Shown here: one piece after another, positions 1 to 64,000 of the stretch
Layout of the letters: each line of letters begins with the position of its first letter
Numbering within the stretch: the first letter of the stretch is position 1
Source of the DNA: Candidatus Dormiibacterota bacterium
Lineage (GTDB): Bacteria; Chloroflexota; Dormibacteria; Aeolococcales; Aeolococcaceae
Reading direction: 5' to 3'
Assembly: GCA_041691155.1 (NCBI GenBank)
Contig: JBEPVD010000011.1
Location: forward strand, 636-64,635
DNA length: 64,000 nt
Notes under the pieces: generated by a model
Database searches by the model: none
The model's input: the letters and a program-made list of their open reading frames with translations, nothing else
What the model was told of the DNA's origin: nothing
Translations under genes and position numbers: made by a program

Positions 1-47
1 GGCACACTCTCTGGTGGCGCTCGCCGCCCTAACGGGGTAACCGCTTC

Positions 48-527
48 CTACTCGCCAACCTCGAGCGGCAATGATGCCGTTGCTCCGAGCAACATCGAGG
101 CAAGCATCGTCCCCATGCGGGACGGCGCGAAACGCTCGCTGCTGTCACGAATGTCGTCGATGCACCACCAGCGGTATTCGCGAATCATGGCGGCTTCGCC
201 GGGTTCGAAGCCGGTCGTATCGACCGCAGGCCGGCCGACGCGAATGACGAAGAAGCGTTCCAGGTGACGTTCCACCTCGCCCTGCCATGTGAACAGCGTG
301 TCGCGAGTCCACACGGGTGCGGCGAGATCGGCGGGGTCGATACGGAGGCCGGTCTCCTCCCTGACTTCGCGCACCAGCGCAGCCTCGTACGTCTCGTCAC
401 TCTCGAGACCGCCTCCGGGTGCGAACCACCAGGGCTCGCGGTCGGCGAGCACGCCGCGGAAGAGCAGCACGCGTTCCCCGCTGTCGATGATCAGCGCACG
501 AGCCGCTCTACGGATTGCCGGGGTCAT
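48..527 (-). CDS. NUDIX hydrolase
   Basis: Nudix box GGGLESDETYEAALVREVREETG; likely start MTPAIRRAARALII at 527 within ORF 48..719. Confidence 0.85.
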   Translation of the reverse strand: MTPAIRRAARALIIDSGERVLLFRGVLADREPWWFAPGGGLESDETYEAALVREVREETGLRIDPADLAAPVWTRDTLFTWQGEVERHLERFFVIRVGRPAVDTTGFEPGEAAMIREYRWWCIDDIRDSSERFAPSRMGTMLASMLLGATASLPLEVGE

Positions 528-674
528 GCCGTGGATGCACCCGTCACGCCATGGTCCTTCGCACGCAGCGCCGCACCGGGCGCGGTGACGGCGAGCCGCG
601 ACCGTCGACTCCCGGTGGCCCGGCCAGGTGGTGGCAAGTCCGCTCGCGACGCATTGCATCGGTAAGGTTCGCGC

Positions 675-1610
675 ATGGCACAGCACTTCGCCACGTCCGG
701 CATTCCAGCGCGCGAGCAACGTCTGGCGGTCGCGGCCGCACTCGTCACCGTCGTCCTCTGGGCCTCGGCCTTCGTCGGCATCCAGGCGGCCGGGCAGGTG
801 CTGGCTCCGGGAGCCCTCTCGCTGGCGCGGCTCCTCGTCGGGACGGTGGCGCTCGGCCTACTGGTGCTGGTTCGCAGGGAGCCGCTCCCGCGCCGGGCTG
901 ATTTCCCGGCGATCCTGCTCTTCGGACTCCTCTGGTTCGGCGTCTACAACATCGTCCTCAACCAGTCCGAGCGGCTGGTGGACGCCGGGACCGCGGCGAT
1001 GCTCGTGAATATCTCGCCGGTTTTCATCGCCATTCTTGGTGGCGTCCTCCTCCGCGAAGGGTTTCCGCGACGCGTCGTCATCGGGTGTGCAATCGGTTTC
1101 GCGGGGGCGGTCATCATCGGCTTTGCCACGTCGACGCGCGGCCTCCAGGCGGGCATGGGCGCGGTACTCTGCGTGGTCGCCGCCGCAGCATACGCGGGCG
1201 GAGTCACGGTGGAGAAGCCGGTTCTGGCACGCAGTTCCGCCGTGTCGGTCACGTGGCTCGGATGCACCATCGGGGCGATCGCGTGTCTGCCGTTCGCGCC
1301 GCAGCTGGCAGCTGAGCTCGCGCATGCAGAGCCGATCACGTGGGCGTGGGCGATCTACCTCGGCCTGTTTCCCACTGCGGTGGGATTCACCTTCTGGGGC
1401 TATGCGCTCGCCCGGACCAGTTCCGGGCGTCTGGGAGCGACGACCTACCTGGTGCCGCCCATCTCCATCGCGCTCGGGTGGCTCGTGCTCGGCGACGTGC
1501 CGCCCTGGCTGGCGTTTATCGGCGGTGTCCTGTGTCTGGCCGGCGTCGCCGTGACGCGCGGTGCGCGAGTGCCCCGGCTCCGGCGCCGGGCACCGGAGCC
1601 GGCTGCCTGA
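675..1610 (+). CDS. EamA/DMT family transporter
   Basis: About 10 hydrophobic helices in two EamA repeats (LWASAFVGI, YLGLFPTAVGF, YLVPPISIALGW). Confidence 0.9.
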   Translation: MAQHFATSGIPAREQRLAVAAALVTVVLWASAFVGIQAAGQVLAPGALSLARLLVGTVALGLLVLVRREPLPRRADFPAILLFGLLWFGVYNIVLNQSERLVDAGTAAMLVNISPVFIAILGGVLLREGFPRRVVIGCAIGFAGAVIIGFATSTRGLQAGMGAVLCVVAAAAYAGGVTVEKPVLARSSAVSVTWLGCTIGAIACLPFAPQLAAELAHAEPITWAWAIYLGLFPTAVGFTFWGYALARTSSGRLGATTYLVPPISIALGWLVLGDVPPWLAFIGGVLCLAGVAVTRGARVPRLRRRAPEPAA

Positions 1611-1634
1611 ATATGTCATATATACTTGACATAT
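1611..1634. promoter_or_regulatory. Inverted-repeat operator ATATGTCA-N8-TGACATAT enclosing a TATACT -10 element
   Basis: Perfect 8-bp inverted repeat in an AT-rich patch; TATACT at 1621-1626 lies 6 nt before ATG 1633. Confidence 0.7.
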
Positions 1635-1977
1635 GCCCTATCTGGGATCGACCCTTTCCGCAGATGCAGCCGTCGCCTCTGTGCTCAACGCGCTGAACGA
1701 GCTCCCCACCAGCGACCGGCTGCTCGCGCTGCGATCCGTCGCCGTGCTCCTCGGCGCCCGGCGAGCATCCACGGTCCTTGCCGCTCGCAGCGAGGGGATG
1801 AGCTGGCACGACATTGCCGATCGCCTGGGCATGTCACGGCAATCCGTCTGGGATCGCTACGCCGCCGAGGATCACGATCCGCCGCCGCCCGCCCGAGGCA
1901 GGCATTCCCGCGCCCGCGCCACTACGCACACCTTTTCGAACTGCGCCGCCTACAAAGCGGTCACCACCCGCCAGTGA
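1633..1977 (+). CDS. Small helix-turn-helix protein
   Basis: ARSEGMSWHDIADRLGMSRQSVWDRY is HTH-like; operator and promoter directly upstream. Confidence 0.7.
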   Translation: MPYLGSTLSADAAVASVLNALNELPTSDRLLALRSVAVLLGARRASTVLAARSEGMSWHDIADRLGMSRQSVWDRYAAEDHDPPPPARGRHSRARATTHTFSNCAAYKAVTTRQ

Positions 1978-1991
1978 CCAGGAGAAGCTCG

Positions 1992-2321
1992 ATGCTCAAT
2001 GCTGTTGACGACGCGACGTTCGACACCGACGTGCTCGAGTCGGGCATTCCCGTGCTCGTCGAGTTCGGGGCCTCGTGGTGTCCACCCTGCCGGATGATCG
2101 CGCCCGTGCTGGAAGACATCGCGACCGAGCGTGCCGGCCGGTTGAACGTTCGCTCCATCGACGTGGACGCCAACCCCGTGACGCAGACCAAATATGGCGT
2201 CATGTCGCTGCCGACGATGCTGTTGTTTGTTCGCGGCACGCCCGTGCGCGAGGTGATCGGCCTCATGTCGAAGGGCCGGCTCCTGCAGTTCGTCGACGAG
2301 GCGCTGGAGACCGCCGCCTGA
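1992..2321 (+). CDS. trxA: Thioredoxin
   Basis: WCPPC active site, thioredoxin fold pattern; RBS AGGAG before ATG 1992. Confidence 0.9.
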   Translation: MLNAVDDATFDTDVLESGIPVLVEFGASWCPPCRMIAPVLEDIATERAGRLNVRSIDVDANPVTQTKYGVMSLPTMLLFVRGTPVREVIGLMSKGRLLQFVDEALETAA

Positions 2322-2344
2322 CGCGAAGCCCCAGAGCACGCGGA

Positions 2345-2746
2345 TCAGGAGACCGTGATCTCGCCCTTCATGTTGGGTGCGTGCGGGATGCAGAGGAAGT
2401 GGTAGGTGCCCGCAACCGTGAACTTCACCTCCCATGTCGAGCCGCCGTTGAGCGACGCGTCGGTGAGGCAGCCGTCGTTGTTGTCCTGAAAGGTCACCGT
2501 GTGCGTGACGCTCCCTGTGTTCTTGAACTCGATGACCGAACCCACGGTCGCGGTGGATGAAGGAGGGTCAAAGACCAGGGAGTCAGTGGCGTTGATCGTC
2601 ACCGCAGGGGTGCCAACGCCGCTGACCGCGGCGGTCCCGTTGCAGACCCCGGTGTTGGTCGGCCCGGTGTTGTCGCTCCCGCAGCCGACGACTCCCATCA
2701 TCCCGATCGCGCCACTCCCGAGCGCAAGCATCCGTAGCCGTCTCAC
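2345..2746 (-). CDS. Cupredoxin (blue copper) lipoprotein
   Basis: Signal peptide with lipobox-like VVGC; type-1 Cu ligands H (VTHTV) and C-x2-H-x3-M (CIPHAPNM); GTG start with AGGGAG RBS. Confidence 0.8.
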   Translation of the reverse strand: MRRLRMLALGSGAIGMMGVVGCGSDNTGPTNTGVCNGTAAVSGVGTPAVTINATDSLVFDPPSSTATVGSVIEFKNTGSVTHTVTFQDNNDGCLTDASLNGGSTWEVKFTVAGTYHFLCIPHAPNMKGEITVS

Positions 2747-2961
2747 GTCGCTATCTCCCTGGTGGCGGCCGCGGTCAGCCACGGCCGGCCGTGGCGCGAA
2801 ACCCGATCCTCCCGCCGTCCACGATACCCGAGGCGTCCTCGCATCCGAATTCGGGATCGTCCGGGGCGACAGAGTGCATCGGTAGAGTGGCCGGGGTGGG
2901 CAGAGGCTTTGAGACGCGTGCCGACGGCGCTCCCGACGCCGCCACGGCGGCGCGATCAGGG

Positions 2962-3591
2962 ATGGCGCGAGCGCTTGACGTCCTTGAGGACGGACCGCAC
3001 CCACGACGCGCACCACCGGTCATGGGCAACCTCATCCTCACATCGCACGCCAGCCTGATCATCCTGTTTGGACTGGTGCTGCTCTACCTGAGCGGCCTCG
3101 CGTTCGCACCGCTTCGTCCGATGCACTTCGCCATCGGCTTCGCGCTGATTCCGTTGCTCGTGGTGAAACTCCTCAGTACCGGTTGGCGAGCAATCCGGTA
3201 CTACATCGGTCGCAGCGCATACCGGGCCGCGGGACCACCGTGGTGGTTGCCGCGGCTGATCGCTCTTCCCCTCGTCATCTCGGTCGTGCTCGCGACCGTC
3301 AGCGGTGTGGTGCTCTGGGCTGAGGGCACGGATCAGGGCACCTGGGCTACGGTCCATGCCGATTCCGTCATCGCGCTCGCCGTGCTGGCGCTGGTCCACC
3401 TTGCCGTGTACGTCCGCAAAGCAGCACGCGCCTCAGCGAAAAGCCTCACCGCGACCGCGGTCAACCGGCCCGAGCGAGTGATCGTCTGGGCGCTGCTCGC
3501 AGCCCTGGTCGCGGGGGCTATCGCGACCGGTCTCGAACCCACCTGGGACCCGGCGGCTGCGGCGAGCCCAGGTACCGTGGCGCAACCCTAG
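2962..3591 (+). CDS. Polytopic membrane protein, possibly cytochrome b-like
   Basis: About 5 TM segments; His in or near helices (TSHAS, MHFAI, TVHAD, LVHLA). Confidence 0.6.
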   Translation: MARALDVLEDGPHPRRAPPVMGNLILTSHASLIILFGLVLLYLSGLAFAPLRPMHFAIGFALIPLLVVKLLSTGWRAIRYYIGRSAYRAAGPPWWLPRLIALPLVISVVLATVSGVVLWAEGTDQGTWATVHADSVIALAVLALVHLAVYVRKAARASAKSLTATAVNRPERVIVWALLAALVAGAIATGLEPTWDPAAAASPGTVAQP

Positions 3592-3600
3592 CCGGTTCCC

Positions 3601-6600
3601 TTATCGAGATTGGGTTTTCTCGCTCGCGTTGCCGACCAGGTCGAAGACTTCCCACATGTCAGCGTATCTCCCACCCCGGGCGAGCAGCTCGTCATGCGAT
3701 CCCGACTCGACCACTGCACCGCTGTGCAGGACGATGATGCGATCCGCCGCTCTCGCGGTCTGCAATCGATGGGCGATGACGACGGTCGTGCGTCCATGCG
3801 AGACCTCATGCATCGCCGCGGCCACGTGCGCTTCGGTCACCAGGTCGAGATTCGAAGTTGCCTCATCGAGCAGCAACAGGGCGGGATCGACGAGCGCCGC
3901 GCGCGCGAGCGCGATCAGTTGACGCTGACCAGACGACAGCGAGCGGCCGCGTTCGGTCAGTTCGTGGTGATAGCCGCCTGACAGCCGCGCGATGAAGTCG
4001 TGTGCGCCCACTGCCCGCGCGGCGGTCTCGACCTGCGCATCCGTTGCGTCGGGGCGTCCGTACGCGATGTTGTCGCGTACCGTGCCGGAGAACAGGAACG
4101 CCTCCTGGGGCACATAACCGAGCTGCATGCGGAAGTCGTGCAGATCGATGTTGCGAAGATCGTGATCGTCAACCTGCACGCTTCCCTCGTCGGGGTCGTA
4201 GAAGCGCGCGAGCAGCTTCATCACCGTGGACTTACCGGCACCGGTCTCCCCCACCAACGCGACGGTCTCGCCCGCCGTGATGTGCAGATCGATCCCCCGG
4301 AGCGCTTCGGGTGGCTTGCGCCAGGCAGCGTCCTTCGATTGCACGAACCGCGGGTCATCCGGACCGCGCCGATCGACCGGGCGCGCCCCGTCGAAGCCGG
4401 AGCGGAGCGGCTGCGTCGGATATGAGAAGTGCACACCGGCAAGCGCGATGTCGCCGTGCAGCCGGCCGGGGTCCTCGGGAACCGCTGGATTCGGCGTGAT
4501 CGTCTCGAGCTGCATGAGGTCGGCGATGCGTCCCACGGACACCCGTGTCTGCTGCCATGCGTCGAACACCTGCGAGAGTTGCTGTATCGGCGAGAAGAAC
4601 AGGTCGATGTAGAGCAGGAACGCGATCAGCGCACCCGATGTCAGGTGTCCGGTCTGGATGAGGTGCGCACCGACTCCCAGGACGATCGCATCGGCGACAG
4701 CGGCCATGAACTGCACGAATGGGAAGTACGTGGCCACGAGGCGTTGGGCCGCCACGCGGGTGTCGAGATACGAGCGACCGAGCCGGTGGAACTGCGCCAT
4801 CGCGGCGCCCTCGTGCACGAAGGCCTGCGACTCGCGAACGCCGGACAGGCTCTCTTGAAAGTCGGCGTTGACGATCGCGATCCGCTCACGCGACATGCTG
4901 TACAGGCGTGCCGCCTTCTGCCGGAATATCACCGTCGCCACGGCGAGCGGCACCGTGACCGCGAGCGCGCAGAGCCCAAGCTCGGCGTTGATGACGATCA
5001 GCGCCACACCGACGCCGACGAAAGTGACGATCGAGACCAGCGCCGAGAGCAGACCGTTCTCGATGAGCGACTCGAACTGATCGACATCGGTCGTCATGCG
5101 GGTCATGATCCGGCCGGCCATCTCCCGCTCGTAGTAGTCGAGCGAGAGACGTTGCAACTGCGCCCAGATGCGGATGCGGAGCGACAGCATGATGCGTTGT
5201 GCCGCTCGACCGGTGACGAACGTCTCGCCGACCTCGTCAACGAGATCCACTAGGGTCACCACGAGAAACACGGCTGCGGCAGCGAACAGCACGAACGAGG
5301 ACCCCGTGGAGACGCCGTTGTCGATACCGGTCTTCACGAGGACCGGGCCGGCAAGCGTCATCAAGCCGTCAATGACGACGAGCATCAGGCCCGCGAGCAG
5401 TGGACGGCGAAACTCGCGCAACAGGCGGAGGAGACTGAACTGGCGATCGTGGCGCGTCTCGCGCTCGAGATCCACCTTGGCAACATCGCGGACGGGTCGG
5501 AGGCGCGCGACCCTGCCCAGCAACTCAGGAGTCGGCGCCAGGTTGAGGCGCCACCCGCCTCCGCCGCCGCCAAGCCCCGGACCCAGGCTCGGCGCTCCGA
5601 TGCTGCGGTTCGCGGTCCGGATCCCGGAGCGCTGCCAGTCACCGCCCCAGGCTGCTGCGGTCGTACCGTCCGCTCCGGCCATCGACGCCAGCGCTTCAAT
5701 GGAGTCCCCGGTCGACTCCGCGTCCAGTTCCTCGAGCCCCGAAACCAATGTCCGGTAGCGCGCGCTGCGCGCAATGAGGTCGGCGTGCGTGCCCTGCTCG
5801 ACGATGCGCCCGCCGTCAAGCACAACGATCCGATCGGCGAGATGCAGCGTTGACTGTCGGTGCGCGATGAGCAATGTGGTGCGCCCCGCCATCACTCCAC
5901 GCAGCGCGTCGTGGAGGTCGGCCTCGATCCGCGCGTCGATGGCGCTGGTCGCGTCGTCGAGGATGAGGATGCGCGGATCGTAGAGGATCGCCCGCGCGAG
6001 GGCCACGCGTTGTCGCTGTCCGCCCGAGAGCGTGAGACCGCGCTCGCCGATGGCTGTGTCGTAGCCGCGCGGCAACTCAAGGATGAATTCATGCGCCTGC
6101 GCCGCCCGGGCGGCGGCTTCTACCTGCGCTTCGGTTGCGTCGGGCTGTCCGTACGCGATGTTCGCTCGCACACTGTCCGAGAAGAGAAAGCTTTCCTCGA
6201 ATACCACGCCGCCGTCGCAGCGAACGGAGCGCCACGTCGCGTACGTCGTGACCGTCGACGAGCACCGTCCCTTCGGTGGGATCGTAGAAACGCGGGACCA
6301 GGTTGGCGAGAGTCGATTTGCCGCTGCCGCTCGGTCCGACGATGGCGACGCGCTCACCGGGCTGCACGTGAAGGTCCACCCCCTGAAGCACCGGCTCGCC
6401 TTCCCCGTAGTCGAAATGAACGTTGGAAAAGATGATGTCGCCGCGCAGTTCAGGGAGCTCGAGTGCCTCAGTCTTGTCGGCAATGGCCGAGGGGAGGTCG
6501 AGCAACTGGAAGATGCGCTCGAGGCCCGCGCGTGCCTGCTGGCCGATGGTGAGAACGCCCGCGAGCTGCCGTGCGGGCGCCATCAGCTGCGTGACATACG

Positions 6601-7453
6601 TCGAGAATGCAAGGAAGGTGCCCAGCGTGATCTGGTGGTGCAGTGCCAGCCAGCCGCCGAGCGCAAGGATCGCGACCTGGGCGAACATCGGAATCGCCTC
6701 GAGCAGGGGCTGGTAGCGGGACTGCAGACGCACCGCGCGCATCTGCGAGCCGTACACCGTCTTGGCAGCATCGGCGATTCTCTCGATCTCCCGCTGCTCC
6801 TGACCGAAGGCCTTGACGACCCGGACGCCGTTCAAGTCCTCGTCGACGATCTGCACAAGGTCTCCCTCGCGCTGCTGCCCGTCCCAGGTTGCGGGAAAGA
6901 TGCGCCAGCGCATCCGGTACGAAACCACGAGCAGGGTCGGCGCCACCACGATGCTCACCAATGACAACAGCGGCGACAGATACACCATCACGCCGAGGGA
7001 CAGCAACAACATCAAGACGTTGCTGCTCATGATCGGAAAGAAGCTCAGCAGTCCCTGAACCAGGGTGGAGTCAGAGTTGGCCCGCGCGACCAGCTGGCCG
7101 GTCGGCATGCGCCCGAGGTTGTCGAAGTCCAGCGTCTGGAGATGGTCGTGCATCGCGTTCCGCAGGTCGTACTGGACCTCGAGCGCAACCCGGCCGCCGC
7201 GGTAGCGCCGGATATAGGCGAACCCGAAGGTCGCGGCTGCGAGCCCGATCAGCAACACCAGCAACGGCCAGAGTTGGGAGCGTTGCGTGAGAATGACGCC
7301 GTCGACGATCTGGCGCGCGACCAGCGGCACCGCCACCTGACAGACGCTCCCCACGGCTGCCGCGCCGACCGAAAGAATGACATCGCGCCGGTGCCGGAGC
7401 ATATAGCCCCAGAGGCGGCGAATCCAACCAGGCTTCGCTTCAGCCTCCGTCAA
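3601..7453 (-). pseudogene. Fused double ABC exporter (TMD-NBD-TMD-NBD), frameshifted near 6211
   Basis: ORF 6089..7453 has TMD1 and Walker A GPSGSGKS; ORF 3601..6483 continues GVVFEESFLFS, LSGGQ, TMD2, NBD2 (GETGAGKS, LSSGQ); frame change at LRSLRR|GVVF. Confidence 0.8.
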
Positions 7454-7513
7454 TCGTGTCTCGCGCTCACTGAACGACTCAGCGTAGCGCGAGTGCTCGC
7501 GGGGAGCGCCCGC

Positions 7514-7759
7514 CTAGCTGGAGGCTGGCGAGAGGGTGATCGGGCTCACCCGGCAGCCGAGCTTCTCGAGAATCCTGACCGCGAGCTCCGGGCTGTCGTT
7601 CAGGGTGAGGCGGTACATCCCGCGCTCGTCGTGGCGAGGTTCGATGCGGATGACACGGAGGCCGGCCGCCTGCAACGCTGCCAGCATTCGGGCGACGCCA
7701 CCGTGACGGTGCGGAGTGGCCACCATGATGTCGCGGTCCATGACGTCGATTGCGAGCAT
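7514..7759 (-). CDS. Small ACT-like domain protein
   Basis: 81 aa, pattern PHRHGGVARMLAALQAAGLRV resembles an ACT domain; AGGGGAAG RBS. Confidence 0.55.
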   Translation of the reverse strand: MLAIDVMDRDIMVATPHRHGGVARMLAALQAAGLRVIRIEPRHDERGMYRLTLNDSPELAVRILEKLGCRVSPITLSPASS

Positions 7760-7890
7760 TGCTGCTTCCCCTATCTGGTTCGGCTATCTCTCGCATCATC
7801 GCGATCCCACCTGTCGGCTTCGTGAGTGAAAACTCAAAGGTTCCTGTGAACCCGTACGACGATCTCGGGTGGGCGGGCACAATCGACGCT

Positions 7891-8682
7891 ATGGCGGAAG
7901 TGTCAGGCGGGCCACTCGAAGTCCGGTGCGATCTCCTGCGCTCCCTGCACGTCCCCGGCGCTCCGCTGGTGCTCCCCAATGCCTGGGACGTCGCCTCCGC
8001 AAAAGCGGTGGCGGCCGCCGGCTTCCCCGTGGTGGCCACGACGAGCGGCGGCGTGGCTGAGGCGCTCGGGTTTTCGGACGGGCAGGACGCCCCCGTCGAG
8101 GAGATGCTCGCCGCCGCGGCCCGCATCGCACGCTCGGTCGCCGTCCCGGTCACGATCGATTTCGAGGCCGGGTACGGGTTGCCGCCCGAGGTGGTGGTGG
8201 ATCGATTGCTCGCCGCCGGCGCGGCGGGGTGCAACCTCGAGGACACGGACCACGCTGCCGGTCGCTTGGCCGAGACGGAGCGACACGCTGCCTGGCTGGC
8301 GAACATCCGGCGTGCCGCGACGGCGCGGGGGTACGGCCTGGTCATCAACGCGCGCGTCGACGTGTTCATTGAGCAGACGCAGCAGGACGGGCCTGAACTC
8401 CTCGATGAGGCCGTCACCCGCGCGCGGGCATACATCGCAGCGGGCGCGGATTGCGTCTATCCAATCGTCTTGCATGAAGCCGGTGTCATCAAACGCTTCG
8501 TCGATGCCGTCGGCTGTCCGGTCAACATCTTCCAGGTTCCGCCGGCGCCATCGAACGCGGAACTTGCGGCGATGGGCGTGGCGCGTATCAGCTACGGGTC
8601 ATCGATCCACCGGGAATCCATGCGCGATCTCGCGGCACATCTCGAGCGAATCCACCTCAGCCAGCGAGGCTCCGGGGGCTGA
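7891..8682 (+). CDS. Isocitrate lyase/PEP mutase family protein
   Basis: LPNAWDVASA, TTSGGVA, DFEAGYG, NLED, INARVD motifs. Confidence 0.88.
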   Translation: MAEVSGGPLEVRCDLLRSLHVPGAPLVLPNAWDVASAKAVAAAGFPVVATTSGGVAEALGFSDGQDAPVEEMLAAAARIARSVAVPVTIDFEAGYGLPPEVVVDRLLAAGAAGCNLEDTDHAAGRLAETERHAAWLANIRRAATARGYGLVINARVDVFIEQTQQDGPELLDEAVTRARAYIAAGADCVYPIVLHEAGVIKRFVDAVGCPVNIFQVPPAPSNAELAAMGVARISYGSSIHRESMRDLAAHLERIHLSQRGSGG

Positions 8683-9943
8683 CCGAGGTCGCGCTGACCA
8701 TGCGATGACGTCGCGCGACCAGCGCCTCCACACGGGCCATCTCGTTCCCCACGATCATCATCCCCTCGTCGACTCCCATGCCCGGTTTCGCCAGCACCTG
8801 CACCGCGCCACACGCCATGGCGATATTGGCCGACACCTGCGCGGATCGGTCCGTCTCGTTGCAACTGCCCCCGCAATACGCGGCGAGTCCATTGCGTGAC
8901 ACGAGCAGCAGGGCTTCGATGGTGTTGTTCACGCCGCCAAGGTCGGGCATCTTCACGTGGATGACATCTGCCGCCCTCGCGCGCACGAACAACTCGATGT
9001 CCTCGAGGGTGTTGCACCATTCGTCAACCGCGATCTGAACCTGACTGTTACGGGCTCCGAGTGCGGCACGGAGCGCAGCTGACACGTGGATCTGATCCGA
9101 TCGGTTCCCGGTGTCGATGACGTGCTCGACGCAGACACCAAATGGCCGCGCAGTCTCGCCGACCTCCGCGAGGTATGCGGCAACACGCTCCACATCACCG
9201 TCGAATACCGTGCCGATGGTCCCGTAGACATCGAAATGCAGGCGTGGCTCGTAGTCGGGACGCGAGCGCAAGGTCATGATGCGGTCGCGCACCCAGGCGA
9301 CGTATGCAAGCATCACCTCGCCGTCGCGCCCGAGTTTCGTTTCGACCTCGTTGATCAGGCCGTGCGGCAGGACGCCGGCCTCCTTGAGCACCATCTTGTC
9401 GACGTTGCTGTGCCGGTCGTCGCCGGACTGCACGAACATCGGCACCGGGCGGATCTCGATCCCGGTCTCGTACTCGTCGCGAACCACCTCGGCCATGGTG
9501 AGGCCCCGTGATCGCGCGACCGCGTCGAGGAGCGCCTGGGTGACCCCATACCTGATGGCAGCGTGCAGCAGTTTCCCTTCTACGATCAGAGAGTCGATCG
9601 TCGACGCGACCGCGCGGAACGACGTGACCGTGCTGCCCCGGAGGATCGGCGCCACATGTCGCTCGATCGCGACCACACCGGCCGCGGAGTCGAACACCGC
9701 GTCACGCCCGCCGACGCCCGAGTATTGCACCGCGGCGCAATCGCCGTGGGCGACCTGCCCGTCGTCGAGCAGGAGCAGGATTGAGACGCCCTCGCCAGGC
9801 TGCCGGATGGCGCGAAATCCGGGAGTGATCGGCAGGCCGGCGTAGGCAAAACCGTCGTGGATCGCCCCGGCGCGAATCGCTGCCTGGTCGTCCGCGAAGA
9901 ATCCTGTCCGCACCGGGACGGCGATCACGTCGACGATGTACAT
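8657..9943 (-). CDS. mal: Methylaspartate ammonia-lyase
   Basis: GFFADDQAAI, GDCAAVQYSG, LPHGLIN, HFDVYG, DEWCNT, KMPDLGG, GGSCNETD, LAKPGMGVDEG. Confidence 0.92.
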   Translation of the reverse strand: MYIVDVIAVPVRTGFFADDQAAIRAGAIHDGFAYAGLPITPGFRAIRQPGEGVSILLLLDDGQVAHGDCAAVQYSGVGGRDAVFDSAAGVVAIERHVAPILRGSTVTSFRAVASTIDSLIVEGKLLHAAIRYGVTQALLDAVARSRGLTMAEVVRDEYETGIEIRPVPMFVQSGDDRHSNVDKMVLKEAGVLPHGLINEVETKLGRDGEVMLAYVAWVRDRIMTLRSRPDYEPRLHFDVYGTIGTVFDGDVERVAAYLAEVGETARPFGVCVEHVIDTGNRSDQIHVSAALRAALGARNSQVQIAVDEWCNTLEDIELFVRARAADVIHVKMPDLGGVNNTIEALLLVSRNGLAAYCGGSCNETDRSAQVSANIAMACGAVQVLAKPGMGVDEGMMIVGNEMARVEALVARRHRMVSATSVSPRSLAG

Positions 9944-9978
9944 GGGACTCCGCTAGCGCTCTGGTGGCGAGGTTGGCT

Positions 9979-10671
9979 TCAGACCGGTTCGGCGCTCGCT
10001 CGCGCCCGGGTCCACTCCGCAGCGATGTCGGTGCTGGTTGCCATGTCGAATCGATGCCCCATGAGGAGCATCGATGCGTCGTGCTGCGCCCGGTCATCGC
10101 TCGCCACGCAATCGACTGCGATCACCACGTAGAGGTCGTTGAACATCGCGTCGCGCGCCGTCGACTCGACGCAGCCTTCGGTCGTGCAGCCGCCCACGAC
10201 CACGGTCTGGATCCCATTGCTACGCAACAGGAGTTCGAGGTTGGTGCCCCAGAAGGCACTGGAGCGGTTCTTGAGCACCACCAGCTCATCGGAGCGGGGC
10301 GTCAACTCCCGGACGAACGCGTGCCCGGGGGTGCCGGGCACCGAATAGCGCAGCGCCGGATCATTGCCGCGATGCGCAGCGTGCATGCGGAGGTTGAAGC
10401 GGATCTGGGCAGGCGAGTCGCTCATCCGGTTCGGGAGCGCGGTGTTCTGCACGTGGATAACGAGCACGCCGGCGTTTCTTGCGTCGTCGAGCAGGGCGGC
10501 AAGTACCGGCCGCTGCGCCTGGTACATGGAAACGTCGACACCCATCTCGCCGAAAGCGCCGTCCGGATCGACGAAGTCGTGCTGCATGTCGATGAGCAAC
10601 AGAGCCGTGTGCGAGGGGTCGACCAGCTCGGACAGTTCGGTGAAGACCTGCTTGCCGTCGACGGTGATCAC
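9979..10671 (-). CDS. Isochorismatase-family cysteine hydrolase
   Basis: Asp-Lys-Cys triad: LIDMQHDF, VLKNRSSAF, TTEGCVESTARDA. Confidence 0.9.
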   Translation of the reverse strand: MITVDGKQVFTELSELVDPSHTALLLIDMQHDFVDPDGAFGEMGVDVSMYQAQRPVLAALLDDARNAGVLVIHVQNTALPNRMSDSPAQIRFNLRMHAAHRGNDPALRYSVPGTPGHAFVRELTPRSDELVVLKNRSSAFWGTNLELLLRSNGIQTVVVGGCTTEGCVESTARDAMFNDLYVVIAVDCVASDDRAQHDASMLLMGHRFDMATSTDIAAEWTRARASAEPV

Positions 10672-10982
10672 GCCCGCACTTCGGGACGTCGCTCATACCG
10701 CACGTGAATGGACGCGACCCTTCGCTGGACTCGCCGCTCGAGGTTCCCACCGGCTCCGTTGGTCGAGGCAGGAATCGTCACTCCGACATACGGCTCCGTC
10801 TCCACTTTGGTGACCGGCATGTAGCCGATGCCGAGCAACGTCCCCTCATCCCTGGACTGCTCCGCCAGGTCGAAGTAGTGCCGGACGAGTGGGTCCGGGA
10901 ACGTTTGCTTGCGCACCATCCGCCGGACATCGCGGGCGTTGATCCAGTCGCGGATGGATCCTGCAATTCGGGTTCCTGGCAT
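10668..10982 (-). CDS. Hypothetical protein
   Basis: Strong RBS GAGGGAGG; 4-nt overlap with the downstream hydrolase start; no recognised motif. Confidence 0.5.
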   Translation of the reverse strand: MPGTRIAGSIRDWINARDVRRMVRKQTFPDPLVRHYFDLAEQSRDEGTLLGIGYMPVTKVETEPYVGVTIPASTNGAGGNLERRVQRRVASIHVRYERRPEVRA

Positions 10983-11066
10983 GGGCCTCCCTCGACGTCA
11001 TGTCGTGCCGATCGAGCATAGCGGTACCCGCTGACGCCGCAGAAGGCATACCATGCGAACCCCAGA

Positions 11067-11080
11067 CGAACGTCTGTTCG
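11067..11080. promoter_or_regulatory. LexA SOS box (CGAAC-N4-GTTCG)
   Basis: CGAACGTCTGTTCG, 45 nt upstream of a UvrD-like helicase; matches the Gram-positive/actinobacterial consensus. Confidence 0.75.
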
Positions 11081-11124
11081 CCTGGGGCTCGACGCCCGAA
11101 GACCTCAGTGGGAGCTAGGAACCT

Positions 11125-13203
11125 TTGACGCTCGGAGCAACCCGGCGCGACGTCCGTTTCACCGGCCCGTGGCGAGACACCCTCAACGCATCGCAGCGTG
11201 AGGCGGTCACCCATGGCGACGGGCCGTTGCTGATCATTGCCGGCGCCGGTACCGGGAAGACCACGACGCTGGCCTGCCGTGTGGCCCATCTCATCGAATC
11301 CGGCGTGCCGGAGCAGCGAATCCTCCTGCTGACCTTCTCCCGACGTGCCGCCGCCGAGTTGCTGTCCCGCGCCCAGACGCTCATCGATCGTGGCGGCCTC
11401 CGCAAGGTATGGGGCGGCACCTTTCACGCCATTGCGAATCGAATGTTGCGCATGTATGGACGCGGCATCGGCATCGGTCCCGACTTCACTGTGCTCGACC
11501 AGGCCGATACCGCCGATCTGCTCAACCTCATTCGCGGGTCCATGAACGTCAGATTCCAGCACGAGCGGTTCGCGCGCAAGGAGACGCTGGCCACCATCTA
11601 CTCACGGATGGTCAACGCGAGCGAGCCGTTGAGCAAGATTCTCGAGAAGCATTTTCCCTGGTGCAGCAGCGACAAGCCCGCAATCGCGGAGATCTTCACC
11701 GCCTACACCCGGCGCAAACGCCTCGACACCGTGCTCGACTATGACGATCTCCTCCTCTACTGGAACGCGTTGATGGCCTCGGCCGCCGCTGAGCGTGTCA
11801 CTGAGCAGTTCGACCACATCCTCGTCGACGAATACCAGGACACCAATGCGCTGCAGGCGCAGATACTCCTGCAGTTCCATGCCCGGATCCCGAACATCAC
11901 GGTGGTGGGTGACGACGCGCAGGCGATCTACTCGTTCCGCTCGGCGACGATCGACAACATTCTCTCGTTCGCCCAGCGCTTCACCGGCGCGCGCATTGTC
12001 GCGCTTGAAGAGAACTATCGGTCCACCGCACCGCTGCTCGCCGCCTCCAACGCGGTGATCGCGATGTCGCCGCAGCGCCATGACAAGACGCTCGTGTCGA
12101 CGCGCGTGGGAGGGCAGAAACCCGAGCTGATCACCTGCGGCGATGAGGCTGAGCAGGCAGCCGCAGTCTGCGAGTCCATCCTCGCGCATCGCGAACGCGG
12201 CGTCCCACTCATGCACCAGGTGGTGCTCTTTCGGGCCTCGCACCACAGCGACCTCCTCGAGGTCGAGCTGGGGCGCCGCAACATTCCCTTTGTCAAATAC
12301 GGCGGCCTGAAGTTTCTCGAAGCCGCGCACGTCAAGGATGTGGTGGCCATCCTGCGCATCCTGGAGAACCCGCGCGACTCCGTGAGCTGGTTTCGCGTGC
12401 TCCAGCTCCTTGACGGCATCGGTCCGGCCCAGGCGCGGCGATTGATGGGCGCGATCGGCGTCGATCCACCCGCCGCAGGTGTGTCGCCGTTGCGCCGGCT
12501 GCTGTCCGACGACATCGATGTCCCCGCGTCAGCGACGGATTCGCTGGCCGAGCTCCGTTCGATGCTCACCGACTGCGCCGATCAGCCCGACGAGGTGATG
12601 CCGCTGACTTCGCAGATCGAGCGCATCCGGCTCTTCTGCGAGCCGACCTTCGCGCGTCGGTACAGCAATCCGGAAGTGCGACTCCGCGACCTCGAGCAGA
12701 TCGAGTCCCTCGCCGCATCGACCCCGTCGCGGGCCGCCTTCCTGACCGATCTCGCGCTCGACCCGCCGACCTCGACCTCCGACCTCGCCGGCCCGCCCTT
12801 GCTGGACGAGGACTTTCTCATCCTCTCCACGATCCACTCTGCGAAGGGAGGCGAGTGGGATGTCGTCTGCATCATCCACGCGTCGGACGGCCACATCCCG
12901 TCCGACATGGCGACCGGGGATGTCGCGACGATCGAGGAAGAACGTCGCCTGCTGTATGTCGCACTCACGCGCGCACGCGACGCGCTCGAAATCTACTTCC
13001 CCCTGCGCTACTACCGGCGTCCGCGGGGGCAGGGTGACACCCACGGGTACGCGCAGCTGACCCGATTCATCCCGAACGGGCTGCTGCAACACTTCGACAT
13101 GCGGAGCACGCCGGCGGGTCGCGAAGACGACGCGGTGGTTGCGCCGGCGGGCGCGGATACAACCTCGGTCGACGCCTTCCTGGAGCGCCTGCTGATGTCC
13201 TGA
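11125..13203 (+). CDS. UvrD/REP-family ATP-dependent DNA helicase
   Basis: AGAGTGKT, LVDEYQDTN, VVGDDAQAIYSFR, LEENYRS, STIHSAKGGEW, EERRLLYVALTRAR. Confidence 0.93.
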   Translation: MTLGATRRDVRFTGPWRDTLNASQREAVTHGDGPLLIIAGAGTGKTTTLACRVAHLIESGVPEQRILLLTFSRRAAAELLSRAQTLIDRGGLRKVWGGTFHAIANRMLRMYGRGIGIGPDFTVLDQADTADLLNLIRGSMNVRFQHERFARKETLATIYSRMVNASEPLSKILEKHFPWCSSDKPAIAEIFTAYTRRKRLDTVLDYDDLLLYWNALMASAAAERVTEQFDHILVDEYQDTNALQAQILLQFHARIPNITVVGDDAQAIYSFRSATIDNILSFAQRFTGARIVALEENYRSTAPLLAASNAVIAMSPQRHDKTLVSTRVGGQKPELITCGDEAEQAAAVCESILAHRERGVPLMHQVVLFRASHHSDLLEVELGRRNIPFVKYGGLKFLEAAHVKDVVAILRILENPRDSVSWFRVLQLLDGIGPAQARRLMGAIGVDPPAAGVSPLRRLLSDDIDVPASATDSLAELRSMLTDCADQPDEVMPLTSQIERIRLFCEPTFARRYSNPEVRLRDLEQIESLAASTPSRAAFLTDLALDPPTSTSDLAGPPLLDEDFLILSTIHSAKGGEWDVVCIIHASDGHIPSDMATGDVATIEEERRLLYVALTRARDALEIYFPLRYYRRPRGQGDTHGYAQLTRFIPNGLLQHFDMRSTPAGREDDAVVAPAGADTTSVDAFLERLLMS

Positions 13204-13208
13204 CGGCG

Positions 13209-14150
13209 CTAGTCGCTCCCGAGTGCGACCGTCAACGCCGTGCGCCAGTCGGGGCTGTGCAGGAAGGCTTTGAACGCGCTTGCGGCCGGACTGAGCATGC
13301 GATCCTGCGCCCAGATGACGTGCCACATGCGCTGCACCGGAAAGCCGCGGACCTGCAACGGATGGAGGAGGCCCAGTTGCAGCTCGAGGCGCACGGCATA
13401 CGTCGACAGCACGGTCACGCCAAGGCCGCCCGCGACCGCGCGCTTGAGCGCACCGTTGCTCGCCATCTCCATCGCGGCGCTCGGCTCGACCCCGGCGCCT
13501 CGAAGAATGCGTTCCGCTGCCTCGCGAGTTCCCGAGCCCTGTTCGCGCAGCAGCAATGGACCCGTCAGCAGATCTGCCGGTCGGAGCGGCTCACGGCCGA
13601 CGAGTTCGTGATTCGGCGCGCAGAAGCACATCAGCGAGTTGTCGAGGAACGGCTCCGCAGCGAGCAGGTCGTCGTCCCAGAGCGTCCCGACGACACCGAT
13701 GTCTGCGCCGCCCGTGAGGAGCAGTTCGCGTACCCGGGCGCGGTTGACGACATCCAGGCTGAGCGTGATGCCCGGATGGGCGCGATGGAATCCCGCCATC
13801 GCATCGGGGAGCACGTAGATCCCGACGGTCGTGTCGCCGGCTAGACGAACGTTGCCCGCCTCGAGACCCGCAACATCGTCGATGGCGTCCTGCGCGTCCC
13901 CAACCATTGCCAGGATCCGGCCCGCGCGCTCATGCAGTGCCTGACCGGCCGCGGTCAGCACGGGGGTGCGACTCCCCGGGTCCAGCAGCGGCTGCCCCAC
14001 CGCGCGAGCCAGCGCCTGCATCTGATGGGTGACGGCCGGCTGCGTGAGGGAGAGGAGGCTCGCGGCTCGTGTGAAGCTCCCGAGTTCGACCACACTCGTG
14101 AAGATCCGGAGCTGGCGAAGCGTGATTCGCCGCTCCAGTCGCTGGCTCAT
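13209..14150 (-). CDS. cbbR: LysR-type regulator CbbR
   Basis: TLRQLRIF...SFTRAA...LTQPAVT HTH; REQGSGTR; divergent from prk-cbbLSX. Confidence 0.88.
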   Translation of the reverse strand: MSQRLERRITLRQLRIFTSVVELGSFTRAASLLSLTQPAVTHQMQALARAVGQPLLDPGSRTPVLTAAGQALHERAGRILAMVGDAQDAIDDVAGLEAGNVRLAGDTTVGIYVLPDAMAGFHRAHPGITLSLDVVNRARVRELLLTGGADIGVVGTLWDDDLLAAEPFLDNSLMCFCAPNHELVGREPLRPADLLTGPLLLREQGSGTREAAERILRGAGVEPSAAMEMASNGALKRAVAGGLGVTVLSTYAVRLELQLGLLHPLQVRGFPVQRMWHVIWAQDRMLSPAASAFKAFLHSPDWRTALTVALGSD

Positions 14151-14220
14151 TAGCAAAGCTTATCTCGCCCATGCATACCATGCATTAGACAGCAGCAAGC
14201 CGACCGCCTATCGTCGGGCC
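14150..14220. promoter_or_regulatory. Divergent cbbR/prk promoter region with LysR boxes
   Basis: TTA-N7-TTA at 14150-14162; ATGCAT-ACC-ATGCAT at 14171-14185; TAGACA-N17-TATCGT (14186-14214) ending 6 nt before the prk ATG. Confidence 0.7.
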
Positions 14221-16703
<2,483 letters not shown>

Positions 16704-16714
16704 GGACAGACGAT

Positions 16715-17137
16715 ATGCATGTCACACAGGGAACCTTTTCCTACCTGCCTCCACTCACTGAAACGCAGGTACGCGCCCAGGTGCAATACGCGCTCGACAA
16801 CGGGTGGGCGCTTTCGGTGGAGTTCACCGATGACCCGCACCCCCGCAACTTCCTGTGGGAAATGTGGGGGCTGCCGATGTTCGACGTACGCGATCCGGCG
16901 GCCATCCTGCTCGAGGTCGGTCGCTGCCGCACGGCGTATCCGGCTCGGTACGTCCGCATCAACGCCTATGACCGGACGCTCGGCCGTCAGACCACCGCGT
17001 TGAGCTTCATCGTTCAGCGACCGGTCTCAGAGAAGGGTTTCCGGCTGGAGCGGCAGGAGGGTGCCGATCGCCAGGTGCGCTACGCACTCCACCCCTACGC
17101 GCTCGACCTCCCGCCCGGAGAACGCTACGAGCGCTGA
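16715..17137 (+). CDS. cbbS: RuBisCO small subunit, red-type
   Basis: [39 protein letters not shown] with red-type C-terminal extension. Confidence 0.96.
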
Positions 17138-18157
17138 GTGATGGCACGGGAACCGCACGTTCCGTTCGGCATGCCCCGGCCGTCGACCGGCGGCGTCGCC
17201 ACCGTGGGGGACGGCCTCCCCACTGAAGCGGATAACGTGCCGCCGGAGCCGCCGGCTCTCGGTGGCGACGGTGTCGACCTCGAGGCCGAGGCGCGCGCAT
17301 CCGGCGTTTTCGACGTCATCGCAGAACTGGACCGCGAGCTGGTCGGGCTGGTTCCGGTCAAGACGCGAATTCGAGAGATCGCGGCACTCCTGGTCGTTGA
17401 CTCCGCGCGCCGACGCGCTGGACTGGAGGCGGAGCGCCCCAACCTGCACATGTGCTTCACGGGCAGCCCGGGGACCGGCAAGACCACGGTCGCGCTCCGC
17501 ATGGCCGCGGTGCTGCACAGCCTCGGCTACCTCGCCAAAGGCCATCTGGTCGCCGTGACCCGTGACGAGCTGGTCGGTCAGTACATCGGGCACACGGCGC
17601 CGAAAACGCGCGAGGTCCTCAAACGCGCGATGGGTGGGGTTCTCTTCATCGACGAGGCGTATTACCTCCATCGCCAGGAGAACGAGCGCGACTATGGTCA
17701 GGAGGCAATCGAGATCCTGTTGCAGGTCATGGAGAATCAACGCGCCGATGTGGTCGTCATCCTCGCCGGGTACCGCGACCGCATGGACCAGTTCTTCAAC
17801 AGCAACCCCGGCATGGGATCACGCGTCGCGCACCACATCGACTTCCCCGACTACGACCTCGATGCGTTGACGGCGATCGCGCGCATCATGCTCGATCGTC
17901 AGCGATATGCCTTCTCGCCGGCCGCCGAAGGTGCCTTCCGTGAGCTGCTGACCAGGCGCATGACCCAGCCTCGCTTCGCCAACGCCCGGAGCGTTCGCAA
18001 CGCCCTGGAGCGCGCCCGGTTGCGGCAGGCCAACCGTCTCGTTTCAGACAACGGGCGCCTCGTGACGCGAGACGATCTCATGCGCATCGAGGCCGCTGAC
18101 ATACTCAAGAGCCGCTGGTTCACCGACCCACCGAAGGCCGTTGACGACGCCGGCTGA
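17138..18157 (+). CDS. cbbX: RuBisCO activase CbbX
   Basis: [50 protein letters not shown]. Confidence 0.95.
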
Positions 18158-18168
18158 AGCCGCTGTGC

Positions 18169-18393
18169 TCAGAAGATGACGTGTCGCTTCAAGGACGCGT
18201 CAACGATGCCGGTGGTCATCTGATCGCACCACTGGCACATGAAGCGGATTGCTCGCATCCCGCTCTGCACCCGGCACGCGTTCGGCCAGCCACAACGCCC
18301 ACACATGATCGTCTGGACGTGGACCGCGTCGTTATTCGCCGGTGATGCGTCATCGGGATTCGGGGTGCCGGGCGACACTCCAGGCTCTGGCAT
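18169..18393 (-). CDS. Small putative zinc-ribbon protein
   Basis: 74 aa with CGRC and CQWC pairs; starts 7 nt after the methyltransferase stop. Confidence 0.5.
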   Translation of the reverse strand: MPEPGVSPGTPNPDDASPANNDAVHVQTIMCGRCGWPNACRVQSGMRAIRFMCQWCDQMTTGIVDASLKRHVIF

Positions 18394-18400
18394 CTGCTTG

Positions 18401-19207
18401 CTACGACACCGCTCGCCGCGGCTCGACGTCCGGAACACGAGCGGTGATCCAGCCGAACTCGGATCTGATGCGCCCGCCGATACCGCCTGTGGAGAAGGGC
18501 TCCAGCGCCTCTCGCAGTGCTGCAGTGAAGCGCTCCCGACCGACGTTCTGGAGTGCCGGCCACGACGGCCCGGCGGCGGCGAGCGCCCGGGTCGCGATAT
18601 CCAGATCGGGAAACTCATTGACCACCGGTGCGGTCCCTCGATCCACCCGCTCAAGACCGGCATCGGCGAGCATCTGCTCTGCCACACGCGGGCGGCCCGT
18701 GGACCCTTCATCGGCCAGCGCCGCGATGTGCTCGGTGGGTGAGAACTGTCCGACGGTCGCGAAAGAGGCGAGCAGCCCCATCCGTCTTGGCGAGCCCCAG
18801 AACGTGAGCCCAACCATGCCGCCGGGCCGGACGACGCGACGTGCTTCTCGCAACGCATCTTCACAGCCTTTCGAGATCCCGTTGCAACTGGTCGCGACGT
18901 CAAACCTGTCGTCGGCGTACGGCAACGCGAACATGTCCCCGACATTGAAGTCCCCTGCGGGGGTGCGCGCGCGTGCGATTGCGATGAGCGCCGGCGACGC
19001 GTCCAATCCGGAGACCTCGGCACCGCGTTCTGCGGCGACAGCAGCGGCGTACCCGGACCCGCAGGCGATACCCAGCAGCTGGGTGCCGCCACCGACGCCG
19101 AGGCGGTCGAACAGGAGGTCATTGGCGCGGCGCGCGTACGGCTCGATGAGGTACGCCCAGTCGGCCGCACGCTCACCCCATGCCTGTCCGGATTCTTCCC
19201 AGCTCAC
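18401..19207 (-). CDS. Class I SAM-dependent methyltransferase
   Basis: LLGIACGSG, GLDAS, GDMFALPYADDRFD, RVVRPGG. Confidence 0.85.
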   Translation of the reverse strand: MSWEESGQAWGERAADWAYLIEPYARRANDLLFDRLGVGGGTQLLGIACGSGYAAAVAAERGAEVSGLDASPALIAIARARTPAGDFNVGDMFALPYADDRFDVATSCNGISKGCEDALREARRVVRPGGMVGLTFWGSPRRMGLLASFATVGQFSPTEHIAALADEGSTGRPRVAEQMLADAGLERVDRGTAPVVNEFPDLDIATRALAAAGPSWPALQNVGRERFTAALREALEPFSTGGIGGRIRSEFGWITARVPDVEPRRAVS

Positions 19208-19292
19208 TCGTGAACCCTTGTCTCGAGCACCGTGCGCCCACTTTCGCACGTCTGGCCGAAGATCGCCAGAGGCGCGACCGAGGAAGAGCGAT

Positions 19293-20330
19293 TCACTGCT
19301 TCCGGGCAGTCCACGCGGCCAGGTCGGCCGCGGTCATGGTGTTGATGACACCGTCTGCGAAAGCCCCGCACTCGTCAGCGCGGACGCAGCCGTGCATCTG
19401 CCACTCCAGCTGACCCGGCGCGTGCGCGTCGGTGTCGATTGCGATGCGGCACCTGGCTTCGAGCGCTTGGCGCAACAATCGCCGCGGTGGATCGAGCCGC
19501 TCAGGCCGCGAGTTCACCTCCACCGCGACGTCGTACTCGCGACACGCCGTGAAGACGGCGTCGTGGTCGAAGGTCGACTCCGGCCGTCCCCTTCCGACGA
19601 CGATCCGTCCCGTGCAGTGCCCCAGGACGTCAGTGTTCGGATTGGCGATCGCCCCCAGCATGCGGCGCGTCATCTCCGGCTCGGGCATCCGCAGTTTGGA
19701 GTGGACGCTTGCGACGACCACGTCGAGCGCGGCAAGCAGCTCTGGTGACTGGTCCAGCCCACCGTCTTCGAGGATATCCACCTCGATACCGGTGAGGATG
19801 CGAAAGGGGGCCAACTCGGCGTTGAGCGTGGCGACGACCTCGAGCTGATGGCGCAAGCGTTCCTCGCTGAGCCCGTGAGCGATGGTGAGGCGCGGCGAGT
19901 GATCGGTGAGCACGATGTACTCATGTCCGAACGCTCGCGCTGCCTGCGCCATCTCCTCGATGGGACTGCCGCCGTCGGACCAATCGGAGTGGGTATGACA
20001 GTCACCACGCAGCGCCGCACGCAGCGCGATCGCGGCTTCGGGGACGGCCTTTGCTTCCACTGCCTCGAGACGTACCAGGTACTCGGGGATCAGTCCAGCC
20101 TGCGCCTCGGCGATCACTCCCGCCGTCACCGGTCCGATCCCCGGCAGCGTCTTCAGCGTGCCTGCCCGCACATGCCGATCGAGAACACCCGGGTCGAGAC
20201 CGCGGACAACGGCGGCGGCGTTGCGAAACGCACGCACGCGGTAGGTCGGCTCCGAGTCGCGCTCGAGCAGGAAGGCAATGCGGTCCAGCACACGGGCTGC
20301 TTCCGCCGTTGGCAGCAACCAATCACCCAT
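19293..20330 (-). CDS. PHP-domain protein with PolX-like N-terminal HhH domain
   Basis: YRVRAFRNAA and LPGIGP; HTHSDWSDG, TDHS, DTDAH metal motifs; no polymerase core. Confidence 0.88.
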   Translation of the reverse strand: MGDWLLPTAEAARVLDRIAFLLERDSEPTYRVRAFRNAAAVVRGLDPGVLDRHVRAGTLKTLPGIGPVTAGVIAEAQAGLIPEYLVRLEAVEAKAVPEAAIALRAALRGDCHTHSDWSDGGSPIEEMAQAARAFGHEYIVLTDHSPRLTIAHGLSEERLRHQLEVVATLNAELAPFRILTGIEVDILEDGGLDQSPELLAALDVVVASVHSKLRMPEPEMTRRMLGAIANPNTDVLGHCTGRIVVGRGRPESTFDHDAVFTACREYDVAVEVNSRPERLDPPRRLLRQALEARCRIAIDTDAHAPGQLEWQMHGCVRADECGAFADGVINTMTAADLAAWTARKQ

Positions 20331-20439
20331 GCGTCACCCGGCGCCTCACCGAAACGATGGTGCGCGCTCGCCCATGGCCGGTGTCGAGGCGCGGTGCCGC
20401 TGTCACCGCCGATCCTGAGTGCTTCGTCTGGCCACGCGG

Positions 20440-21585
20440 TTAGCAGATGCGGGGCAGTGGATCTCCGATCAGCATGTCCACGACGCGAGTGCCGCCGAAT
20501 CCGGTGTGGATGAAGACCATTCCCTCCGGCTCGGCGAGCACCTCGCCGATGACCACCGCTTCCGTCCCTTCCGGACGCGAGCGCATCAGATCGACGGCGC
20601 GGGTCGCATCCTGCTTCGCGACGATGGCCACGAGCTTGCCCTCGTTGGCGATGTACAGCGGGTCAATGCCGAGGATCTCCGCCACGCCACGGACCGCGTC
20701 GTGGATTGGTAGCGATGCTTCGTCGATCGCCACAGCCACGCCGGCCGCCTGAGCGATCTCGTTGAGCACGGTCGCAACCCCGCCGCGCGTCGCGTCGCGC
20801 ATGAAGTGGACGTCGACGCCGCTGTCGAGCAGTGCGGCGGTGAGTCCGTTGAGGGGCATCGTGTCGCTCCGCAGCGAGTCGGCTTCGAGATCGACGTCAC
20901 CACGAGCGAGCATGACCGTGGCGCCGTGATCGCCCATGGCGCCGCTCAGGATGACCACGTCACCGGGAACGATTCGCGGGATTGCGATGCGATTGGGGAG
21001 CGCGACCACACCGACGCCCGTGGTCGTGATGAACAGCTGATCGGCCTTGCCGCGAGGGACGACCTTGGTGTCGCCGGTGACGACGCTGACGCCTGCGCGA
21101 TCCGCGGCGCGTCGCATCGACTCGACCACCCTGCGCAGCACAGCCACGTCAAGCCCTTCCTCGAGGATGAACGCCGCGGAAATCCCCATCGGGGTCGCGC
21201 CGCCGACGGCGAGGTCGTTGATCGTGCCGTTGACCGCGAGTTCGCCGATGTCGCCGCCCGGGAAAAAGAGTGGGCTGACGACAAACGAATCGGTGGTCAC
21301 CGCGAGTCCGATGTGGTCCACCCCGGGGATCGCCAGCACTGCCTGATCACCCAGCTGGTCGAGGACGGGATTGCTGAGGATGTCACCGAAGAGCGCGGTG
21401 ACGAGCGTGTGGCTGGCTTTGCCGCCGGCGCCGTGGCTCATCGTGATCGCGTCCTCGCGCATCGACGGCTTGCGCTTCCGAATCTCGGCGATGCGTTCGA
21501 GCACCCGCTGCTCGGGGTCGGCGATGCGCGCGGAGGCCGCCCTGATCGCGGCGCCGCTTCCGGGCTCAACCATCGTGTCGGTCAT
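20440..21585 (-). CDS. hypE: Hydrogenase maturation carbamoyl dehydratase HypE
   Basis: SHGAGG, TDSFVVSPLFFPGGDIG, RDATRGG, ANEGK, C-terminal PRIC. Confidence 0.96.
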   Translation of the reverse strand: MTDTMVEPGSGAAIRAASARIADPEQRVLERIAEIRKRKPSMREDAITMSHGAGGKASHTLVTALFGDILSNPVLDQLGDQAVLAIPGVDHIGLAVTTDSFVVSPLFFPGGDIGELAVNGTINDLAVGGATPMGISAAFILEEGLDVAVLRRVVESMRRAADRAGVSVVTGDTKVVPRGKADQLFITTTGVGVVALPNRIAIPRIVPGDVVILSGAMGDHGATVMLARGDVDLEADSLRSDTMPLNGLTAALLDSGVDVHFMRDATRGGVATVLNEIAQAAGVAVAIDEASLPIHDAVRGVAEILGIDPLYIANEGKLVAIVAKQDATRAVDLMRSRPEGTEAVVIGEVLAEPEGMVFIHTGFGGTRVVDMLIGDPLPRIC

Positions 21586-22790
21586 CGCGCCCGCACCGCA
21601 AGCGGGACGAGGTCGTGCTCGACACCATTGCCGTTGCTGTGACCGTTGCCGTTGGGCCGGTCGCCGGACGCGAGCACTCGCTCGCGCTCGCGGGCGCGCG
21701 AGTACCTGCCAAAGTTGTAGTACGCAGCGCAGGCGCCTTCCGACGAAACCATGCAGGTGCCGATCGGTGTCTCCGGCGTGCAGGCGGTGCCGAACACCTT
21801 GCACTCCCACGGCTTGAGCACCCCTTTGAGCACCTCACCGCACTGACATGCCTTGGGATCGGCGACGCGGACGCCGGGCACGGAAAACACCTTCTCGGCA
21901 TCGAAGTCGGCGTACTCGTCCTGCAGTTCGAGCGCGCTCTGGCTGATGAACCCGAGTCCGCGCCATTCGAAATGCGAACGCAACTTGAAGACGCGCGCCA
22001 GCACTTCGAGCGCCTTGGGATTGCCGTCGTCATGGACGACGCGCCGATACTGGTTCTCGACTTCGCAACGGCCCTCGAGCACTTGCTGAATGATCATGTG
22101 CACGCCCTGCAGGATGTCGAGTGGCTCGAAACCGACGACGACGACCGGCTTGTTGTACGTGCGTGTCACGAACTCGAAGGGTCGAATCCCCACAACCGTC
22201 GACACGTGTCCTGGCCCGAGAAACCCGTCGAGCTGCAGGTCAGGCGAATCGAGGATGGCCTTCATGGGCGGAATGATCGTGACGTGGTTGCAGAAGACGA
22301 AGAGATTGCGCAGCCCTTCCGCCTTGGCTCGCATCAGTGTCAGCGCCGTGGACGGCGCAGTGGTCTCGAACCCGATCGCGTAGAACACGACCTTCCGGTC
22401 CGGATTCTCCTGGGCGATCTTCAAGGCGTCGAGCGGCGAGTACACCATGCGCACATCGGCACCGGCGGCCTTGGCGTCGAGCAGACTGCCCTTGCTGCCG
22501 GGCACGCGCATGAGGTCGCCGAAGCACGTGAAGATCACGCCGGGCTCGTGTGCGACGGCGATCCCGTCGTCAAGCCGTCCCATCGGAATAACGCAGACGG
22601 GACATCCCGGCCCGTGAACGAGCTCCACGTTGCTCGGCAGGAGATCCTCGATGCCGTACTTGAAGATGGTATGCGTGTGGCCGCCACACACCTCCATGAT
22701 CTTCCAGTGCTTGTCGCCGGACTCGGCGGTGATGCGCGCCGCCAGCGCACGCGCCAGGTCGGCGTCCCGGAACTCGTCAGCGAATTTCAT
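21582..22790 (-). CDS. hypD: Hydrogenase maturation protein HypD
   Basis: MEVCGGHTH, GPGCPVC, GFETTAP, PGHVS, CMVSSEGAC. Confidence 0.97.
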   Translation of the reverse strand: MKFADEFRDADLARALAARITAESGDKHWKIMEVCGGHTHTIFKYGIEDLLPSNVELVHGPGCPVCVIPMGRLDDGIAVAHEPGVIFTCFGDLMRVPGSKGSLLDAKAAGADVRMVYSPLDALKIAQENPDRKVVFYAIGFETTAPSTALTLMRAKAEGLRNLFVFCNHVTIIPPMKAILDSPDLQLDGFLGPGHVSTVVGIRPFEFVTRTYNKPVVVVGFEPLDILQGVHMIIQQVLEGRCEVENQYRRVVHDDGNPKALEVLARVFKLRSHFEWRGLGFISQSALELQDEYADFDAEKVFSVPGVRVADPKACQCGEVLKGVLKPWECKVFGTACTPETPIGTCMVSSEGACAAYYNFGRYSRARERERVLASGDRPNGNGHSNGNGVEHDLVPLAVRAR

Positions 22791-23116
22791 GCCGGCGATC
22801 CCCCGTTGCCGTCGCGGTAGTGCGCGCCGACGAGCTCCTCTTCCATCGCCTGCCACTCGCGGATCTGCTCCATCTCATCGGTGTACGCGGGGCCCATCTC
22901 CTCGAGGATCCGCAAGGTCTCGGCAGCTTCGGTCTCACTGACGCGGGACAGTGCAAATCCGACGTGGACGAGCACGTATTCGCCGGGCTCGGTCTTGTCC
23001 TCGCCGACCAGCAGTGAGGTGTTGATCCGGCGCTGCACACCGCCGAGCTCAACCTTGCCGTACATACGCTCCTCGTCGACGTACTCGACGAGTCGGGCGG
23101 GAATCGCTAGGCACAT
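22787..23116 (-). CDS. hypC: Hydrogenase chaperone HypC
   Basis: MCLAIP start; VLVHVGFA. Confidence 0.95.
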   Translation of the reverse strand: MCLAIPARLVEYVDEERMYGKVELGGVQRRINTSLLVGEDKTEPGEYVLVHVGFALSRVSETEAAETLRILEEMGPAYTDEMEQIREWQAMEEELVGAHYRDGNGGSPA

Positions 23117-23784
23117 GCTGGCTCTCCTTCAAGCTCTCGTTGCACCAACTCAGTAAGGAGGTGATAGAGCGTCATCTGCACCTCTTGAATACGATGGACA
23201 CTGCTGGATCGGACGATGAAGCACTGGTCCGCGCTCTGCTCGCGAGCGAGACGGCCACCGTCGTAGCCACAGATCGCGATCGTGTAGAGACCACGACTGC
23301 GCGCCTCGCTCAATCCGCGCACGAGATTCTCCGAGTTGCCGCTCGCGGACACGGCGACGGCGACGTCCTGCGGCCGCGCCAGCGCAATCAACTGCCTGAC
23401 GAAAATATCATTGAATCCGACGTCATTGCCAACTCCTGTGACCACCGCGACGTCATTGGTGAGGCAGAGCGCAGGAATGGGCCGCACGCCGGGCGCCGGC
23501 CACAACATCTCGGTCACCATGTCGGCCGCGGACGTGGCGCTGCCGCCGTTTCCCAGTCCCAGCAGGCGTCCGCCGCGACGGAAACGATCTGCCATCTCCA
23601 TCGCCGCGACCACGACGCGGTCACCGAACTCGTCGAGCAACTCGAGGCGCAGCCGGTTGCTTTCGGCCGATTTCTCGAGTGGGGCGCGGGCAAGTTCGGC
23701 GATCACGTCCTCGCCGACCGCCGGTTGCGCGCTCAGCATGGGATAGAGCAGCTGCGAGAAGGGATCGCGCCCGGTGTCAGTCAC
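23107..23784 (-). CDS. SIS-domain protein (GmhA-like)
   Basis: GNGGSATSA, GNDVGF, SASGNSEN, HRIQE. Confidence 0.85.
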   Translation of the reverse strand: MTDTGRDPFSQLLYPMLSAQPAVGEDVIAELARAPLEKSAESNRLRLELLDEFGDRVVVAAMEMADRFRRGGRLLGLGNGGSATSAADMVTEMLWPAPGVRPIPALCLTNDVAVVTGVGNDVGFNDIFVRQLIALARPQDVAVAVSASGNSENLVRGLSEARSRGLYTIAICGYDGGRLAREQSADQCFIVRSSSVHRIQEVQMTLYHLLTELVQRELEGEPACA

Positions 23785-24008
23785 GCCCCGACCTCAGCGA
23801 GTGACCCACGCTGGAGCGCCACACCGCCGTGGCAGAGCAGCACTTCCCCAATCGTCACGGCGTCGAGCAACTCGATGCTGACCTCGGCGGGCGACCCGTC
23901 GATGGTTCCGCGTGCGCTTCCGGCAGATGCATCGACCTGCGTGACGGTGAACTCGAGCAGCTGATCCGAACACGTGATGCAGACCTCGTCGTGGCACTCA
24001 ACGCTCAT
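23781..24008 (-). CDS. HypC/HupF-like protein with internal CxxC
   Basis: CHDEVCITCSD...IGEVLLCHGGVAL. Confidence 0.75.
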   Translation of the reverse strand: MSVECHDEVCITCSDQLLEFTVTQVDASAGSARGTIDGSPAEVSIELLDAVTIGEVLLCHGGVALQRGSLAEVGA

Positions 24009-24640
24009 GAGCCGTCTCCAATGCCGCGGTGGTTGAGCACGATATGCACGAGCTCCCAGAGCATGTGGTAGGTCGCGAGATGGAGCTCATGTGCGGTGCC
24101 GCGGTCGGTGCCCGGCACATGAAACGCGAACTCGGCGAGGTCGGTGCTGTGCTCGAAGTCACCGGAGGTCAGCGACACGGTCAGCATGCCGCCGTCGGCG
24201 GCCGCCCGCATCGCCCGTGCGATCGATGGATGCAGCGGGGCATGTGCGAAACCGAGTGCGATATCGCCGCGTCTCCCGAGGACTCGCAGTTGATGGGCAT
24301 AGACGTCTGCTGCTTCCTCGCTTTGCAGCATTGCGGTGACGGTGCCGATATCGTTGGTCAGGGCCAGTGACGGGAGTGCCCGGCATCCAGGCAGTACCGG
24401 ATGCACATATTCCACGGCGTTGTGCTGCGCGTCGGTCGCGTGCGGACCCGACCCGAACACAAGCAGCGTGGCGCCCATGAAAAAGCGATCCGCCATCGCG
24501 GCCGCGCACGCGGCGATGGCCCGCGCGTTCTGTGCGAAGAATGCCTCGCCTGCCTGGTTGGAGCGCTCGATGCGCTGAGCCACGAAACCGCGGTCGGCGC
24601 CAGGCAGGGCATCGCGCGCTGGCTCCATGGCAACAATCAT
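24005..24640 (-). CDS. Second SIS-domain protein (divergent GmhA-like)
   Basis: TDAQHNAVEYVHP, ALTND, YHMLWELVH; lacks the S-x-SG-x-S loop. Confidence 0.8.
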   Translation of the reverse strand: MIVAMEPARDALPGADRGFVAQRIERSNQAGEAFFAQNARAIAACAAAMADRFFMGATLLVFGSGPHATDAQHNAVEYVHPVLPGCRALPSLALTNDIGTVTAMLQSEEAADVYAHQLRVLGRRGDIALGFAHAPLHPSIARAMRAAADGGMLTVSLTSGDFEHSTDLAEFAFHVPGTDRGTAHELHLATYHMLWELVHIVLNHRGIGDGS

Positions 24641-24641
24641 G

Positions 24642-27008
24642 TCAGGCAGCCTCCTCCGCTCGGGACGCGGCAACCAGCGCCTGTCCGAGGCTGAGCCCAC
24701 CGTCGTTGGCGGGCACCTCGTGATTTGAGAAAACCTGCAGATCCCGCTCGCCGAGCAACTGTTCGACACGTGCCAGCAGCAGGGCATTTTGAAAGACGCC
24801 ACCGCTCAGCGCAACACGAGCCACAGCAAGCTCCGCCGCGAGTCGCATGCACGCCGCGGCGATCGCATGCGCCACGCTCTCGTGAAACAGTGCGGCCAGC
24901 TCGCCGGCCGGTCTGCCTCGGTCGCGCTCCTGCGCGAGCCGCGCGACCAGACCAACCGTGTCGAGCACGAGCGGCGATCCCTGGAGACCGACATCCAGTC
25001 GCTGCCCAGTCGCGCCGTCGCCACCGGTTGCCGCCAGCGCCTCGAGACGCATCGCAGCCTCGGCCTCGAAGCTCGACACCTGCGCGATCCCCAGAAGGCT
25101 TGCGACCGCGTCGAAAAGACGGCCGGCGCTGGTGCTGACGGGCGCTGCCGACGGGGAGAGCGCGAGCCTCGAGACCAGCCGCCACGCACGGTCAGTCGGC
25201 GCGTCAACGGAGTCGCGGATCCAGCGAGGCGGGGTGTCGCGCAGCGCGCCGGAGGCGGCCAGGTACGCGATCGCCATGCGCCACCCCTCACGAGCGCACG
25301 CGTCCCCTCCGGGCTGGCGAACGGCCGCGATGTGACCGACTCGTCGGTACGAGCGCTCGTCGCAGAGCAGAAATTCGCCGCCCCAGATGGACTGATCGGG
25401 TCCGATGCCGACACCGTCGAATGCCACGCCCAGCACGCTCCCGCGAAGGTCGTGCTCGGCCAGCACGCTCGCGATGTGCGCGTGATGGTGTTGGACGCGC
25501 ACCGGTCGCGCACCGCCGTCCCAGTACGCCTCGGCCAAACGTGTCGACGCGTAGTCCGGATGCAGGTCAGCAGCCACGACATCGGGGTCCGCGCGGAACA
25601 GGTGCAGGTAGGTGGCGAGCGCCTCGCCGTGATGGGCGAGCGTCTGCGGGCTGTCCAGGTCGCCGACGTGCGGGCCGGTGAACGCGTTGCCATCTTTGAT
25701 GATGCAGAAGGTGTTCTTGAGGTGTGCACCGAGGGCGAGCACGGTGCTCTTGCCCACCGGAACGCGTACCGGCAACGGAGAAAACCCACGGGCGCGCCGG
25801 ATCATGCGCTGGGTGCCGCCCACCACGCGCAGCACCGAGTCGTCGTAGCGCGCGTGGATGTCGCGGTCGTGCAGCAGGAACTTGTCAGCAATCTGACCGA
25901 GACGCGCGACCGCCTCGTCGTTGTCGCGAGCAATGGGCTCCTCGCTCCGGTTGCCGCTCGTCATCACCAAGGGTGCACCGACCGCGCGCAACAGGAGGTG
26001 GTGCATCGGCGTGTATGGGAGCATCACGCCGAGTTCGTGCAGTCCAGGCGCAACCGAATCCGCGATAGCGCTCTCCACCTGGTCCGCCCGGAGCCGCAAG
26101 AGCACGATCGGTCGCGTCGAGCCCTCGAGCAGTGCCGCCTCCTCGCCCGACAGGTGGCAGAGGGCGCGCACGTCGTCCAGGTTCGGGAACATGACTGCGA
26201 ACGGCTTGGCGGGGCGGCACTTCCGCGCACGCAAACGCAATACCGTCGCTTCGTCTTCGGCGCTGCATGAGAGCTGGAATCCCCCCAAGCCTTTGAGCGC
26301 GATCACTTCGCCGCGCGCGAGCGCTGCGGCCGTGCCGGCGATCGGCTCGTCAGCGAGAGCCGTGCCCCGTGCGTCGGCAAGCCAGAGGCGCGGCCCGCAG
26401 TCCGGGCAGGCGTTCGGCTGCGCATGAAACCTGCGATCGGCAGGGTCGTCGTATTCCCGCCGGCAGGCCGCACACATCGTGAAGTGCCGCATGGTGGTGA
26501 ACCGCCGGTCGTAGGGGACGTCCTCGATGATCGTGAACCGCGGTCCGCAGTCGGTGCAGTTCGTGAACGGATAGCCGAAGCGGCGATTCTCCGGCGACAT
26601 GATGTCGGCGAGGCAGTCGGGGCACGTTGCCGCATCGGGCGCGATCGGTTGGTACTCGCCGTCGACGGCGCGACTCTCCACGATCCGAAATTGGGTATCG
26701 CCCACCGAATCCATCGCCCGCAACTCCACCGTGTCGATGCGTGCCAGCCGAGGCGCCTCGTCACGCAGCGCGCGGGCAAAGACATCGACCACGACGGCCG
26801 CACCCTCGACCTCGATGATCACGGCCCCGGACGTGTTGCATACGAAGCCGCGCAGCCCGAGCCGGTGTGCCAGGTTCCACACGAAGGGTCGGAAACCAAC
26901 GCCTTGCACGACACCGCGCACGGTGAATCGCCACCGGGACACGCCACCGCTTTCGGGCGGTGTCGTGACCGGCAGTGTGACCGCCAGCGGCGAGGTGGCA
27001 AGGCTCAC
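24642..27008 (-). CDS. hypF: Carbamoyltransferase HypF
   Basis: VQGVGFRP, CPDC/CTDC/CAAC/CPDC zinc fingers, QHHHAH, DGGLSLGQ. Confidence 0.96.
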   Translation of the reverse strand: MSLATSPLAVTLPVTTPPESGGVSRWRFTVRGVVQGVGFRPFVWNLAHRLGLRGFVCNTSGAVIIEVEGAAVVVDVFARALRDEAPRLARIDTVELRAMDSVGDTQFRIVESRAVDGEYQPIAPDAATCPDCLADIMSPENRRFGYPFTNCTDCGPRFTIIEDVPYDRRFTTMRHFTMCAACRREYDDPADRRFHAQPNACPDCGPRLWLADARGTALADEPIAGTAAALARGEVIALKGLGGFQLSCSAEDEATVLRLRARKCRPAKPFAVMFPNLDDVRALCHLSGEEAALLEGSTRPIVLLRLRADQVESAIADSVAPGLHELGVMLPYTPMHHLLLRAVGAPLVMTSGNRSEEPIARDNDEAVARLGQIADKFLLHDRDIHARYDDSVLRVVGGTQRMIRRARGFSPLPVRVPVGKSTVLALGAHLKNTFCIIKDGNAFTGPHVGDLDSPQTLAHHGEALATYLHLFRADPDVVAADLHPDYASTRLAEAYWDGGARPVRVQHHHAHIASVLAEHDLRGSVLGVAFDGVGIGPDQSIWGGEFLLCDERSYRRVGHIAAVRQPGGDACAREGWRMAIAYLAASGALRDTPPRWIRDSVDAPTDRAWRLVSRLALSPSAAPVSTSAGRLFDAVASLLGIAQVSSFEAEAAMRLEALAATGGDGATGQRLDVGLQGSPLVLDTVGLVARLAQERDRGRPAGELAALFHESVAHAIAAACMRLAAELAVARVALSGGVFQNALLLARVEQLLGERDLQVFSNHEVPANDGGLSLGQALVAASRAEEAA

Positions 27009-27012
27009 GACA

Positions 27013-27207
27013 TCACGCGGCCCGCAACTGGTCCGCCGTGTTGCTGAATCGCTCTTCGAGGAATCCCGTCGCCAGACTGACCACCATCTGCACGTCCTCG
27101 CGGGCGGCAAATTTCTTGGCAGTGTCGACGAGCTCGTCGAAGCGTTCCTTGCCGGCGCGCGTGCCCAGCACGTAGCCGATACTGAAGATCACGAGTTTCT
27201 CAAGCAT
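27013..27207 (-). CDS. Small protein with N-terminal hydrophobic segment
   Basis: 64 aa MLEKLVIFSIGYVLGTRAGKERFDEL; in operon; purine-rich RBS. Confidence 0.7.
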   Translation of the reverse strand: MLEKLVIFSIGYVLGTRAGKERFDELVDTAKKFAAREDVQMVVSLATGFLEERFSNTADQLRAA

Positions 27208-27234
27208 GTGCTTCCACTCCAGATGCCGTTCTTG

Positions 27235-27747
27235 CTATGTCTGCAGTTCAGCCACGATGTGGACGGTCAAATCCACATCCGGTTCCACCTTCAGGATGAT
27301 CAGACGCGGCGGATCGATCCCGAAGTCCTTGACGTTGATGACCTGCTGACCGTCGATGGTCATCGTCGTTCCGTCGACGTGCAGCGTGAGGTCTCCACTG
27401 ATCTCCCGCGTCTGGCCGTGCATGGTCAGCTGGGCCACCGCACGATAGTGACCCTGGCTTTCCAACGCTTCGCCTTTGGTCACGCGCGCGTTGATGGTCG
27501 GATAGCGCCCCACGTCGAAACGCCGCCGCATCTCGCGGTCCTGGATACCGTTCCCCGACTTGATGGCGTCCACCGGCAGCGCGAGATCCGCGCTGTACGG
27601 TTGGTCGAGGCGCGGCTGCCCCTGGTCGTCGACCTCGCACTCGATCACGCCGGTGAGCGCGTTGGCATCGACGTGCGACGGGTGAAGGTTGATTCTGAGC
27701 CCGACCTTCACCGACGACTTGTTGGTGTTGACGCGGAACTTTGGCAC
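27235..27747 (-). CDS. YceI-family polyisoprenoid/quinone-binding protein, no signal peptide
   Basis: SGNGIQDREMR, RYPTI, LTMHGQTREI, DFGI motifs. Confidence 0.82.
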   Translation of the reverse strand: MPKFRVNTNKSSVKVGLRINLHPSHVDANALTGVIECEVDDQGQPRLDQPYSADLALPVDAIKSGNGIQDREMRRRFDVGRYPTINARVTKGEALESQGHYRAVAQLTMHGQTREISGDLTLHVDGTTMTIDGQQVINVKDFGIDPPRLIILKVEPDVDLTVHIVAELQT

Positions 27748-27766
27748 GGTTGGCTATCGAGCTCCC

Positions 27767-27898
27767 TTACATCGCGCGGATCTTGAGATACCGCTGAATA
27801 TCCTTCGAGTTGAGCACTGCGCCGATGATCGCCCCGAGTACGAGCCACTGAACCAGCGTGCGCAGTCCGCCGTTCGATTTGCCGAGCATCAGAGACAT
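27767..27898 (-). CDS. 43-aa single-TM small protein (DUF6893-like), absent from the ORF track
   Basis: MSLMLGKSNGGLRTLVQWLVLGAIIGAVLNSKDIQRYLKIRAM; RBS AAGGAGG; fills the operon gap. Confidence 0.75.
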   Translation of the reverse strand: MSLMLGKSNGGLRTLVQWLVLGAIIGAVLNSKDIQRYLKIRAM

Positions 27899-28261
27899 CT
27901 AGGCTCCTCCTTGTGCCTGTAGCGGTGTGACCGACGCCGATGGGGCGTCGTGATGGCTGGAATGCGCGTGTGCGTGCGGCGGTTCGACCACTTCGGCACC
28001 GGGACGTCGAAGCACCATCGGGGGATCGCCGCCGAGCTCGACTTCATCGATCAGAACGGTGACGCCGGGAACCACGACGCACTGCAGCCTGGCCCCTTCG
28101 CACTGTGTTCCCTCGGCGAGCAACTGGAAACTGAACTCCAGGCTGTCCGAGGCGATGCGTTGCTCCTGGCCGACGCGCACCACGATGCGGGTGACCGCAC
28201 GCTCTCCTGCCATATCGGCGACGGTGCTGAAGATCCCTTGCGCAAGGCCCATCTCGTGCAT
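27899..28261 (-). CDS. hypA: HypA-like nickel chaperone lacking the zinc finger
   Basis: MHE N-terminus, VRVG, SLEFSF, EGARL; no CxxC pairs; His-rich tail HAHAHSSHH. Confidence 0.8.
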   Translation of the reverse strand: MHEMGLAQGIFSTVADMAGERAVTRIVVRVGQEQRIASDSLEFSFQLLAEGTQCEGARLQCVVVPGVTVLIDEVELGGDPPMVLRRPGAEVVEPPHAHAHSSHHDAPSASVTPLQAQGGA

Positions 28262-28779
28262 CAGCCGGCACTCGCGATCGGCACGAGCCGACCAAGCAGT
28301 TGCTCGACGACGGCGATGGCTTCGGGCACTGCCTGCGCAACCGCTTCGCTGAGGCCCATCTGCCCTTCGTTCTCCGGACCGAACGTCAGGGGCTCGCATC
28401 CGACCACCGTGACGTTGGTGGGCGTGCCGCCAAGTGTGCGCACCAGCGCGAACACCGAGTCCGGGGTCATGGCGTGCCCTTGAAACGAACCGTCGGCGTG
28501 GTCGGGTGCGATAGCCGCTCCATCGGCATCGAGATCCGGCTCGAGGACGTAGACCGTGCCGGGCGCTTCGCCACGCTGCATCGCATCGACGAGGATCGTC
28601 GCGTCCGGGTTGTCGAGGAGTGCGAACGCAAGGTCGAAGCCGCGAATGCCGAAGTCGATCACCCGGACTCCGTCAGGCTGCGGTCGACGCGACAGCTGTT
28701 GCGCGACCTCGACGCCAAACGCGTCGTCGCCGAGAAAGATGTTGCCGATCCCGGCCACAAGCACATTGCGCTCAGCCAT
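28261..28779 (-). CDS. Hydrogenase maturation protease
   Basis: AGIGNIFLGDDAFG, DFGIRG, ILVDA, HAMTP, VGCEP. Confidence 0.92.
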   Translation of the reverse strand: MAERNVLVAGIGNIFLGDDAFGVEVAQQLSRRPQPDGVRVIDFGIRGFDLAFALLDNPDATILVDAMQRGEAPGTVYVLEPDLDADGAAIAPDHADGSFQGHAMTPDSVFALVRTLGGTPTNVTVVGCEPLTFGPENEGQMGLSEAVAQAVPEAIAVVEQLLGRLVPIASAG

Positions 28780-29104
28780 CGGTCTCGCCTCCGACGCCGT
28801 TCACTGGTTCGATGTCCTCGAGGCTGAAGAAGAACCGGTGGCCGGGCTGGCGCAACGCCCCGAGATCCTTCCCAGGGTCGTCGTCGACCAGGACTGCGAC
28901 GTGAATGACGTCCTCGTAGTCACGCTCAATCGACTCCACGATAGCGGTGCGCCCGTTGAGGACCATGTCCATGATGTCGGCGCGCCGCCGGGGCCGCATG
29001 CGAACACGATCACCGCGATGCAACTCGCCATCGCCCCAGCGCACCGACTCGGTGGCGGTATCGGCGCCTGCCGGGTCCCAGAGCCCGAGATCGAACTCCT
29101 TCAT
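28772..29104 (-). CDS. Group 1h hydrogenase accessory protein (SH3-like)
   Basis: GDRVRMRPRRRADIMD...DDPGKDL...FFFSLEDIEP; translationally coupled in the operon. Confidence 0.75.
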   Translation of the reverse strand: MKEFDLGLWDPAGADTATESVRWGDGELHRGDRVRMRPRRRADIMDMVLNGRTAIVESIERDYEDVIHVAVLVDDDPGKDLGALRQPGHRFFFSLEDIEPVNGVGGETDG

Positions 29105-30165
29105 CGCTGCCCCCGTCCAACCGGACGGATCTCTCGGATGGTTCCGTGCATCCGCATCAGGTCCTCGCCGGTGAGCGCTTCGGTGCGATCCAGCAGGGCG
29201 CGAGCGCGACCATCGGCGGCGCGCATCTCTGCCTTTTCATCGTCGGTGAGCGCAAGAATCCGCAGGCTGAGAATCTCATCGATCTCGGTCGCATCAAAGA
29301 GGTCCCCGGACGACTCCGGCGCCACCTGCGGGTGGTCCTCGAGAATGATCGGCGAGGCCAGGATCGTGTCCGAATCGCCAGGCTCACCGACGAGCACCGG
29401 CCAGAGGCCTGTGTTGCGACATCCGGCCGCAGCGTCGACCGCGTCCGCAGGCGGATCGGCAAGGGAGAGCCACTCGCCACGCTCGGTGACGAGGATCGCG
29501 TGGGTGGAAATCAGCGAGCTGCACAGCGCGCGCTCTCGGTCGCGGTCCCCGGTGAGCGGGAACGCACCGGTGTTGCGCACGATCACTCGCAAGCGCACGA
29601 GCGCAGGCCCGACGCGCTCAGCGGCGATGGCAACCTCAGCTCCAAGTTGCACGCGCTCGCGGATCAGCGCGCCTGCGATGCACCCGTCCTCGTCGATGAG
29701 CGGCTCGATGGCCGAGGTCTCAGCGTGAAGGCTCTCCACCACGACTTCGCGCGCGAGGAGCGTCGCGACATCGTGGGCGCCGCAGTCGATGCTCAGCTCG
29801 GTTGCCTCCTCCCACCCGCGATGCGTCACCCCTGCCACACGCAACTCCGGGACGTCCTCCAGACGGCCGATCGCATCGGCGTCGAGCACGTGGCTCGACG
29901 GATCGAGTTTCATCACAGTTCTCGTCACCAGTTGCAGAAACCTGACCTGCACGCTCACCTGCGCCGTACCCGGGTCACGAAGCAGGCACTCGGTCTGAGC
30001 CGCCCATGGGTCGGTGCCACCTGACGCCTCGCTCCATGCGCGTGGATGCACCCCGCCAAACGTCCACCGGACTTGATTCTTGACCGACGACGGGCGGTAC
30101 GGGTAGAGGATGTAGCCCTCGTACAGCGTTGCCGCGACGATTCGGTCGAGCATGCTGGTCGTCAT
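29101..30165 (-). CDS. Group 1h hydrogenase accessory protein
   Basis: LYEGYILYPYR, RWTFGG, SPIILEDHPQVAPES, DATEIDEIL. Confidence 0.8.
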   Translation of the reverse strand: MTTSMLDRIVAATLYEGYILYPYRPSSVKNQVRWTFGGVHPRAWSEASGGTDPWAAQTECLLRDPGTAQVSVQVRFLQLVTRTVMKLDPSSHVLDADAIGRLEDVPELRVAGVTHRGWEEATELSIDCGAHDVATLLAREVVVESLHAETSAIEPLIDEDGCIAGALIRERVQLGAEVAIAAERVGPALVRLRVIVRNTGAFPLTGDRDRERALCSSLISTHAILVTERGEWLSLADPPADAVDAAAGCRNTGLWPVLVGEPGDSDTILASPIILEDHPQVAPESSGDLFDATEIDEILSLRILALTDDEKAEMRAADGRARALLDRTEALTGEDLMRMHGTIREIRPVGRGQR

Positions 30166-30824
30166 GCCGGCGGCCCGCTGATCGTCGGTCGATCCTCTGC
30201 GCTCGCGAGCAGGCGAGCCAGCGCCTCATCCCATCCTGGAACACCGGAATGAGCCTTGTAGCGATTGAGCCGGTCGACGGTGTCGCGACGCAGGCAGAGC
30301 CAGGCGCTGTCGGGGTCGTGTTCATCCATCAGCCCCCGCCAGGTGGAGACTGGGAGCCGGAACGCTGCCTCCTTGGACCACGGGATCGGCGCGACCTGCA
30401 GCTCCTCGTCCTCGTCGCGCCAGAAGATCGTGCCGCTGAACTGGAACATCAGTGGCACCTCGCCGTCCTGCAGCGCGAAGAAGTACTTGCCGGCACTGAT
30501 GGTGAGGTCGTGCGTGCACGGCACCGGGACGATCACGTCCGTCGACCCTGTGAAGCCTGAGACGTCGACGCTCGCGTGCGTCCAGAGCATCGTCTTCAGC
30601 GTGGTCCCCCAGCGCCCCGGCGTGCCGAACAGATCGAGCAACGCCTCCTGCTCGCCTGGCGCGTAGGTGCGGCGCGTGGCCTGCACCATGATCTGGCATC
30701 GGAGCGAGATCGAATCGACACGGCGACCTTCCCGCTCACGGATGGCGATGCGGAAGTTGAGAATCGGGATGAGCGTGTCGGGCTCAGCCCCGGCGGACAC
30801 CACTTCGAGATCCAGGTCAGGCAC
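30162..30824 (-). CDS. DUF6084-like hydrogenase accessory protein
   Basis: LRCQI, DLFGTPGRWG, VPCTHD, KYFFAL, FSGTIF, PWSKEA. Confidence 0.8.
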   Translation of the reverse strand: MPDLDLEVVSAGAEPDTLIPILNFRIAIREREGRRVDSISLRCQIMVQATRRTYAPGEQEALLDLFGTPGRWGTTLKTMLWTHASVDVSGFTGSTDVIVPVPCTHDLTISAGKYFFALQDGEVPLMFQFSGTIFWRDEDEELQVAPIPWSKEAAFRLPVSTWRGLMDEHDPDSAWLCLRRDTVDRLNRYKAHSGVPGWDEALARLLASAEDRPTISGPPA

Positions 30825-31446
30825 GGACCGCACCCTTCTCGGTTGCCACGCTGCGCATCTCGGTGAAGAAATCCGCGATGCGGTCCCAGACCTCCTGGCC
30901 ACCACTCAAACCGCGCCAGCTGATGCGGATCAGGCCCACCAACTCGAAGCACTTGTCAATCGGGGCGATGTAATGGTCGCGGGCCCCGCTCACGCGATTG
31001 ACGAGCAACGCCTCGACATCGGGCACCAGACCGGTGAGGATCGGGTTCTCCGCGATGATCTCGCCCCACCCGTCAAGCGTGAGCATCGATTCCGTCGCCC
31101 CGGCGGGACTGGGGTAATACGCGCGCACCGATCCTTCCGGTGATGTCGTGTGCAGGAAGGCCATGTTCACCGGAATGGACAGCCCTTCCCATTGCGCATC
31201 GCTGAATGCGAAACCGGACAGGTACCAGAGGCGGCGCGGGACGCGCCGGTAGCGCTTCTCCGCCTCAGGAGGAAACAGGATCGCGCACGGCGTGCACGTG
31301 CAGTGAATCTGCCGCGCCCCGGGCTCGAAAACGTGCTCGTGATGCGGGTGCGGAGACAGCTCCGCACTGCACAGCTCGCACCGCTCCGCGGGCGCCCGTT
31401 CGCGAATCAGCCCGCGAAGCCCGGAGAGCCGTGCGGCAGTGGTCAT
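30817..31446 (-). CDS. DUF5947-like hydrogenase accessory protein
   Basis: ERCELC, CTCTPCAILF, YPSPAGATES, PIDKCFELVG, WRGLSGG. Confidence 0.8.
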   Translation of the reverse strand: MTTAARLSGLRGLIRERAPAERCELCSAELSPHPHHEHVFEPGARQIHCTCTPCAILFPPEAEKRYRRVPRRLWYLSGFAFSDAQWEGLSIPVNMAFLHTTSPEGSVRAYYPSPAGATESMLTLDGWGEIIAENPILTGLVPDVEALLVNRVSGARDHYIAPIDKCFELVGLIRISWRGLSGGQEVWDRIADFFTEMRSVATEKGAVRA

Positions 31447-32375
31447 GACACCGGCGCCAAAACGGCGACACGGAGTACGCCGCTCTCCTCGAGCAGCGGC
31501 ATCGGCTCGATGCGGTGATCGGTCCCGATGCCGGCACCCGCACGACGGATGTCGTACCGGGTTGCGCACGTGCACACGAGAGCAGCGCCGTCCAGGGTGG
31601 CGCCTTCCATATCACCGGCACACGCCGGGCATGAGGCGACATACGCGTAAAACACATCCCCGGATCGGGCGATGAGCACCCCGCCTCCGTCAACAGTCGT
31701 GCGCAGGACCGTGCCGTTGCGAACGTCCGCCGACCGCGCGGCGAGCGTGACCCATTCGCCTGACGGTGCTGAGACCGGCAGTGGCATCACTTTCGGCGAC
31801 GGTCTCGCGACCATCGGGAGTGCCATCAGCCCCGGCATGCTCGGCGGCCCCGTCGGCGCCGCGTCAACCGGGTCGGCCACCTCGATGGCTACGACGTCGG
31901 GTGCCGCTTCGTAGATCGCCTTCTCCACCGCCAGTTTGAGGGTGACCATCGACGAAGGGCAGCTCTTGCAGTGACCTTCGAGGCGAATGCGCACGACGTC
32001 TCCCAGCACAGCGACGAGCTCCACCCCGCCGCCATGTGAGCGCATGTACGGACGCACCGACTCGAGCGCGCCCTCGACACGGGTGCGGAGATCGATCGGA
32101 TGCAATCCGTGCAGGAGCAACACGCCGCGGATGAGGTCGTCATCAGCCATGGCTCGCAACAAGCGATCCGCGGCCGCATCGCCGCGTGGGCCGAGTGCGT
32201 CGAGCATCCGTGAGAGGGCCTCACCATGCAGGTCGAGGACAGTCGAGAGCAAGTCTTCGACCTTGGCCCGTAACGCAAGGTCGGGGAGCTCTTGCAGCTC
32301 CCCGACCAGGGCGTCAATACGGGCTAGCCGTTTCTGGAGCTCGCGCTCCTCAACGATGCGGGCTCGCGCTGCCAT
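31443..32375 (-). CDS. NifU-domain Fe-S protein with C-terminal Rieske-like domain (HhyE-like)
   Basis: LHGLHP, VRPYMRSHGGGVEL, GHCKSCPSS; C-terminal CPAC and CTC. Confidence 0.82.
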   Translation of the reverse strand: MAARARIVEERELQKRLARIDALVGELQELPDLALRAKVEDLLSTVLDLHGEALSRMLDALGPRGDAAADRLLRAMADDDLIRGVLLLHGLHPIDLRTRVEGALESVRPYMRSHGGGVELVAVLGDVVRIRLEGHCKSCPSSMVTLKLAVEKAIYEAAPDVVAIEVADPVDAAPTGPPSMPGLMALPMVARPSPKVMPLPVSAPSGEWVTLAARSADVRNGTVLRTTVDGGGVLIARSGDVFYAYVASCPACAGDMEGATLDGAALVCTCATRYDIRRAGAGIGTDHRIEPMPLLEESGVLRVAVLAPVS

Positions 32376-34163
32376 TCATGGTTGCGTGCCGAAGTTCGGC
32401 GAGTGCCGAGTCTCCAGCACTTTGCCGTTGCCGAGATACATGTGCACGCCGCATGGCAGACACGGATCAAAGCTGCGCACCGCGCGCATGATGTCGATGC
32501 CCTTGAAGTTGTCAGGCCCGTTCTCTTCAAAGATCGGCGTGTTCTGCACCGAGTCTTCGTACGGTCCCGGCGTTCCGTACATGTCGCGAGGCGTGGCGTT
32601 CCACGGCGTCGGCGGGTACGGATGGTAGTTGGCGATCTTCCCGTCACGAATCACGACGTGGTGGGAGAGCACACCGCGAACCGCTTCATGGAAGCCACAG
32701 CCGATCGCCTCGTCAGGCACGGTGAATGGCGTGAAGGTGTCGGTGCGTCCAGCGTTGAGCTCAGCGAAGGCCTTCTCGATGAAGTGGAGCGCAGCCGCTG
32801 CCGCGTACGCCTGGAAGTACGTCCGGGCCCGGTCGCGCTCGATCGCGTTGCTCCACTTCGGCACGTGCCACTCGAACTCAACCTCGGGCTTCGAGGCGGT
32901 CTTGGGAAGGTAGATCTTGGTGCTGTGACCGGTCGCCTTCACGTAGCCGATGTCGACGACGCCGGCGAGTGAGGTCGCGAGCAGCCGGGCGAAGGCGCCG
33001 CCACCGGTATCCATCGCCAGGTGCTGGCCCTCGTGGAGGTAGCGCGGGCACATCACCCAGCTGTAGTTCTTGTCGAAATCGCGCTTCCCCGGCTTGGGGA
33101 TGGTTGTCTGGTTCCACGGATGCCGCTTGTCGATCGGGAATCCGAGCGGATCCTTCTCGACGAACACTTCACCGTCGTCGACCCAGTCCTCGTAGAACGA
33201 GTGTCCGAGCAGGATTCGGATGTTGCGGTTGATCTCGACCAGGTCAGTGGTGACCAGCTTGCCGTCCACAACGACACCGGGGGTCACGAACATCGACCGT
33301 CCCCAGTTGGTCATGTGACGGTAGGTGTAGTCGCACTCGTCGGGATCGTTGAACGAGCCCCAGCAGACCGTGTCCATACGGCGACGACCGACTTCCTCGT
33401 ACCCCGGAAGAGCCTCGTAGAAGAAGTCGAAGATGTCGTCGTGCAGTGGCACGACCTTCTTCATGAACTCAACGTAGCGCATCAGGCGAACGAGGTAGTC
33501 CGAGAAGAGCTGGACGGTCGGCACGGTGCCGACGCCGCCGGGATACAACGTCGATGGATGGACGTGGCGTCCCTCCATCAGGCAGAACATCTCGCGCGTG
33601 TAGCGGCTGACGTGCAAGGTCTCGCGGTAGAACTCGCCCGTGAACGGGTTGAGCGCCCGCATGATGTCGGCGATCGTCCGATAGCCATGGTCGGCCGCAT
33701 GCGGCGAGGGAGTGTTCTCCGCTTTCGCGAGGACACTCGGGTTGGTCTCTTTCACCATCTGCTCGCAGAAGTCGACCATGAGCAGGTTGTCCTGGAAGAT
33801 GTTGTGGTCGAACATGTACTCGGCGGCCTCGCCGAGGTTGACGATCCACTCCGCCATTGCCGGCGGCCGGATGCCGAACGCCATGTTCTGCGCGTAGGTT
33901 GCGCAGGTCGCGTGGTTGTCACCGCAAATGCCGCAGATGCGGCTGGTGATGAAGTGCGCGTCGCGAGGGTCCTTGCCCTTCATGAAGATGCTGTAGCCAC
34001 GGAAGATCGACGAGGTGCTCCGGCAGTCCGCGACGACGCGGTTCGCGAAGTCGATCTTCGTGAAGATGCCGAGGCTGCCGACGATCCTGGTGATGGGATC
34101 CCAGGAGACGTCAACCAGGGTCGGGTCCTTGGTCCGGGTGGCGTCTTTCTCAACCACAGTCAT
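32376..34163 (-). CDS. hhyL: Group 1h [NiFe]-hydrogenase large subunit
   Basis: L1 ITSRICGICGDNH; L2 SFDPCLPCGVH; WDPITRIVG. Confidence 0.95.
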   Translation of the reverse strand: MTVVEKDATRTKDPTLVDVSWDPITRIVGSLGIFTKIDFANRVVADCRSTSSIFRGYSIFMKGKDPRDAHFITSRICGICGDNHATCATYAQNMAFGIRPPAMAEWIVNLGEAAEYMFDHNIFQDNLLMVDFCEQMVKETNPSVLAKAENTPSPHAADHGYRTIADIMRALNPFTGEFYRETLHVSRYTREMFCLMEGRHVHPSTLYPGGVGTVPTVQLFSDYLVRLMRYVEFMKKVVPLHDDIFDFFYEALPGYEEVGRRRMDTVCWGSFNDPDECDYTYRHMTNWGRSMFVTPGVVVDGKLVTTDLVEINRNIRILLGHSFYEDWVDDGEVFVEKDPLGFPIDKRHPWNQTTIPKPGKRDFDKNYSWVMCPRYLHEGQHLAMDTGGGAFARLLATSLAGVVDIGYVKATGHSTKIYLPKTASKPEVEFEWHVPKWSNAIERDRARTYFQAYAAAAALHFIEKAFAELNAGRTDTFTPFTVPDEAIGCGFHEAVRGVLSHHVVIRDGKIANYHPYPPTPWNATPRDMYGTPGPYEDSVQNTPIFEENGPDNFKGIDIMRAVRSFDPCLPCGVHMYLGNGKVLETRHSPNFGTQP

Positions 34164-34177
34164 GGGTCTGTCTCTCC

Positions 34178-35242
34178 TCAGTACGTGGTCGGCCGGTAGC
34201 CGGTGGTCAGCTCTGGCCGGGTGTGACGCCACTTCGGCTCTTTGTTGACGGTCGTGTTGGTGACCTTGCGCAGCGCACGGATGGCAGTGCCGTAGACACC
34301 GATCACGCCGGTCGAAAGATGCGCGCCGGGCGGCTCGTCCATGAACGGCATGAACTTGTCCGGGAAGCCGGGCATCGTGCAGCCGATGCAGATGCCGCCG
34401 ACGTTTGGACAGCCGCCGATGCCGGCCATCCATCCGCGCTTGGGCACGTTGCAGTTGACGACCGGTCCCCAGCAGCCGAGCTTCACGAGGCAGCGAGGGG
34501 AGTTGTAGTCCGCGGCGAAATCGCCCTGCTCGTAGGACGCGGCACGGTCACACCCGTCGTGGACCGTGTCCCCGAAGAGCCACGTGGGACGCAACTGGTC
34601 ATCCAGCGGGATCACCGGCGCGAGTCCGGCGACCATGTAGAGCAGATAGAGCACCGTCTCCATGAAGTTGTCGGGTTGCACAGGGCAGCCCGGTACGTTG
34701 ACGATCGGAAGGCCCGCCTTCGACTTCCAGTCCCAGCCGAGGTAGTCGGCCAGGCCCATAGCGCCGGTGGGGTTCCCCTGCATCGCATGGATGCCGCCGT
34801 ACGTCGCGCAAGTGCCGCAGGCGACGACAGCGAGCGCCTTGGGCGCGAGGCGGTCGATCCATTCGCAGGTGGTGATCGGTTGCCCGGTCGCCGCGTCCGT
34901 GCCGACGGCGGCCCAGTAACCTTCCTTCTTGATGGTTTCGTTCGGAATCGAGCCTTCGATGACGAGCACGAAGGGATCCAGCTCGCCGTTCGCGGCCGCG
35001 TGCCAGGACTTGATGAACTCCTCGCCGTTCTCATACGCGAGGACGGGGTTGTACAGATGCACTTTGGGGAGGCCCGGTATCGCACCGAGCAGCACATCCT
35101 CGATGCTGGGCTGCGTGGCTGCGGTGATCGACACCGAGTCACCGTCGCAGCCGAGTCCGGCGGTCACCCACACGATGTGGACATCCGGGACGGGCGACTC
35201 CCGCTGGGTTTTCCGCCCGTAGGGCACCGTGTCTGTGGCCAT
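34178..35242 (-). CDS. hhyS: Group 1h [NiFe]-hydrogenase small subunit
   Basis: GLGCDGDS (Cys/Asp proximal ligands), GCPVQP, HDGCDR, CIGCTMPGFPD; no Tat signal. Confidence 0.95.
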   Translation of the reverse strand: MATDTVPYGRKTQRESPVPDVHIVWVTAGLGCDGDSVSITAATQPSIEDVLLGAIPGLPKVHLYNPVLAYENGEEFIKSWHAAANGELDPFVLVIEGSIPNETIKKEGYWAAVGTDAATGQPITTCEWIDRLAPKALAVVACGTCATYGGIHAMQGNPTGAMGLADYLGWDWKSKAGLPIVNVPGCPVQPDNFMETVLYLLYMVAGLAPVIPLDDQLRPTWLFGDTVHDGCDRAASYEQGDFAADYNSPRCLVKLGCWGPVVNCNVPKRGWMAGIGGCPNVGGICIGCTMPGFPDKFMPFMDEPPGAHLSTGVIGVYGTAIRALRKVTNTTVNKEPKWRHTRPELTTGYRPTTY

Positions 35243-35364
35243 CCAACCTCCTCCTTGATGAGCTTGGCTGCGGCGACGAAACGACGGATCAAGTCGCGCG
35301 AAGTCCGCCTCGTGACGGACTGTGCCCACCCGCGATACCCCCGTCAATCCGTGTATCTCGCACC

Positions 35365-35383
35365 TATCCGCGCAGCGCGGATA
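35365..35383. promoter_or_regulatory. Palindrome TATCCGCGC-A-GCGCGGATA upstream of hhyS
   Basis: Perfect 9-bp inverted repeat with a 1-nt spacer between the padR stop and hhyS. Confidence 0.5.
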
Positions 35384-35384
35384 T

Positions 35385-35843
35385 TTACAGCGAGGTGGTG
35401 TTGCGGGTGCTCAACGCAAGATGGTCGTGCTGCTGCGCGGCCTTCGACTCCTGCTTGCCACTCGGCGATGCGGAGTGCACGCTCGAGGACCCCGGGGTTC
35501 GCCTGCGCATCTTCAGGAACTCCTGCGCGACATGCAGGAGTTGCTCGACCGGAGCGACATAGGCGTCGACCATGTCCATGCCCGATTCGCTCAATTCGTA
35601 GCGACGGCGACTGCGACCGCCCGTCGTCCGCTCCCAGGTTGAACGCAAGAGTCCCTCGCTCTCCATGGTGTTCAAAGCCCGGTAGACCGTTCCGAGATCG
35701 CACTCCACGCCGACGCCAAGCAGCCAGTGATGCAGCTCGTAGCCGTAGACCGTGTCTCCGCCGACGAGATGCGCGAGGACGCACGGGCGCAGCATGCCAA
35801 CTGACATTGCCCCTGGTCCAACCGGCCGGCCGTCCCCGCTCAA
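35385..35843 (-). CDS. PadR-family transcriptional regulator
   Basis: LRPCVL, YGYEL, GTVYRALNTMESEGLL, RRRYELSESG; true start may be downstream (MSVG or MLRP). Confidence 0.85.
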   Translation of the reverse strand: MSGDGRPVGPGAMSVGMLRPCVLAHLVGGDTVYGYELHHWLLGVGVECDLGTVYRALNTMESEGLLRSTWERTTGGRSRRRYELSESGMDMVDAYVAPVEQLLHVAQEFLKMRRRTPGSSSVHSASPSGKQESKAAQQHDHLALSTRNTTSL

Positions 35844-35905
35844 TGCCTTACCTCGAATCCGCCAACTGGTGTGCTCACTGTACGGCGGCGAACCAACCTT
35901 TTACC

Positions 35906-35922
35906 CTAGGGTCGGACCCTAG
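35906..35922. promoter_or_regulatory. Palindrome CTAGGGTC-G-GACCCTAG, candidate LuxR-type operator
   Basis: Perfect 8-bp inverted repeat at the end of the LuxR gene, upstream of padR. Confidence 0.55.
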
Positions 35923-38768
35923 TCTTTTGCGACCAGGACACCCTTGGTTGCGCTGCTGCTCGTATGAGCCTGTCGCACCGGAGCAATTGGCCCAAACGTT
36001 GGTACCAGTTCTTGACGCGAACGGATGCCGAGCTTTCCGTACACATTCGCCAGGTGGTACTCCACCGTCTTGATGCTGACCACCAGTTCGTCCGCGACTT
36101 GACGATTGGTGCGACCCGTCGCCACGAGGCGGGCGACCGAGACTTCCTGCGGCGTCAGCCGCCAGCGTGCCGATTGACCGCCGTCGGCGCTGAGCGCGAG
36201 ACCGCACTGCGCGAGCAGCCGGGCGCAGTCGGCGATGAAGGGCCGCGCCTCCAGGTCGACGAAGCGCTCGTGGGCAGCCTCCAGCTGCCACATCGCGGAA
36301 CGGTTGTGGCCCTCACGAAGGAGGTGCCGACCATACTCGAGCTCGGTCAATCCTCGCTCGAACGGCAGCTGAATGTCGTCAAGGATGGCGAGGCTGGAGA
36401 CGAATGACACCTCGGCGTCGTCAGTCCGACCGAGTGCCGCGTCGATGGCGCCACGCACCCGTTCTGCGGCCGCCACCGATTGCGCTCGGTTCCGCTCACG
36501 TGCAAGCCGCGTGAACTGGCCCAGCACGGTTTCGGCATCGCGAAGCCTGCTCGTGCCGACGAGAGCGGATGCGTACAGGATCGGCCAGTCCAGGATCCCG
36601 GGCTCGCGGATGCCGTCGAGGTCGGCGAGCGGCAGCAATGGCTCCAGCGCATGGATCACCTGTTCGTGATCGCCGCGCGCGCGCGCCACCAGCGCGGAAG
36701 CCATCGCAGCCTGGGCCACCCCGGCGAACTCCGCTCTGACGATCTCGGCGGCGCGGCGCGCCGCGGCCGCGTGTGCGCCGGCTGCGTCCCAGTCACCTCG
36801 GCCGGCGAGCGGTGCCGCCGCTGCGGCGTGCGCTCGGGCGAGCAGCCAGGTCTGGTCGGCATCCTCCGCGAGGGACGCGGCGAGTTGACCGTGCACCGAG
36901 GCGTCGTCCCATGCGCCCATGCGGTACTCCGCGATCGACAGCGCCGTGAGCGCCTCGACCGCGTGTCGCGCCGGGCCTCGACGCCGGTATTGATCGGCAA
37001 TCGGCGCGAGGTCGTCGCGCGCGCCGACCGGATCATCGGTCACACAGCGCACGTACCCACGGCCGATGAAGCCGTCGAGTGACTCCGACTCGTCGATCGA
37101 GCTCGCATCCCCGAGCGCGACAACCGCTGCCGCTGCTTCCGGCGCTCGCCCGGCGAAGAGCAGCCCGGTCGCAAGCACCGAGAGTGAGTCGGAAACTGGC
37201 GACGGCGGTCGCTTGGCGTCAAGCGAGCGTGTGGCCCATAACGCGGCGTCAGCGCCGTGGCCGCGGCCCATGTGGACGTGAGCAAGCTGCGCGGCGATCT
37301 CCTCCGCCAGCGGGTGGTCGCGGACGCGGTCGCAGGCTTCGTACGCGATGCTGAGCAACTCCTGCGCTCTGTCGTATCGGCCGGCAACCATTGCGAGACT
37401 ACCCAGCACGAAGCCGCGCCGAGCCGTCGGCGGCTGCAGCTCGATCTCGTCGACCAGCGCTGTCGCATCATCCACGGCACCGCCCAGGAGCATGTATTCC
37501 GCAGCCATGAGCAGCCGCAGGTCGCGCTCCGGGCTGTCCACTGTGAGGCGGCTGGCGGACAGCAGCGCGTCGGCGGCGGCGTCCCATCCCCCACGACGCG
37601 CGATCTGCATACCGAAGATCAGGAGGTCTGCCGCGAGTTGCGGATCCGCGCCGTGCGCGGCGGCCACTCGATGGTGGAGTGCTGCGGCCTCGTCGCTGAC
37701 CATCCCGGCGGCGCGCTCGTGAAGTTCAGCGCGGCGTGCAGGGCCGATCGTGTGGTACGCGGCCGCCTGGATCAGCGGGTGCGGGAATGCGATGTCGCGA
37801 TCCGCTGGAGCGCCTCGCTCCAGCAGGAGACGGGCGGCCATCGCGCGCTCCAGCGGCACCAGCGTCTCTGCGAGGTCGGCGAGCTTGCCGGCCTGTGCGA
37901 GCCTGCAGCTCAGGCCGAACACCGACGCCGCCGTGACCAGCCGTTGCGCCTCCGGTGAACAGGCCTCGAGGCGCGCCCGCACCAGCGCGCTGAAGTCGGC
38001 GGTGGACGGCAAAGGCAGATCCGACGGCTCGCGGAGGATCTCGGGAACGATCTCGTCGAAGATGGCCGTGGCATGCAGTGGGCTGCCACCTGTATGAGCC
38101 CGGATGCGGTCCGCCGCACGGGATGAGAGGTGGTCGATGCCCATCGTCGTGCCGAGATCACGTATCGACGCCGCGTCGAGCCCTCGAACACGGACCCATC
38201 CGCCATGACTGTGTTCGACCAGGCGGTGGAATCCGGCCAGGTGGCCGCGGGTCGAACCGCTGCGCGACACCATGAGGGTGAGGACACGATCCGCCTGGAG
38301 CCGCCGCAACGCGAATAGCAACGCTTGCAGGGACGGCCGGTCGGCCCATTGCGCATCGTCGATGAGCAGGAGAACGGGGCCGCCCGACGTCTGCATCGAC
38401 CCGAGCAACTCGAGCAGCGCCGCGCCCACCCATATCGGGTCGCGAGACTCGCCACCGGCGCTGCCGAGGCCTGCGAGAGCGGGAGCATCGGTCGAGGGCC
38501 CTGTGCGCACGAGTTGCTCCACGACGCCGAAGGTGAGGAGTTGCTCAGCTTCCTCACCACTGGCTTCCCAGACCTGAAAGCCGTGCAACTGGCTGACGAA
38601 ACGGTGCGCGAGCGCCGTCTTGCCGATTCCCGGTTCGCCGGTGAGCAGCACGATGCGCGGGTGACCCGCCCGGACCTGCTCCGCCTCGGCGAGTAGGCTG
38701 CTCAGTTCACTCCCCCGGCCGACGAAAGCCGTTGCGACTGGACCGGGCTCGCCGATTCGTGCCGTCAT
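35919..38768 (-). CDS. Large ATP-binding LuxR-family (LAL) regulator
   Basis: FVGRGSEL, GEPGIGKT, IDDAQWAD, helical repeats, C-terminal HTH LTPQE...TVEYHLANVYGKLG. Confidence 0.9.
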   Translation of the reverse strand: MTARIGEPGPVATAFVGRGSELSSLLAEAEQVRAGHPRIVLLTGEPGIGKTALAHRFVSQLHGFQVWEASGEEAEQLLTFGVVEQLVRTGPSTDAPALAGLGSAGGESRDPIWVGAALLELLGSMQTSGGPVLLLIDDAQWADRPSLQALLFALRRLQADRVLTLMVSRSGSTRGHLAGFHRLVEHSHGGWVRVRGLDAASIRDLGTTMGIDHLSSRAADRIRAHTGGSPLHATAIFDEIVPEILREPSDLPLPSTADFSALVRARLEACSPEAQRLVTAASVFGLSCRLAQAGKLADLAETLVPLERAMAARLLLERGAPADRDIAFPHPLIQAAAYHTIGPARRAELHERAAGMVSDEAAALHHRVAAAHGADPQLAADLLIFGMQIARRGGWDAAADALLSASRLTVDSPERDLRLLMAAEYMLLGGAVDDATALVDEIELQPPTARRGFVLGSLAMVAGRYDRAQELLSIAYEACDRVRDHPLAEEIAAQLAHVHMGRGHGADAALWATRSLDAKRPPSPVSDSLSVLATGLLFAGRAPEAAAAVVALGDASSIDESESLDGFIGRGYVRCVTDDPVGARDDLAPIADQYRRRGPARHAVEALTALSIAEYRMGAWDDASVHGQLAASLAEDADQTWLLARAHAAAAAPLAGRGDWDAAGAHAAAARRAAEIVRAEFAGVAQAAMASALVARARGDHEQVIHALEPLLPLADLDGIREPGILDWPILYASALVGTSRLRDAETVLGQFTRLARERNRAQSVAAAERVRGAIDAALGRTDDAEVSFVSSLAILDDIQLPFERGLTELEYGRHLLREGHNRSAMWQLEAAHERFVDLEARPFIADCARLLAQCGLALSADGGQSARWRLTPQEVSVARLVATGRTNRQVADELVVSIKTVEYHLANVYGKLGIRSRQELVPTFGPIAPVRQAHTSSSATKGVLVAKD

Positions 38769-38818
38769 CAGGGCATCAGATGCTACCCCCGTGGCGGCGA
38801 TGACGTTGCAGAGCCTGC

Positions 38819-40251
<1,433 letters not shown>

Positions 40252-40252
<1 letters not shown>

Positions 40253-43200
40253 CAGCTCACCAGTTCGAGTTGGGCGCGGAGCGCGCGGCGGTATTCCTCG
40301 GGCATGACCTTCACGAACAGCGCGCGAGACTGATTCCAGGTGCGGAGCAGCCGCGAGGCAACGTCACTCCCGGTGAGCGCTGCGTGCCGCACCAGCAGAT
40401 CAAGCACCGCGCCCTGATCCTCGACACCCAACGGCTCGAGCGCAACCGTCGCGCCGTTGCAGCGTGACGACAGGCCGCCATCCTCGTCGAGCACGTAGGC
40501 GATGCCGCCACTCATGCCAGCGGCGAAGTTCCGTCCAGTGCGACCGAGGACGACGACCGTCCCGCCGGTCATGTACTCGCATCCATGATCGCCGACCCCT
40601 TCCACCACCGCGAGCGCGCCCGAGTTGCGAACGGCAAAACGCTCGCCGGCCACGCCGCGGACGAATGCCTCGCCCGACGTCGCTCCGTAGAGCGCCACGT
40701 TGCCGATGATGATGTTCTCCTCGGCGCGTCGAAGGGCGGCGTGGGGTGGAAGAATGACCAGCCTCCCGCCCGAAAGCCCTTTACCCACATAGTCATTCGC
40801 CTCACCACGCAAGGTGAGTGTGACCCCCGATGCGAGCCACGCGCCGAACGACTGACCGGCGGCGCCGTCGAGTTCGATGCCGATGGTGCCATCCGGAAGC
40901 CCAGCTGCCCCGTAGCGTCTCGCGATCTCGCCGCTCAACATCGCGCCCACAGAGCGATGCACGTTGCGCACCTTCACTCGTATGCGCGCCGACCGTTGCG
41001 TCTCCAGCGCGTCGGCACACTGGACCAGCAAATCCTGATCGAGCATCTCGCTGAGATCCGCGACCTGAAAAGCGCTGTGACGCCGTTCGGCCGGCGACGT
41101 CACCGAGGGAACCGTCAGCAGGCTGCGCAGGTCAAGGCCGCGCGCCTTCCAGTGATCGACGGCGGGGCGCGCCTCGATCACATCGACTCGACCGATCATG
41201 TCCTCGAAGCGACGGAATCCCAGACGTGCCATCCAGCGACGAACATCCTCCGCAAGAAAGAGCATGAACGCCACAACGTGTTCGGGACGGCCGGCGAAGC
41301 GTGCGCGGAGCACGGGGTCCTGCGTGGCGATGCCGACCGGACACGTGTTGAGATGGCAGACGCGCATCATCACGCAGCCTGCGGCAATCAGCGGGGCTGT
41401 GGCAAACGCGAACTCGTCAGCACCCAGCAGCGCGCCGATGACCACGTCGCGTCCGGTCTTCATCTGACCGTCCGCCTGCAGCGTCACCCGGCTGCGCAGC
41501 CGCTGGCGGATCAACACCTGCTGCGCTTCGGCGAGACCGAGCTCCCAGGGCACACCGGCGTGCTTGATGGCTGTGAGCGGCGAGGCACCGGTGCCACCTT
41601 CATACCCCGCGATGACGATGTGATCCGCGCGCGCTTTCGCGACGCCCGCAGCCACGGTGCCAACGCCGGATTCCGCCACCAGCTTGACGCTGATTCGCGC
41701 CCGCGGGTTCACGCTGCGGAGGTCCCAGATGAGCTGTGCAAGGTCCTCGATGGAATAGATGTCGTGATGCGGCGGCGGCGAGATGAGCCCGACGCCGGGT
41801 GTCGAGTGGCGAAGTCTCGCGATCGCCTCGTCCACCTTGAATCCCGGGAGTTGCCCTCCCTCGCCCGGTTTCGCCCCCTGGGCGATCTTGATCTGCAGTT
41901 CGTCAGCATTCACGAGGTAGTGGGCGGTGACGCCGAAACGCGCTGACGCCACCTGCTTGATCGCGCTCCGCCGCCAGTCGCCGTTTGCGTCGGGCTCGAA
42001 CCGCGAGGGGTCCTCGCCACCCTCACCCGTGTTGGAACGTGCACCCAGGCGATTCATGGCGATCGCGAGCAGCTCGTGCACTTCCTTGCCCAAGGAGCCG
42101 TGCGACATGCCGCCGGTCGAGAAGCGTCGGACGATATTGAGTGCCGGCTCAACCTCATCGAGCGGCACGCGCACCGCAGAGTCGCGAAGCGCGAACAGTC
42201 CCCGAAGGTTCTTCAAGCGCTGCGACTCGTCGTCAGCCAGCGCGACGTACTCACGGAAGGCGGCCTCGTCACCCGATTTGACCGCATGCTGGAGTGCGCC
42301 GATGACCTCGGGATGCCACTGATGGAGCTCGCCGTCTCGTCGCCATCGATACTCGCCGCGGTCCTCGAGCGTCGGTGGTGTGATGCTCACGTCGGGGAAG
42401 GCACGCCGATGACGAGCGAGTGCCTCGGCGGCGATCACATCGATCCCGATACCCCCGATGCGCGACGGCGTATTCGGAAAGAAGCGGTCAATGACGCTGT
42501 GATCAATTCCCAGGCATTCGAAGATCTGCGCGCCGCAATACGACTCGATCGTGGAGATGCCCATGCGTGCAATGGTTTTGCGCAACCCTTTGACGAGCGC
42601 ATGGACGTACAGCTCCTCGGCACGCGCCGCGTCAACGGTCGGCGGGAGCAGTTCGCGCCGCGCGAGGTCAGCCACGGTCTCGAACGCGAGATAGGGGTTC
42701 ACCGCCTCCGCGCCATACCCGACCAGCAAGGCGAGGTGCATCACCTCGCGCACCTCTCCGGTTTCCACGACCAGTCCAACACCGGTGCGTGTCTGTTCCC
42801 GAACCAGATGGTGGTGCACTGCGGCGGTCGCGAGGAGCGAGGGAATCGGCACGTGGGAAGCGTCGATGTGCCGGTCGCTCAGGATGAGCACCGTCGCGCC
42901 GGCGGCAATCTGTTCCGACGCGATGCGGCAGATGCGGTCGATCCCCGCGAGGAGACCCGCCGCACCAGCGTCGCGATGGAACACCATCGAAATCGTCGCA
43001 GCCGGGAACTGGCGTTGCGTCACGTGCCGGAGCTTCTCGAGATCGATGTTGGTGAGCACCGGATGACGCAGCGCGAGACGTTTCGCTTGCGCAGGGCCCT
43101 GCTCCAACAGGTTGCCCCCCGCCCCAAGCGTGGTCACGAGCGACATCACCGCTTGCTCACGGATGGGGTCGATCGGCGGGTTCGTGACCTGTGCGAAGAG

Positions 43201-44745
43201 TTGCTTGAAGTAATTGAAGAGCGGCAGCGGTCGCTCGCTGAGGACCGCGAGCGGCGTGTCGTTGCCCATCGAACCGACGGCTTCCTCGCCGGTGTGGCCC
43301 ATTGGCGTGATGAGCATTTCGACGTCCTCGACGCTGTACCCGAAGGCCTGCTGTCGCACCAGGAGCGTTCCCCGATCGGACACCGGGACGTGGTCCGGGG
43401 GATCGAGCTCATCGAGATGCACCGTTCCCGCGCTGATCCACTCGCGATACGGATGCGTGGCGGAGAGACCGCTCTTGACGTCCTGATCATCGAGAATCCG
43501 TCCCGCAGCCGTGTCGACGAGGAGCAGCCTGCCCGGCTCGAGGCGCCACTTCCGCGTGATCTGTTCCTCCGGAAGGTCCAGCACGCCGGCTTCGGACGCC
43601 ATGACCACGAGGCCATCCTCCGTCGTGAGGTATCGAGCCGGGCGCAGACCGTTGCGGTCGAGGGTTGCGCCGATGACCAGTCCGTCGGTGAAAGCGATCG
43701 CTGCCGGCCCGTCCCACGGCTCGAGCAGCGAACTGTGAAACTCGTAGAACGCGCGGCGATCCGCGTCCATGAGCGTGTTCTCATGCCACGCCTCGGGAAT
43801 CATCATCATCACCGCGTGCTCGATCGACCGGCCGGTCATGGTGAGCAGCTCGAGCGCATTGTCAAACTGAGACGAGTCCGAACCAGACTCGTCGAGGACC
43901 GGCACCAGCTTGGCGATGTCATCGCCAAAGTGCGGACTGCGGAATTTGGATTGGCGCGCGCGCATCCAGTTGACGTTGCCCCGGAGCGTGTTGATCTCGC
44001 CGTTGTGCGCCGACATGCGGAAGGGCTGCGCGAGATCCCAGCGCGGCAGCACGTTGGTGGAGAAACGGGCATGCACCAGCGCCAGCGACGACATCAACCG
44101 TGGATCGCGGAGGTCGGGATAAAAGCCGGCCAATTGCGCCGCGGTGAGCATGCCCTTGTAGACGAGGGTCCGCGCGGAGAGCGACGCGAAGTGAAACTGA
44201 TCGCGCCCGATGCCCGCTGCAACAGCGGCACGCTCGATGACCCTTCGCAGCACCAGCAGACGGCTCTCCAGGACGGCACCGTCGAGCCCGATCGCGGCAA
44301 CAAACAGCTGGCGGATCGCGGGCAGCGTCGACCGAGCGCTCAGTCCGAGCGCGTCGCCGGCCACCGGGACGTCACGCCATCCGAGGAGGCGCATGCCCTC
44401 AGCGCGGCATGCCTGCAACGTGATGGCCTCGCAGCGAGCGCGGTCCTCCGGGTCCTGGGGCATCATCGCCATCCCGACCCCGTACGCGCCTGGGGCGGGG
44501 AGCGAGATGCCCGACGCATCGCGAAAGAACGGGTCGGGGAGCTGGATCAGGATGCCCGCGCCATCCCCGCTATCGGGCTCGGCTCCGGATGCACCGCGAT
44601 GACCCAGGTTCACGAGCGCCTCGATGCCCGATTCCACCACCGCGTGGCTTGCCCCACCGGCAATGCGCGCGACAAAGGCGACGCCGCACGCATCGTGTTC
44701 AGCGGCAGACTCGAATAGACCTCGTCGCGGGTGCAGGTCGCTCAT
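40252..44745 (-). CDS. gltB: Glutamate synthase large subunit
   Basis: [41 protein letters not shown]. Confidence 0.97.
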
Positions 44746-44834
44746 CTGTTGGCCGATACGAGGACATCCTGACAGGCGCGGCCAATCGATTCAATCCACA
44801 AACCTCACAAGAGTCTGTGCTAGGGTTTGTGCAA

Positions 44835-44897
44835 ATGGTCGCAACTGCGCGTCGATACTTTGGCCCGCCAGCCGTAAGGCTGCCGGGGGTTCTCTAA
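44835..44897 (+). CDS. Putative 20-aa leader peptide MVATARRYFGPPAVRLPGVL
   Basis: ATG 8 nt after TGC-TAGGGT extended -10; tandem Tyr-Phe codons; overlaps the structured leader. Confidence 0.4.
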   Translation: MVATARRYFGPPAVRLPGVL

Positions 44898-44991
44898 CCC
44901 GACGCGCAGTTTCTTCCAGGGCTGGTTCATCAAAGATGGGTCAGCCCCGGATCCCGTGAGGTGGCCCATCACCACACGGAGGTTCCATACA
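44835..44991 (+). promoter_or_regulatory. Structured 5' leader, putative attenuator
   Basis: 12-bp stem 44843-54/44900-11 with inner GUAA hairpin; 13-bp hairpin 44919-44947; RBS-overlapping hairpin 44954-44979; alternative 9-bp pairing 44935-43/44962-70. Confidence 0.6.
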
Positions 44992-46080
44992 GTGACCATC
45001 GAGCCGCTGCTCCCGAGCGCGACCCACGACCGTGCGACTCGCCGGGTGCGCATCGGTAACGTCGACATCGGCGGTGCCGGCGTCCCCGTCCTCGCCGGCC
45101 CCTGCGCGGTCGAGATCGATTACGTCGAACATGCGGTTGCCGCGCAACAAGCCGGTGCCTCCGTGCTGCGCGGATGCGTGCTCAAGCCTCGGACTCGACC
45201 CGGGTCGTTCCAGGGGCTGGGGATTGACGGGCTTCCCCTCCTCGATGAGGCGAAGCGGCGTACCGGGCTCCCGGTCATCGCCGAGCCGCTCTCGGTCACG
45301 GACATCGAGATGCTCCGCAACCACGTCGACGCGCTGATGATTGGTGCCCGGTCGATGCACAACACACCACTGCTTCGCGCGGCCGGCCAGAGCGGGATGA
45401 CCGTGATCGTCAAGCGCGGGATGTCCGCCACGTACGACGAATGGCTCGCCGCTGCGGAATACGTCACCGGCGAGGGAAACCGCCAGGTCATCCTGTGTGA
45501 GCGCGGGATTCGCACCTTCGAGACCGCGACTCGCAACACCCTCGACCTCAGCGCCATCGCGGTACTGCGGGACATGACCGACATGCCGATCGCGGTCGAT
45601 CCGAGCCACGCGGCAGGGAACGCCCGATGGGTCCCTTCGCTGGCCGTCGCCGCCGTCGCTGCCGGTGCCGATGCGCTCTTGATCGAGTGTCACCCGCACC
45701 CCGCACGGTCCGTTTGCGACGCGGACCAGGCGATTACGCCGCGAGTCCTCGCTCGAATCGTGGAGGCGGCAGCAGCCCTCTGCGCGATGTCGCGCCCCGC
45801 GGAAATGGACTCGCTCACCGGATGCCGCGCTGCGATCGACACCATCGACGACGCGGTGTTCCAGATGCTGGAATACCGCGCGGCAATCGTCGAGGCCGCG
45901 CAGCAGCACAAGGTCTCAACCGCCGTCCCCGGGCGCGATCCCGAACGCGAGCAGGCGATCGTGGACCGGCTGTCGCAGCGGGCGCCACGCCTCGGCGGTC
46001 AGCGGGTCGACCGCCTCGTCCGCGCGATCATCGACGAGTGCCTCGATGCGGTTCCCGAGACGCGTGAAGCCGTGGCGTGA
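44992..46080 (+). CDS. Type I-beta DAHP synthase fused to C-terminal chorismate mutase
   Basis: AGPCAVE, KPRT, IGARSMHN, KRG, LCERGIRTFE, DPSHAAG; C-terminal RAAIDTIDD...RDPERE; GTG 44992 with GGAGG. Confidence 0.9.
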   Translation: MTIEPLLPSATHDRATRRVRIGNVDIGGAGVPVLAGPCAVEIDYVEHAVAAQQAGASVLRGCVLKPRTRPGSFQGLGIDGLPLLDEAKRRTGLPVIAEPLSVTDIEMLRNHVDALMIGARSMHNTPLLRAAGQSGMTVIVKRGMSATYDEWLAAAEYVTGEGNRQVILCERGIRTFETATRNTLDLSAIAVLRDMTDMPIAVDPSHAAGNARWVPSLAVAAVAAGADALLIECHPHPARSVCDADQAITPRVLARIVEAAAALCAMSRPAEMDSLTGCRAAIDTIDDAVFQMLEYRAAIVEAAQQHKVSTAVPGRDPEREQAIVDRLSQRAPRLGGQRVDRLVRAIIDECLDAVPETREAVA

Positions 46081-46150
46081 ACCGGAGCCCGGGGAGCTGC
46101 GGCCCAACCCCGTCAGTTGCAGTGGGGTAACGTGGGCGCGCCACTAGGAG

Positions 46151-46663
46151 GTGTCTGCGTTGGACGGTGACCAGCTTCGATCCATCCAAGCCCCGCTGAA
46201 AGACCGCTACCGGGCGGAGCCCGCAACCGCGCTCGTCACGCTGCGTGCCGCGGGTGAGTTGGGGACCGAAGCCATCTCCTGCTCTGTGCAGACCGGACGC
46301 GCTCTGGTCGAGGCCGGCCTCCACGAGTTCAGCGGTGGCGACGGCACGCTGGCCTGCTCTGGAGACATGCTGCTGCAAGCGTTGGTCGCATGCGCCGGCG
46401 TGACACTCGAATCGGTCGCGACCAATCGCGGCATCGCCGTATCGGGATGGGTGCGCGCCGAAGGCGACCTCGACTTCCGAGGCACCATGGGCATCAGCCG
46501 CGATGCGCACGTGGGCTTCACCGCTATCAGAGTCATGTTCGACATTCAGAGTGACGCGGACCCTGGCGCCCTCGACGAGCTGCTGGCAGTCACGCAACGG
46601 TACTGCGTGGTCTACCAGACACTCGCGCAGCCACCGGCGCTGACCATGACCCGCCAGCAATGA
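46151..46663 (+). CDS. OsmC-family protein
   Basis: ACSGDMLLQALVACAG, EGDLDFRG, RYCVVYQT. Confidence 0.88.
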   Translation: MSALDGDQLRSIQAPLKDRYRAEPATALVTLRAAGELGTEAISCSVQTGRALVEAGLHEFSGGDGTLACSGDMLLQALVACAGVTLESVATNRGIAVSGWVRAEGDLDFRGTMGISRDAHVGFTAIRVMFDIQSDADPGALDELLAVTQRYCVVYQTLAQPPALTMTRQQ

Positions 46664-46780
46664 CGGTACCCGGCCGCGTGGCGACCACGTTGTGTGATGC
46701 CTCGGAGGCGCGTCCGGCGGGGATGGACGCGCTGACCGACTCCGTCCTCTCCGCCGATCCGAGCGCATGAGCACAGGCCG

Positions 46781-47884
46781 GTGAACGTCGCTGACGGGTT
46801 CCAGATTGGATTCGGCGCGGTCCTCGTTCTGATCACGATGTATGACGTCTTCCAGTCTGTGGTGATGCCGCGCCCCGCGGTCGGGCGATTGCGGCTCAGC
46901 TTCACGCTCGTGCGTGGCGGGTGGCGCGCGTGGCGAAAGATCGCCGAGCGCCCCCACAAGCTGCAGACGCGCGAGGCCGCACTTGCGGCATTCGGACCGC
47001 TCGCTGTCATCGGGCTGCTGGTGCTCTGGGGGCTGGCGTTCATCCTCGGCTTCACGCTGCTGTTCAGCGGTCTCCACGCCGGGCTGAGACCGCAGCCCGA
47101 CTCCTTCGGGACGACACTGTTCTTCTCGGCGGGCCGGATGCTGGCGTTTCCGGTTGGCGGCATCGAGCCAGTGGGTGTTGCCACCCGCATCCTGGCGGGC
47201 ATCGAAGCTGCGAGTGGGTTCGGGCTGTTTGCCCTGGTGATCAGCCTGCTGTTCTCGTTGTTCCAGTCATTCCAACGTCGCGAGATGTCGGTGATCGCGC
47301 TCGACGCCCTGGCCGGCGCACCTCCGTCGGGGGTCCAGATCCTCGAGAGCTGCGCGAAGGACGACATGTCGGAGGAGCTTGCGACCACCTTCGACGAGTG
47401 GCGGATGTGGACGGTTGATGTCCTTGAGAGTCATCTTTCATATCCCTTGCTCTTCTACTTCCGATCCAGTCACGACAACGAGGCCTGGGCAAACTCTTTC
47501 GGCGCGGTGATGGACGCGGCGACGCTGGTGCTCACCACCGTCGATGGTGGCCCCACGGGTCACGCCAGGCTGATGCACAAGGTAGGAGCGCACTTCGTCG
47601 CTGACATGCGGCAGTTCCTCGGGTATCCGGAGGAGTCGCTCACCGGGGTCGAGCGCTCGGAATTCGCGGAGGCATGTGGGCGGCTCCGCCAGACGGGGTA
47701 TCGCATGCTCGACGAGGAGACGGCGTGGGAGGCGTTCGGCCGGATGCGCAGCTCATACGCGCCCTTTCTCAACCGGATCACCAAGGGTCTCAGCGTCCCT
47801 CCGGCGGCCTGGATCGGGGATCGCTCCTACCTGCCGCATCGCGAACGAAAGTCGCGCGCGCGTCTTCCGGAGCCGGGCTCGTGA
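46781..47884 (+). CDS. Potassium-channel-family-like membrane protein with degenerate filter
   Basis: TM-pore-TM layout, FQRRE, ESHLSYPLLFYFRS; filter position reads AFPVGG. Confidence 0.7.
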   Translation: MNVADGFQIGFGAVLVLITMYDVFQSVVMPRPAVGRLRLSFTLVRGGWRAWRKIAERPHKLQTREAALAAFGPLAVIGLLVLWGLAFILGFTLLFSGLHAGLRPQPDSFGTTLFFSAGRMLAFPVGGIEPVGVATRILAGIEAASGFGLFALVISLLFSLFQSFQRREMSVIALDALAGAPPSGVQILESCAKDDMSEELATTFDEWRMWTVDVLESHLSYPLLFYFRSSHDNEAWANSFGAVMDAATLVLTTVDGGPTGHARLMHKVGAHFVADMRQFLGYPEESLTGVERSEFAEACGRLRQTGYRMLDEETAWEAFGRMRSSYAPFLNRITKGLSVPPAAWIGDRSYLPHRERKSRARLPEPGS

Positions 47885-48825
47885 TGGAGCCGGTGCCCCA
47901 GCCATTGCTGACGCCGCTCACTGCTGCGGCGATCTTTCTCGTCGTGACGATCGATCCCGGCGAAGAAGCTGTCGCACGCAGCCTCCTGGAAGACTGCTCC
48001 GGACTGCAACGATCGATCGGTGCGCGCGTCCCCGAGGGCGGGTTGACATGCGTGGTGGGTATCGGCTCATCGGCCTGGGACCGGCTGTTCACGGGATCCC
48101 GTCCGGCCGAACTCCATACGCTTCCCGAGATCGCCGGCGACGCGCACCGAGCAGTGTCCACGCCCGGCGATCTGCTCTTCCACATTCGCGCAGGTCAGAT
48201 GGATCTGTGCTTCGAATTCGTGATGCAGATCATGAACCGCCTGCGGTCATCAGCCACCGTGGTCGACGAGGTGCACGGCTTCAAGTATTTCGACGAACGC
48301 GACCTGCTCGGATTCGTCGACGGCACCGAGAATCCGGTCGCGGTCGCGGCGTATGCCGCGGTCACCATCGACTTGACCGACGCCGCATTCGCAGGTGGGA
48401 GTTACGTCGTCGTCCAGAAGTATCTCCACGATCTCGACGCCTGGAATGCGCTGTCGGTCGAGGATCAGGAGAATGCCATCGGGCGCACGAAATTGAGCGA
48501 TATCGAGCTCTCGGATGATCGAAAACCCGCCAACTCCCACCTGGCGCTCAATGTGATCACCGACGCTGACGGCAACGAGCTCAAGGTCCTGCGCGACAAC
48601 ATGGCGTTCGGCAGCGTTGGCAGCCGCGAGTACGGTACCTATTACATCGCCTACGCGAAGACGCCCTCGATCACCGAGCGGATGCTTCGCAACATGTTCA
48701 TCGGCGATCCCCCGGGGACGTACGACCGCATCCTGGACTTCTCGACCGCGGTCACCGGCACACTGTTCTTCGTACCGACGCAGGATTTTCTCGACGAGCT
48801 CCCGGATGCTCCCACACGCTCCTGA
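47884..48825 (+). CDS. DyP-type peroxidase
   Basis: TPGDLLFHIRA, LLGFVDGTENP (GxxDG), NSH, LRDNM, DFSTAVTG. Confidence 0.93.
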   Translation: MEPVPQPLLTPLTAAAIFLVVTIDPGEEAVARSLLEDCSGLQRSIGARVPEGGLTCVVGIGSSAWDRLFTGSRPAELHTLPEIAGDAHRAVSTPGDLLFHIRAGQMDLCFEFVMQIMNRLRSSATVVDEVHGFKYFDERDLLGFVDGTENPVAVAAYAAVTIDLTDAAFAGGSYVVVQKYLHDLDAWNALSVEDQENAIGRTKLSDIELSDDRKPANSHLALNVITDADGNELKVLRDNMAFGSVGSREYGTYYIAYAKTPSITERMLRNMFIGDPPGTYDRILDFSTAVTGTLFFVPTQDFLDELPDAPTRS

Positions 48826-48862
48826 CCGGCAGGGCGTCTGCGAGTCGGTGTGACACTGACCG

Positions 48863-50338
48863 TCAGTGGCGAGACGGGGCGCCGCTGGTGACTCGATCCG
48901 CGTCCAGCGCAACGATGGCGACCTCGCCACCGTTGACGGCGCGGTTGCGCCCCTCCCGTTTTGCCTGATAGAGGGCTTGGTCCGCGGCGTTCAGGAGATC
49001 GTCGGCGGAGGGCGTGGTCCCAGATGAGACACCGATGCTCACGGTGACGGTAAACGACGTCCGACCCAGATCGATCGGAGTAGCCGCCATCGACGCGCAC
49101 AGCCGATCCGCCGTTCTGGTTGCGGCAGACGCAGCGGTACCCGGCATGAGCACCAGGAACTCCTCGCCACCCCATCTCCCGATCACGTCCTCCGCCCGAA
49201 CAAGGGTGCGCAGGCGTCGCGCTGTTTCCTCCAGCACGCGATCGCCGGCCGCATGACCGGCTGTGTCGTTCACCCGCTTGAAGTGATCGACGTCGATGAG
49301 CACGAACCCCACGGGGGTCTCGTGGCGGCGCGCCGCGCTCAGCAGCGTCAAGATCTGCTCGTCCATATGACGCCGATTGTGGAGACCGGTGAGACTGTCG
49401 ATCCTGGCGACGCGGTCAAGCTCGACATTCAGACCAGCGAGCCGATCCTTGCTGACCATGTATCGGAGGAAGAGCACCAGCGCCACCACGAGGCCGAGGA
49501 CGAACAGCGCAAAAAGGACCCAGGGCACCCAGAGCGCAGGGCCGGAAAGCGCTGCGTACAACGTCGCGGTCGGGACGCTCACTGCCACACGCCAGGGCGT
49601 CCCCGCAACCGCTCGCATCGCAAAATAGGTTGGGGCGCCTTCCTGGAAGGTACCTTGCGGCCCCGACGCGATCGCTTTCGCGAGACCTGAGTCTTCCGCA
49701 GCGAGGAGATGAATCGCAGTTTCGTCGAGCTTCGCTGTGCTGGTGACGATGTCGCCCTTCGCGTCGATGAGATATGCGCGAGCTCCGTAAGGGATCGCAC
49801 TCACGAGATATTCGGCGAGTGGCGTCGCGGCAACCTCGTACGCTCCGCTGTAAACCCGCTGACCGGCCGGAGTGGTGAAGGGCGTCGCAAAGGCGACGAC
49901 TGGACGGCCGAGCGCCGCAGACAACGCGAGATTTGACACTGCCTGATGACCGTCGGTGGCGGTCGCGAGGTGCGAATAGCGGCCCGAGAGGTTTTTTCCG
50001 ATGAGCCCGGGGGTCGGGGGATCGACAGCCAGCGCATCACCGTTGGCGTCGAGGAGCACAACCGCTGGAAACCCGAAGGCGTCGTTGACCGCAGCAAACG
50101 CAACGAGGTCGGGCGGTGTTCCCGAGAGTTGCGCGGTGGCAGCAACCTGCTCTTTGTGGAGGAGTTCAGCCGCGTAGGTGGCCACGAAACGCGACACGAT
50201 GTCGGCCCTGAGCTGGAATGTGGTCTGCTCGGCGTCGCGTCCCTGTGCCTGGGAGGCGGCGAGGGCAATGCCTATCGCCGCGGCGGCGGCGACAGCGACC
50301 ACTGCGACACCGACGCGGCCTTCCCGAAAGCGGCGCAT
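48863..50338 (-). CDS. Membrane-bound diguanylate cyclase with Cache-like sensor
   Basis: Two TM helices; DSLTGLHNRR, DVDHFKRVND, RWGGEEF; start uncertain. Confidence 0.88.
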   Translation of the reverse strand: MRRFREGRVGVAVVAVAAAAAIGIALAASQAQGRDAEQTTFQLRADIVSRFVATYAAELLHKEQVAATAQLSGTPPDLVAFAAVNDAFGFPAVVLLDANGDALAVDPPTPGLIGKNLSGRYSHLATATDGHQAVSNLALSAALGRPVVAFATPFTTPAGQRVYSGAYEVAATPLAEYLVSAIPYGARAYLIDAKGDIVTSTAKLDETAIHLLAAEDSGLAKAIASGPQGTFQEGAPTYFAMRAVAGTPWRVAVSVPTATLYAALSGPALWVPWVLFALFVLGLVVALVLFLRYMVSKDRLAGLNVELDRVARIDSLTGLHNRRHMDEQILTLLSAARRHETPVGFVLIDVDHFKRVNDTAGHAAGDRVLEETARRLRTLVRAEDVIGRWGGEEFLVLMPGTAASAATRTADRLCASMAATPIDLGRTSFTVTVSIGVSSGTTPSADDLLNAADQALYQAKREGRNRAVNGGEVAIVALDADRVTSGAPSRH

Positions 50339-50440
50339 TGAGCGAGTGTTATGGATTCCGTCCTGTGCGACTGTCACCGACCGCCATCGCCCCGGTGACG
50401 GAGGCGTCTCGCTCGCACTGGGCACCATCCGATCCGTCGA

Positions 50441-51907
50441 TCACCAGGTGACGGCGATGTACTTGCTCTCCGTGAACTCGAGCAGACCGTCGTGGCCTCC
50501 CTCGCGACCGAGGCCGCTCTGCTTGACACCGCCGAACGGCGCGGCCGGGTCCGAAACAATCGGCCGGTTGAGCCCCACCATGCCGGATTCGAGCGCCTCG
50601 CTCACTCGCAATCCACGCTGCAGATCCCGCGTGTAGACGTACGCCACCAGACCGTACTCGGTGTCATTGGCGAGTGCGACAGCTTCCTGCTCCGTGTCAA
50701 AGACCACGATCGGAGCGACCGGCCCGAAGATCTCTTCGCCGAGGATTGCCGCACCGACCGGAACGTCGACCAGAACGGTTGCCGGGTAGAAGAATCCCGG
50801 ACCATCCGGGATGCCACCCCCACCGACCGCGAGCCGTGCACCCTCGCTGACAGCGCCGTCGACGAGCGACGAGACCTTGTCACGCCCGGCGGCGTTGATG
50901 AGCGGACCGAGTTGCACACCCTCCTCGAGCCCGGGCCCGACACGCAACGCGCCCATGGCCGCAGCGAGGCGGCTGCCGAATTCATTCGCGATGCCGCGTT
51001 GCACCAGAAAACGGTTCGCGGACGTGCAGGCCTCGCCGCCGTTGCGCATCTTGGCGACCATGGCTCCGGCCACCGCGGAGTCCATGTCCGCGTCGTCGAA
51101 CACCACGAATGGGGCGTTGCCGCCCAGCTCCATCGCGCAGCTGACCACGCAGTCCGCGGCCTCACGAAGCAGGCCACGACCGACTTCGGTCGACCCCGTG
51201 AACGACAGTTTGCGAACGCGCGAGTCGTGCAGCATCGCGCCCACCACCGCGCCAGAACGCCGCGACGGCAGCACGTTGACGACCCCGGCGGGTACGCCCG
51301 CCTCAGTCAGCATCGCGCCCATGGCCAGCGCCGTCAGCGGCGTGTCGGACGCCGGCTTGAGCACGACCGTGCATCCGGCCGCCAGCGCCGGCCCGATCTT
51401 TCGGGTCGCCATGGCGGCGGGAAAGTTCCAGGGAGTCACGAGCACGCTGACCCCGATCGGCTGCCGGATCACGAGAATGCGATTCGTCCCAGATGGCGCG
51501 GTGTGCAATTCGCCGCCGCCACGGACCGCCTCCTCGGCGAACCATCGAAAGAACTCCGCGGCGTAGGTGACCTCCCCGCGCGCGTCGGATAACGCCTTGC
51601 CGTTCTCACGCACGATCAGGCGCGCAAGGTCCTCGGTGCGCTCGGTCATCAGGTCGAACGTGCGGCGGAGAATCTCGGAGCGCCGACGGGGCGGCGTCGC
51701 GCTCCAGCCCGGAAGCGCGTCGTACGCCGCCGAAACGGCCGCCAAGCCGTCCTCGACCGACCCGTCGGCAACGGTGGCGATGACCTCGCCGGTCGCGGGG
51801 TCGTCCACGTGGAACGTCTTTCCGTCCGACGAGTCGCGCCACGCGCCGCCGATCAGCAGTTGCGTCGGCGCCCCGACTGCTTTGGACATGGTGAACGTCG
51901 TGGTCAT
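50441..51907 (-). CDS. gabD: Succinate-semialdehyde dehydrogenase family protein
   Basis: TPWNFP, FTGSTEVG, MELGGNAP, NGGEAC, EIFGP, PFGGVKQSGLGREG. Confidence 0.88.
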   Translation of the reverse strand: MTTTFTMSKAVGAPTQLLIGGAWRDSSDGKTFHVDDPATGEVIATVADGSVEDGLAAVSAAYDALPGWSATPPRRRSEILRRTFDLMTERTEDLARLIVRENGKALSDARGEVTYAAEFFRWFAEEAVRGGGELHTAPSGTNRILVIRQPIGVSVLVTPWNFPAAMATRKIGPALAAGCTVVLKPASDTPLTALAMGAMLTEAGVPAGVVNVLPSRRSGAVVGAMLHDSRVRKLSFTGSTEVGRGLLREAADCVVSCAMELGGNAPFVVFDDADMDSAVAGAMVAKMRNGGEACTSANRFLVQRGIANEFGSRLAAAMGALRVGPGLEEGVQLGPLINAAGRDKVSSLVDGAVSEGARLAVGGGGIPDGPGFFYPATVLVDVPVGAAILGEEIFGPVAPIVVFDTEQEAVALANDTEYGLVAYVYTRDLQRGLRVSEALESGMVGLNRPIVSDPAAPFGGVKQSGLGREGGHDGLLEFTESKYIAVTW

Positions 51908-52881
51908 GACTGCATTGCCCTCTCGATGGTGATCACGATGCGGTCGACCGAGGGGATCGCCATGTCCTCGAGCGCATCAGCCGACGGTAGCGGAATGTGC
52001 GGGGTCGTGATGCGCAGCGGCGGGCCGTCGAGGTGGTTGAAGCACTCCTCGCTCACGATCGACACGATCTCGGCACCCCAACCGCAGAGGCGAGGGTTTT
52101 CCTCAACCGTGAACAGCCGTCCGGTGGCCGCGACCTCGCGGAGGATGGTCTGGGTGTCGAGCGGGACGAGACTGCGGACGTCGATGACGCCGGCTTGGAT
52201 ACCGCGGTCGGCGAGAATCTCGGCCGCCGCAACAGCGCGGGGCACCATGGCGGCCAGTGCGACGATGGTGGCATCCGCCCCCGAGCGCAGGACCTTGGCG
52301 GAACCGAGCGTGTCGACGATCTCGCCGTCGGGAACCTCACCCTTGCTCGAGTACAAGCCCTTGTGCTCGAAAAACATCACCGGGTCGGGATCGCGCACGG
52401 CCGCGGCAAAGAGACCGATGACGTCGGCCGGGTTCGACGGCGCGACGACCTTCAGGCCCGGGATCGCCATCGCCCAGTTCTCCACCGATTGCGAATGCTG
52501 GGCGCCGAACCGCAAGCCTCCGCCGTTGCCCGAACGGATGACGAGCGGGAAGCTCACCTGCCCGGCGGTCATGTACGAGCTCTTGGCGATCTGATTCGCG
52601 ACCAGGTCCCAGCACACGGCGAAGAAGTCCGCGAACATGATCTCGGCGATCGGCCGCAACCCGGTCATTGCGGCACCCATCGCGGCACCCAGGATGGCCT
52701 GCTCGGAAATCGGTGTGTCCCGCACCCGCAGCGGTCCGAAGCGCTCGAGCAGTCCAACCGTCGCCTTGAACACACCGCCGGCACCGGCGACATCCTCGCC
52801 CAGGAAGACCACGTTGGGATCGCGCTCCATCTCCTGGGTGATGGCACGGGCGACGGCGTCCCGGTACGTCAGTTGCGCCAT
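51904..52881 (-). CDS. TPP-dependent dehydrogenase E1 beta subunit
   Basis: GEDV, DTPISE, EIMFADF, AQHSQ, FFEHK. Confidence 0.92.
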   Translation of the reverse strand: MAQLTYRDAVARAITQEMERDPNVVFLGEDVAGAGGVFKATVGLLERFGPLRVRDTPISEQAILGAAMGAAMTGLRPIAEIMFADFFAVCWDLVANQIAKSSYMTAGQVSFPLVIRSGNGGGLRFGAQHSQSVENWAMAIPGLKVVAPSNPADVIGLFAAAVRDPDPVMFFEHKGLYSSKGEVPDGEIVDTLGSAKVLRSGADATIVALAAMVPRAVAAAEILADRGIQAGVIDVRSLVPLDTQTILREVAATGRLFTVEENPRLCGWGAEIVSIVSEECFNHLDGPPLRITTPHIPLPSADALEDMAIPSVDRIVITIERAMQS

Positions 52882-53921
52882 GACCATCCTCCATCCGACC
52901 ACACGTCGCGCATCAGGTCGTCGGCACCCGGGGGCGGCGACGCCTTCGCGTTGACGGACGCGGTCTCGACGTCGCCATCCGCCGCCTCCTCGATGGCGTC
53001 GAGCTCTGCCTCCCGCACACCGTTGCTGAGCAGACGCGAGCGATAGAGGCCGATCGGGTCATACGCTTTCCAGGCCGCAACCTCGGCGTCGGGCCGGTAC
53101 TTGCCGGGATCGGCACGTGAATGCCCGGAGCTTCGATACGTGCGCGCCTCGATCAGTGACGGGCCACCTCCGCTCCGCGCACGGTCGAGACATTCACGGG
53201 CGGTGAGGTACATCGCGTCGGCGTCGTTGCCGTCGACCAAAATGCTGTCCAGCCCGTAGCCGGACGCGCGATCGGCTGCGGGATTCGCAACCGCGGTGAC
53301 CGATCCGATGGGCGTGTACTCCATATACAGGTTGTTCTCGCAGACGAAGACAACCGGAAGTTTCCATACCGCCGCGAGGTTGAGCGACTCGTGGAATGCG
53401 CCGATGTTGGTGGTGCCGTCACCAAAGAACGCCACCGCCACACGCGGCTCGCCGCGGTACTGCGCCGACCATGCAGCGCCGAGGGCGATGGTGAGGTGGG
53501 CGCCAACGATCGCGTAAGAGCCCATCACGCCGTGACTCACGTCGGTGAGATGCATCGATCCACCTTTGCCGGACAGCACACCGCAGGTCCGCCCCAGCAA
53601 CTCGCCCATCACACCCGTCATCGACGTGCCGCGCGCGAGTGTGTGCGCATGGCCGCGATACGTCGCGAACGTGTAGTCCTGCTCTTCCATCGCCTCGCCA
53701 AACGCGGCGGCAATCGCCTCCTGGCCGAGCGAGAGATGGCTCGTTCCCTTCACGAGGTTTTCCATGAAGAGGTCGTAGGCACGCGTCTCGAACTTCCGCA
53801 TCCGCACCATCTGCCGGTACAGCCCGAGTTGCGTTGCGGTATCGACGCCGCCGGCCGGGCGGTGCAGCGTCGCCGGATCGATTCCGGGTGGCCCGGCGGG
53901 GCCGTCAATCACTGTGGTCAT
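52869..53921 (-). CDS. TPP-dependent dehydrogenase E1 alpha subunit
   Basis: GQEA, YRGH, GKGGSMH, GDG...ENN TPP motif, GHSRAD. Confidence 0.92.
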   Translation of the reverse strand: MTTVIDGPAGPPGIDPATLHRPAGGVDTATQLGLYRQMVRMRKFETRAYDLFMENLVKGTSHLSLGQEAIAAAFGEAMEEQDYTFATYRGHAHTLARGTSMTGVMGELLGRTCGVLSGKGGSMHLTDVSHGVMGSYAIVGAHLTIALGAAWSAQYRGEPRVAVAFFGDGTTNIGAFHESLNLAAVWKLPVVFVCENNLYMEYTPIGSVTAVANPAADRASGYGLDSILVDGNDADAMYLTARECLDRARSGGGPSLIEARTYRSSGHSRADPGKYRPDAEVAAWKAYDPIGLYRSRLLSNGVREAELDAIEEAADGDVETASVNAKASPPPGADDLMRDVWSDGGWSWRN

Positions 53922-53957
53922 GTCCGTGCACTCCTCTCGATGGCCAGGCGACGCCGG

Positions 53958-55211
53958 TCAATACTTGTTGGTGACAAACAGTTCTTCCGCGGGGAAACGG
54001 GTCAGCACGGCACAGCCACCCGAGGTGACCACGATCTCCTCCTCGATGCGCGCTGCCGACTGGCCGTCGGTCGCAGGACAGTACGTTTCGAGCGCGAAGA
54101 CCATCCCTTCCTGCAGTTCGATCGGGTGATCGAGGGAGTTGAGCCGCGAGATGATCGGCCGTTCGTGCAGTCCGAGACCGAGACCATGGCCGAACTGCAA
54201 ACCGAACGCTGCCATCTCGCTCGGGAAGCCGAAGTCGTTCGCCTCGGGCCAGAGCCGTGCGATCTGGTCGGTGGTCGTTCCCGGTTCGACGATGTCGATC
54301 GCGGCGTCGATCCACTCGCGAGCTCGCGCGTAGGCGTCGCGCTGAGCGGCCGTCGATCGGCCGACCGCGAAGGTGCGGTAGTAGCAGGTGCGATAGCCGT
54401 TGAACGACTGGATGATGTCGAAGTACGCCTGGTCTCCGGGCCGAATGAGGCGGTCGGAAAAGTTGTGCGGGTGGGGATTGCAGCGCTCCCCCGACACCGC
54501 GTTGATGGCTTCGACGTCGTCGGAGCCCATCTCATACAGGCGTTTGTTGGCCAGCGCGACGATCTCGTTCTCGCGAACGCCGGGCTTGAGGGCTTCGGCG
54601 ATGTCCTGATACACACCGTCCACCATGGCCGCGGCCGTCGAGAGCAGCATGATCTCGTCGCTGGACTTGATGAGCCGCGCGTCGAGCATCACCTGTTGGG
54701 CATCGCGGACATCGATCCCGGTTCGGACCAACTCCAGGAACATGGGAGTCTCCGCGATGTCAACGCCGAGCGGCATACCGGCGACACCGGCGGCCGCGAG
54801 CTCGGACTGAATTTCCGCCACCGCGCGGGTGATCAGCCCCGCGTCGGGCGCGACGGCGCCGCGCAGCCCGAGCATCCCGGGACGGCTGTTCTCGGGTCGT
54901 ATCCAGGGCGAGTACAGCTGGTGGTGACGAGCCGCGGACCCGAAGTCCCAGACGATCGGTTCACCGCCCCGTGTCAGCAACGTGTAGCGCGCAACTTTAT
55001 CGCGTGCCCACTCACCGATCATCGTCGCCGACACGTAGCGGATGTTGTTGATGTCGAACAGCAGGAGCGCGCCGAGCTCGGACGCGTCGAGTGCGGCACG
55101 CGCACGCGACAGACGGTAGGCGCGCAGTCTGGTGAAGTCGACCCGCTCCTCGAAGTCGACGTTCATGCGGCCCGGGCTGGCCGGAATCCCGCCGCTCGTG
55201 TCGAGGCTCAT
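53958..55211 (-). CDS. M24 (Xaa-Pro peptidase/creatinase-like) family hydrolase
   Basis: NIRY, RLIKSSDE, GHGLGLGLHE, ALET, RIEEE. Confidence 0.85.
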   Translation of the reverse strand: MSLDTSGGIPASPGRMNVDFEERVDFTRLRAYRLSRARAALDASELGALLLFDINNIRYVSATMIGEWARDKVARYTLLTRGGEPIVWDFGSAARHHQLYSPWIRPENSRPGMLGLRGAVAPDAGLITRAVAEIQSELAAAGVAGMPLGVDIAETPMFLELVRTGIDVRDAQQVMLDARLIKSSDEIMLLSTAAAMVDGVYQDIAEALKPGVRENEIVALANKRLYEMGSDDVEAINAVSGERCNPHPHNFSDRLIRPGDQAYFDIIQSFNGYRTCYYRTFAVGRSTAAQRDAYARAREWIDAAIDIVEPGTTTDQIARLWPEANDFGFPSEMAAFGLQFGHGLGLGLHERPIISRLNSLDHPIELQEGMVFALETYCPATDGQSAARIEEEIVVTSGGCAVLTRFPAEELFVTNKY

Positions 55212-55239
55212 GGCGCTGTCTCCCCGCGTTGGCAGTGTG

Positions 55240-56307
55240 TCATCGCAGCTGCTCGCTCATCCAGTCCGCCATCACCGGGCGGTACTTGTAGGCGATGTTG
55301 TTGCACACATGGTTGCCGTCCGGATACATGAGCAAGGTGGCGTTGGGCGCCTCTTGCGCGATCCGCTCTGCCTGTTCCGGCGGAAACAGGGGGTCACGGG
55401 CACCGTGGATGACCAGCAGTGGCTGTGTCACGTGCGCCAGGACTCCTTCGAGGTTCAAGGCGTAGGCCCGCTCCCGCGCCTGTGCCTCATTCGCTGACTT
55501 GGTGTAGAAGACATACCCACCGCGTGTGAGCGGGTTCAACGCGTCCCAGCAGTCGCCGAGGTTGTACGGACCGGCCAGCCCGACGACGGCGCGGAGGCGC
55601 GGCTCGTGCGCCGCAGCCCGTGGACCGTAGATCGCTCCCATGCTGATACCCATGAGCCCGACGCGGCCAAAGCTCGCATCGAGGCCGATCGCCGCGAGAT
55701 GGTCGAGCAACGGTGTGATCACCGTCTCCCAGTTCGGGCGGATGGCAAAGTGCACCGAGTTCTCCGACTGACCCGGTCCGTCGATGCTCAGGGTCGCCAT
55801 CCCACGCACAAGGAACTCATTCTCGATCGCGAACATCTCCTCCTTGGAAGAGTCGAGCCCCGGGACAATCAGCACGAGCGGTGGCTTGGTCCCATCGCGT
55901 GGACGCCGGAGATGCCCGGGAATGCTCTGGCCCTCGAAGGGAATCTCGAGGCGCTCCGCCGGCGGGTCGAGATGGGCGAGCGCCCTCGCATACACCGCGA
56001 CCGACTGATCGCGAAGCAACGCATAGAGGGCCGGAGTCTCGAACCAGAGGAATTTGCCGAGGTGGTAACACCACGCCGCGCGCTGATATGCGGCCGTTGC
56101 TGAAACCGTGCGACCCCTGCTCGCAGCCACATCGCCGAGCGCCTCGTGCACCCCACCCATCTCATGCCAGTTCGGGCCCCAGTCGGCCCACTCGACCGTT
56201 CTGCTCAGGACGCTGTCGAAGTCATTGACATCAATGCCGTTGGCGACGAATCGCGGCTGCCAGTGGTGCGCGGCCAACTGCACGCGATTCAGACCGGATT
56301 CGCTCAC
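55240..56307 (-). CDS. Alpha/beta hydrolase resembling 2,6-dihydroxypseudooxynicotine hydrolase
   Basis: GLDSSKEE, DGPGQ, GISMG nucleophile elbow, DGNHVCNN, MADW. Confidence 0.8.
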   Translation of the reverse strand: MSESGLNRVQLAAHHWQPRFVANGIDVNDFDSVLSRTVEWADWGPNWHEMGGVHEALGDVAASRGRTVSATAAYQRAAWCYHLGKFLWFETPALYALLRDQSVAVYARALAHLDPPAERLEIPFEGQSIPGHLRRPRDGTKPPLVLIVPGLDSSKEEMFAIENEFLVRGMATLSIDGPGQSENSVHFAIRPNWETVITPLLDHLAAIGLDASFGRVGLMGISMGAIYGPRAAAHEPRLRAVVGLAGPYNLGDCWDALNPLTRGGYVFYTKSANEAQARERAYALNLEGVLAHVTQPLLVIHGARDPLFPPEQAERIAQEAPNATLLMYPDGNHVCNNIAYKYRPVMADWMSEQLR

Positions 56308-57023
56308 GCCGGGGCTCCGAGGAACAGACGGCCGATCTCGCCGTTGCCGAGGACCGCTGCGCCGGTGCCCTCGAGGCGAACGCGACCGCTCTCAAGCACC
56401 ACGCCGTGACTGGCCAGCCCGAGGCCCGAGCGGGCGTTCTGCTCGACCAGCAGGATGGTGCGACCCGCATTGTTCATATCGCGGATCAAATCGAAGACAA
56501 GCGTATGCGTCTTCGGATCCAGCCCCATCGACGGTTCGTCGAGCACGAGCAGCTTCGGATCGAGCATGAGAGCGCGAGCGAACTCGACGATCTTCTGCTG
56601 ACCACCCGAGAGCGCGGCGACGCGCTCGTGGCGCCGGTCCGCAACCAGGGGAAACGTGTCGCAGACACTGGTCATCCGGCGGTGGATGAGCGCTCGATCC
56701 GAGAGCGTGTAGGCCCCCATGCGCACGTTCTCCCACACCGTCATGGTGGGAAACAAGCTTCGCTCCTGGGGCACCTGGACGATCCCGAGCTTCAGTATCT
56801 GGCGAGGACTCAGTCCGGTGATCGTATCGCCGCGGAATTGCACGCTTCCCAGTCGTGGCTTGATCAGCCCGCTCACGAGCCGGAGGATCGTCGACTTGCC
56901 GGCGCCGTTGGGACCGACCACGCACGTGATGGCTCCCTCGTCAATCGCAAGGCTGACGTCATGGAGGACATCGCCCCCGCCGTACCCGGCCGTGACGCCC
57001 TCAAGTTCGAGCAGTGCGTTCAT
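56304..57023 (-). CDS. Branched-chain amino acid-type ABC ATPase (LivF-like)
   Basis: GPNGAGKS, LSGGQ, LDEPSMGL, VEQNA. Confidence 0.92.
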   Translation of the reverse strand: MNALLELEGVTAGYGGGDVLHDVSLAIDEGAITCVVGPNGAGKSTILRLVSGLIKPRLGSVQFRGDTITGLSPRQILKLGIVQVPQERSLFPTMTVWENVRMGAYTLSDRALIHRRMTSVCDTFPLVADRRHERVAALSGGQQKIVEFARALMLDPKLLVLDEPSMGLDPKTHTLVFDLIRDMNNAGRTILLVEQNARSGLGLASHGVVLESGRVRLEGTGAAVLGNGEIGRLFLGAPA

Positions 57024-57755
57024 CTATGACCCCAGATACGCGTCGAGCACGGCTGCATTGCCGCGAACCTCGGCGGGTGTGCCGCGAGCAAGCACGGTGC
57101 CCCGGTGCAGCACAACGATTTCCTGGCACAGACCCATCACGAAGGGCATGTTGTGCTCGACCAGGAGAAACGTGACGCCCTGCCGGTTGAGGTCCACGAT
57201 GTGCTCGCCGATTCGCTCGACCAGCGCCGGATTCACGCCGCCCGCCGGCTCGTCGAGCAGCACCAGTTGCGGTCGAGCCATCATCACCGCCGCCAGTTCC
57301 AGGAGCTTGCGTTGCCCATAGGAGAGTGACCCGCCGAGCAGACCTGCGACGTGCGCGATGTCCATGGTCGCGAGCATGTCCATGGCGCGGGTTTTTTCTT
57401 CGTGCCACTGCCCACCAGCCAGAAGCGCTCGCAGCCCTGAGCGCCGTACCGGCACGAGCATGTTCTCGAGTGCCGTGAGCCGCGGGAAAATCCGCGCCAG
57501 CTGGAAGGTACGTCCAATGCCGAGGCCGTAGATCTTGTTGGGGCTGAGACCACCGATCGACCGGCCGTTGAAACGAACCTCCCCGGAATCCTTGGGCAGG
57601 AACCCGGTCACGAGGTTGAACACCGTCGTCTTGCCGGACCCGTTCGGTCCGATGAGACCCGTGATGCTGCGGGGCTGCAGGGCGAGCGAGCAGCCGTCTA
57701 CAGCGGTGACGCCGCCGAAACGCTTGGAGAGACCGTCGACCTCGAGGAGTGTCAC
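57024..57755 (-). CDS. Branched-chain amino acid-type ABC ATPase (LivG-like)
   Basis: GPNGSGKT, RTFQ, LSYGQ, LDEPAGG, AYLG. Confidence 0.92.
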   Translation of the reverse strand: MTLLEVDGLSKRFGGVTAVDGCSLALQPRSITGLIGPNGSGKTTVFNLVTGFLPKDSGEVRFNGRSIGGLSPNKIYGLGIGRTFQLARIFPRLTALENMLVPVRRSGLRALLAGGQWHEEKTRAMDMLATMDIAHVAGLLGGSLSYGQRKLLELAAVMMARPQLVLLDEPAGGVNPALVERIGEHIVDLNRQGVTFLLVEHNMPFVMGLCQEIVVLHRGTVLARGTPAEVRGNAAVLDAYLGS

Positions 57756-58801
57756 GGTGGTTGGGCACCTGCGACGGCCGGTGCGCCGCTCGTGTTTGTG
57801 GTCGTGTCGCTTGGACCAGCTGGTCCCCGACGAGCGATGATGCGCTTCAGAAGGTCACCGACCGAGGGGATGATGCCGCGCGGCAGCAGCAGGATCACCA
57901 CCAGGAACACCGCCGCATAGAAGACGAGGTACAGGCGGCTGGCGCCGAAGTTGTACGCCAGCCAGAGTTGTGCCGGCTCCAGGATGATCGCCCCGAGCAC
58001 GGGTCCCCACAGCGTTCCCAGACCCCCGAGAAAGACCATGAGCACAAGCGAGATGCCCACCAACGGATCGATCGCGTACTGCGGGTAGATGTAGGTCACG
58101 TAATAGCCATAGACGGCGCCGATCATTCCGACGAGACCGGCGCTGGTGACAAACGCGATGAGCTTGTACCCATGCGCCGGCACGCCGACGGCAAGCGCCT
58201 TGTCCTCGTCATCGCGGATCGCGAGCAAACCCAGACCAAACTTCGAGCGCCGGATCCACCACGAGATCGCCAATGCCACCAGCGCCATCACCAGCATCGC
58301 GTAGTAGAACGGCGTGTCGAAGAAGTCACCACTCCATGGCGGCACGGGAAAGCTGAGTCCCGATCCCCCGCCGGTGAGCCCGACGAGGTTTTCGGCGAGC
58401 AGCTGGATCATGAACATCATTGCGATGGTCACGATCACGAACGTCGCCGCGCGAGTGCGCAGTGCGATCCATCCGATGCCGAGCGCCAACACCACGGTGA
58501 GCGCGCCCGCGACCGGCACGAACAGGAACGGTTCGTACCCCGCCTGGATACCGAGATGGGCGAGCACGAGGCCGAACGCGTATGCACCGAACCCGAAAAA
58601 CGCGGCGTGACCGAGCGAGACGTAGCCGGTGTATCCACCCATGATGTTCCATGCAGTTGCGAGACCGACGTACATCGCGGTGAACACGGCGATGTTCACG
58701 GTGGCCGGATCTGACTCGAACGCCGGGAGCAATGCCGCCACCACGACCACGACCAGCAGCGCAGCGATCTTCGCGACGCGCACCCGGGATGTCCGTTTCA
58801 T
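57752..58801 (-). CDS. ABC permease (LivM-like)
   Basis: GYTGYVSLGHAAFFG, AIRDDE, GGLGTLWGP. Confidence 0.9.
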   Translation of the reverse strand: MKRTSRVRVAKIAALLVVVVVAALLPAFESDPATVNIAVFTAMYVGLATAWNIMGGYTGYVSLGHAAFFGFGAYAFGLVLAHLGIQAGYEPFLFVPVAGALTVVLALGIGWIALRTRAATFVIVTIAMMFMIQLLAENLVGLTGGGSGLSFPVPPWSGDFFDTPFYYAMLVMALVALAISWWIRRSKFGLGLLAIRDDEDKALAVGVPAHGYKLIAFVTSAGLVGMIGAVYGYYVTYIYPQYAIDPLVGISLVLMVFLGGLGTLWGPVLGAIILEPAQLWLAYNFGASRLYLVFYAAVFLVVILLLPRGIIPSVGDLLKRIIARRGPAGPSDTTTNTSGAPAVAGAQPP

Positions 58802-59673
58802 ATGCGCTCGCGGACGCGGATGCCGTACAACCCTTGCGGGCGTACGACCAGAACAATCACGAGGAGCGCGAAGAACGCGAAGCTTGCCCAGACCGGCGAG
58901 ACGACCACCGCTGTGACATCTTCGACGATGAGCATCGCGATCGCGGCGATGATCGCGCCACGTAGGCTGCCGAGACCGCCGAGCACGATGATGGTCAGGA
59001 GCCGCGAGATCAGATCGTAGTGGCTTCCGGGATTGAACGCGTTGGTCACGCCGAAGATGACGCCACCGGCCGCGGCCGTGGAGACGCCGATGCCGAAGGC
59101 GATCGCCGACACCCGGTCCACATTGACACCCACCAGTTGCGCCGCGGTCCGGTTGAGCATGGTCGCGCGTACCGCCGAACCGAACGTCGTTCGGTAGAGC
59201 ACGAGAAAGAGTGCCGCGAGAATTGCGAGGCACAGCGCAAACCCGAACAGGTAGACGTAGGCGATGTGAAAGCCGAACACCGCAATGGATGATGTCGCGT
59301 ACCAGGCATTCAACTGCACGAAGTTGTTGGTGAACAGGTAGCCGAGGAGGCCCTCGATGCCCAGTGCCAGTGCGTAGGTCACCAGCACGGAGAGCGCCTC
59401 ACGATCCTCCTTCAATGGCCGGATGAAGACGAGTTGCAGCACGACGCCCAGCGCGAACATGACCGGCATCGTGATGATCAGGCTGACGAAGGGATCGATG
59501 TGCGCCGTGCGCATCAACTCGAAGCTGAGGTACGCGCCGAGAATCACGAGTGCCCCGTGCCCGACGTTGATGATCCGCATCACACCGAATATCAACGTCA
59601 GGCCCGAGGCCATGAGCGCATACACGCCGCCGGTGAGGATGCCGAAGATGACCGCTTCCAGGATGAGGGTCAT
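58798..59673 (-). CDS. ABC permease (LivH-like)
   Basis: YALMASGLTLIFGV, NVGHG, LGGLGSLRG, RPQGL. Confidence 0.9.
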   Translation of the reverse strand: MTLILEAVIFGILTGGVYALMASGLTLIFGVMRIINVGHGALVILGAYLSFELMRTAHIDPFVSLIITMPVMFALGVVLQLVFIRPLKEDREALSVLVTYALALGIEGLLGYLFTNNFVQLNAWYATSSIAVFGFHIAYVYLFGFALCLAILAALFLVLYRTTFGSAVRATMLNRTAAQLVGVNVDRVSAIAFGIGVSTAAAGGVIFGVTNAFNPGSHYDLISRLLTIIVLGGLGSLRGAIIAAIAMLIVEDVTAVVVSPVWASFAFFALLVIVLVVRPQGLYGIRVRERI

Positions 59674-59686
59674 ACCGGCCCTTCGG

Positions 59687-60922
59687 TCACCCGGAGAAGT
59701 CGGGCTTGGGATACTCCGGCTGAGCAACGGCGGCGGATGCCGGGTACACCGGGACGGTCAGCCCGTTCTGCCACTGCACGAGGAAACTTGCGCCGTTCGG
59801 CTTGCCGAGCGAGTCGAAGCCCATCGGCCCCTGGACGGTCTGGAACGTCCCGCTGTGCAGGGCGGTGATCAACGCCGCGTTGTCGATGCTGTGCGCCTTC
59901 TGGGCGGCCTGATCGATCACTTCGCCGACGCTGTACGCCTCGGGCGCGTCGCTCGGGATGCCGCCAGGGGTACCGCCGTACTTCGCCACGAACTCGCTCA
60001 CAAAGGTTGCGTTGTCAGGCGTCTTCGCGCTCGACCACCAGCCGGCGGGAACCATCACGCCCTCGGTGTTCCCAGCACCCACCTTGTCCGCAAAGTCACT
60101 CCCTTGGTCCGGACCAGCGGTCTCGACCAGTGCCTTGGGGTTGTAGTGCTGCTGCTGAAACGCCTTGATGAACGCGACCCCATCCGGCTCCTGCGTCCCG
60201 AGAATCACGACGTCCGCATTCGCCGCGATGACCTGCTGCGCCAGCGGGTTGAAGTCCGTGGTCTCCGCCGGATAGACCTTGTAGGACAACGTCTTGACGC
60301 CACCGGCCTCGAGGAGCGCACGAGCCTTGTCCACCTGTGGCTGCGTGAACGGATCGTCCTCGGTGGCGTACGCCGCCGTCGCGGGACGCACCGCAGCGGG
60401 CAGTGCGAGCACCCATTGCGTGAAGCTCACGAGGTTGTCTTCGACTGGAGCGGGCTGCACGAAGAAGAGCGAATGGATGCCGCGCGTGAAGACACTCGGC
60501 CCACCACCGGCAGGCTCCGGGAAGGCATACCCGAAGCGGTTGGTGACCGTCGACGCAGGAATCGTGAGCAGGCTGCTGAAGGGTCCGAATACCAGGGCCA
60601 CCTTGTCCTGGGTGATCAGGTTCTGGTAGTTGGTCACCACCTGCGTGGTGCTGCTCGCGTCGTCCACGTATTTCATCGTCACGTGATGCCCGAGCAGGCC
60701 GCCCTTCGCGTTCTCGTCCTGGGCCCACAGGTCATATCCCTGCACCAGCGCCTTGCCATCGCCTGAGAAGTCTCCGGTGAGAGAGACGGACACGCCGATC
60801 GTGATTGGAGCGGCCGCGCCGGGAGACGCGCTGCCGCCGGTGGTGCCACTGCCGCACGCCGCGAGAGTGATCGTCCCGAGCGAAGCAATCCCGCTGAGGG
60901 CCAAAGACGCTGGCTTCCGCAT
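59687..60922 (-). CDS. ABC substrate-binding lipoprotein (LivK-like)
   Basis: Lipobox LAAC, IGVSVSLTG, GGLLG, GPFSS. Confidence 0.9.
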   Translation of the reverse strand: MRKPASLALSGIASLGTITLAACGSGTTGGSASPGAAAPITIGVSVSLTGDFSGDGKALVQGYDLWAQDENAKGGLLGHHVTMKYVDDASSTTQVVTNYQNLITQDKVALVFGPFSSLLTIPASTVTNRFGYAFPEPAGGGPSVFTRGIHSLFFVQPAPVEDNLVSFTQWVLALPAAVRPATAAYATEDDPFTQPQVDKARALLEAGGVKTLSYKVYPAETTDFNPLAQQVIAANADVVILGTQEPDGVAFIKAFQQQHYNPKALVETAGPDQGSDFADKVGAGNTEGVMVPAGWWSSAKTPDNATFVSEFVAKYGGTPGGIPSDAPEAYSVGEVIDQAAQKAHSIDNAALITALHSGTFQTVQGPMGFDSLGKPNGASFLVQWQNGLTVPVYPASAAVAQPEYPKPDFSG

Positions 60923-60965
60923 GCTCGTCCCCTGGCTCGCTTGACGCGAGCGGTGTGCCGATGAA

Positions 60966-61009
60966 CAAACGATTGCGCTAGCCTAGGACCCAGTAGAAAG
61001 CAATGTCAA
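60966..61009 (-). promoter_or_regulatory. Sigma70-type promoter TTGACA-N18-TAGGCT with LacI-type operator GCAATCGTTTG
   Basis: -35 at 61004-61009, -10 at 60980-60985, operator at 60966-60976. Confidence 0.75.
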
Positions 61010-61020
61010 GTGCAAACGAA

Positions 61021-62073
61021 ATGCCGGTCACGCTGAAGGAGTTGGCGGCGCGAGCCAACGTCCATCCCTCCACGATCTCGCGGGTCGCCAACAACGACCC
61101 CGGCCTCAGGATCGCCACAGCCACGCGGTCACGCATCGAGGCCCTGCTTCGGGAGACCGGGTATCAGCCCAACGGCATCGCGCGTGGGCTGAAGCTCCGC
61201 CAGACCAATGTGCTCGCAGTCGTGATCCCGGATGTGACCAACCCGTTCTTCGCTGCGCTGTTCCGGGGCGTGGAAGACGCGGCAGCACCTGCGGGCTTCA
61301 ACGTCCTCCTCTGCAACACGGATGGGCTCCCCGAACGTCAGCGCTCGCACTTGCAAGGGCTCCAGGCTCGCCGCGTCGATGGCGTCATCCTTGCGAGCAG
61401 CTTCCTCAAGGACCCCAGCGTTCGTGACCTGCGCCGGCAACAACGCCCCTACGTGCTCGTCAATCGCTTCAGCGACGAGGGCGAGGATCCGTTTGTCGGC
61501 TCGGACGATCTGCTCGGTGGCCAGCTGGCGACCGCCCACCTGCTCGACCTCGGTCATGTCCGTGTCGGACACCTGGCGGGCAAATCGACCGTCAGCACCG
61601 GATGGTTGCGCCGCCGCGGGTATCTCGCCGCGCACACGCTCGCCGGTCTCCCTGCGGACCCGAACCTCATCGTGGAGGCGGGGTACACAGAGGAGAGCGG
61701 TGCCCTCGCCGCGCGCAGGCTCTTTTCGCTCGCCGATCCGCCGACGGCGGTGTTCGCGGTGACCGACATGGTGGCCCTCGGTGCGGCAGAGGTCGCTCGG
61801 CAGATGGGGCTGCGCATCCCCCAGGACATCGCCATCGTGGGCTACAACGACATCCCGCTCGCGGGCCGGGTCAGCCCCGGCCTGACCACGATGCACGTCC
61901 CCATCCACGAGTTCGGATCGGTGGCGGCTCGGCTCCTCCTCGAGCAGATCGAGAGCGATGAGCCGGCCCGCCGCCGCGTTCGCTTCACGCCTGATCTCAT
62001 CGTTCGTGAGTCCACAGTGCTCGGAGCAGCAAGCCCCGCACGCGCCGCCCGGCCGATGTTCAGTGCCGAATAG
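61021..62073 (+). CDS. LacI-family repressor
   Basis: VTLKELAARANVHPSTISRVAN, GYQPNGIARGL, NPFF, VGYND, LTT. Confidence 0.93.
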   Translation: MPVTLKELAARANVHPSTISRVANNDPGLRIATATRSRIEALLRETGYQPNGIARGLKLRQTNVLAVVIPDVTNPFFAALFRGVEDAAAPAGFNVLLCNTDGLPERQRSHLQGLQARRVDGVILASSFLKDPSVRDLRRQQRPYVLVNRFSDEGEDPFVGSDDLLGGQLATAHLLDLGHVRVGHLAGKSTVSTGWLRRRGYLAAHTLAGLPADPNLIVEAGYTEESGALAARRLFSLADPPTAVFAVTDMVALGAAEVARQMGLRIPQDIAIVGYNDIPLAGRVSPGLTTMHVPIHEFGSVAARLLLEQIESDEPARRRVRFTPDLIVRESTVLGAASPARAARPMFSAE

Positions 62074-62080
62074 CGTGTCG

Positions 62081-62123
62081 TTGACACGAGAAAAAAGCCA
62101 CCGCTATGCTAGGCAATCGTTTG
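62081..62123 (+). promoter_or_regulatory. Sigma70-type promoter TTGACA-N18-TATGCT with LacI-type operator GCAATCGTTTG
   Basis: -35 at 62081-62086, -10 at 62105-62110, operator at 62113-62123. Confidence 0.75.
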
Positions 62124-62168
62124 GGCAACGACAGCCCCACGTCGAAACAGCTACCCGGGAGTGAGGAC

Positions 62169-63134
62169 ATGATCGCTGCAGGACCCGACAGCCAGACACT
62201 CGGCTGGATCGGCGTCGGCCGGATGGGCGAGGTGCTCGCCGCACGCCTGCTCGCGAGAGGTTGCGACCTCACGGTCTACAACCGGACCGCCTCCAAGGCG
62301 CAGCCACTGGTCGATCTCGGTGCCCGGATTGTCGAGCACCCGGTGGATCTGGCGGACCGCGACATCGTGATCACCATGGTCGCCGGGTCACGCGACTTCG
62401 AAGCCGTGATGGTCGGGCCGCACGGGCTGCTGACCAGCGCCGACGTGATCCCGGGGATGGTCATCGACGCCTCGACGGTCTCGATGGAGATCTCGGGCGC
62501 GATCCGGGAGCGAGCGGCCGAGCGCGGCGTCACGCTGCTGGCGGCCCCCGTCAGCGGGAACCCGAAAGCCGCTCGTGCCGGCATGCTGAGCGTCGCCGTC
62601 TCCGGCCCCCGCGACTCGTACCTTCGAGCACTCCCCTATCTCCAGATGCTCGGGCGTAGCGTCTCCTACGTCGGCGAAGGCGAAGCCGCTCGCCTCGTCA
62701 AGATCTGCCACAACCTCATCCTCGGAGTGGTGGCGCAAATCCTCGCTGAGACCACGGTTCTTGCCGAACGTGGAGGCATCGCTCGCGCCGACTACCTGGC
62801 GTTCATCAACGACAGCGTGCTCGGTTCCACGTTCAGCAGGTACAAGACCCCAGCGTTCGTCAATCTCGATTACACGGCGACATTCACCAATCACCTGTTG
62901 CGCAAAGACTTCGAGCTCGGCCTCGAGGCGGCGCGCGAGCACAACGTCTCGTTGCCGGTTACCGCGCTCACCCATCAGATCGTCGTCAGTCTGATCGGCC
63001 AGGGCTTCGGCGACCAGGACTTCGCCGCACTGCTCGAACTCGCCGCCCGCGGCGCCAGCCTCGTGCTCGAACCCGACACCCGGCTCGTGGCCGACGGCCT
63101 CGGCTCCCCGGAGGACCCGGCCGCCGAAGGCTGA
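62169..63134 (+). CDS. Beta-hydroxyacid dehydrogenase (3-hydroxyisobutyrate dehydrogenase family)
   Basis: GWIGVGRMG, YNRT, APVSG, KICHN, KDF. Confidence 0.88.
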   Translation: MIAAGPDSQTLGWIGVGRMGEVLAARLLARGCDLTVYNRTASKAQPLVDLGARIVEHPVDLADRDIVITMVAGSRDFEAVMVGPHGLLTSADVIPGMVIDASTVSMEISGAIRERAAERGVTLLAAPVSGNPKAARAGMLSVAVSGPRDSYLRALPYLQMLGRSVSYVGEGEAARLVKICHNLILGVVAQILAETTVLAERGGIARADYLAFINDSVLGSTFSRYKTPAFVNLDYTATFTNHLLRKDFELGLEAAREHNVSLPVTALTHQIVVSLIGQGFGDQDFAALLELAARGASLVLEPDTRLVADGLGSPEDPAAEG

Positions 63135-63224
63135 GCCGTGACGGCGTCCTGTCGGGGCCAACCAAGTTCGTGACGGAGTAGCGCGACTGCCGTTTCGGAG
63201 GAACGGAACGCCCACGCTCTCCCC

Positions 63225-64000
63225 ATGAAGGTGAGATCGGCTCGATCCTCAGACCTCAGTCTGGCCAGGCGGCTCGCTCGGTCATTCCTCGCCATCGGTC
63301 TGCTCATCGCCGCGACCCTCGGCTTGACTGGAATCTGCTTCGCCGCGGTCCTCGGCCATTACGAGCCCTCGATCAATGAGCTTCTTGCCGGCCGTGACGC
63401 CTTTGACCGATCGCATAACGGGATGCTCGATGAGGAGACCGGCATCCGCGCGTATCTCGACACCGGGTCTCAGGTATTCCTGACACCGTATTACCTTGGA
63501 CAGGTCGAGATCCGAGACGGTGACAGAGGATCACTGGGTCTCGCGACCCGCACCGAGCTGGTCGGGCCAATTCTCAACATGCGAATCGCGCAGCAGCGGT
63601 GGTTGAGTGAATGGGCGTCTCCCGCCCTGGCATTCGAGCGCGCGGTGACCAATCCGGCAGCCAAGCAGGCGTTCCTTCTGCAGGGCAAGGCGCTGTTCGA
63701 TACCTACCGTGCCAGCGACGACGTGGCGAACGCCGTCGTCGACGCCGACATCAGCACTCAGCAGGATGCCGAACACGACCTCGTGGTCATCATGCTCGGA
63801 GCGGTCGCGGCAGCCCTGCTCATCACCATGGCGGTCGCGCGCCGCCAACACCGCGGCTTGCGCAGAGCGGTGATCGAGCCCGTTGACGAGTTGCTGTCCA
63901 CCATGCGACGCGTCGGCTCCGGTGATCTCACCGCGCGACCGGGGACCAGCGGCCCACCAGAGCTCCGCGAAGTAGCATCCGAGCTCGCTCGGATGACCGA
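63225..64000 (+). CDS. CHASE3-HAMP sensor protein, truncated by the window end
   Basis: Own translation: TM, MLDEETGIRAYL...FLTPY (CHASE3), TM, PVDELLSTMRRVGSGDLTAR...EL (HAMP); not in the ORF track. Confidence 0.8.
   Translation, partial: MKVRSARSSDLSLARRLARSFLAIGLLIAATLGLTGICFAAVLGHYEPSINELLAGRDAFDRSHNGMLDEETGIRAYLDTGSQVFLTPYYLGQVEIRDGDRGSLGLATRTELVGPILNMRIAQQRWLSEWASPALAFERAVTNPAAKQAFLLQGKALFDTYRASDDVANAVVDADISTQQDAEHDLVVIMLGAVAAALLITMAVARRQHRGLRRAVIEPVDELLSTMRRVGSGDLTARPGTSGPPELREVASELARMT

Follow-up and report, generated by a model that had tools for sequence, protein, structure and literature searches.

Genes for CO2 fixation and for H2 oxidation stand side by side on a contig of a bacterium of Ca. 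Dormibacterota, which raises the question of whether they form one inherited module, two separate units, or a chance neighbourhood. Ca. Dormibacterota is the phylum in which the pairing of RuBisCO with hydrogenase was first tied to atmospheric chemosynthesis. The corresponding gene set of Ca. Dormibacterota, Eremiobacterota, and Actinomycetota was reportedly described by Ji et al. in 2017. The whole stretch of 64,000 nucleotides analyzed here is called the window, and genes were assigned by Pfam and NCBIfam profile searches of its open reading frames (ORFs).

The RuBisCO unit

A divergent cbbR / prk-cbbL-cbbS-cbbX unit occupies positions 13209-18157, and 11 bp separate its end from an array of genes on the minus strand. 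The regulator gene (13209-14150/14156, minus strand, divergent from prk) encodes a LysR-type protein (Pfam HTH_1 and LysR_substrate) that is 79-84% identical in genus-mates. It scored 185.7 bits against the NCBIfam CbbR equivalog, under the cut-off of 450, and is named as a putative CbbR by position and family only. Sequence reading of the control region between cbbR and prk (14151-14220) suggested a T-N11-A type dyad and -35/-10-like hexamers, with a promoter-like site at 14186-14214; a CATGCAT element and both hexamers are kept in seven relatives. On the plus strand follow prk (14221-15243, start codon read; phosphoribulokinase of 340 aa, Pfam PRK, NCBIfam NF005655 336 bits, cut-off 236), cbbL (15240-16703; form I red-type large subunit, Pfam RuBisCO_large and RuBisCO_large_N), cbbS (16715-17137; small subunit, Pfam RuBisCO_small, E 2.8e-37), and cbbX (17138-18157, stop codon 18155-18157; red-type RuBisCO activase, TIGR02880 482.6 bits, cut-off 459.25).

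The best solved-structure (PDB) matches of CbbL were red-type. Its nearest named relatives came from Actinomycetota, Eremiobacterota, and Acidobacteriota (76-81% identity), and identity to form IC anchors was 70-74.5%. The preliminary description had proposed form IE and named a CbbL tree as the check for form IC. In that tree, which was built without form ID and the proposed form IG, the Dormibacterota sequences formed a single clade (support 91), and the proteobacterial IC clade (SH-aLRT 100) left out the CbbL of the window. When the tree was rooted with one green-type outgroup, 'IE' was paraphyletic to IC, and a clade uniting Dormibacterota with IC was not rejected in the AU test (p 0.08). 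The red-type character and the position outside IC stood; a sister relation to IC is compatible with the AU test. The assemblage holding this CbbL, Ca. Dormibacterota included, is named form IE in the available part of PMC9561532. The enzyme is best described as a predicted red-type RuBisCO with CbbX, outside IC and IE-like, its placement in IE not being clean.

The hydrogenase array

The minus-strand array starts with hhyS/hhyL, continues with accessory and hyp genes, and closes with hypE and three small genes. The large subunit gene hhyL (32376-34163, start codon assigned, 595 aa) and the small subunit gene hhyS (34178-35242) are 15.7 kb away from cbbL. HhyL matched the solved group 1h enzyme 5AA5 with 1099.8 bits (chain C), no other solved hydrogenase exceeding 157 bits, and is 72-80% identical to all 13 of the 13 plasmid-borne 1h large subunits compared, HofG of pHG1 among them. 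HhyS scored 650.5 bits to 5AA5_A in an alignment that begins at Met-36 of the ORF; a twin-arginine (RR) leader was sought in HhyS and is absent. With strong matches solely to 5AA5 and an accessory gene order as in plasmid pHG1, the earlier assignment to group 1h holds.

Directly upstream of hhyS are genes for a PadR regulator and a large LuxR/AAA_16 (LAL-type) regulator (35385-38954, minus strand, Pfam), in the same position in four other genomes (G101, G100, G108, and G096). The right end drawn in the preliminary description, 38768, lies inside the LuxR/AAA_16 ORF (35919-38954), probably near the true start of the regulator.

Downstream of hhyL, all on the minus strand, are genes for DUF6084, DUF5947, and NifU-like proteins in the pHG1 order (30162-32375, Pfam). 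Two ORFs of 110 and 354 aa (28772-30165), for which no Pfam family was matched, correspond to the C- and N-terminal regions, respectively, of a hypothetical protein of 476 aa that is encoded by one gene in the pHG1 1h cluster (62% and 47% identity, tblastn). They are followed by a hydrogenase maturation endopeptidase gene (28261-28779, TIGR00072 120.6 bits) and a hypA variant (27899-28264). The product of the latter, compared with the sequence of G054, has an MHE N-terminus and a His-rich tail, lacks the CxxC...CxxC zinc site, and matches the Pfam HypA profile only in part (positions 1-70 of 112). Canonical HypB was over the cut-off in none of the 42 genomes of the genus; together with the missing zinc site of HypA, this suggests that maturation may be unusual.

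The array continues with a 64-aa ORF and a YceI-like protein gene (27013-27747, Pfam YceI; 71-83% identity in genus-mates), hypF (24642-27110, TIGR00143 774.6 bits), and genes for a SIS-domain protein, a second HypC-like protein, and a second SIS_2 protein (23107-24802, Pfam), the SIS and HypC genes being present in the pHG1 and Mycobacterium clusters as well. Then come hypC (22787-23116, TIGR00074 72.6 bits), hypD (21582-22856, TIGR00075 515.9 bits), and hypE (20440-21585, TIGR02124 414 bits), which has several start candidates and its stop at 20440.

Between hypE and cbbX there are exactly three genes, each of them on the minus strand. Two are lineage-specific: the gene for a PRK07945-type PHP-domain protein (19293-20330, NF005928 519.6 bits), common only to G103 among the loci examined, and that for a class I SAM methyltransferase (18401-19249, Pfam Methyltransf_11/25), missing in G103 (811-bp indel) and in G101-type genomes. 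The third and last gene of the array is a 74-aa zinc-ribbon ORF (18169-18393) identified from its translation (CxxC-x18-CxxC), with no Pfam family; 10 relatives, some of them lacking cbb, have kept it. The end of the cbb unit at 18157, the end of hypE, and the three genes between them are all where the preliminary description placed them.

Linkage within the genus

An assembly or binning artefact could have fused two contigs, one with the RuBisCO genes and one with the hydrogenase genes, as the genome is an 84-contig MAG. Moreover, the Logan contigs of run X1 (probably the source sample of the MAG) break cbbL into fragments, with the depth there raised by related strains, and the uvrD|cbbR junction was found in the window alone. 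Against this, the same Logan contigs match the window without a single difference over 12500-15866 and 17660-21500, at flat depth (~11-12). The cbbX|Zn-ribbon junction is common to genus-mates, the cbbX|Zn-ribbon|hypE adjacency recurs in 15 other genomes, including the single-contig G100 and G101, and the PHP-hypE junction is also found in G103. In 15 of the 17 genus-mates with both CbbL and HhyL, closed genomes among them, a single contig carries the two genes at a distance of 13.7-14.4 kb; a seeming split in G111 is a contig break. Genus-mate synteny and the independent re-assembly across junctions contradict the assembly join that had been considered, and an artefact is so improbable as to be nearly refuted. 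The cbb-hyp linkage is real and has been conserved across the genus.

The two units are nevertheless separable. Of the 41 genus-mates, 17 encode both CbbL and HhyL and 8 neither; CbbL alone is present in 7 and HhyL alone in 9. Exactly 13204-18168 is deleted in G103, and G110 retains cbbR with prk-cbbX gone; conversely, the hyp/hhy genes are gone from G076, and hypA through hhyS from G085. Sister genera mostly lack the linkage; in G019 the distance is 432 kb. In G316 the genes are 40 kb apart, and in G032 and G017 (assemblies of 8-9 contigs) they are on different contigs.

Comparison with known systems

In the available text of Ray et al. 2022 (PMC9561532), the atmospheric chemosynthesis gene set is reported as co-occurrence per genome. 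That set is from the same phylum and has the same trio in one genome (form IE-type RuBisCO, group 1h hydrogenase, and form I CO dehydrogenase); conserved adjacency is not reported in that portion of the paper, whereas here the units are 13.7-15.7 kb apart across the genus. The implied metabolism is already known for Dormibacterota, and the synteny observation is modestly new.

The actinobacterial-type 1h cluster of Cupriavidus necator H16 pHG1 (source of 5AA5) is close in sequence (HhyL, 79.8% to HofG; HhyS, 76.9%) and has the order S-L-NifU-DUF5947-DUF6084-hypothetical-protease-hypF-hypC-SIS-hypD-hypE in common with the window. A cbb operon is borne on the same replicon, but its cbbL is form IC and ~63 kb from hofG. 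pHG1 is conjugative and has integrases next to its 1h cluster, whereas the region in the window is chromosomal and integrase-free. The pHG1 cluster ends in hypA-hypB; the window has no HypB, a HypA without the zinc site, a split 476-aa gene, and added yceI, PHP, methyltransferase, and Zn-ribbon genes. Afipia (Oligotropha) carboxidovorans pHCG3 presumably carries a cox-cbb-hox cluster, and thus chemolithoautotrophy determinants grouped on one replicon; only its cbbL was compared, and it differs in being form IC (71.7% identity) and on a conjugative plasmid of a proteobacterium.

A second Dormibacterota genus, three Solirubrobacterales MAGs, and a Mycobacterium plasmid show independent cases of tight linkage, which suggests that adjacency may be selected and not merely inherited. 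At least five layouts were found. That of genus g1 is convergent, and in G054 (genus g11) the genes are co-directional, 7.8 kb apart, with prk adjoining hhyS. The Solirubrobacterales loci (L015, L069, and L072) have IE-type cbbLSX with a 1h-like HhyL (63-66% identity) 11.7-14.2 kb from cbbL, convergent as in the window in L069 and co-directional in the other two; they differ in phylum and in prk, which is downstream of cbbX and only 36-37% identical. On the mobilizable plasmid NZ_CP012886.2 of Mycobacterium intracellulare subsp. chimaera AH16, cbbL-cbbS-cbbX (CbbL 78% identical) converges on a hyp/hydrogenase array as in the window, with the catalytic subunit ~14 kb from cbbL. There, however, the adjacent hydrogenase belongs to group 2a (Huc-type; 1072 bits to 7UUS, 24% identity to HhyL), the 1h copy is 52 kb away, and tkt, rpe, fba, and prk cluster with cbb.

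These cases favor the view of the preliminary description that the ~25 kb are a co-inherited energy-plus-carbon module, here taken further to a single block that may be transferable and is held together by selection for co-transfer or co-regulation. Consistent with it, hyp genes lie within 10 kb in 4 of the 78 out-of-genus CbbL loci (chance roughly estimated at ~1%), G101 and G108 carry the whole block on the opposite side of MAAL-isochorismatase-u104 relative to the window, and, according to the available part of PMC13554262, transfer of aerotrophy genes is over twice as frequent as that of other genes. Conservation in the genus supports the claimed linkage itself. The units, however, are convergent with separate regulators, one unit only is present in 16 of the 41 genus-mates, with clean single-unit deletions, and 73 of the 78 out-of-genus loci have no hydrogenase genes nearby. 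The unlinked genomes described above and the single Dormibacterota CbbL clade also argue against one module. As the preliminary description had noted, no flanking repeats and, among the ORFs scanned, no integrase were found; nor did these ORFs include transposase families, or the region a tRNA or a GC shift. A single module is accordingly unlikely, though the better of the two remaining alternatives.

Proposed physiology

We consider it likely that the locus is a chromosomal 'aerotrophy' region of two autonomous, tail-to-tail units, one for CO2 fixation and one for trace-H2 oxidation. Gene identities, architecture, conservation, and the breakpoints of the indels were observed. No RNA run contains the stretch; expression, H2 affinity, electron routing, and H2-dependence of CO2 fixation are predicted as follows. 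In the first unit, under the divergent LysR-type CbbR, phosphoribulokinase would supply ribulose bisphosphate, which the red-type (IE-like) L8S8 RuBisCO would carboxylate, and CbbX would reactivate inhibited RuBisCO. In the second, the PadR and LAL-type regulators would precede a Tat-less group 1h [NiFe]-hydrogenase facing the cytoplasm and served by the NifU-like, DUF5947, and DUF6084 proteins, the split 476-aa homologue, the endopeptidase, and the hyp maturation genes. H2 would be oxidized at trace levels with electrons passing to the aerobic respiratory chain, and ATP and reductant (by reverse electron flow or other dehydrogenases) would feed the CBB cycle. Electrons from a 1h hydrogenase go to a high-potential chain, so the genes of the region do not by themselves explain where the cycle obtains NAD(P)H. 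On this reading, each unit has its own regulation and is lost or retained without the other, and the locus is not a mobile island.

GlpX and Rpe are encoded elsewhere in the genome, as the remaining CBB enzymes appear to be; the transketolase model matched under its cut-off only (164 and 73 bits in a 652-aa ORF). A form I CoxL (1221 bits, cut-off 991) is encoded on another contig. This CoxL would also suit functionally unrelated neighbours, with the 1h enzyme supplying persistence energy only and cbb run on CO or organics or as a redox sink. Such a reading agrees with the 9 genus-mates with hhy and no cbb, the 7 with cbb and no detected hhyL, the parallel of heterotrophs without RuBisCO, the 13 plasmid-borne 1h genes in Streptomyces-type heterotrophs and others, and the absence of a common regulator or transcript. 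It is slightly less probable still than the single module. HhyL was matched in 33 of 45 CbbL-positive versus 15 of 71 CbbL-negative family genomes (relatives that are not independent), and the independent recurrence of the linkage likewise counts against unrelated neighbours. H2-stimulated 14CO2 assimilation has been reported, in the available part of PMC9561532, for soils rich in these taxa.

Gene content and regulation of the block

Likely genes were selected by GC3 bias and then scanned against Pfam and NCBIfam profiles, and the start codons of prk, hhyL, and hhyS were set from sequence and alignments. The carbon fixation unit started with the LysR family gene cbbR (13209–14150, minus strand), which was divergent from prk (14221–15243, plus strand) across a 70-bp gap. 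Directly after prk came cbbL (15240–16703, plus strand; Pfam RuBisCO_large and RuBisCO_large_N; NF003252, 747 bits against a cut-off of 438), the consecutive ORF cbbS (16715–17137, plus strand; Pfam RuBisCO_small), and cbbX (17138–18157, plus strand; TIGR02880, 482.6 bits against a cut-off of 459.25). The hydrogenase genes lay in a minus-strand array, which began with padR, a large LuxR/AAA_16 (LAL) regulator gene, hhyS (34178–35242), hhyL (32376–34163), and genes for NifU-like, DUF5947, and DUF6084 proteins. These were followed by a 354-aa ORF, a 110-aa ORF, a maturation endopeptidase gene, hypA, yceI, a 64-aa ORF, and hypF, then by SIS, hypC-like, second SIS, hypC, hypD, and hypE genes, and at the end by a PHP-domain gene, a SAM methyltransferase gene, and a 74-aa zinc-ribbon ORF (18169–18393). 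Neighbors in the array mostly overlapped by 4 nt or were a few bases apart, and its stop was 11 bp beyond that of cbbX, tail to tail. The preliminary description placed the end of cbbR-prk-cbbLSX at 18157 and that of hypE at 20440, with only three small genes between them; the ORF map agreed on both ends, and all three genes (PHP-domain, SAM methyltransferase, and zinc-ribbon) were present.

Pfam had no family for the zinc-ribbon, 64-aa, 110-aa, and 354-aa ORFs, and no Rfam match was obtained within 11000–41000. The terminator scan detected none in the 11-bp tail-to-tail gap, and its only hit (18017–18036) was within the shuffled expectation. The zinc-ribbon ORF carried a CxxC-x18-CxxC motif, and its approximately 50 C-terminal residues were strongly conserved. 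In every genus-mate examined, even those having no cbb genes, it closed the hyp array, and it adjoined cbbR in G054, a member of a sister genus. The YceI-like gene (27235–27747, minus strand) was located between hypF and hypA, within the hyp array; it was 71–83% identical across the genus and was also found beside prk-hhyS in G054. YceI family proteins bind polyisoprenoid lipids.

The cbbR-prk intergenic region contained a T-N11-A-type dyad and, upstream of prk, −35/−10-like hexamers, which were conserved in relatives together with a neighboring CATGCAT element. Against the CbbR equivalog model, the cbbR product scored 185.7 bits, below the cut-off of 450. PadR and the LAL regulator were encoded upstream of hhyS in all four genus-mates checked. 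The cbb and hydrogenase parts were two tightly packed units, each having its own regulators.

Assignment and maturation of the hydrogenase

The large subunit, HhyL, scored 1099.8 bits against chain C of 5AA5, the solved group 1h ('actinobacterial-type') enzyme of Cupriavidus necator, and at most 157 bits against other solved [NiFe]-hydrogenases (113 bits against the group 2a enzyme Huc). It was 72–80% identical to all 13 plasmid-borne 1h relatives found, including HofG, the 1h large subunit of the C. necator megaplasmid pHG1 (79.8%). The L1 and L2 cysteine motifs are a signature of group 1h, and both four-Cys segments were identical to those of 5AA5 in the printed alignment. HhyS matched 5AA5 chain A with 650.5 bits in an alignment beginning at chain residue 1, and its N-terminus had neither an RR pair nor a twin-arginine leader. 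The HhyS segment GLGCDGDS was identical in 5AA5 chain A; 5AA5 has a Cys-to-Asp pattern of proximal-cluster ligands. The gap between hhyS and hhyL was 14 bp; according to PMC9561532, adjacent small and large subunit genes are typical of 1h, unlike 1l. Five accessory genes (NifU, DUF5947, DUF6084, hypothetical, and protease) matched pHG1 one for one, in the same order. On these sequence comparisons, the hydrogenase is assigned to group 1h, as first proposed.

Differences from the pHG1 cluster were also seen. A single 476-aa hypothetical protein is encoded there, whereas the window had the 354-aa and 110-aa ORFs matching its two ends, and the YceI-like gene of the window's hyp array was absent from pHG1. 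The 354-aa and 110-aa ORFs (28772–30165, minus strand) overlapped by 4 nt, and the split region also aligned in the single-contig genus-mate G101. G032, a family member assembled in 8 contigs, had HhyL in three full-length copies (84% identity) on two of its contigs.

HypC, HypD, HypE, and HypF scored above the NCBIfam cut-offs. HypA (27899–28264, minus strand) matched only positions 1–70 of the 112 in its profile: the N-terminal MHE motif was kept, the whole CxxC...CxxC zinc module was gone, and the protein ended in a His-rich tail. This zinc-less form was common to four genus-mates; HypA of G054 had the zinc module plus the tail. In the profile search, canonical HypB did not reach the cut-off in any of the genus's 42 genomes, some of which are closed. 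The window's genome and genus thus had no complete canonical HypABCDEF set, HypA being truncated relative to its profile and HypB missing. Nickel may be inserted into the 1h enzyme by an unusual route.

Form of the RuBisCO

The adjacent large and small subunit genes correspond to an L8S8 form I enzyme. The best solved matches of CbbL were 25hn, 1bxn, 5nv3, and 1bwv (779–801 bits), which we take to be red-type entries, and the next structures, which we take to be green-type, scored about 670 bits or less. Solved ID enzymes scored close to IC (779 vs 785 bits). CbbX above its curated cut-off agrees with a red-type enzyme having a CbbX activase. The best 80 CbbL genome loci were led by two genus-mates at 92% identity; the others came from Actinomycetota, Eremiobacterota, Acidobacteriota, and Chloroflexota (73–81%). 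The closest named records were Candidatus Dormibacterota MAGs, and named plasmid form IC anchors were 70–74.5% identical to the window's CbbL.

A quick IQ-TREE phylogeny of CbbL was built from 95 rows, with a single, long-branched green-type outgroup and no ID or IG references. The seven IC rows formed a clade (SH-aLRT 100) with the window outside it. The ten Dormibacterota rows, window included, formed another (support 91; genus support 99), located among Actinomycetota, Acidobacteriota, and Eremiobacterota sequences. With this single-outgroup rooting, 'IE' sequences were paraphyletic to IC. When Dormibacterota and IC were forced together, the AU test gave a delta-lnL of 28.8 and p 0.08, which is not significant, and the joint grouping was not rejected. 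The use of the name also differs between papers: PMC9561532 lists eight IE phyla, one of them Ca. Dormibacterota, and PMC13374853 limits IE to Actinomycetota and proposes a form IG. The proposed form IE agreed with the red type, CbbX, and the position outside the IC clade in the tree, with the AU result and the divided usage as caveats; 'IE-like' is the fair label.

The PRK of the window's genus, encoded upstream of cbbL, was only 35–44% identical to the PRKs encoded beside most other IE-type cbbL genes, those of the sister-genus members G019 and G054 included, and 71% and 67% identical to the PRKs of a Dormibacterota MAG (L006) and an Acidimicrobiales MAG (L026), respectively. This identity pattern suggests that the prk of the genus is a replaced type. 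In the genus-mate G113 (G113:C6:858294-859753), CbbL was matched in two frames (residues 1–200 and 199–487), owing to a frameshift in the gene or to an error in the assembly.

Predicted pathway

The window belongs to a draft genome of 3.07 Mb (84 contigs, 89% complete), which has a single RuBisCO and a single [NiFe]-hydrogenase. The large subunit of a form I CO dehydrogenase, encoded on other contigs, was above its cut-off, as were GlpX-type FBP/SBPase and Rpe; a transketolase-like 652-aa ORF was below the model cut-off. Judging from the protein families, CbbR would activate prk-cbbLSX, and CbbX would remodel inhibited RuBisCO. The Tat-less 1h enzyme would act on the cytoplasmic side, oxidizing trace H2 and feeding the aerobic chain, and ATP and reductant would then power the CBB cycle; the genes of the block do not account for the route of the reductant.

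Linkage within the genus

The 117 family genomes were searched with CbbL and HhyL. The tallies include four genomes flagged as unpublished (G004, G005, G014, and G060), and the conclusions on linkage are independent of them. Besides the window, the genus comprised 41 genomes: 17 had both genes, seven CbbL only, nine HhyL only, and eight neither. In 15 of the 17 genus-mates with both, cbbL and hhyL were on one contig, convergent, and 13.7–14.4 kb apart, including the single-contig genomes G100 and G101. In one of the other two (G111), the genes were on two contigs with ends that suit the convergent layout; in the other (G095), they were on separate contigs. The distance in the window was 15.7 kb, and 18318–20438 (methyltransferase and PHP genes) was extra compared with G101-type genomes.

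An assembly join was weighed as the source of the linkage. Logan contigs of a freshwater sediment metagenome (run X1), which is probably the source of the window, bridged 12500–15866 and 17660–21500 with no differences and at even depth; two further runs (X2 and X3) gave small shares only, in short divergent contigs, and the run search listed no RNA run containing the stretch. The bridged junctions and the layout shared by 15 of 17 genus-mates speak against a join, and the linkage of cbb and hyp/hhy is genuine and genus-wide. Atmospheric chemosynthesis has mostly been inferred from marker genes occurring together in MAGs, for which mis-binning is a persistent concern; adjacency on single contigs throughout the genus, closed genomes included, places RuBisCO and hydrogenase in one organism.

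Linkage outside the genus

Among the family members outside the genus, cbbL and hhyL were 432 kb apart in G019 and on different contigs in G017 and G032 (8–9 contigs); the remaining genomes with both genes were too fragmented to judge. In G054, cbbLSX, yceI, prk, and hhySL were co-directional within 7.8 kb. Four genomes of other families had both genes, in one case 40 kb apart and in three on different contigs. The phylum-level survey (401 genomes, CbbL in 23) yielded little on linkage.

Of 78 out-of-genus CbbL loci, 45 had full 10-kb flanks on both sides. Genes of the hyp type were within 10 kb in four of the 78, a distant hydrogenase was found in one, and none in 73. Three of the four hyp-linked loci were from Solirubrobacterales MAGs, where a 1h-like HhyL (63–66% identity) was encoded 11.7–14.2 kb from cbbL in three different layouts. 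On a mobilizable plasmid of Mycobacterium intracellulare, cbbLSX converged on a Huc-type (group 2a) cluster, with a 1h gene 52 kb away. On pHG1, about 63 kb separate the 1h genes from the IC cbb operon. The same Mycobacterium plasmid (437 kb; locus L095, NZ_CP012886.2 308594-350009) carried IE-type cbbLSX, prk, tkt, rpe, fba, and a nickel transporter gene.

At least five independent layouts of a compact block were counted, in two Dormibacterota genera, in three Solirubrobacterales MAGs, and on the mobilizable Mycobacterium plasmid. The position of the Dormibacterota block relative to its neighbors varied between species, and, according to PMC13554262, aerotrophy genes have been transferred unusually often. 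One reading, which we regard as rather unlikely, is that IE-type cbb genes and a high-affinity hydrogenase (1h or 2a) have repeatedly been drawn into blocks of about 12–25 kb selected for joint transfer or retention, the Dormibacterota block being one such cassette, chromosomal and integrase-free. That the linkage recurs in unrelated lineages, and also on a plasmid, is relevant to the spread of the trait.

Separability of the two units

Breakpoints were read from DNA alignments among genus-mates. The closest relative, G103 (approximately 85% identity in the flanks, 99% in HhyL), was syntenic with the window from EamA to uvrD and again from the zinc-ribbon ORF onward, and lacked exactly 13204–18168 (cbbR to cbbX). 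It also lacked 811 bp of the methyltransferase gene, the 5′ end of which was kept. In G110, cbbR (79% identity) and the zinc-ribbon ORF were kept, with 834 bp replacing prk-cbbX. In G076, genes for methylaspartate ammonia-lyase (MAAL) and isochorismatase came after the cbb unit, and hyp and hhy genes were absent; G085 had cbb and hypE through yceI, with hypA through hhyS missing. Three further genus-mates (G096, G104, and G116) had hypE and the zinc-ribbon ORF with no cbb genes nearby.

In the cbbLSX tree, the window grouped with G111 and G092 (83/90) on a branch 2–3 times longer; in the hypED tree, from which G103 was left out for partial cover, it was outside the B subclade (87/94). The two trees were too weakly resolved to separate the alternatives, and both vertical descent and an origin of the window's cbb genes in another subclade are compatible with them.

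The junctions in the window were intergenic, with 5 bp between the uvrD and cbbR stops and 11 bp at the other end. No integrase, transposase, tRNA target, flanking direct repeats, or deviant composition was found at the block; ORF scans, a repeat search, and reading of the junctions bore out the initial observation, in which no integrase or flanking repeats were seen. A 22-nt inverted repeat between the P-loop coding region of prk and the hypE-PHP spacer did not extend and was missing in G103, and was therefore treated as chance.

The suggestion that the linkage marks a co-inherited module of about 25 kb was at most partly supported, given the clean single-unit deletions in the genus, the mostly unlinked genes outside it, and the lack of mobility marks. 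The block consists of two units that can be separated, rather than of one co-inherited island. The natural variants at this one locus (both units, hhy alone, cbb alone, or a remaining cbbR) are a ready comparative set, with which the contribution of each unit in the field could be addressed.

Full-text literature searches turned up no account of this physical linkage in Dormibacterota, although one may exist elsewhere. Since the metabolism is already established for the phylum, the gain is incremental, and the conserved adjacency, the deletion variants, and the recurrence are a modest addition.

The genes for MAAL, isochorismatase, and a 104-aa ORF were located at 8657–10982 in the window, on the cbbR side, and likewise in G103. 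In G101 (L107) and G108 (L109), the same trio was beyond the LAL regulator gene. Within the genus, a change of sides has therefore affected either the trio or the whole block of cbb, hyp, and hhy genes.

Follow-up and report, generated by a model that had tools for sequence, protein, structure and literature searches.

A YceI-family protein and a DUF6893 microprotein in the group 1h hydrogenase operon of a Dormibacteria lineage

The window analysed here is a stretch of 64,000 nucleotides from a Candidatus Dormiibacterota metagenome-assembled genome (MAG; contig JBEPVD010000011.1). It has a G+C content of 66%, and the source MAG amounts to 3.07 Mb at 89% completeness, with nearest relatives labelled Candidatus Dormibacteria or Dormibacterota. 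A single hydrogenase locus is present, which lies wholly on the minus strand and runs from a PadR regulator gene (35385-35843) through HypE. The structural genes comprise HhyS (34178 to about 35242, presumed start; no twin-arginine leader), HhyL (32376 to about 34163) and the accessory genes typical of group 1h clusters, namely NifU-like HhyE (31443-32375), DUF5947 (30817-31575) and DUF6084 (30162-30905), with which a 354-aa protein of no assigned family (29101-30165) is grouped. A gap of ~320 nt then divides the structural from the maturation genes, which begin with a HycI-type hydrogenase maturation protease (28261-28779; PF01750, 7.2e-14) and a shortened HypA, here called mini-HypA (27899-28264; Pfam HypA profile positions 1-70 of 112). 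Three small open reading frames (ORFs) follow, encoding proteins of 43 aa (27767-27898), 170 aa (27235-27747) and 64 aa (27013-27207). The HypF carbamoyltransferase gene comes next (24642-27008; five HypF domains), its presumed GTG start lying a few bases past the stop of the 64-aa ORF, and beyond it are genes for two SIS-domain proteins, then HypC, HypD and HypE.

Group 1h hydrogenases are responsible for much of the soil uptake of atmospheric H2. A preliminary description, made from the DNA letters of the window, had recognised the setting as an operon of this group, and the comparison with known enzymes upholds that assignment. HhyL matches HofG, the solved group 1h enzyme (5AA5), at 1100 bits, with the second-best structure at 158 bits, and is 72-80% identical to the HhyL of Cupriavidus necator, Methylocystis and actinobacteria. 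The operon also follows the 1h pattern in having NifU-like HhyE, DUF5947 and DUF6084, in encoding no cytochrome b, and in an HhyS free of a Tat leader; C. necator pHG1 and actinobacterial plasmids carry these accessory genes in the same order. [quoted passage not shown]

It was this link that the preliminary description had sought to explain. It placed three tightly packed ORFs on the operon strand between hypA and hypF, and proposed that their products carry menaquinone between the membrane and soluble HhySL, with the YceI-type protein as the shuttle and the two small proteins as its docks. The gene order was correctly described: coordinates and strand hold, HypA lies upstream and HypF downstream, and the genes are separated by short gaps and have Shine-Dalgarno sites. 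NCBIfam contains no family for the YceI protein, for either small protein or for the 354-aa protein. A promoter and terminator scan of positions 24500-36200 gave counts no higher than in shuffled sequence.

The 170-aa ORF (27235-27747) matches Pfam YceI (PF04264) at 1.7e-15 and 58.1 bits (cut-off 23.7) over profile positions 3-150 of 150. Its AF2 model, built with 118 sequences, has a pLDDT of 90.6 and a pTM of 0.84, and Foldseek aligns this model with a probability of 1.00 and a TM score of 0.81 to 5ixh (BcnA), 1wub (TT1927b), 7bwl and 1y0g (E. coli YceI). Across the solved family, including PA0423 and HP1286, TM scores lie between 0.77 and 0.81, BcnA being the closest, at sequence identities of only 13-19%. 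The profile match and the predicted lipocalin barrel together support the fold first proposed for the protein. Like the YceI lipocalins of known structure (TT1927b, 1WUB; E. coli YceI, 1Y0G; BcnA, 5IXH; HP1286, 3HPE), the window protein is predicted to be an eight-stranded barrel with a helical insert. Hydrophobic and polar faces alternate along the predicted strands, which is consistent with a hydrophobic barrel interior. Solved YceI proteins commonly hold octaprenyl compounds and other isoprenoids or ubiquinone-8, and GNA1030 of Neisseria meningitidis purifies with UQ-8 (PMC9113575, PMC8981238), so the earlier view of YceI barrels as isoprenoid or quinone binders agrees with what solved members carry (PMC9113575). 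The fold thus points to a hydrophobic, probably isoprenoid, ligand for the window protein. MenA is encoded in the source genome (217 bits; cut-off 102).

Characterised YceI proteins are secreted or periplasmic, whereas the window protein is predicted to be cytoplasmic. Its open frame extends only two codons further upstream and the N-terminus is polar; there is therefore no room for a signal peptide, as had been noticed from the outset. The protein belongs to a distinct leaderless subfamily of ~170 aa with an L-H-P-x-H motif. Leaderless YceI proteins of this size also form a large family away from hydrogenase genes, counted as 264 representative clusters at E<=1e-10, and this wider family shares the motif. 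Within the clade of the window protein, an alignment of 24 sequences has a mean column identity of 78%, and His22, His25, Cys37 and His110 are invariant.

The ATG of the 43-aa ORF (27767-27898) adjoins the stop codon of hypA and is preceded by a strong Shine-Dalgarno site, AAGGAGGA. Its product has a Kyte-Doolittle 19-residue maximum of 1.76 and a C-terminal tail with a charge of +3. Orthologues are found in 28 related loci, and pairwise comparison of 23 sequences gives 0.21/0.12/0.34 differences per site at codon positions 1/2/3; change is thus concentrated at third positions, and the gene for a small single-transmembrane (TM) protein, as first proposed, is real. The window copy scores 23.6 bits against Pfam DUF6893 (PF21833), below the cut-off of 24.6, and 22.3 bits in a six-frame search. 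Homologues in other clusters exceed this cut-off in eight of ten cases, at 33-51 bits, and a hidden Markov model (HMM) of the 43-aa orthologues ties the window copy to these Pfam-positive proteins. All share one TM helix followed by a terminal D-I-x-R-Y-L-[KR]-I-R-x-M. Judged by profile and motif, the 43-aa protein is a divergent DUF6893 member, and its conserved basic C-terminal tail is probably cytoplasmic. In Pfam, DUF6893 is an uncharacterised family of ~32 residues, with which the 43-aa protein has the TM helix and the terminal motif in common; compared with DUF6893 elsewhere, the window copy has a longer N-terminus and is encoded after hypA instead of directly after the protease. No paper on DUF6893 was found in the literature search.

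The distribution of DUF6893 follows that of the hydrogenase closely. In almost all other clusters, the HMM of the 43-aa orthologues identifies a tiny ORF beside the protease. A regular expression for the C-terminal motif matched 25 of the 13,054 ORFs in 30 loci, with no internal matches, and every match lies in an hhy cluster, adjoining the protease, hypA or hypC; the expression found none in a rearranged cluster (L068), at two lone HhyL copies (L040 and L041) or at two YceI loci without a hydrogenase. At least one copy stands beside the maturation protease in 23 of the 24 complete 1h clusters, which come from Chloroflexota, Actinomycetota and Pseudomonadota, and two clusters (L039 and L045) have two copies each; on C. 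necator pHG1 the DUF6893 ORF next to the protease gene occupies 19642-19740 of locus L059. Furthermore, DUF6893 was counted across an even phylum sample of 301 genomes, 37 of which encode a 1h-type HhyL at 72% identity or more (seven further genomes with HhyL matches of only 36-45% were left out of this count). It was detected in 36 genomes, comprising 34 of the 37 HhyL-positive and 2 of the 264 HhyL-negative ones, with unpublished genomes (G173, G272 and G038) included in these figures, and in 0 of 14 control genomes. Three genomes with HhyL were thus missed: G224 and G074 have divergent copies that the HMM of the 43-aa orthologues recognises, and in G119 HhyL lies at a contig end. The two genomes with DUF6893 only are one with a sub-threshold match at a contig start (G128) and one in which the match contains a stop (G181). 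DUF6893 is thus a near-universal microprotein of group 1h clusters.

The 64-aa ORF (27013-27207) is likewise a real gene, conserved in 28 related loci and with change biased towards third codon positions (0.10/0.06/0.35 differences per site at positions 1/2/3, pairwise among 25 sequences). The alignment has a mean column identity of 88% and a conserved N-terminal G-Y-V-L-G-x-R-A-G. The hydrophobic N-terminus reported earlier is present, but with a 19-residue Kyte-Doolittle maximum of only 1.02 it makes no clear TM segment, and the AF2 model (pLDDT 72.8) predicts two long helices and no membrane span. A short, hydrophobic and Gly-rich N-terminus followed by long amphipathic helices recalls proteins of the YtxH and phasin type. 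The Atlas search gave 'YtxH' at 0.89 as its lead, all Atlas matches being at or below 0.90, and a Pfam search at E<=10 gave weak matches to Phasin_2, below its cut-off, in 14 of 26 members of the 64-aa family. Since no family reaches its own cut-off, YtxH and phasin are leads only. The gene also follows DUF6893 at loci without YceI in three further lineages: clearly in one genome (G224, locus L042; E 1e-24) and weakly in two others (G074, L043; G171, L049), while the gene next after DUF6893 in other clusters is hypA or hypF. A complex prediction of the 43-aa and 64-aa proteins with YceI as partner scored 0.00, a value that speaks neither for nor against binding.

YceI proteins of the window type are far more restricted. 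A search of 5.8 billion proteins returned 171 homologues, the best 120 of them at 69% identity or more, and the named sources among the matches listed are Dormibacteria-type or Chloroflexota MAGs. Two peptide patterns, specific to this YceI subfamily and blind to other YceI types, were scanned against 185,579 species, each represented by a single genome, and located 36 loci; 33 are Dormibacteria-type at 59-94% identity, with three labelled Saccharimonadales or Acidiferrales by their depositors. Three Myxococcota matches (L036-L038; 27-35% identity, with hydrophobic leaders in L037 and L038) were set aside as uninformative for this subfamily. The exact order hypA, 43-aa gene, YceI, 64-aa gene, hypF occurs in 28 of the 33 loci, 26 of which have HhyL on the same locus; the other two (L016 and L022) end at contig ends.

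The five remaining loci are of two kinds. In three (L004, L025 and L027), YceI adjoins hypF-hypCDE, and IclR and PTS genes replace the hhySL side; YceI is intact there, while the small ORFs have been truncated or frameshifted or were not detected. In two (L031 and L034), YceI stands between a DoxX-like gene (23.5 bits; cut-off 23.6) and an Nramp transporter, with no hydrogenase genes. None of the five genomes concerned (G304, G306, G305, G303 and G296), whose YceI is intact, gave a match to a [NiFe] large subunit at E<=1e-20; completeness is 88% for G296, with no figure for the other four, and the same HhyL query works elsewhere. In a maximum-likelihood tree, the hydrogenase-free YceI copies fall inside hhy-linked lineages with moderate support (91/65 and 93/79), and their context is therefore probably secondary.

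These exceptions bear on two alternative accounts of YceI. It could be a passenger, inserted by chance and retained because it does something unconnected with hydrogen metabolism, as its narrow taxonomic range and its survival at the three loci that have lost hhySL and the neighbouring small ORFs would suggest. However, YceI keeps its position and close spacing throughout a clade in which its sequence has diverged to 59% identity (L035); this suggests that being co-expressed with the hyp and hhy genes brings a benefit, and the passenger account is improbable. Alternatively, YceI could be a membrane-protection or stress lipocalin of the BcnA/LcoA kind, merely co-regulated with Hhy during starvation or persistence and of no service to the enzyme. 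For BcnA/LcoA, a quinone-loaded barrel and a cytochrome b561 partner have been proposed to detoxify lipid peroxyl radicals by means of ubiquinone-8 (PMC9113575). BcnA is the closest solved fold, YceI persists in five genomes without detectable HhyL, in two of them between the DoxX-like membrane protein and the Nramp transporter, and the large leaderless YceI family exists outside hydrogenase contexts. However, 28 of the 33 species loci hold YceI at one fixed position in the hhy cluster, the window gene lies in a hydrogenase maturation operon and does not adjoin a cytochrome b561 gene, no such partner being found nearby, and the hydrogenase-free copies nest, with the moderate support given above, in hhy-linked lineages, so that their context looks secondary. 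A role as a stress lipocalin is thus rather unlikely.

The preliminary description would lead one to expect YceI to recur across hhy clusters, and this is largely contradicted. In the sample of 301 genomes, a YceI orthologue is present in four at E<=1e-10, and it lies inside the hhy cluster in only two of the 37 HhyL-positive genomes, the source genome (G000) and an unpublished one (G272), being absent from the other 35. Narrow and wide YceI HMMs, the two together covering other YceI types and applied to 26 loci only, detected no YceI at any of 18 other Chloroflexota hhy loci or in any of eight plasmid clusters (C. necator pHG1, Methylocystis, Mycobacterium intracellulare, Kitasatospora, Embleya, two Streptomyces and Streptantibioticus). 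Close relatives of the same family, with HhyL at 90-91% identity, have no YceI; in G280, one of them, two DUF6893 copies follow the protease and hypF comes directly after. The survey covered only Chloroflexota and plasmid-borne clusters; the genomes are related and not independent samples, and MAG incompleteness limits statements of absence. Since YceI is missing from most 1h clusters, including those of close relatives, Hhy works without it, which excludes YceI as the quinone link of group 1h enzymes in general.

The insertion of YceI is specific to one Dormibacteria clade, and DUF6893 is older and broader than YceI in 1h clusters. Because DUF6893 is near-universal and the 64-aa protein is found where YceI is absent, YceI was inserted between neighbours that already existed. 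The three genes form a composite region and not a single module, and the same two observations speak against the suggestion that the two small proteins act as docks for YceI.

The site of insertion raises a further alternative, namely that YceI and the 64-aa protein act as a maturation helper which replaces HypB in nickel delivery to HhyL, beside a HypA that lacks its zinc domain. The mini-HypA retains only the N-terminal MHE nickel domain, has no CxxC zinc domain and ends in a His-rich tail; its TIGR00100 match spans positions 1-68 of 116 and, with 41.8 bits, stays under the cut-off of 88.1. The position of YceI between hypA and hypF is the slot of hypB in the Kitasatospora and Streptomyces clusters. 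No HypB above the cut-off was found in the source genome or in two carriers of the three genes with complete chromosomes (28-29 bits; cut-off 121), and G280, which lacks these genes, has HypB at 253 bits. The four invariant His and Cys residues of the YceI clade could also be read as favouring a metal-related role of this kind. However, HypB was found in 27 of the 37 HhyL-positive genomes and not found in ten, among which are genomes without YceI (G224, G074, G288 and G196); its absence therefore correlates with the zinc-domain-less mini-HypA and not with YceI. In addition, the L-H-P-x-H motif is common to leaderless YceI proteins outside hydrogenase loci, YceI survives where HhyL is gone, and no YceI protein is known to act as a metallochaperone. 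A maturation helper is thus a very improbable explanation.

The best single reading, which we hold as plausible but tentative, is that YceI is a lineage-specific carrier of menaquinone or another isoprenoid at the cytoplasmic face of the membrane. The protein would be a cytoplasmic barrel with a hydrophobic isoprenoid inside, menaquinone or menaquinol being the most plausible, and would act at the inner membrane face. Co-expressed with Hhy, it may assist quinone supply or buffering in this lineage, with possible contact to the enzyme, but it is dispensable for the hydrogenase and not confined to it. Its insertion site corresponds to the hypB slot of Streptomycetaceae clusters in the maturation half of the operon; the gene stands among the hyp genes and does not adjoin hhySL. 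Of the menaquinone shuttle first envisaged, the part that stands is a barrel for a hydrophobic ligand, plausible by fold, whereas a shuttle general to group 1h does not survive the absence of YceI from most of its clusters. This removes YceI as a general answer to the 1h quinone link and makes it a clade-specific extra. In Dormibacteria it amounts to a natural experiment, in which a putative lipid or quinone carrier has been added to a hydrogenase operon.

The carrier reading shares its idea with HucM of the group 2a hydrogenase Huc of Mycobacterium smegmatis, in which a hydrophobic chamber brings menaquinone to a soluble or peripheral hydrogenase that has no cytochrome b (PMC10017518). HucM is described together with HucSL in the Huc complex (PMC10017518), whereas the window YceI gene lies among hyp genes instead. 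The Huc oligomer depends on HucM, which is a coiled-coil tube and scaffold, whereas YceI is a β-barrel; the two are not homologous. CoxG has an SRPBCC fold; Pfam finds YceI alone in the window protein, with no other fold family, and there is no homology to CoxG either. CoxG has been proposed as the quinone-extracting partner of another trace-gas enzyme, the Mo-CO dehydrogenase (10.1101/2024.01.09.574806). Conservation with the enzyme, the defining property of HucM and CoxG, is not seen for YceI, which lies in the hhy cluster of 2 of the 37 HhyL-positive genomes and in none of the 26 other clusters.

DUF6893 is the more interesting lead: it is unstudied, and its occurrence matches that of 1h hydrogenases almost one-to-one in three phyla. 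A bolder scheme would make it the membrane tether of group 1h: the TM helix would lie in the membrane, and the invariant cytoplasmic tail with its terminal Met would bind HhySL(E) or the maturation protease. A single Dormibacteria clade would then have extended the tether, with the 64-aa protein as an adaptor and a menaquinone-extracting YceI, into a three-part quinone relay. Taken as a whole, this scheme is speculative and quite unlikely to be correct.

None of the listed sequencing runs that contain this stretch is recorded as RNA. Short contigs from run X9, which was guessed to be RNA and may be DNA, cover the YceI region and are therefore not taken as a sign of expression. One of these contigs, differing by a single letter and subject to the same doubt over the nature of the run, spans the junction between the YceI and 64-aa genes.

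The HypA encoded in the hydrogenase operon is a mini-HypA (27899-28264 of the window, minus strand), in which an N-terminal MHE nickel domain is the sole domain and is followed by a His-rich tail; the CxxC zinc domain is missing. Zinc-less HypAs resembling it are also present in two of the genomes compared (G288 and G196), and mini-HypA-type genes were located at about 8482-8750 of locus L044 and about 15347-15610 of locus L057. HypB scoring above the cut-off of its family model (TIGR00073, 121 bits) was not found in the genomes with zinc-less HypA (the window genome, G288 and G196), which suggests that nickel insertion in some group 1h systems may follow a HypB-independent route. With the same model, a bona fide hypB was not found in the whole genome of the window, in the two complete-chromosome relatives with the YceI module (G301 and G302), or in two HhyL-positive genomes lacking YceI (G224 and G074). 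Best scores were 28-37 bits in Dormibacteria-type genomes encoding the small proteins s43 and s64, and G224 gave no match at all. Across the phylum sample, HypB was present in 27 of the 37 HhyL-positive genomes and absent from 10.

Two adjoining SIS-domain proteins are encoded between hypF and hypC (23107-24802, minus strand), and one or two SIS genes likewise occur in the hyp region of the 1h clusters of C. necator, Methylocystis and Chloroflexota. Between the structural and accessory genes on one side and the protease and hyp genes on the other lies a non-coding gap of ~320 nt (28780-29100), the likeliest site of an internal promoter; a scan for consensus sites gave no signal beyond chance expectation. 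The gene immediately upstream of the PadR-hhySL operon (35919-38954, minus strand) encodes a possible regulator, a STAND/AAA ATPase of 1011 aa that contains TPR repeats and an HTH of the LuxR type.

Three 1h-type HhyL copies with 84% identity to the query are encoded in G224 (loci L040, L041 and L042), and only the L042 copy lies in a full cluster. Beside HhyL, L040 and L041 contained no match to the other cluster proteins of the window, except for a PadR-like match in L041. DUF6893 is present twice, as tandem or overlapping copies, in the hhy cluster of G280 and in that of G041 (L039, 8344-8448 and 8472-8630; L045, 9173-9298 and 9184-9486).

In hydrogenase-free relatives (L031 and L034, about 9480-11870), the YceI orthologue lies between genes for a metal transporter of the Nramp family (250 bits) and a DoxX-like membrane protein, the latter a borderline assignment (23.5 bits vs a cut-off of 23.6). 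The metagenome-assembled genomes of L004, L031 and L034 are labelled Candidatus Saccharimonadales or Acidiferrales, yet they contain sequence of Dormibacteria type: their YceI is 71-84% identical, and L004 additionally has hypF-hypE of this type. Judged by these sequences, the labels look wrong or the bins mixed. The window genome itself has a second YceI-family gene outside the hydrogenase operon (C1:154395-154895, locus L001; 72.8 bits), in an open frame of 283 aa.

Follow-up and report, generated by a model that had tools for sequence, protein, structure and literature searches.

The trp and pheA attenuators (trpL, pheL) of Proteobacteria combine an SD-led leader ORF with a U-tract terminator in a 1:2 / 2:3 / 3:4 topology. 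The leader described here, which precedes a DAHP synthase-chorismate mutase gene of Dormibacterota, resembles them in that its putative regulatory codons lie just past region 1, its stop codon would let a terminating ribosome cover region 2, and its helices form a mutually exclusive chain. It differs from them in that region 2 pairs back into an upstream hairpin, in having five exclusive helices, and in matching no Rfam leader family.

Control of DAHP synthase by a leader peptide has been described in Corynebacterium glutamicum, where the F-Y-F peptide of aroR controls aroF via ribosome stalling (PMC11802643, PMC4046766, PMC7356990). The mechanism is given as transcription attenuation, and the response is to Phe and not to Tyr (PMC11802643). 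As far as these accounts describe it, aroR-aroF shares with the Dormibacterota leader a short upstream ORF, adjacent Phe/Tyr codons and a DAHP synthase gene, a likeness that we take as functional analogy only, whereas the Dormibacterota element is without a U-tract terminator, has a predicted RBS-sequestering hairpin, and belongs to another type of enzyme in another phylum.

Leaderless leader ORFs also have precedents. In mycobacteria, leaderless poly-Cys ORFs (the Ms5788A class, or 'Cys ribulon') are reported to hold stalled ribosomes that relieve an RBS-sequestering duplex (10.1101/834739). As portrayed there, the resemblance extends to a leaderless ORF as first cistron (here predicted), at least two consecutive codons for the end product and, on our reading of the present locus, translational attenuation. 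The mycobacterial system, however, senses Cys through a single duplex that is blocked directly by the ribosome, and was shown experimentally (10.1101/834739), whereas the Dormibacterota element, in a different phylum, would sense Tyr/Phe and reach an RBS ~120 nt downstream by a predicted three-helix relay. The same source recounts how an arrested leader-ORF ribosome at ermCL/cat remodels hairpins and frees a downstream SD (10.1101/834739); there the arrest is caused by antibiotic plus nascent peptide and the genes confer resistance, in contrast to the tRNA charging and the biosynthetic gene proposed here. Finally, Deinococcus deserti is described as having leader peptides that start at a 5'-terminal AUG, with the TSS at 0 or -1, and that precede genes for amino-acid biosynthesis and for tRNA synthetases; 14 cases are predicted (PMC4007540). 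Unlike the element proposed here, these were predicted as transcription attenuators, and the passages cited here contain no aromatic or DAHP synthase example (PMC4007540).

Materials and Methods

The window is the whole stretch of DNA analyzed, 64,000 nucleotides of contig JBEPVD010000011.1. The comparison set comprises 35 leaders, namely that of the window and those of 34 other Dormibacterota loci (60-92% protein identity). Support for helices was counted as paired cells against slid-partner controls, using a neutral MAFFT alignment and a fitted alignment, and two covariance models were used, R1 for the OFF fold and R2, which has fewer pairs, for the ON fold. With MAFFT and Infernal, 6 or 7 divergent leaders are placed one column out of register, and hence column-wise counts underestimate the helices H2 and a:A, both of which are intact in these leaders when duplexes are folded sequence by sequence. 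Ribosome pauses were modelled on a nascent transcript ending just past strand C, with the ribosome edge assumed at +9 or +12.

Results

A conserved Tyr-Phe leader ORF follows a promoter too closely for a Shine-Dalgarno

The sequence-only reading of this locus had proposed an attenuator built from an extended -10, a 20-aa ORF opening at ATG 44835 with adjacent TAC-TTT codons, a perfect 12-bp stem enclosing a GUAA-capped hairpin, a 13-bp hairpin with three G-U pairs, a third hairpin overlapping the GGAGG RBS, and an exclusive 9-bp pairing that would open the latter. All of these elements are present where it had placed them (Table 1); in the MFE the third hairpin (44954-44979) reaches farther, to 44949-44984.

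Table 1. Elements of the leader and the downstream gene, in positions of the window; alternative pairings are listed last.
Feature	Position	Strand	Description
Extended -10, TGnTAnnnT (TGCTAGGGT)	44818..44826	+	35/35 leaders, 8-9 nt upstream of ATG
Leader ORF, 20 codons + TAA (MVATARRYFGPPAVRLPGVL)	44835..44897	+	Start ATG 44835, stop TAA 44895-44897; ATG, frame and stop kept in 35/35
Region 1, P1 5' arm (AACTGCGCGTCG)	44843..44854	+	Perfect 12-bp helix with 44900-44911
Tyr-Phe codons TAC-TTT (codons 8-9)	44856..44861	+	TAC 44856-58, TTT 44859-61; adjacent Y/F codons in 35/35
P1a hairpin, CCCG-C-CAGCC GUAA GGCUG-C-CGGG	44864..44887	+	97% of cells paired; CAGCC-GUAA-GGCUG at 44869-44882, enclosed by P1; arms a = GCCAGCC 44867-44873, a' = GGCUGCC 44878-44884
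P1b, small hairpin with leader stop codon	44888..44899	+	In MFE
Region 2, P1 3' arm (CGACGCGCAGTT)	44900..44911	+	CGCAG invariant in 35/35; CGCGCAG in 34/35
H2 hairpin, 13 bp, three G-U pairs	44919..44947	+	96% of cells paired; strands A = 44919-44931, B = 44935-44947
H3, predicted RBS-sequestering hairpin, core 44954-44979	44949..44984	+	In MFE; covers SD GGAGG 44978-44982
Strand C (UGGCCCAUC)	44962..44970	+	ON: pairs B 44935-44943; OFF: H3 inner stem and loop
DAHP synthase (DAHP_synth_1) with C-terminal chorismate mutase (CM_2), GTG start	44992..46080	+	Pfam E 1.2e-58, 8.7e-14
P-alt	44877-44885 with 44903-44912		Region 2 GCAG and linker with P1a loop and a'
a:A	44867-44873 with 44920-44926		Arm a with GGCUGGU of strand A
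B:C, 9 bp	44935-44943 with 44962-44970		GATGGGTCA / TGGCCCATC

Conservation among the leaders sets in at the -10 box (TG at -17/-16, TA at -14/-13, T at -9) and is at background farther upstream, and no -35 consensus is seen in the window. Since the -10 element lies so close to the ATG, the ORF would have to be leaderless, and in none of the 35 leaders is there space for an SD between the two. The TSS is accordingly predicted at, or 1-2 nt upstream of, ATG 44835, and the leader ORF is probably translated as a leaderless mRNA, a prediction for which the promoter spacing is the sole basis.

The encoded peptides range from 20 to 26 aa, and the stop codon lies 2-9 nt upstream of CGCAG in every leader. 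The Y/F run always starts at codon 8 or 9, in the order YF in 30 leaders and FY in three, with the expansions YFYFY and FYFYFY in one each (L033 and L036, respectively), and synonymous changes occur (TAC 37, TAT 2, TTT 33, TTC 5). Conservation of these codons among orthologous leaders, a check that the sequence-only reading had suggested, is thus complete and includes order swaps and in-frame repeats. The two insertions upstream of the Y/F codons are each of 3 nt (L005, L034), and the spacer from the final Y/F codon to GCCRGCC is exactly 5 nt in 35/35. A short upstream ORF and clustered codons for pathway end products, both defining features of leader-peptide attenuators, are therefore found in all 35.

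Outside Y/F, conservation of the peptide falls on positions that form RNA-helix arms, and this bears on the idea that the ORF encodes a functional micropeptide, or that the structure merely stabilizes the mRNA, with no amino-acid sensing. The segment GPPAVRLPG / ARPA..LPG is indeed fairly conserved, as a micropeptide might be, but it corresponds to the RNA arms a and a', which are invariant; the amino acids at codons 2-7 vary freely (V/A/T/H/Q/R), the Y/F codons are kept through swaps and repeats, and the alternative folds are themselves conserved. We consider such an explanation very improbable.

Two mutually exclusive folds are conserved

We propose that the leader adopts either of two folds, depending on the position of the ribosome on the ORF. 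Transcription would begin at ATG 44835 or 1-2 nt earlier and the 20 codons would be read as a leaderless mRNA. With no ribosome present, or once the ORF has been read to its stop, the RNA would take the OFF fold, consisting of P1 (1:2), P1a (a:a'), H2 (A:B) and H3 (C:D), in which H3 would hide the Shine-Dalgarno of the enzyme gene or, in some relatives, its start codon. Scarcity of charged tRNA-Tyr or tRNA-Phe would cause the ribosome to pause at codons 8-9, where, we propose, it covers region 1, such that region 2 and the linker after it would fold back onto P1a and pair with its loop and its 3' arm (P-alt). Arm a (GCCAGCC) would thereby be freed to capture GGCUGGU in the 5' arm of H2, with P-alt and a:A forming one long hairpin, and strand B (GAUGGGUCA), now released, would pair with strand C (UGGCCCAUC), so that H3 could not close, the RBS would be open and the enzyme would be made. 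The ON fold thus comprises the helix GAUGGGUCA/UGGCCCAUC (B:C) and the long hairpin (P-alt + a:A), in which the 5' arm of H2 is captured. The relay from the ribosome to B:C, by way of P-alt and the a:A helix, had been overlooked in the sequence-only reading.

The leader folds far more stably than shuffles, its MFE of -87.9 kcal/mol comparing with -59.7 +/- 4.2 for the latter (n=200; z -6.7), none of which is as stable (0/200). Assignment to the plus strand had earlier been argued from the G-U pairs and the GNRA loop. The assignment itself stands because the promoter, ORF, SD and gene orientation agree, but the argument from folding is weak, as the energy is alike on both strands (z -6.6 for the minus strand). 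The GNRA loop was likewise over-read, and it was rejected as a functional motif, since the P1a loop is GUAA in only 27/35 leaders (elsewhere GUAC, GGAA, GGAU, AGAU, UUCU, ACAC or UUUG) and its bases change with those of the linker.

Both sets of helices are retained across the comparison set. For the OFF fold, 91.7% of cells are paired versus 28-43% in slid controls (89.5% versus 31-46% on the neutral MAFFT alignment), and 14 pairs are changed on both sides versus 4-6 in the controls. P1 is retained in the divergent loci via shifted or compensated arms, arm a' is invariant in 35/35, and P1b, which shows two-sided changes at 3/4 of its pairs, lies at the tip in either fold, of the junction in OFF and of the long hairpin in ON. 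The H3 helix is also kept, with 3/4 of its outer pairs changed two-sidedly; in most loci the SD serves as its 3' partner, a part taken by the spacer plus start codon in L030, L032 and L034.

For the ON fold, 90.9% of cells are paired versus 29-44% slid on the neutral alignment and 94.0% versus 24-45% on the fitted one, while formal covariation is modest, with five pairs changed two-sidedly versus 0-5 in the controls. B:C is the RNAalifold consensus choice and the best-conserved helix of the leader, with 99% of cells paired across the 35 sequences and both one- and two-sided changes. P-alt carries one pair that goes from U-A to G-C in four sequences, and in its extension both strands differ from clade to clade (GUAAGG/UC-G-UUAC, GGAAGG/UCUUCC, GGAUGG/CCGUCC, UGGG/UCCA). 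Although the OFF fold leaves both the P1a loop and the linker following region 2 unpaired, the two change in concert from clade to clade. In L033 and L036 a U-A pair of H2 has become C-G, with U to C in strand A, and arm a shows a matching change from A to G. Model R2 (ON) gives the seven divergent leaders higher scores than R1 (OFF) does, despite its fewer pairs. Permuted partners match or exceed the stability of the cognate ones in 0/2000 cases for P1, H3 and P-alt and in 7/2000 for a:A, in tests that ignore relatedness on a set made up mostly of close kin. Hence conservation of the stems, which had also been suggested as a check, holds for the OFF and the ON helices, and at the level of sequence comparison both helix sets and the predicted Tyr/Phe sensor ORF can be regarded as demonstrated.

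No known RNA family matches the leader

The Rfam/Infernal scan that had likewise been proposed gave no family, with no match at the gathering threshold in the entire window, T-box included, which agrees with the earlier statement that there is no T-box. A permissive search of 44650-45100 gave only chance-level matches (E 1.7 and 7.5), and Rfam on eight related loci detected only tRNAs. The tRNA genes that adjoin divergent loci were considered as a link to Tyr/Phe and rejected, as their identity is tRNA-Ser. A second copy of the leader was found neither in the window nor in the loci, the next matches in the window having E of at least 0.006 and lying on the minus strand. The element occurs once per Dormibacterota locus and in 0/7 Firmicutes loci, and it stays with the gene while the upstream neighbors vary between loci. 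The window also contains RuBisCO and hydrogenase genes.

The lack of a known family leaves room for a new aptamer, and H2-H3 could be a riboswitch, or bind a protein or tRNA, for a signal of the aromatic pathway, alone or besides the leader peptide, with the ORF being secondary. The very high sequence conservation of H2, the H3 loop and CGCGCAG is in keeping with this, as is the capacity of B:C and outer H3 to fold in a pseudoknot-like manner. The conserved bases are, however, accounted for by two partners per strand (a/a'/A, A/B/C, B/C/D), there is no T-box match, and a pure riboswitch would have no use for the kept start, frame, Y/F codons and 5-nt spacing, nor for the expansion to 5-6 codons. 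Such a riboswitch, or a domain binding protein or tRNA, is in our view quite improbable, and the 'unknown riboswitch' that the sequence-only reading had offered as an alternative is not needed. We are just as doubtful about a dual sensor, in which the Tyr/Phe leader peptide would be joined by a pseudoknotted H2-H3 aptamer (B:C + outer H3) whose ligand would be uncharged tRNA or a metabolite of the aromatic pathway, thereby combining two signals at a single RBS.

A paused ribosome is predicted to favor the ON fold on the nascent transcript

Nascent RNA whose ribosome has its A site at the first Y/F codon takes ON as its MFE fold in 35/35 leaders with either footprint. With the A site on the final Y/F codon the outcome hinges on the assumed footprint, ON being best in 30/35 at edge +9 versus 1/35 at edge +12. 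One codon past Y/F, ON is best in 1/35 or 0/35, two codons past in 0/35, and on nascent RNA with the ribosome absent in 6/35. Mutually exclusive folds that depend on the ribosome, a further hallmark of leader-peptide attenuators, are thus predicted in silico. A ribosome on the stop codon favors ON in 9/35 leaders (edge +9) or 22/35 (edge +12), and lingering there, if it favored ON, would amount to a leak.

At full length, pausing makes the ON fold less costly in 33/35 leaders (median from 10.3 to 5.2 kcal/mol at edge +9), the opposite direction being seen in L031 and L036. The OFF fold nevertheless remains 2-7 kcal/mol better at full length, and any switching would therefore have to be kinetic. 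Under the pause the median lead of OFF is 5.2 kcal/mol at edge +9 and 9.2 at edge +12, and ON comes within 2 kcal/mol of OFF in only 7/35 leaders (edge +9) or 1/35 (edge +12). In equilibrium folds of the full leader under a ribosome mask, accessibility of the SD is unchanged, with an unpaired probability of 0.2-0.4 in all states. Relief of the RBS by a stalled ribosome is therefore predicted on the nascent transcript only and is absent at equilibrium, and the model requires that ON be trapped co-transcriptionally or that 30S binding assist. SD accessibility was discarded as a discriminator, the median being 0.27 at 10 other GGAGG-start sites versus 0.31 here, and the predicted pairing of this SD is not out of the ordinary in this GC-rich genome. 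B:C and outer H3 could coexist as a pseudoknot, a type of structure that the folding tools cannot model.

The predicted output is translational

The putative target gene encodes an enzyme for which alignments with 362-aa homologues begin at residue 1. None of the 35 leaders has a U-tract after H2 or H3, in accord with the earlier claim for this one, and there is no terminator-like site within the leader (44835-44991). The terminator with U-tract that forms the last helix of a classical transcription attenuator is therefore missing. Hairpin + T-run sites over 19 kb of the window number 10 versus 7.5 +/- 2.8 in shuffles, and since they are not enriched, this lineage may have no need of U-tracts, and the lack of one here is not decisive. 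In all leaders the 3' arm of H3 falls on the translation start region, with the exact target shifting between the SD and the start codon. We infer from these predicted structures that the output is translational rather than transcriptional.

It is conceivable that the same Tyr/Phe peptide sensor regulates transcription, with H2/H3 acting as a U-tract-less terminator or pause site, or Rho acting on the naked leader, and with a:A + P-alt as antiterminator, as in aroR-aroF of C. glutamicum and trp/pheA of E. coli. We judge this unlikely, though it merits serious attention given that aroR-aroF, the nearest functional precedent, is described as transcription attenuation (PMC11802643), that arm a targets the 5' side of H2, a GC-rich hairpin of 13-16 bp, and that U-tracts may be dispensable here, as noted above. 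Against it, beyond the U-tract missing after H2/H3 throughout the set, the strictly conserved B:C would be left without a role, and it would go unexplained why H3, despite changes in sequence and register, always keeps its 3' arm on the SD or the start codon. An 8-bp pairing between AUGGUCGC at the 5' terminus of the leader and GUGACCAU at the start of aroA was also considered and rejected; it is seen in the MFE of the window, but most relatives have AUGGCC..., with a C-A mismatch as the result, and no match at all remains in the divergent leaders.

Discussion

We conclude that the Dormibacterota DAHP synthase-chorismate mutase gene is probably controlled by a ribosome-mediated leader-peptide attenuator that senses charged tRNA-Tyr/tRNA-Phe. 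Of the two readings first offered from the sequence, the comparative data favor the Tyr/Phe-tRNA-sensing switch; its translational step, together with the order of events and the kinetic trapping, is what the folding models suggest. The sensing principle is already known and the form is new. A reading less radical than the dual sensor seems to us to stand in about even balance, namely that the leader is an amino-acid attenuator that acts on translation alone, by kinetic trapping through a relay of five helices. It would then be the first family of cis-regulatory RNA to be defined in Dormibacterota, and possibly part of a Tyr/Phe 'ribulon'.

If this is correct, Corynebacterium is not alone in controlling DAHP synthase by a Tyr/Phe leader peptide, and translational attenuation by leaderless ORFs reaches beyond the mycobacterial cysteine genes. 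Its wiring would be unusual, with the backward pairing of region 2, three helix swaps, and an RBS ~120 nt from the pause site, and the constant 5 nt that separate the last sensing codon from the first relay strand amount to a precise prediction on the leading edge of the ribosome. The models R1 and R2 could be used for annotating such leaders in soil metagenomes. In a phylum without a cultured member, the element is a regulatory RNA specific enough to be tested. When Tyr or Phe runs short, soil bacteria of the Dormibacterota most likely respond by turning on the enzyme that opens aromatic amino-acid synthesis.

Locus and Conservation of the Leader

The leader lies in a 246-nt intergenic gap between two divergent genes, and all features listed for it by the sequence-only reading are found in the window sequence at the positions collected in the table. 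Homologues of the downstream DAHP synthase-chorismate mutase (aroA) are numerous at 60–95% identity, and one scan of species-representative genomes gave 45 loci (numbered with the prefix L), 38 from Candidatus Dormibacterota-type MAGs (60–92% identity, a few under other titles) and seven from Firmicutes (∼45%). The upstream region is complete in 34 of the Dormibacterota loci, which with the window make 35 leaders; L003, L012, and L026 (5′ end cut) and L029 (without the gene start) were excluded. Six records have other titles, Saccharimonadales (L002, L025), Acidiferrales (L003, L033), and Chloroflexi (L028, L037); these loci have 63–82% protein identity to the window, like the Dormibacterota-titled MAGs, and their titles probably reflect labelling differences between taxonomic pipelines.

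Coordinates of features in the window and in related loci (leader nt are counted from the ATG; window coordinate = position + 44834)
Feature	Coordinates	Strand	Remarks
Carbon-fixation and hydrogenase genes	14029-18157	+	
Carbon-fixation and hydrogenase genes	20440-21810, 24642-27110, 32376-34433	-	
Glutamate synthase large-subunit gene	40252-44745	-	upstream neighbor
Extended -10 box	44818-44826	+	TGCTAGGGT, read in sequence
Leader ORF	ATG 44835, TAA 44895	+	MVATARRYFGPPAVRLPGVL, read in sequence
Tyr-Phe codons	44856-44861	+	TAC-TTT, read in sequence
P1 (OFF)	44843-44854 / 44900-44911	+	region 1 nt 9-20 / region 2 nt 66-77; perfect 12-bp stem enclosing GUAA-capped hairpin
P1a (OFF)	nt 33-39 / nt 44-50		a = GCCAGCC, a′ = GGCUGCC
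P1b (OFF)			small hairpin bearing the stop codon
H2 (OFF)	44919-44947	+	strand A nt 85-97 / strand B nt 101-113; 13 bp, three G-U pairs
H3 (OFF)	nt 115-150	+	hairpin across GGAGG 44978-44982 (SD, nt 144-148)
B:C (ON)	44935-44943 / 44962-44970	+	GATGGGTCA / TGGCCCATC
Region 1 end-aroA start pairing	44851-44854 / 44993-44996		GUCG with UGAC/UGGU, 4 bp
DAHP synthase with C-terminal chorismate mutase domain	GTG 44992	+	Pfam DAHP_synth_1 E 1.2e-58, CM_2 E 8.7e-14
Long ORF, no Pfam match	46028-47077	-	
OsmC-like ORF	46151-46663		
Long ORF, no Pfam match	46781-47884	+	
tRNA-Ser(tga), upstream	L030 2170-2259, L037 2202-2291, L034 1363-1452, L032 42-131	-	
tRNA-Ser(gct), downstream	L030 5519-5611, L037 5009-5101, L032 4097-4189	+	

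All 35 leaders share a TGnTAnnnT box 8–9 nt upstream of the ATG, a 20–26-codon ORF from that ATG, and a distance of 90–97 nt from leader stop to enzyme start codon. The Tyr/Phe codons picked out by the sequence-only reading are kept in every orthologous leader, adjacent and from codon 8, except in L005 and L034 (codon 9), where a 3-nt insertion precedes them. Thirty leaders have YF and three FY, with YFYFY in L033 and FYFYFY in L036, and synonymous TAT and TTC are seen. Codons 2–7 vary freely and other peptide conservation overlaps RNA helix arms. The sequence 5′ of the -10 box is not alignable across clades, and information content first rises above background at TG (-17/-16), TA (-14/-13), and T (-9). 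With merely 8–9 nt between box and ATG, a Shine-Dalgarno (SD) sequence cannot fit, and the pattern is the one classically left by leader peptides with a regulatory role that begin at the 5′ end of the transcript.

The upstream neighbor gene varies among clades. In the divergent clade, tRNA-Ser genes lie on both sides of the leader-aroA unit, tRNA-Ser(tga) on its 5′ side in opposite orientation and tRNA-Ser(gct) on its 3′ side, whereas glutamate synthase is upstream in the window; hence, the leader follows the enzyme gene. Two long ORFs near the OsmC-like ORF, one of which overlaps the DAHP synthase gene at its 3′ end, are probably spurious frames of GC-rich DNA. The window also encodes phosphoribulokinase, RuBisCO large and small subunits, and a CbbX-like AAA protein, consecutively, together with a [NiFe]-hydrogenase large subunit, HypF, and an AIR-synthase-like (HypE-type) protein. 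The RuBisCO and hydrogenase genes fit the proposal that CO2 fixation in Dormibacterota is driven by hydrogen.

Two Mutually Exclusive Folds

The 173-nt leader has an MFE of -87.9 kcal/mol vs -59.7 ± 4.2 for shuffles (z -6.7), and because the minus strand folds as stably (z -6.6) the strand is not fixed by energy alone. The Rfam scan suggested by the sequence-only reading matched no known family: none at gathering score anywhere in the window, a best match of only E 1.7 in the leader region, and tRNAs only in eight related loci. In the OFF fold (P1, P1a, P1b, H2, H3) the RBS would be buried by H3. On a structure-fitted alignment its pairing is kept in 91.7% of cells vs 28–43% with slid partners, with 14 two-sided pair changes vs 4–6, and on a structure-blind MAFFT alignment in 89.5% vs 31–46%. 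RNAalifold also pairs the end of region 1 with the aroA start codon, in 33 of 35 leaders, which could be extra start-codon occlusion or chance.

The RNAalifold consensus picks B:C, the mutually exclusive 9-bp helix already recognized from the sequence, and it is paired in 99% of cells. The remaining ON helices come from per-sequence duplex searches and constrained folds. P-alt joins the P1a loop and a′ to GCAG of region 2 and its following linker, and a:A joins arm a to GGCUGGU in strand A, giving a single long hairpin of a-loop-a′ with region 2-linker-A. The P1a loop and linker are unpaired in the OFF fold yet change in step between clades (GUAAGG/UC-G-UUAC, GGAAGG/UCUUCC, GGAUGG/CCGUCC, UGGG/UCCA); four sequences have G-C in place of U-A at one ON pair, and the two loci in which strand A has C for U are also the only ones in which arm a has G for A. 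For ON pairing the neutral alignment gives 90.9% of cells (29–44% slid) and the fitted one 94.0% (24–45%), while formal covariation is modest, with five two-sided pairs vs 0–5 slid among mostly closely related sequences. Permuting arms between sequences, a test that ignores relatedness, did as well in 0/2000 cases for P-alt, P1, and H3 and in 7/2000 for a:A. In the seven divergent leaders the ON model scores above the OFF model. The near-invariance of GGCUGCC, CGCGCAG, GGCUGG, GAUGGGUC, and GNCCCAUC is what would be expected if every strand has two partners.

Ribosome Position and Fold Selection

A single nucleotide separates region 1 from the Tyr codon, and the spacer from the last Tyr/Phe codon to arm a is exactly 5 nt in every one of the 35 leaders, the two with repeat expansions among them. 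The leader stop codon is 2–9 nt upstream of CGCAG, and thus a terminating ribosome covers region 2. In our model a ribosome keeps the RNA unpaired from 17 nt upstream of the A-site codon to 6, 9, or 12 nt past the first base of that codon. At equilibrium in the full-length leader a pause leaves the unpaired probability of the SD unchanged, the RBS is not opened, and OFF stays better, although the median cost of ON falls from 10.3 kcal/mol (free) to 7.4 (+6), 5.2 (+9), or 9.2 (+12), being below that of free RNA in 31, 33, and 25 of 35 leaders, respectively.

Nascent transcripts ending just past strand C behave differently. ON is the MFE fold in six of 35 leaders without a ribosome, in 35/35 with the first Tyr/Phe codon in the A site (both +9 and +12), in 30/35 (+9) or 1/35 (+12) with the last, in one or none a codon further on, and in none two codons further on. 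Pauses before Tyr/Phe also select ON, so that these are the last codons at which a paused ribosome can do so. A weakness is that a ribosome held at the stop codon also favors ON (9/35 at +9, 22/35 at +12). A Trp codon (UGG) lies 6–7 codons past Tyr/Phe in three leader ORFs (L030, L032, L033; P1a loop/arm a′); a modelled pause there covers a and a′ and favors OFF, and the codon is probably incidental. Since ON is favored in nascent RNA and OFF at full length, the switch would be kinetic: the ON fold would form during transcription and would have to persist, or be captured by the 30S subunit, before it is replaced by H2 and H3.

Regulatory Output

Whereas H3 has a conserved 5′ arm, its 3′ partner shifts between clades, from the SD in most to the spacer and start codon in L030, L032, and L034. 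As this partner is always at the SD or start codon, comparison of the leaders suggests that the output is occlusion of the start of translation. Control of transcription instead is unlikely, as no U-tract follows any helix in the 35 leaders, which the sequence-only reading had noted for the leader of the window; it stays a live rival because this part of the genome shows no enrichment of hairpin plus T-run sites (10 vs 7.5 ± 2.8) and because SDs are commonly predicted to be paired in DNA this rich in GC.

Relation to Known Leader Peptides

A literature search for such elements in Dormibacterota found none. In the passages of the literature drawn on here, an F-Y-F leader peptide, aroR, precedes the DAHP synthase gene aroF of C. 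glutamicum and is reported as Phe-responsive transcription attenuation (PMC11802643, PMC4046766, PMC7356990); ribosomes stalled on leaderless polycysteine ORFs prevent RBS sequestration in mycobacteria (10.1101/834739); 14 leaderless leader peptides are predicted in Deinococcus deserti (PMC4007540); and a 2005 survey reports no RNA element upstream of actinobacterial Phe/Tyr genes (PMC1262725). As far as these passages go, the Dormibacterota leader resembles aroR in the signal it would sense and the mycobacterial ORFs in proposed mode of action, and to these it adds a backward-pairing helix relay.
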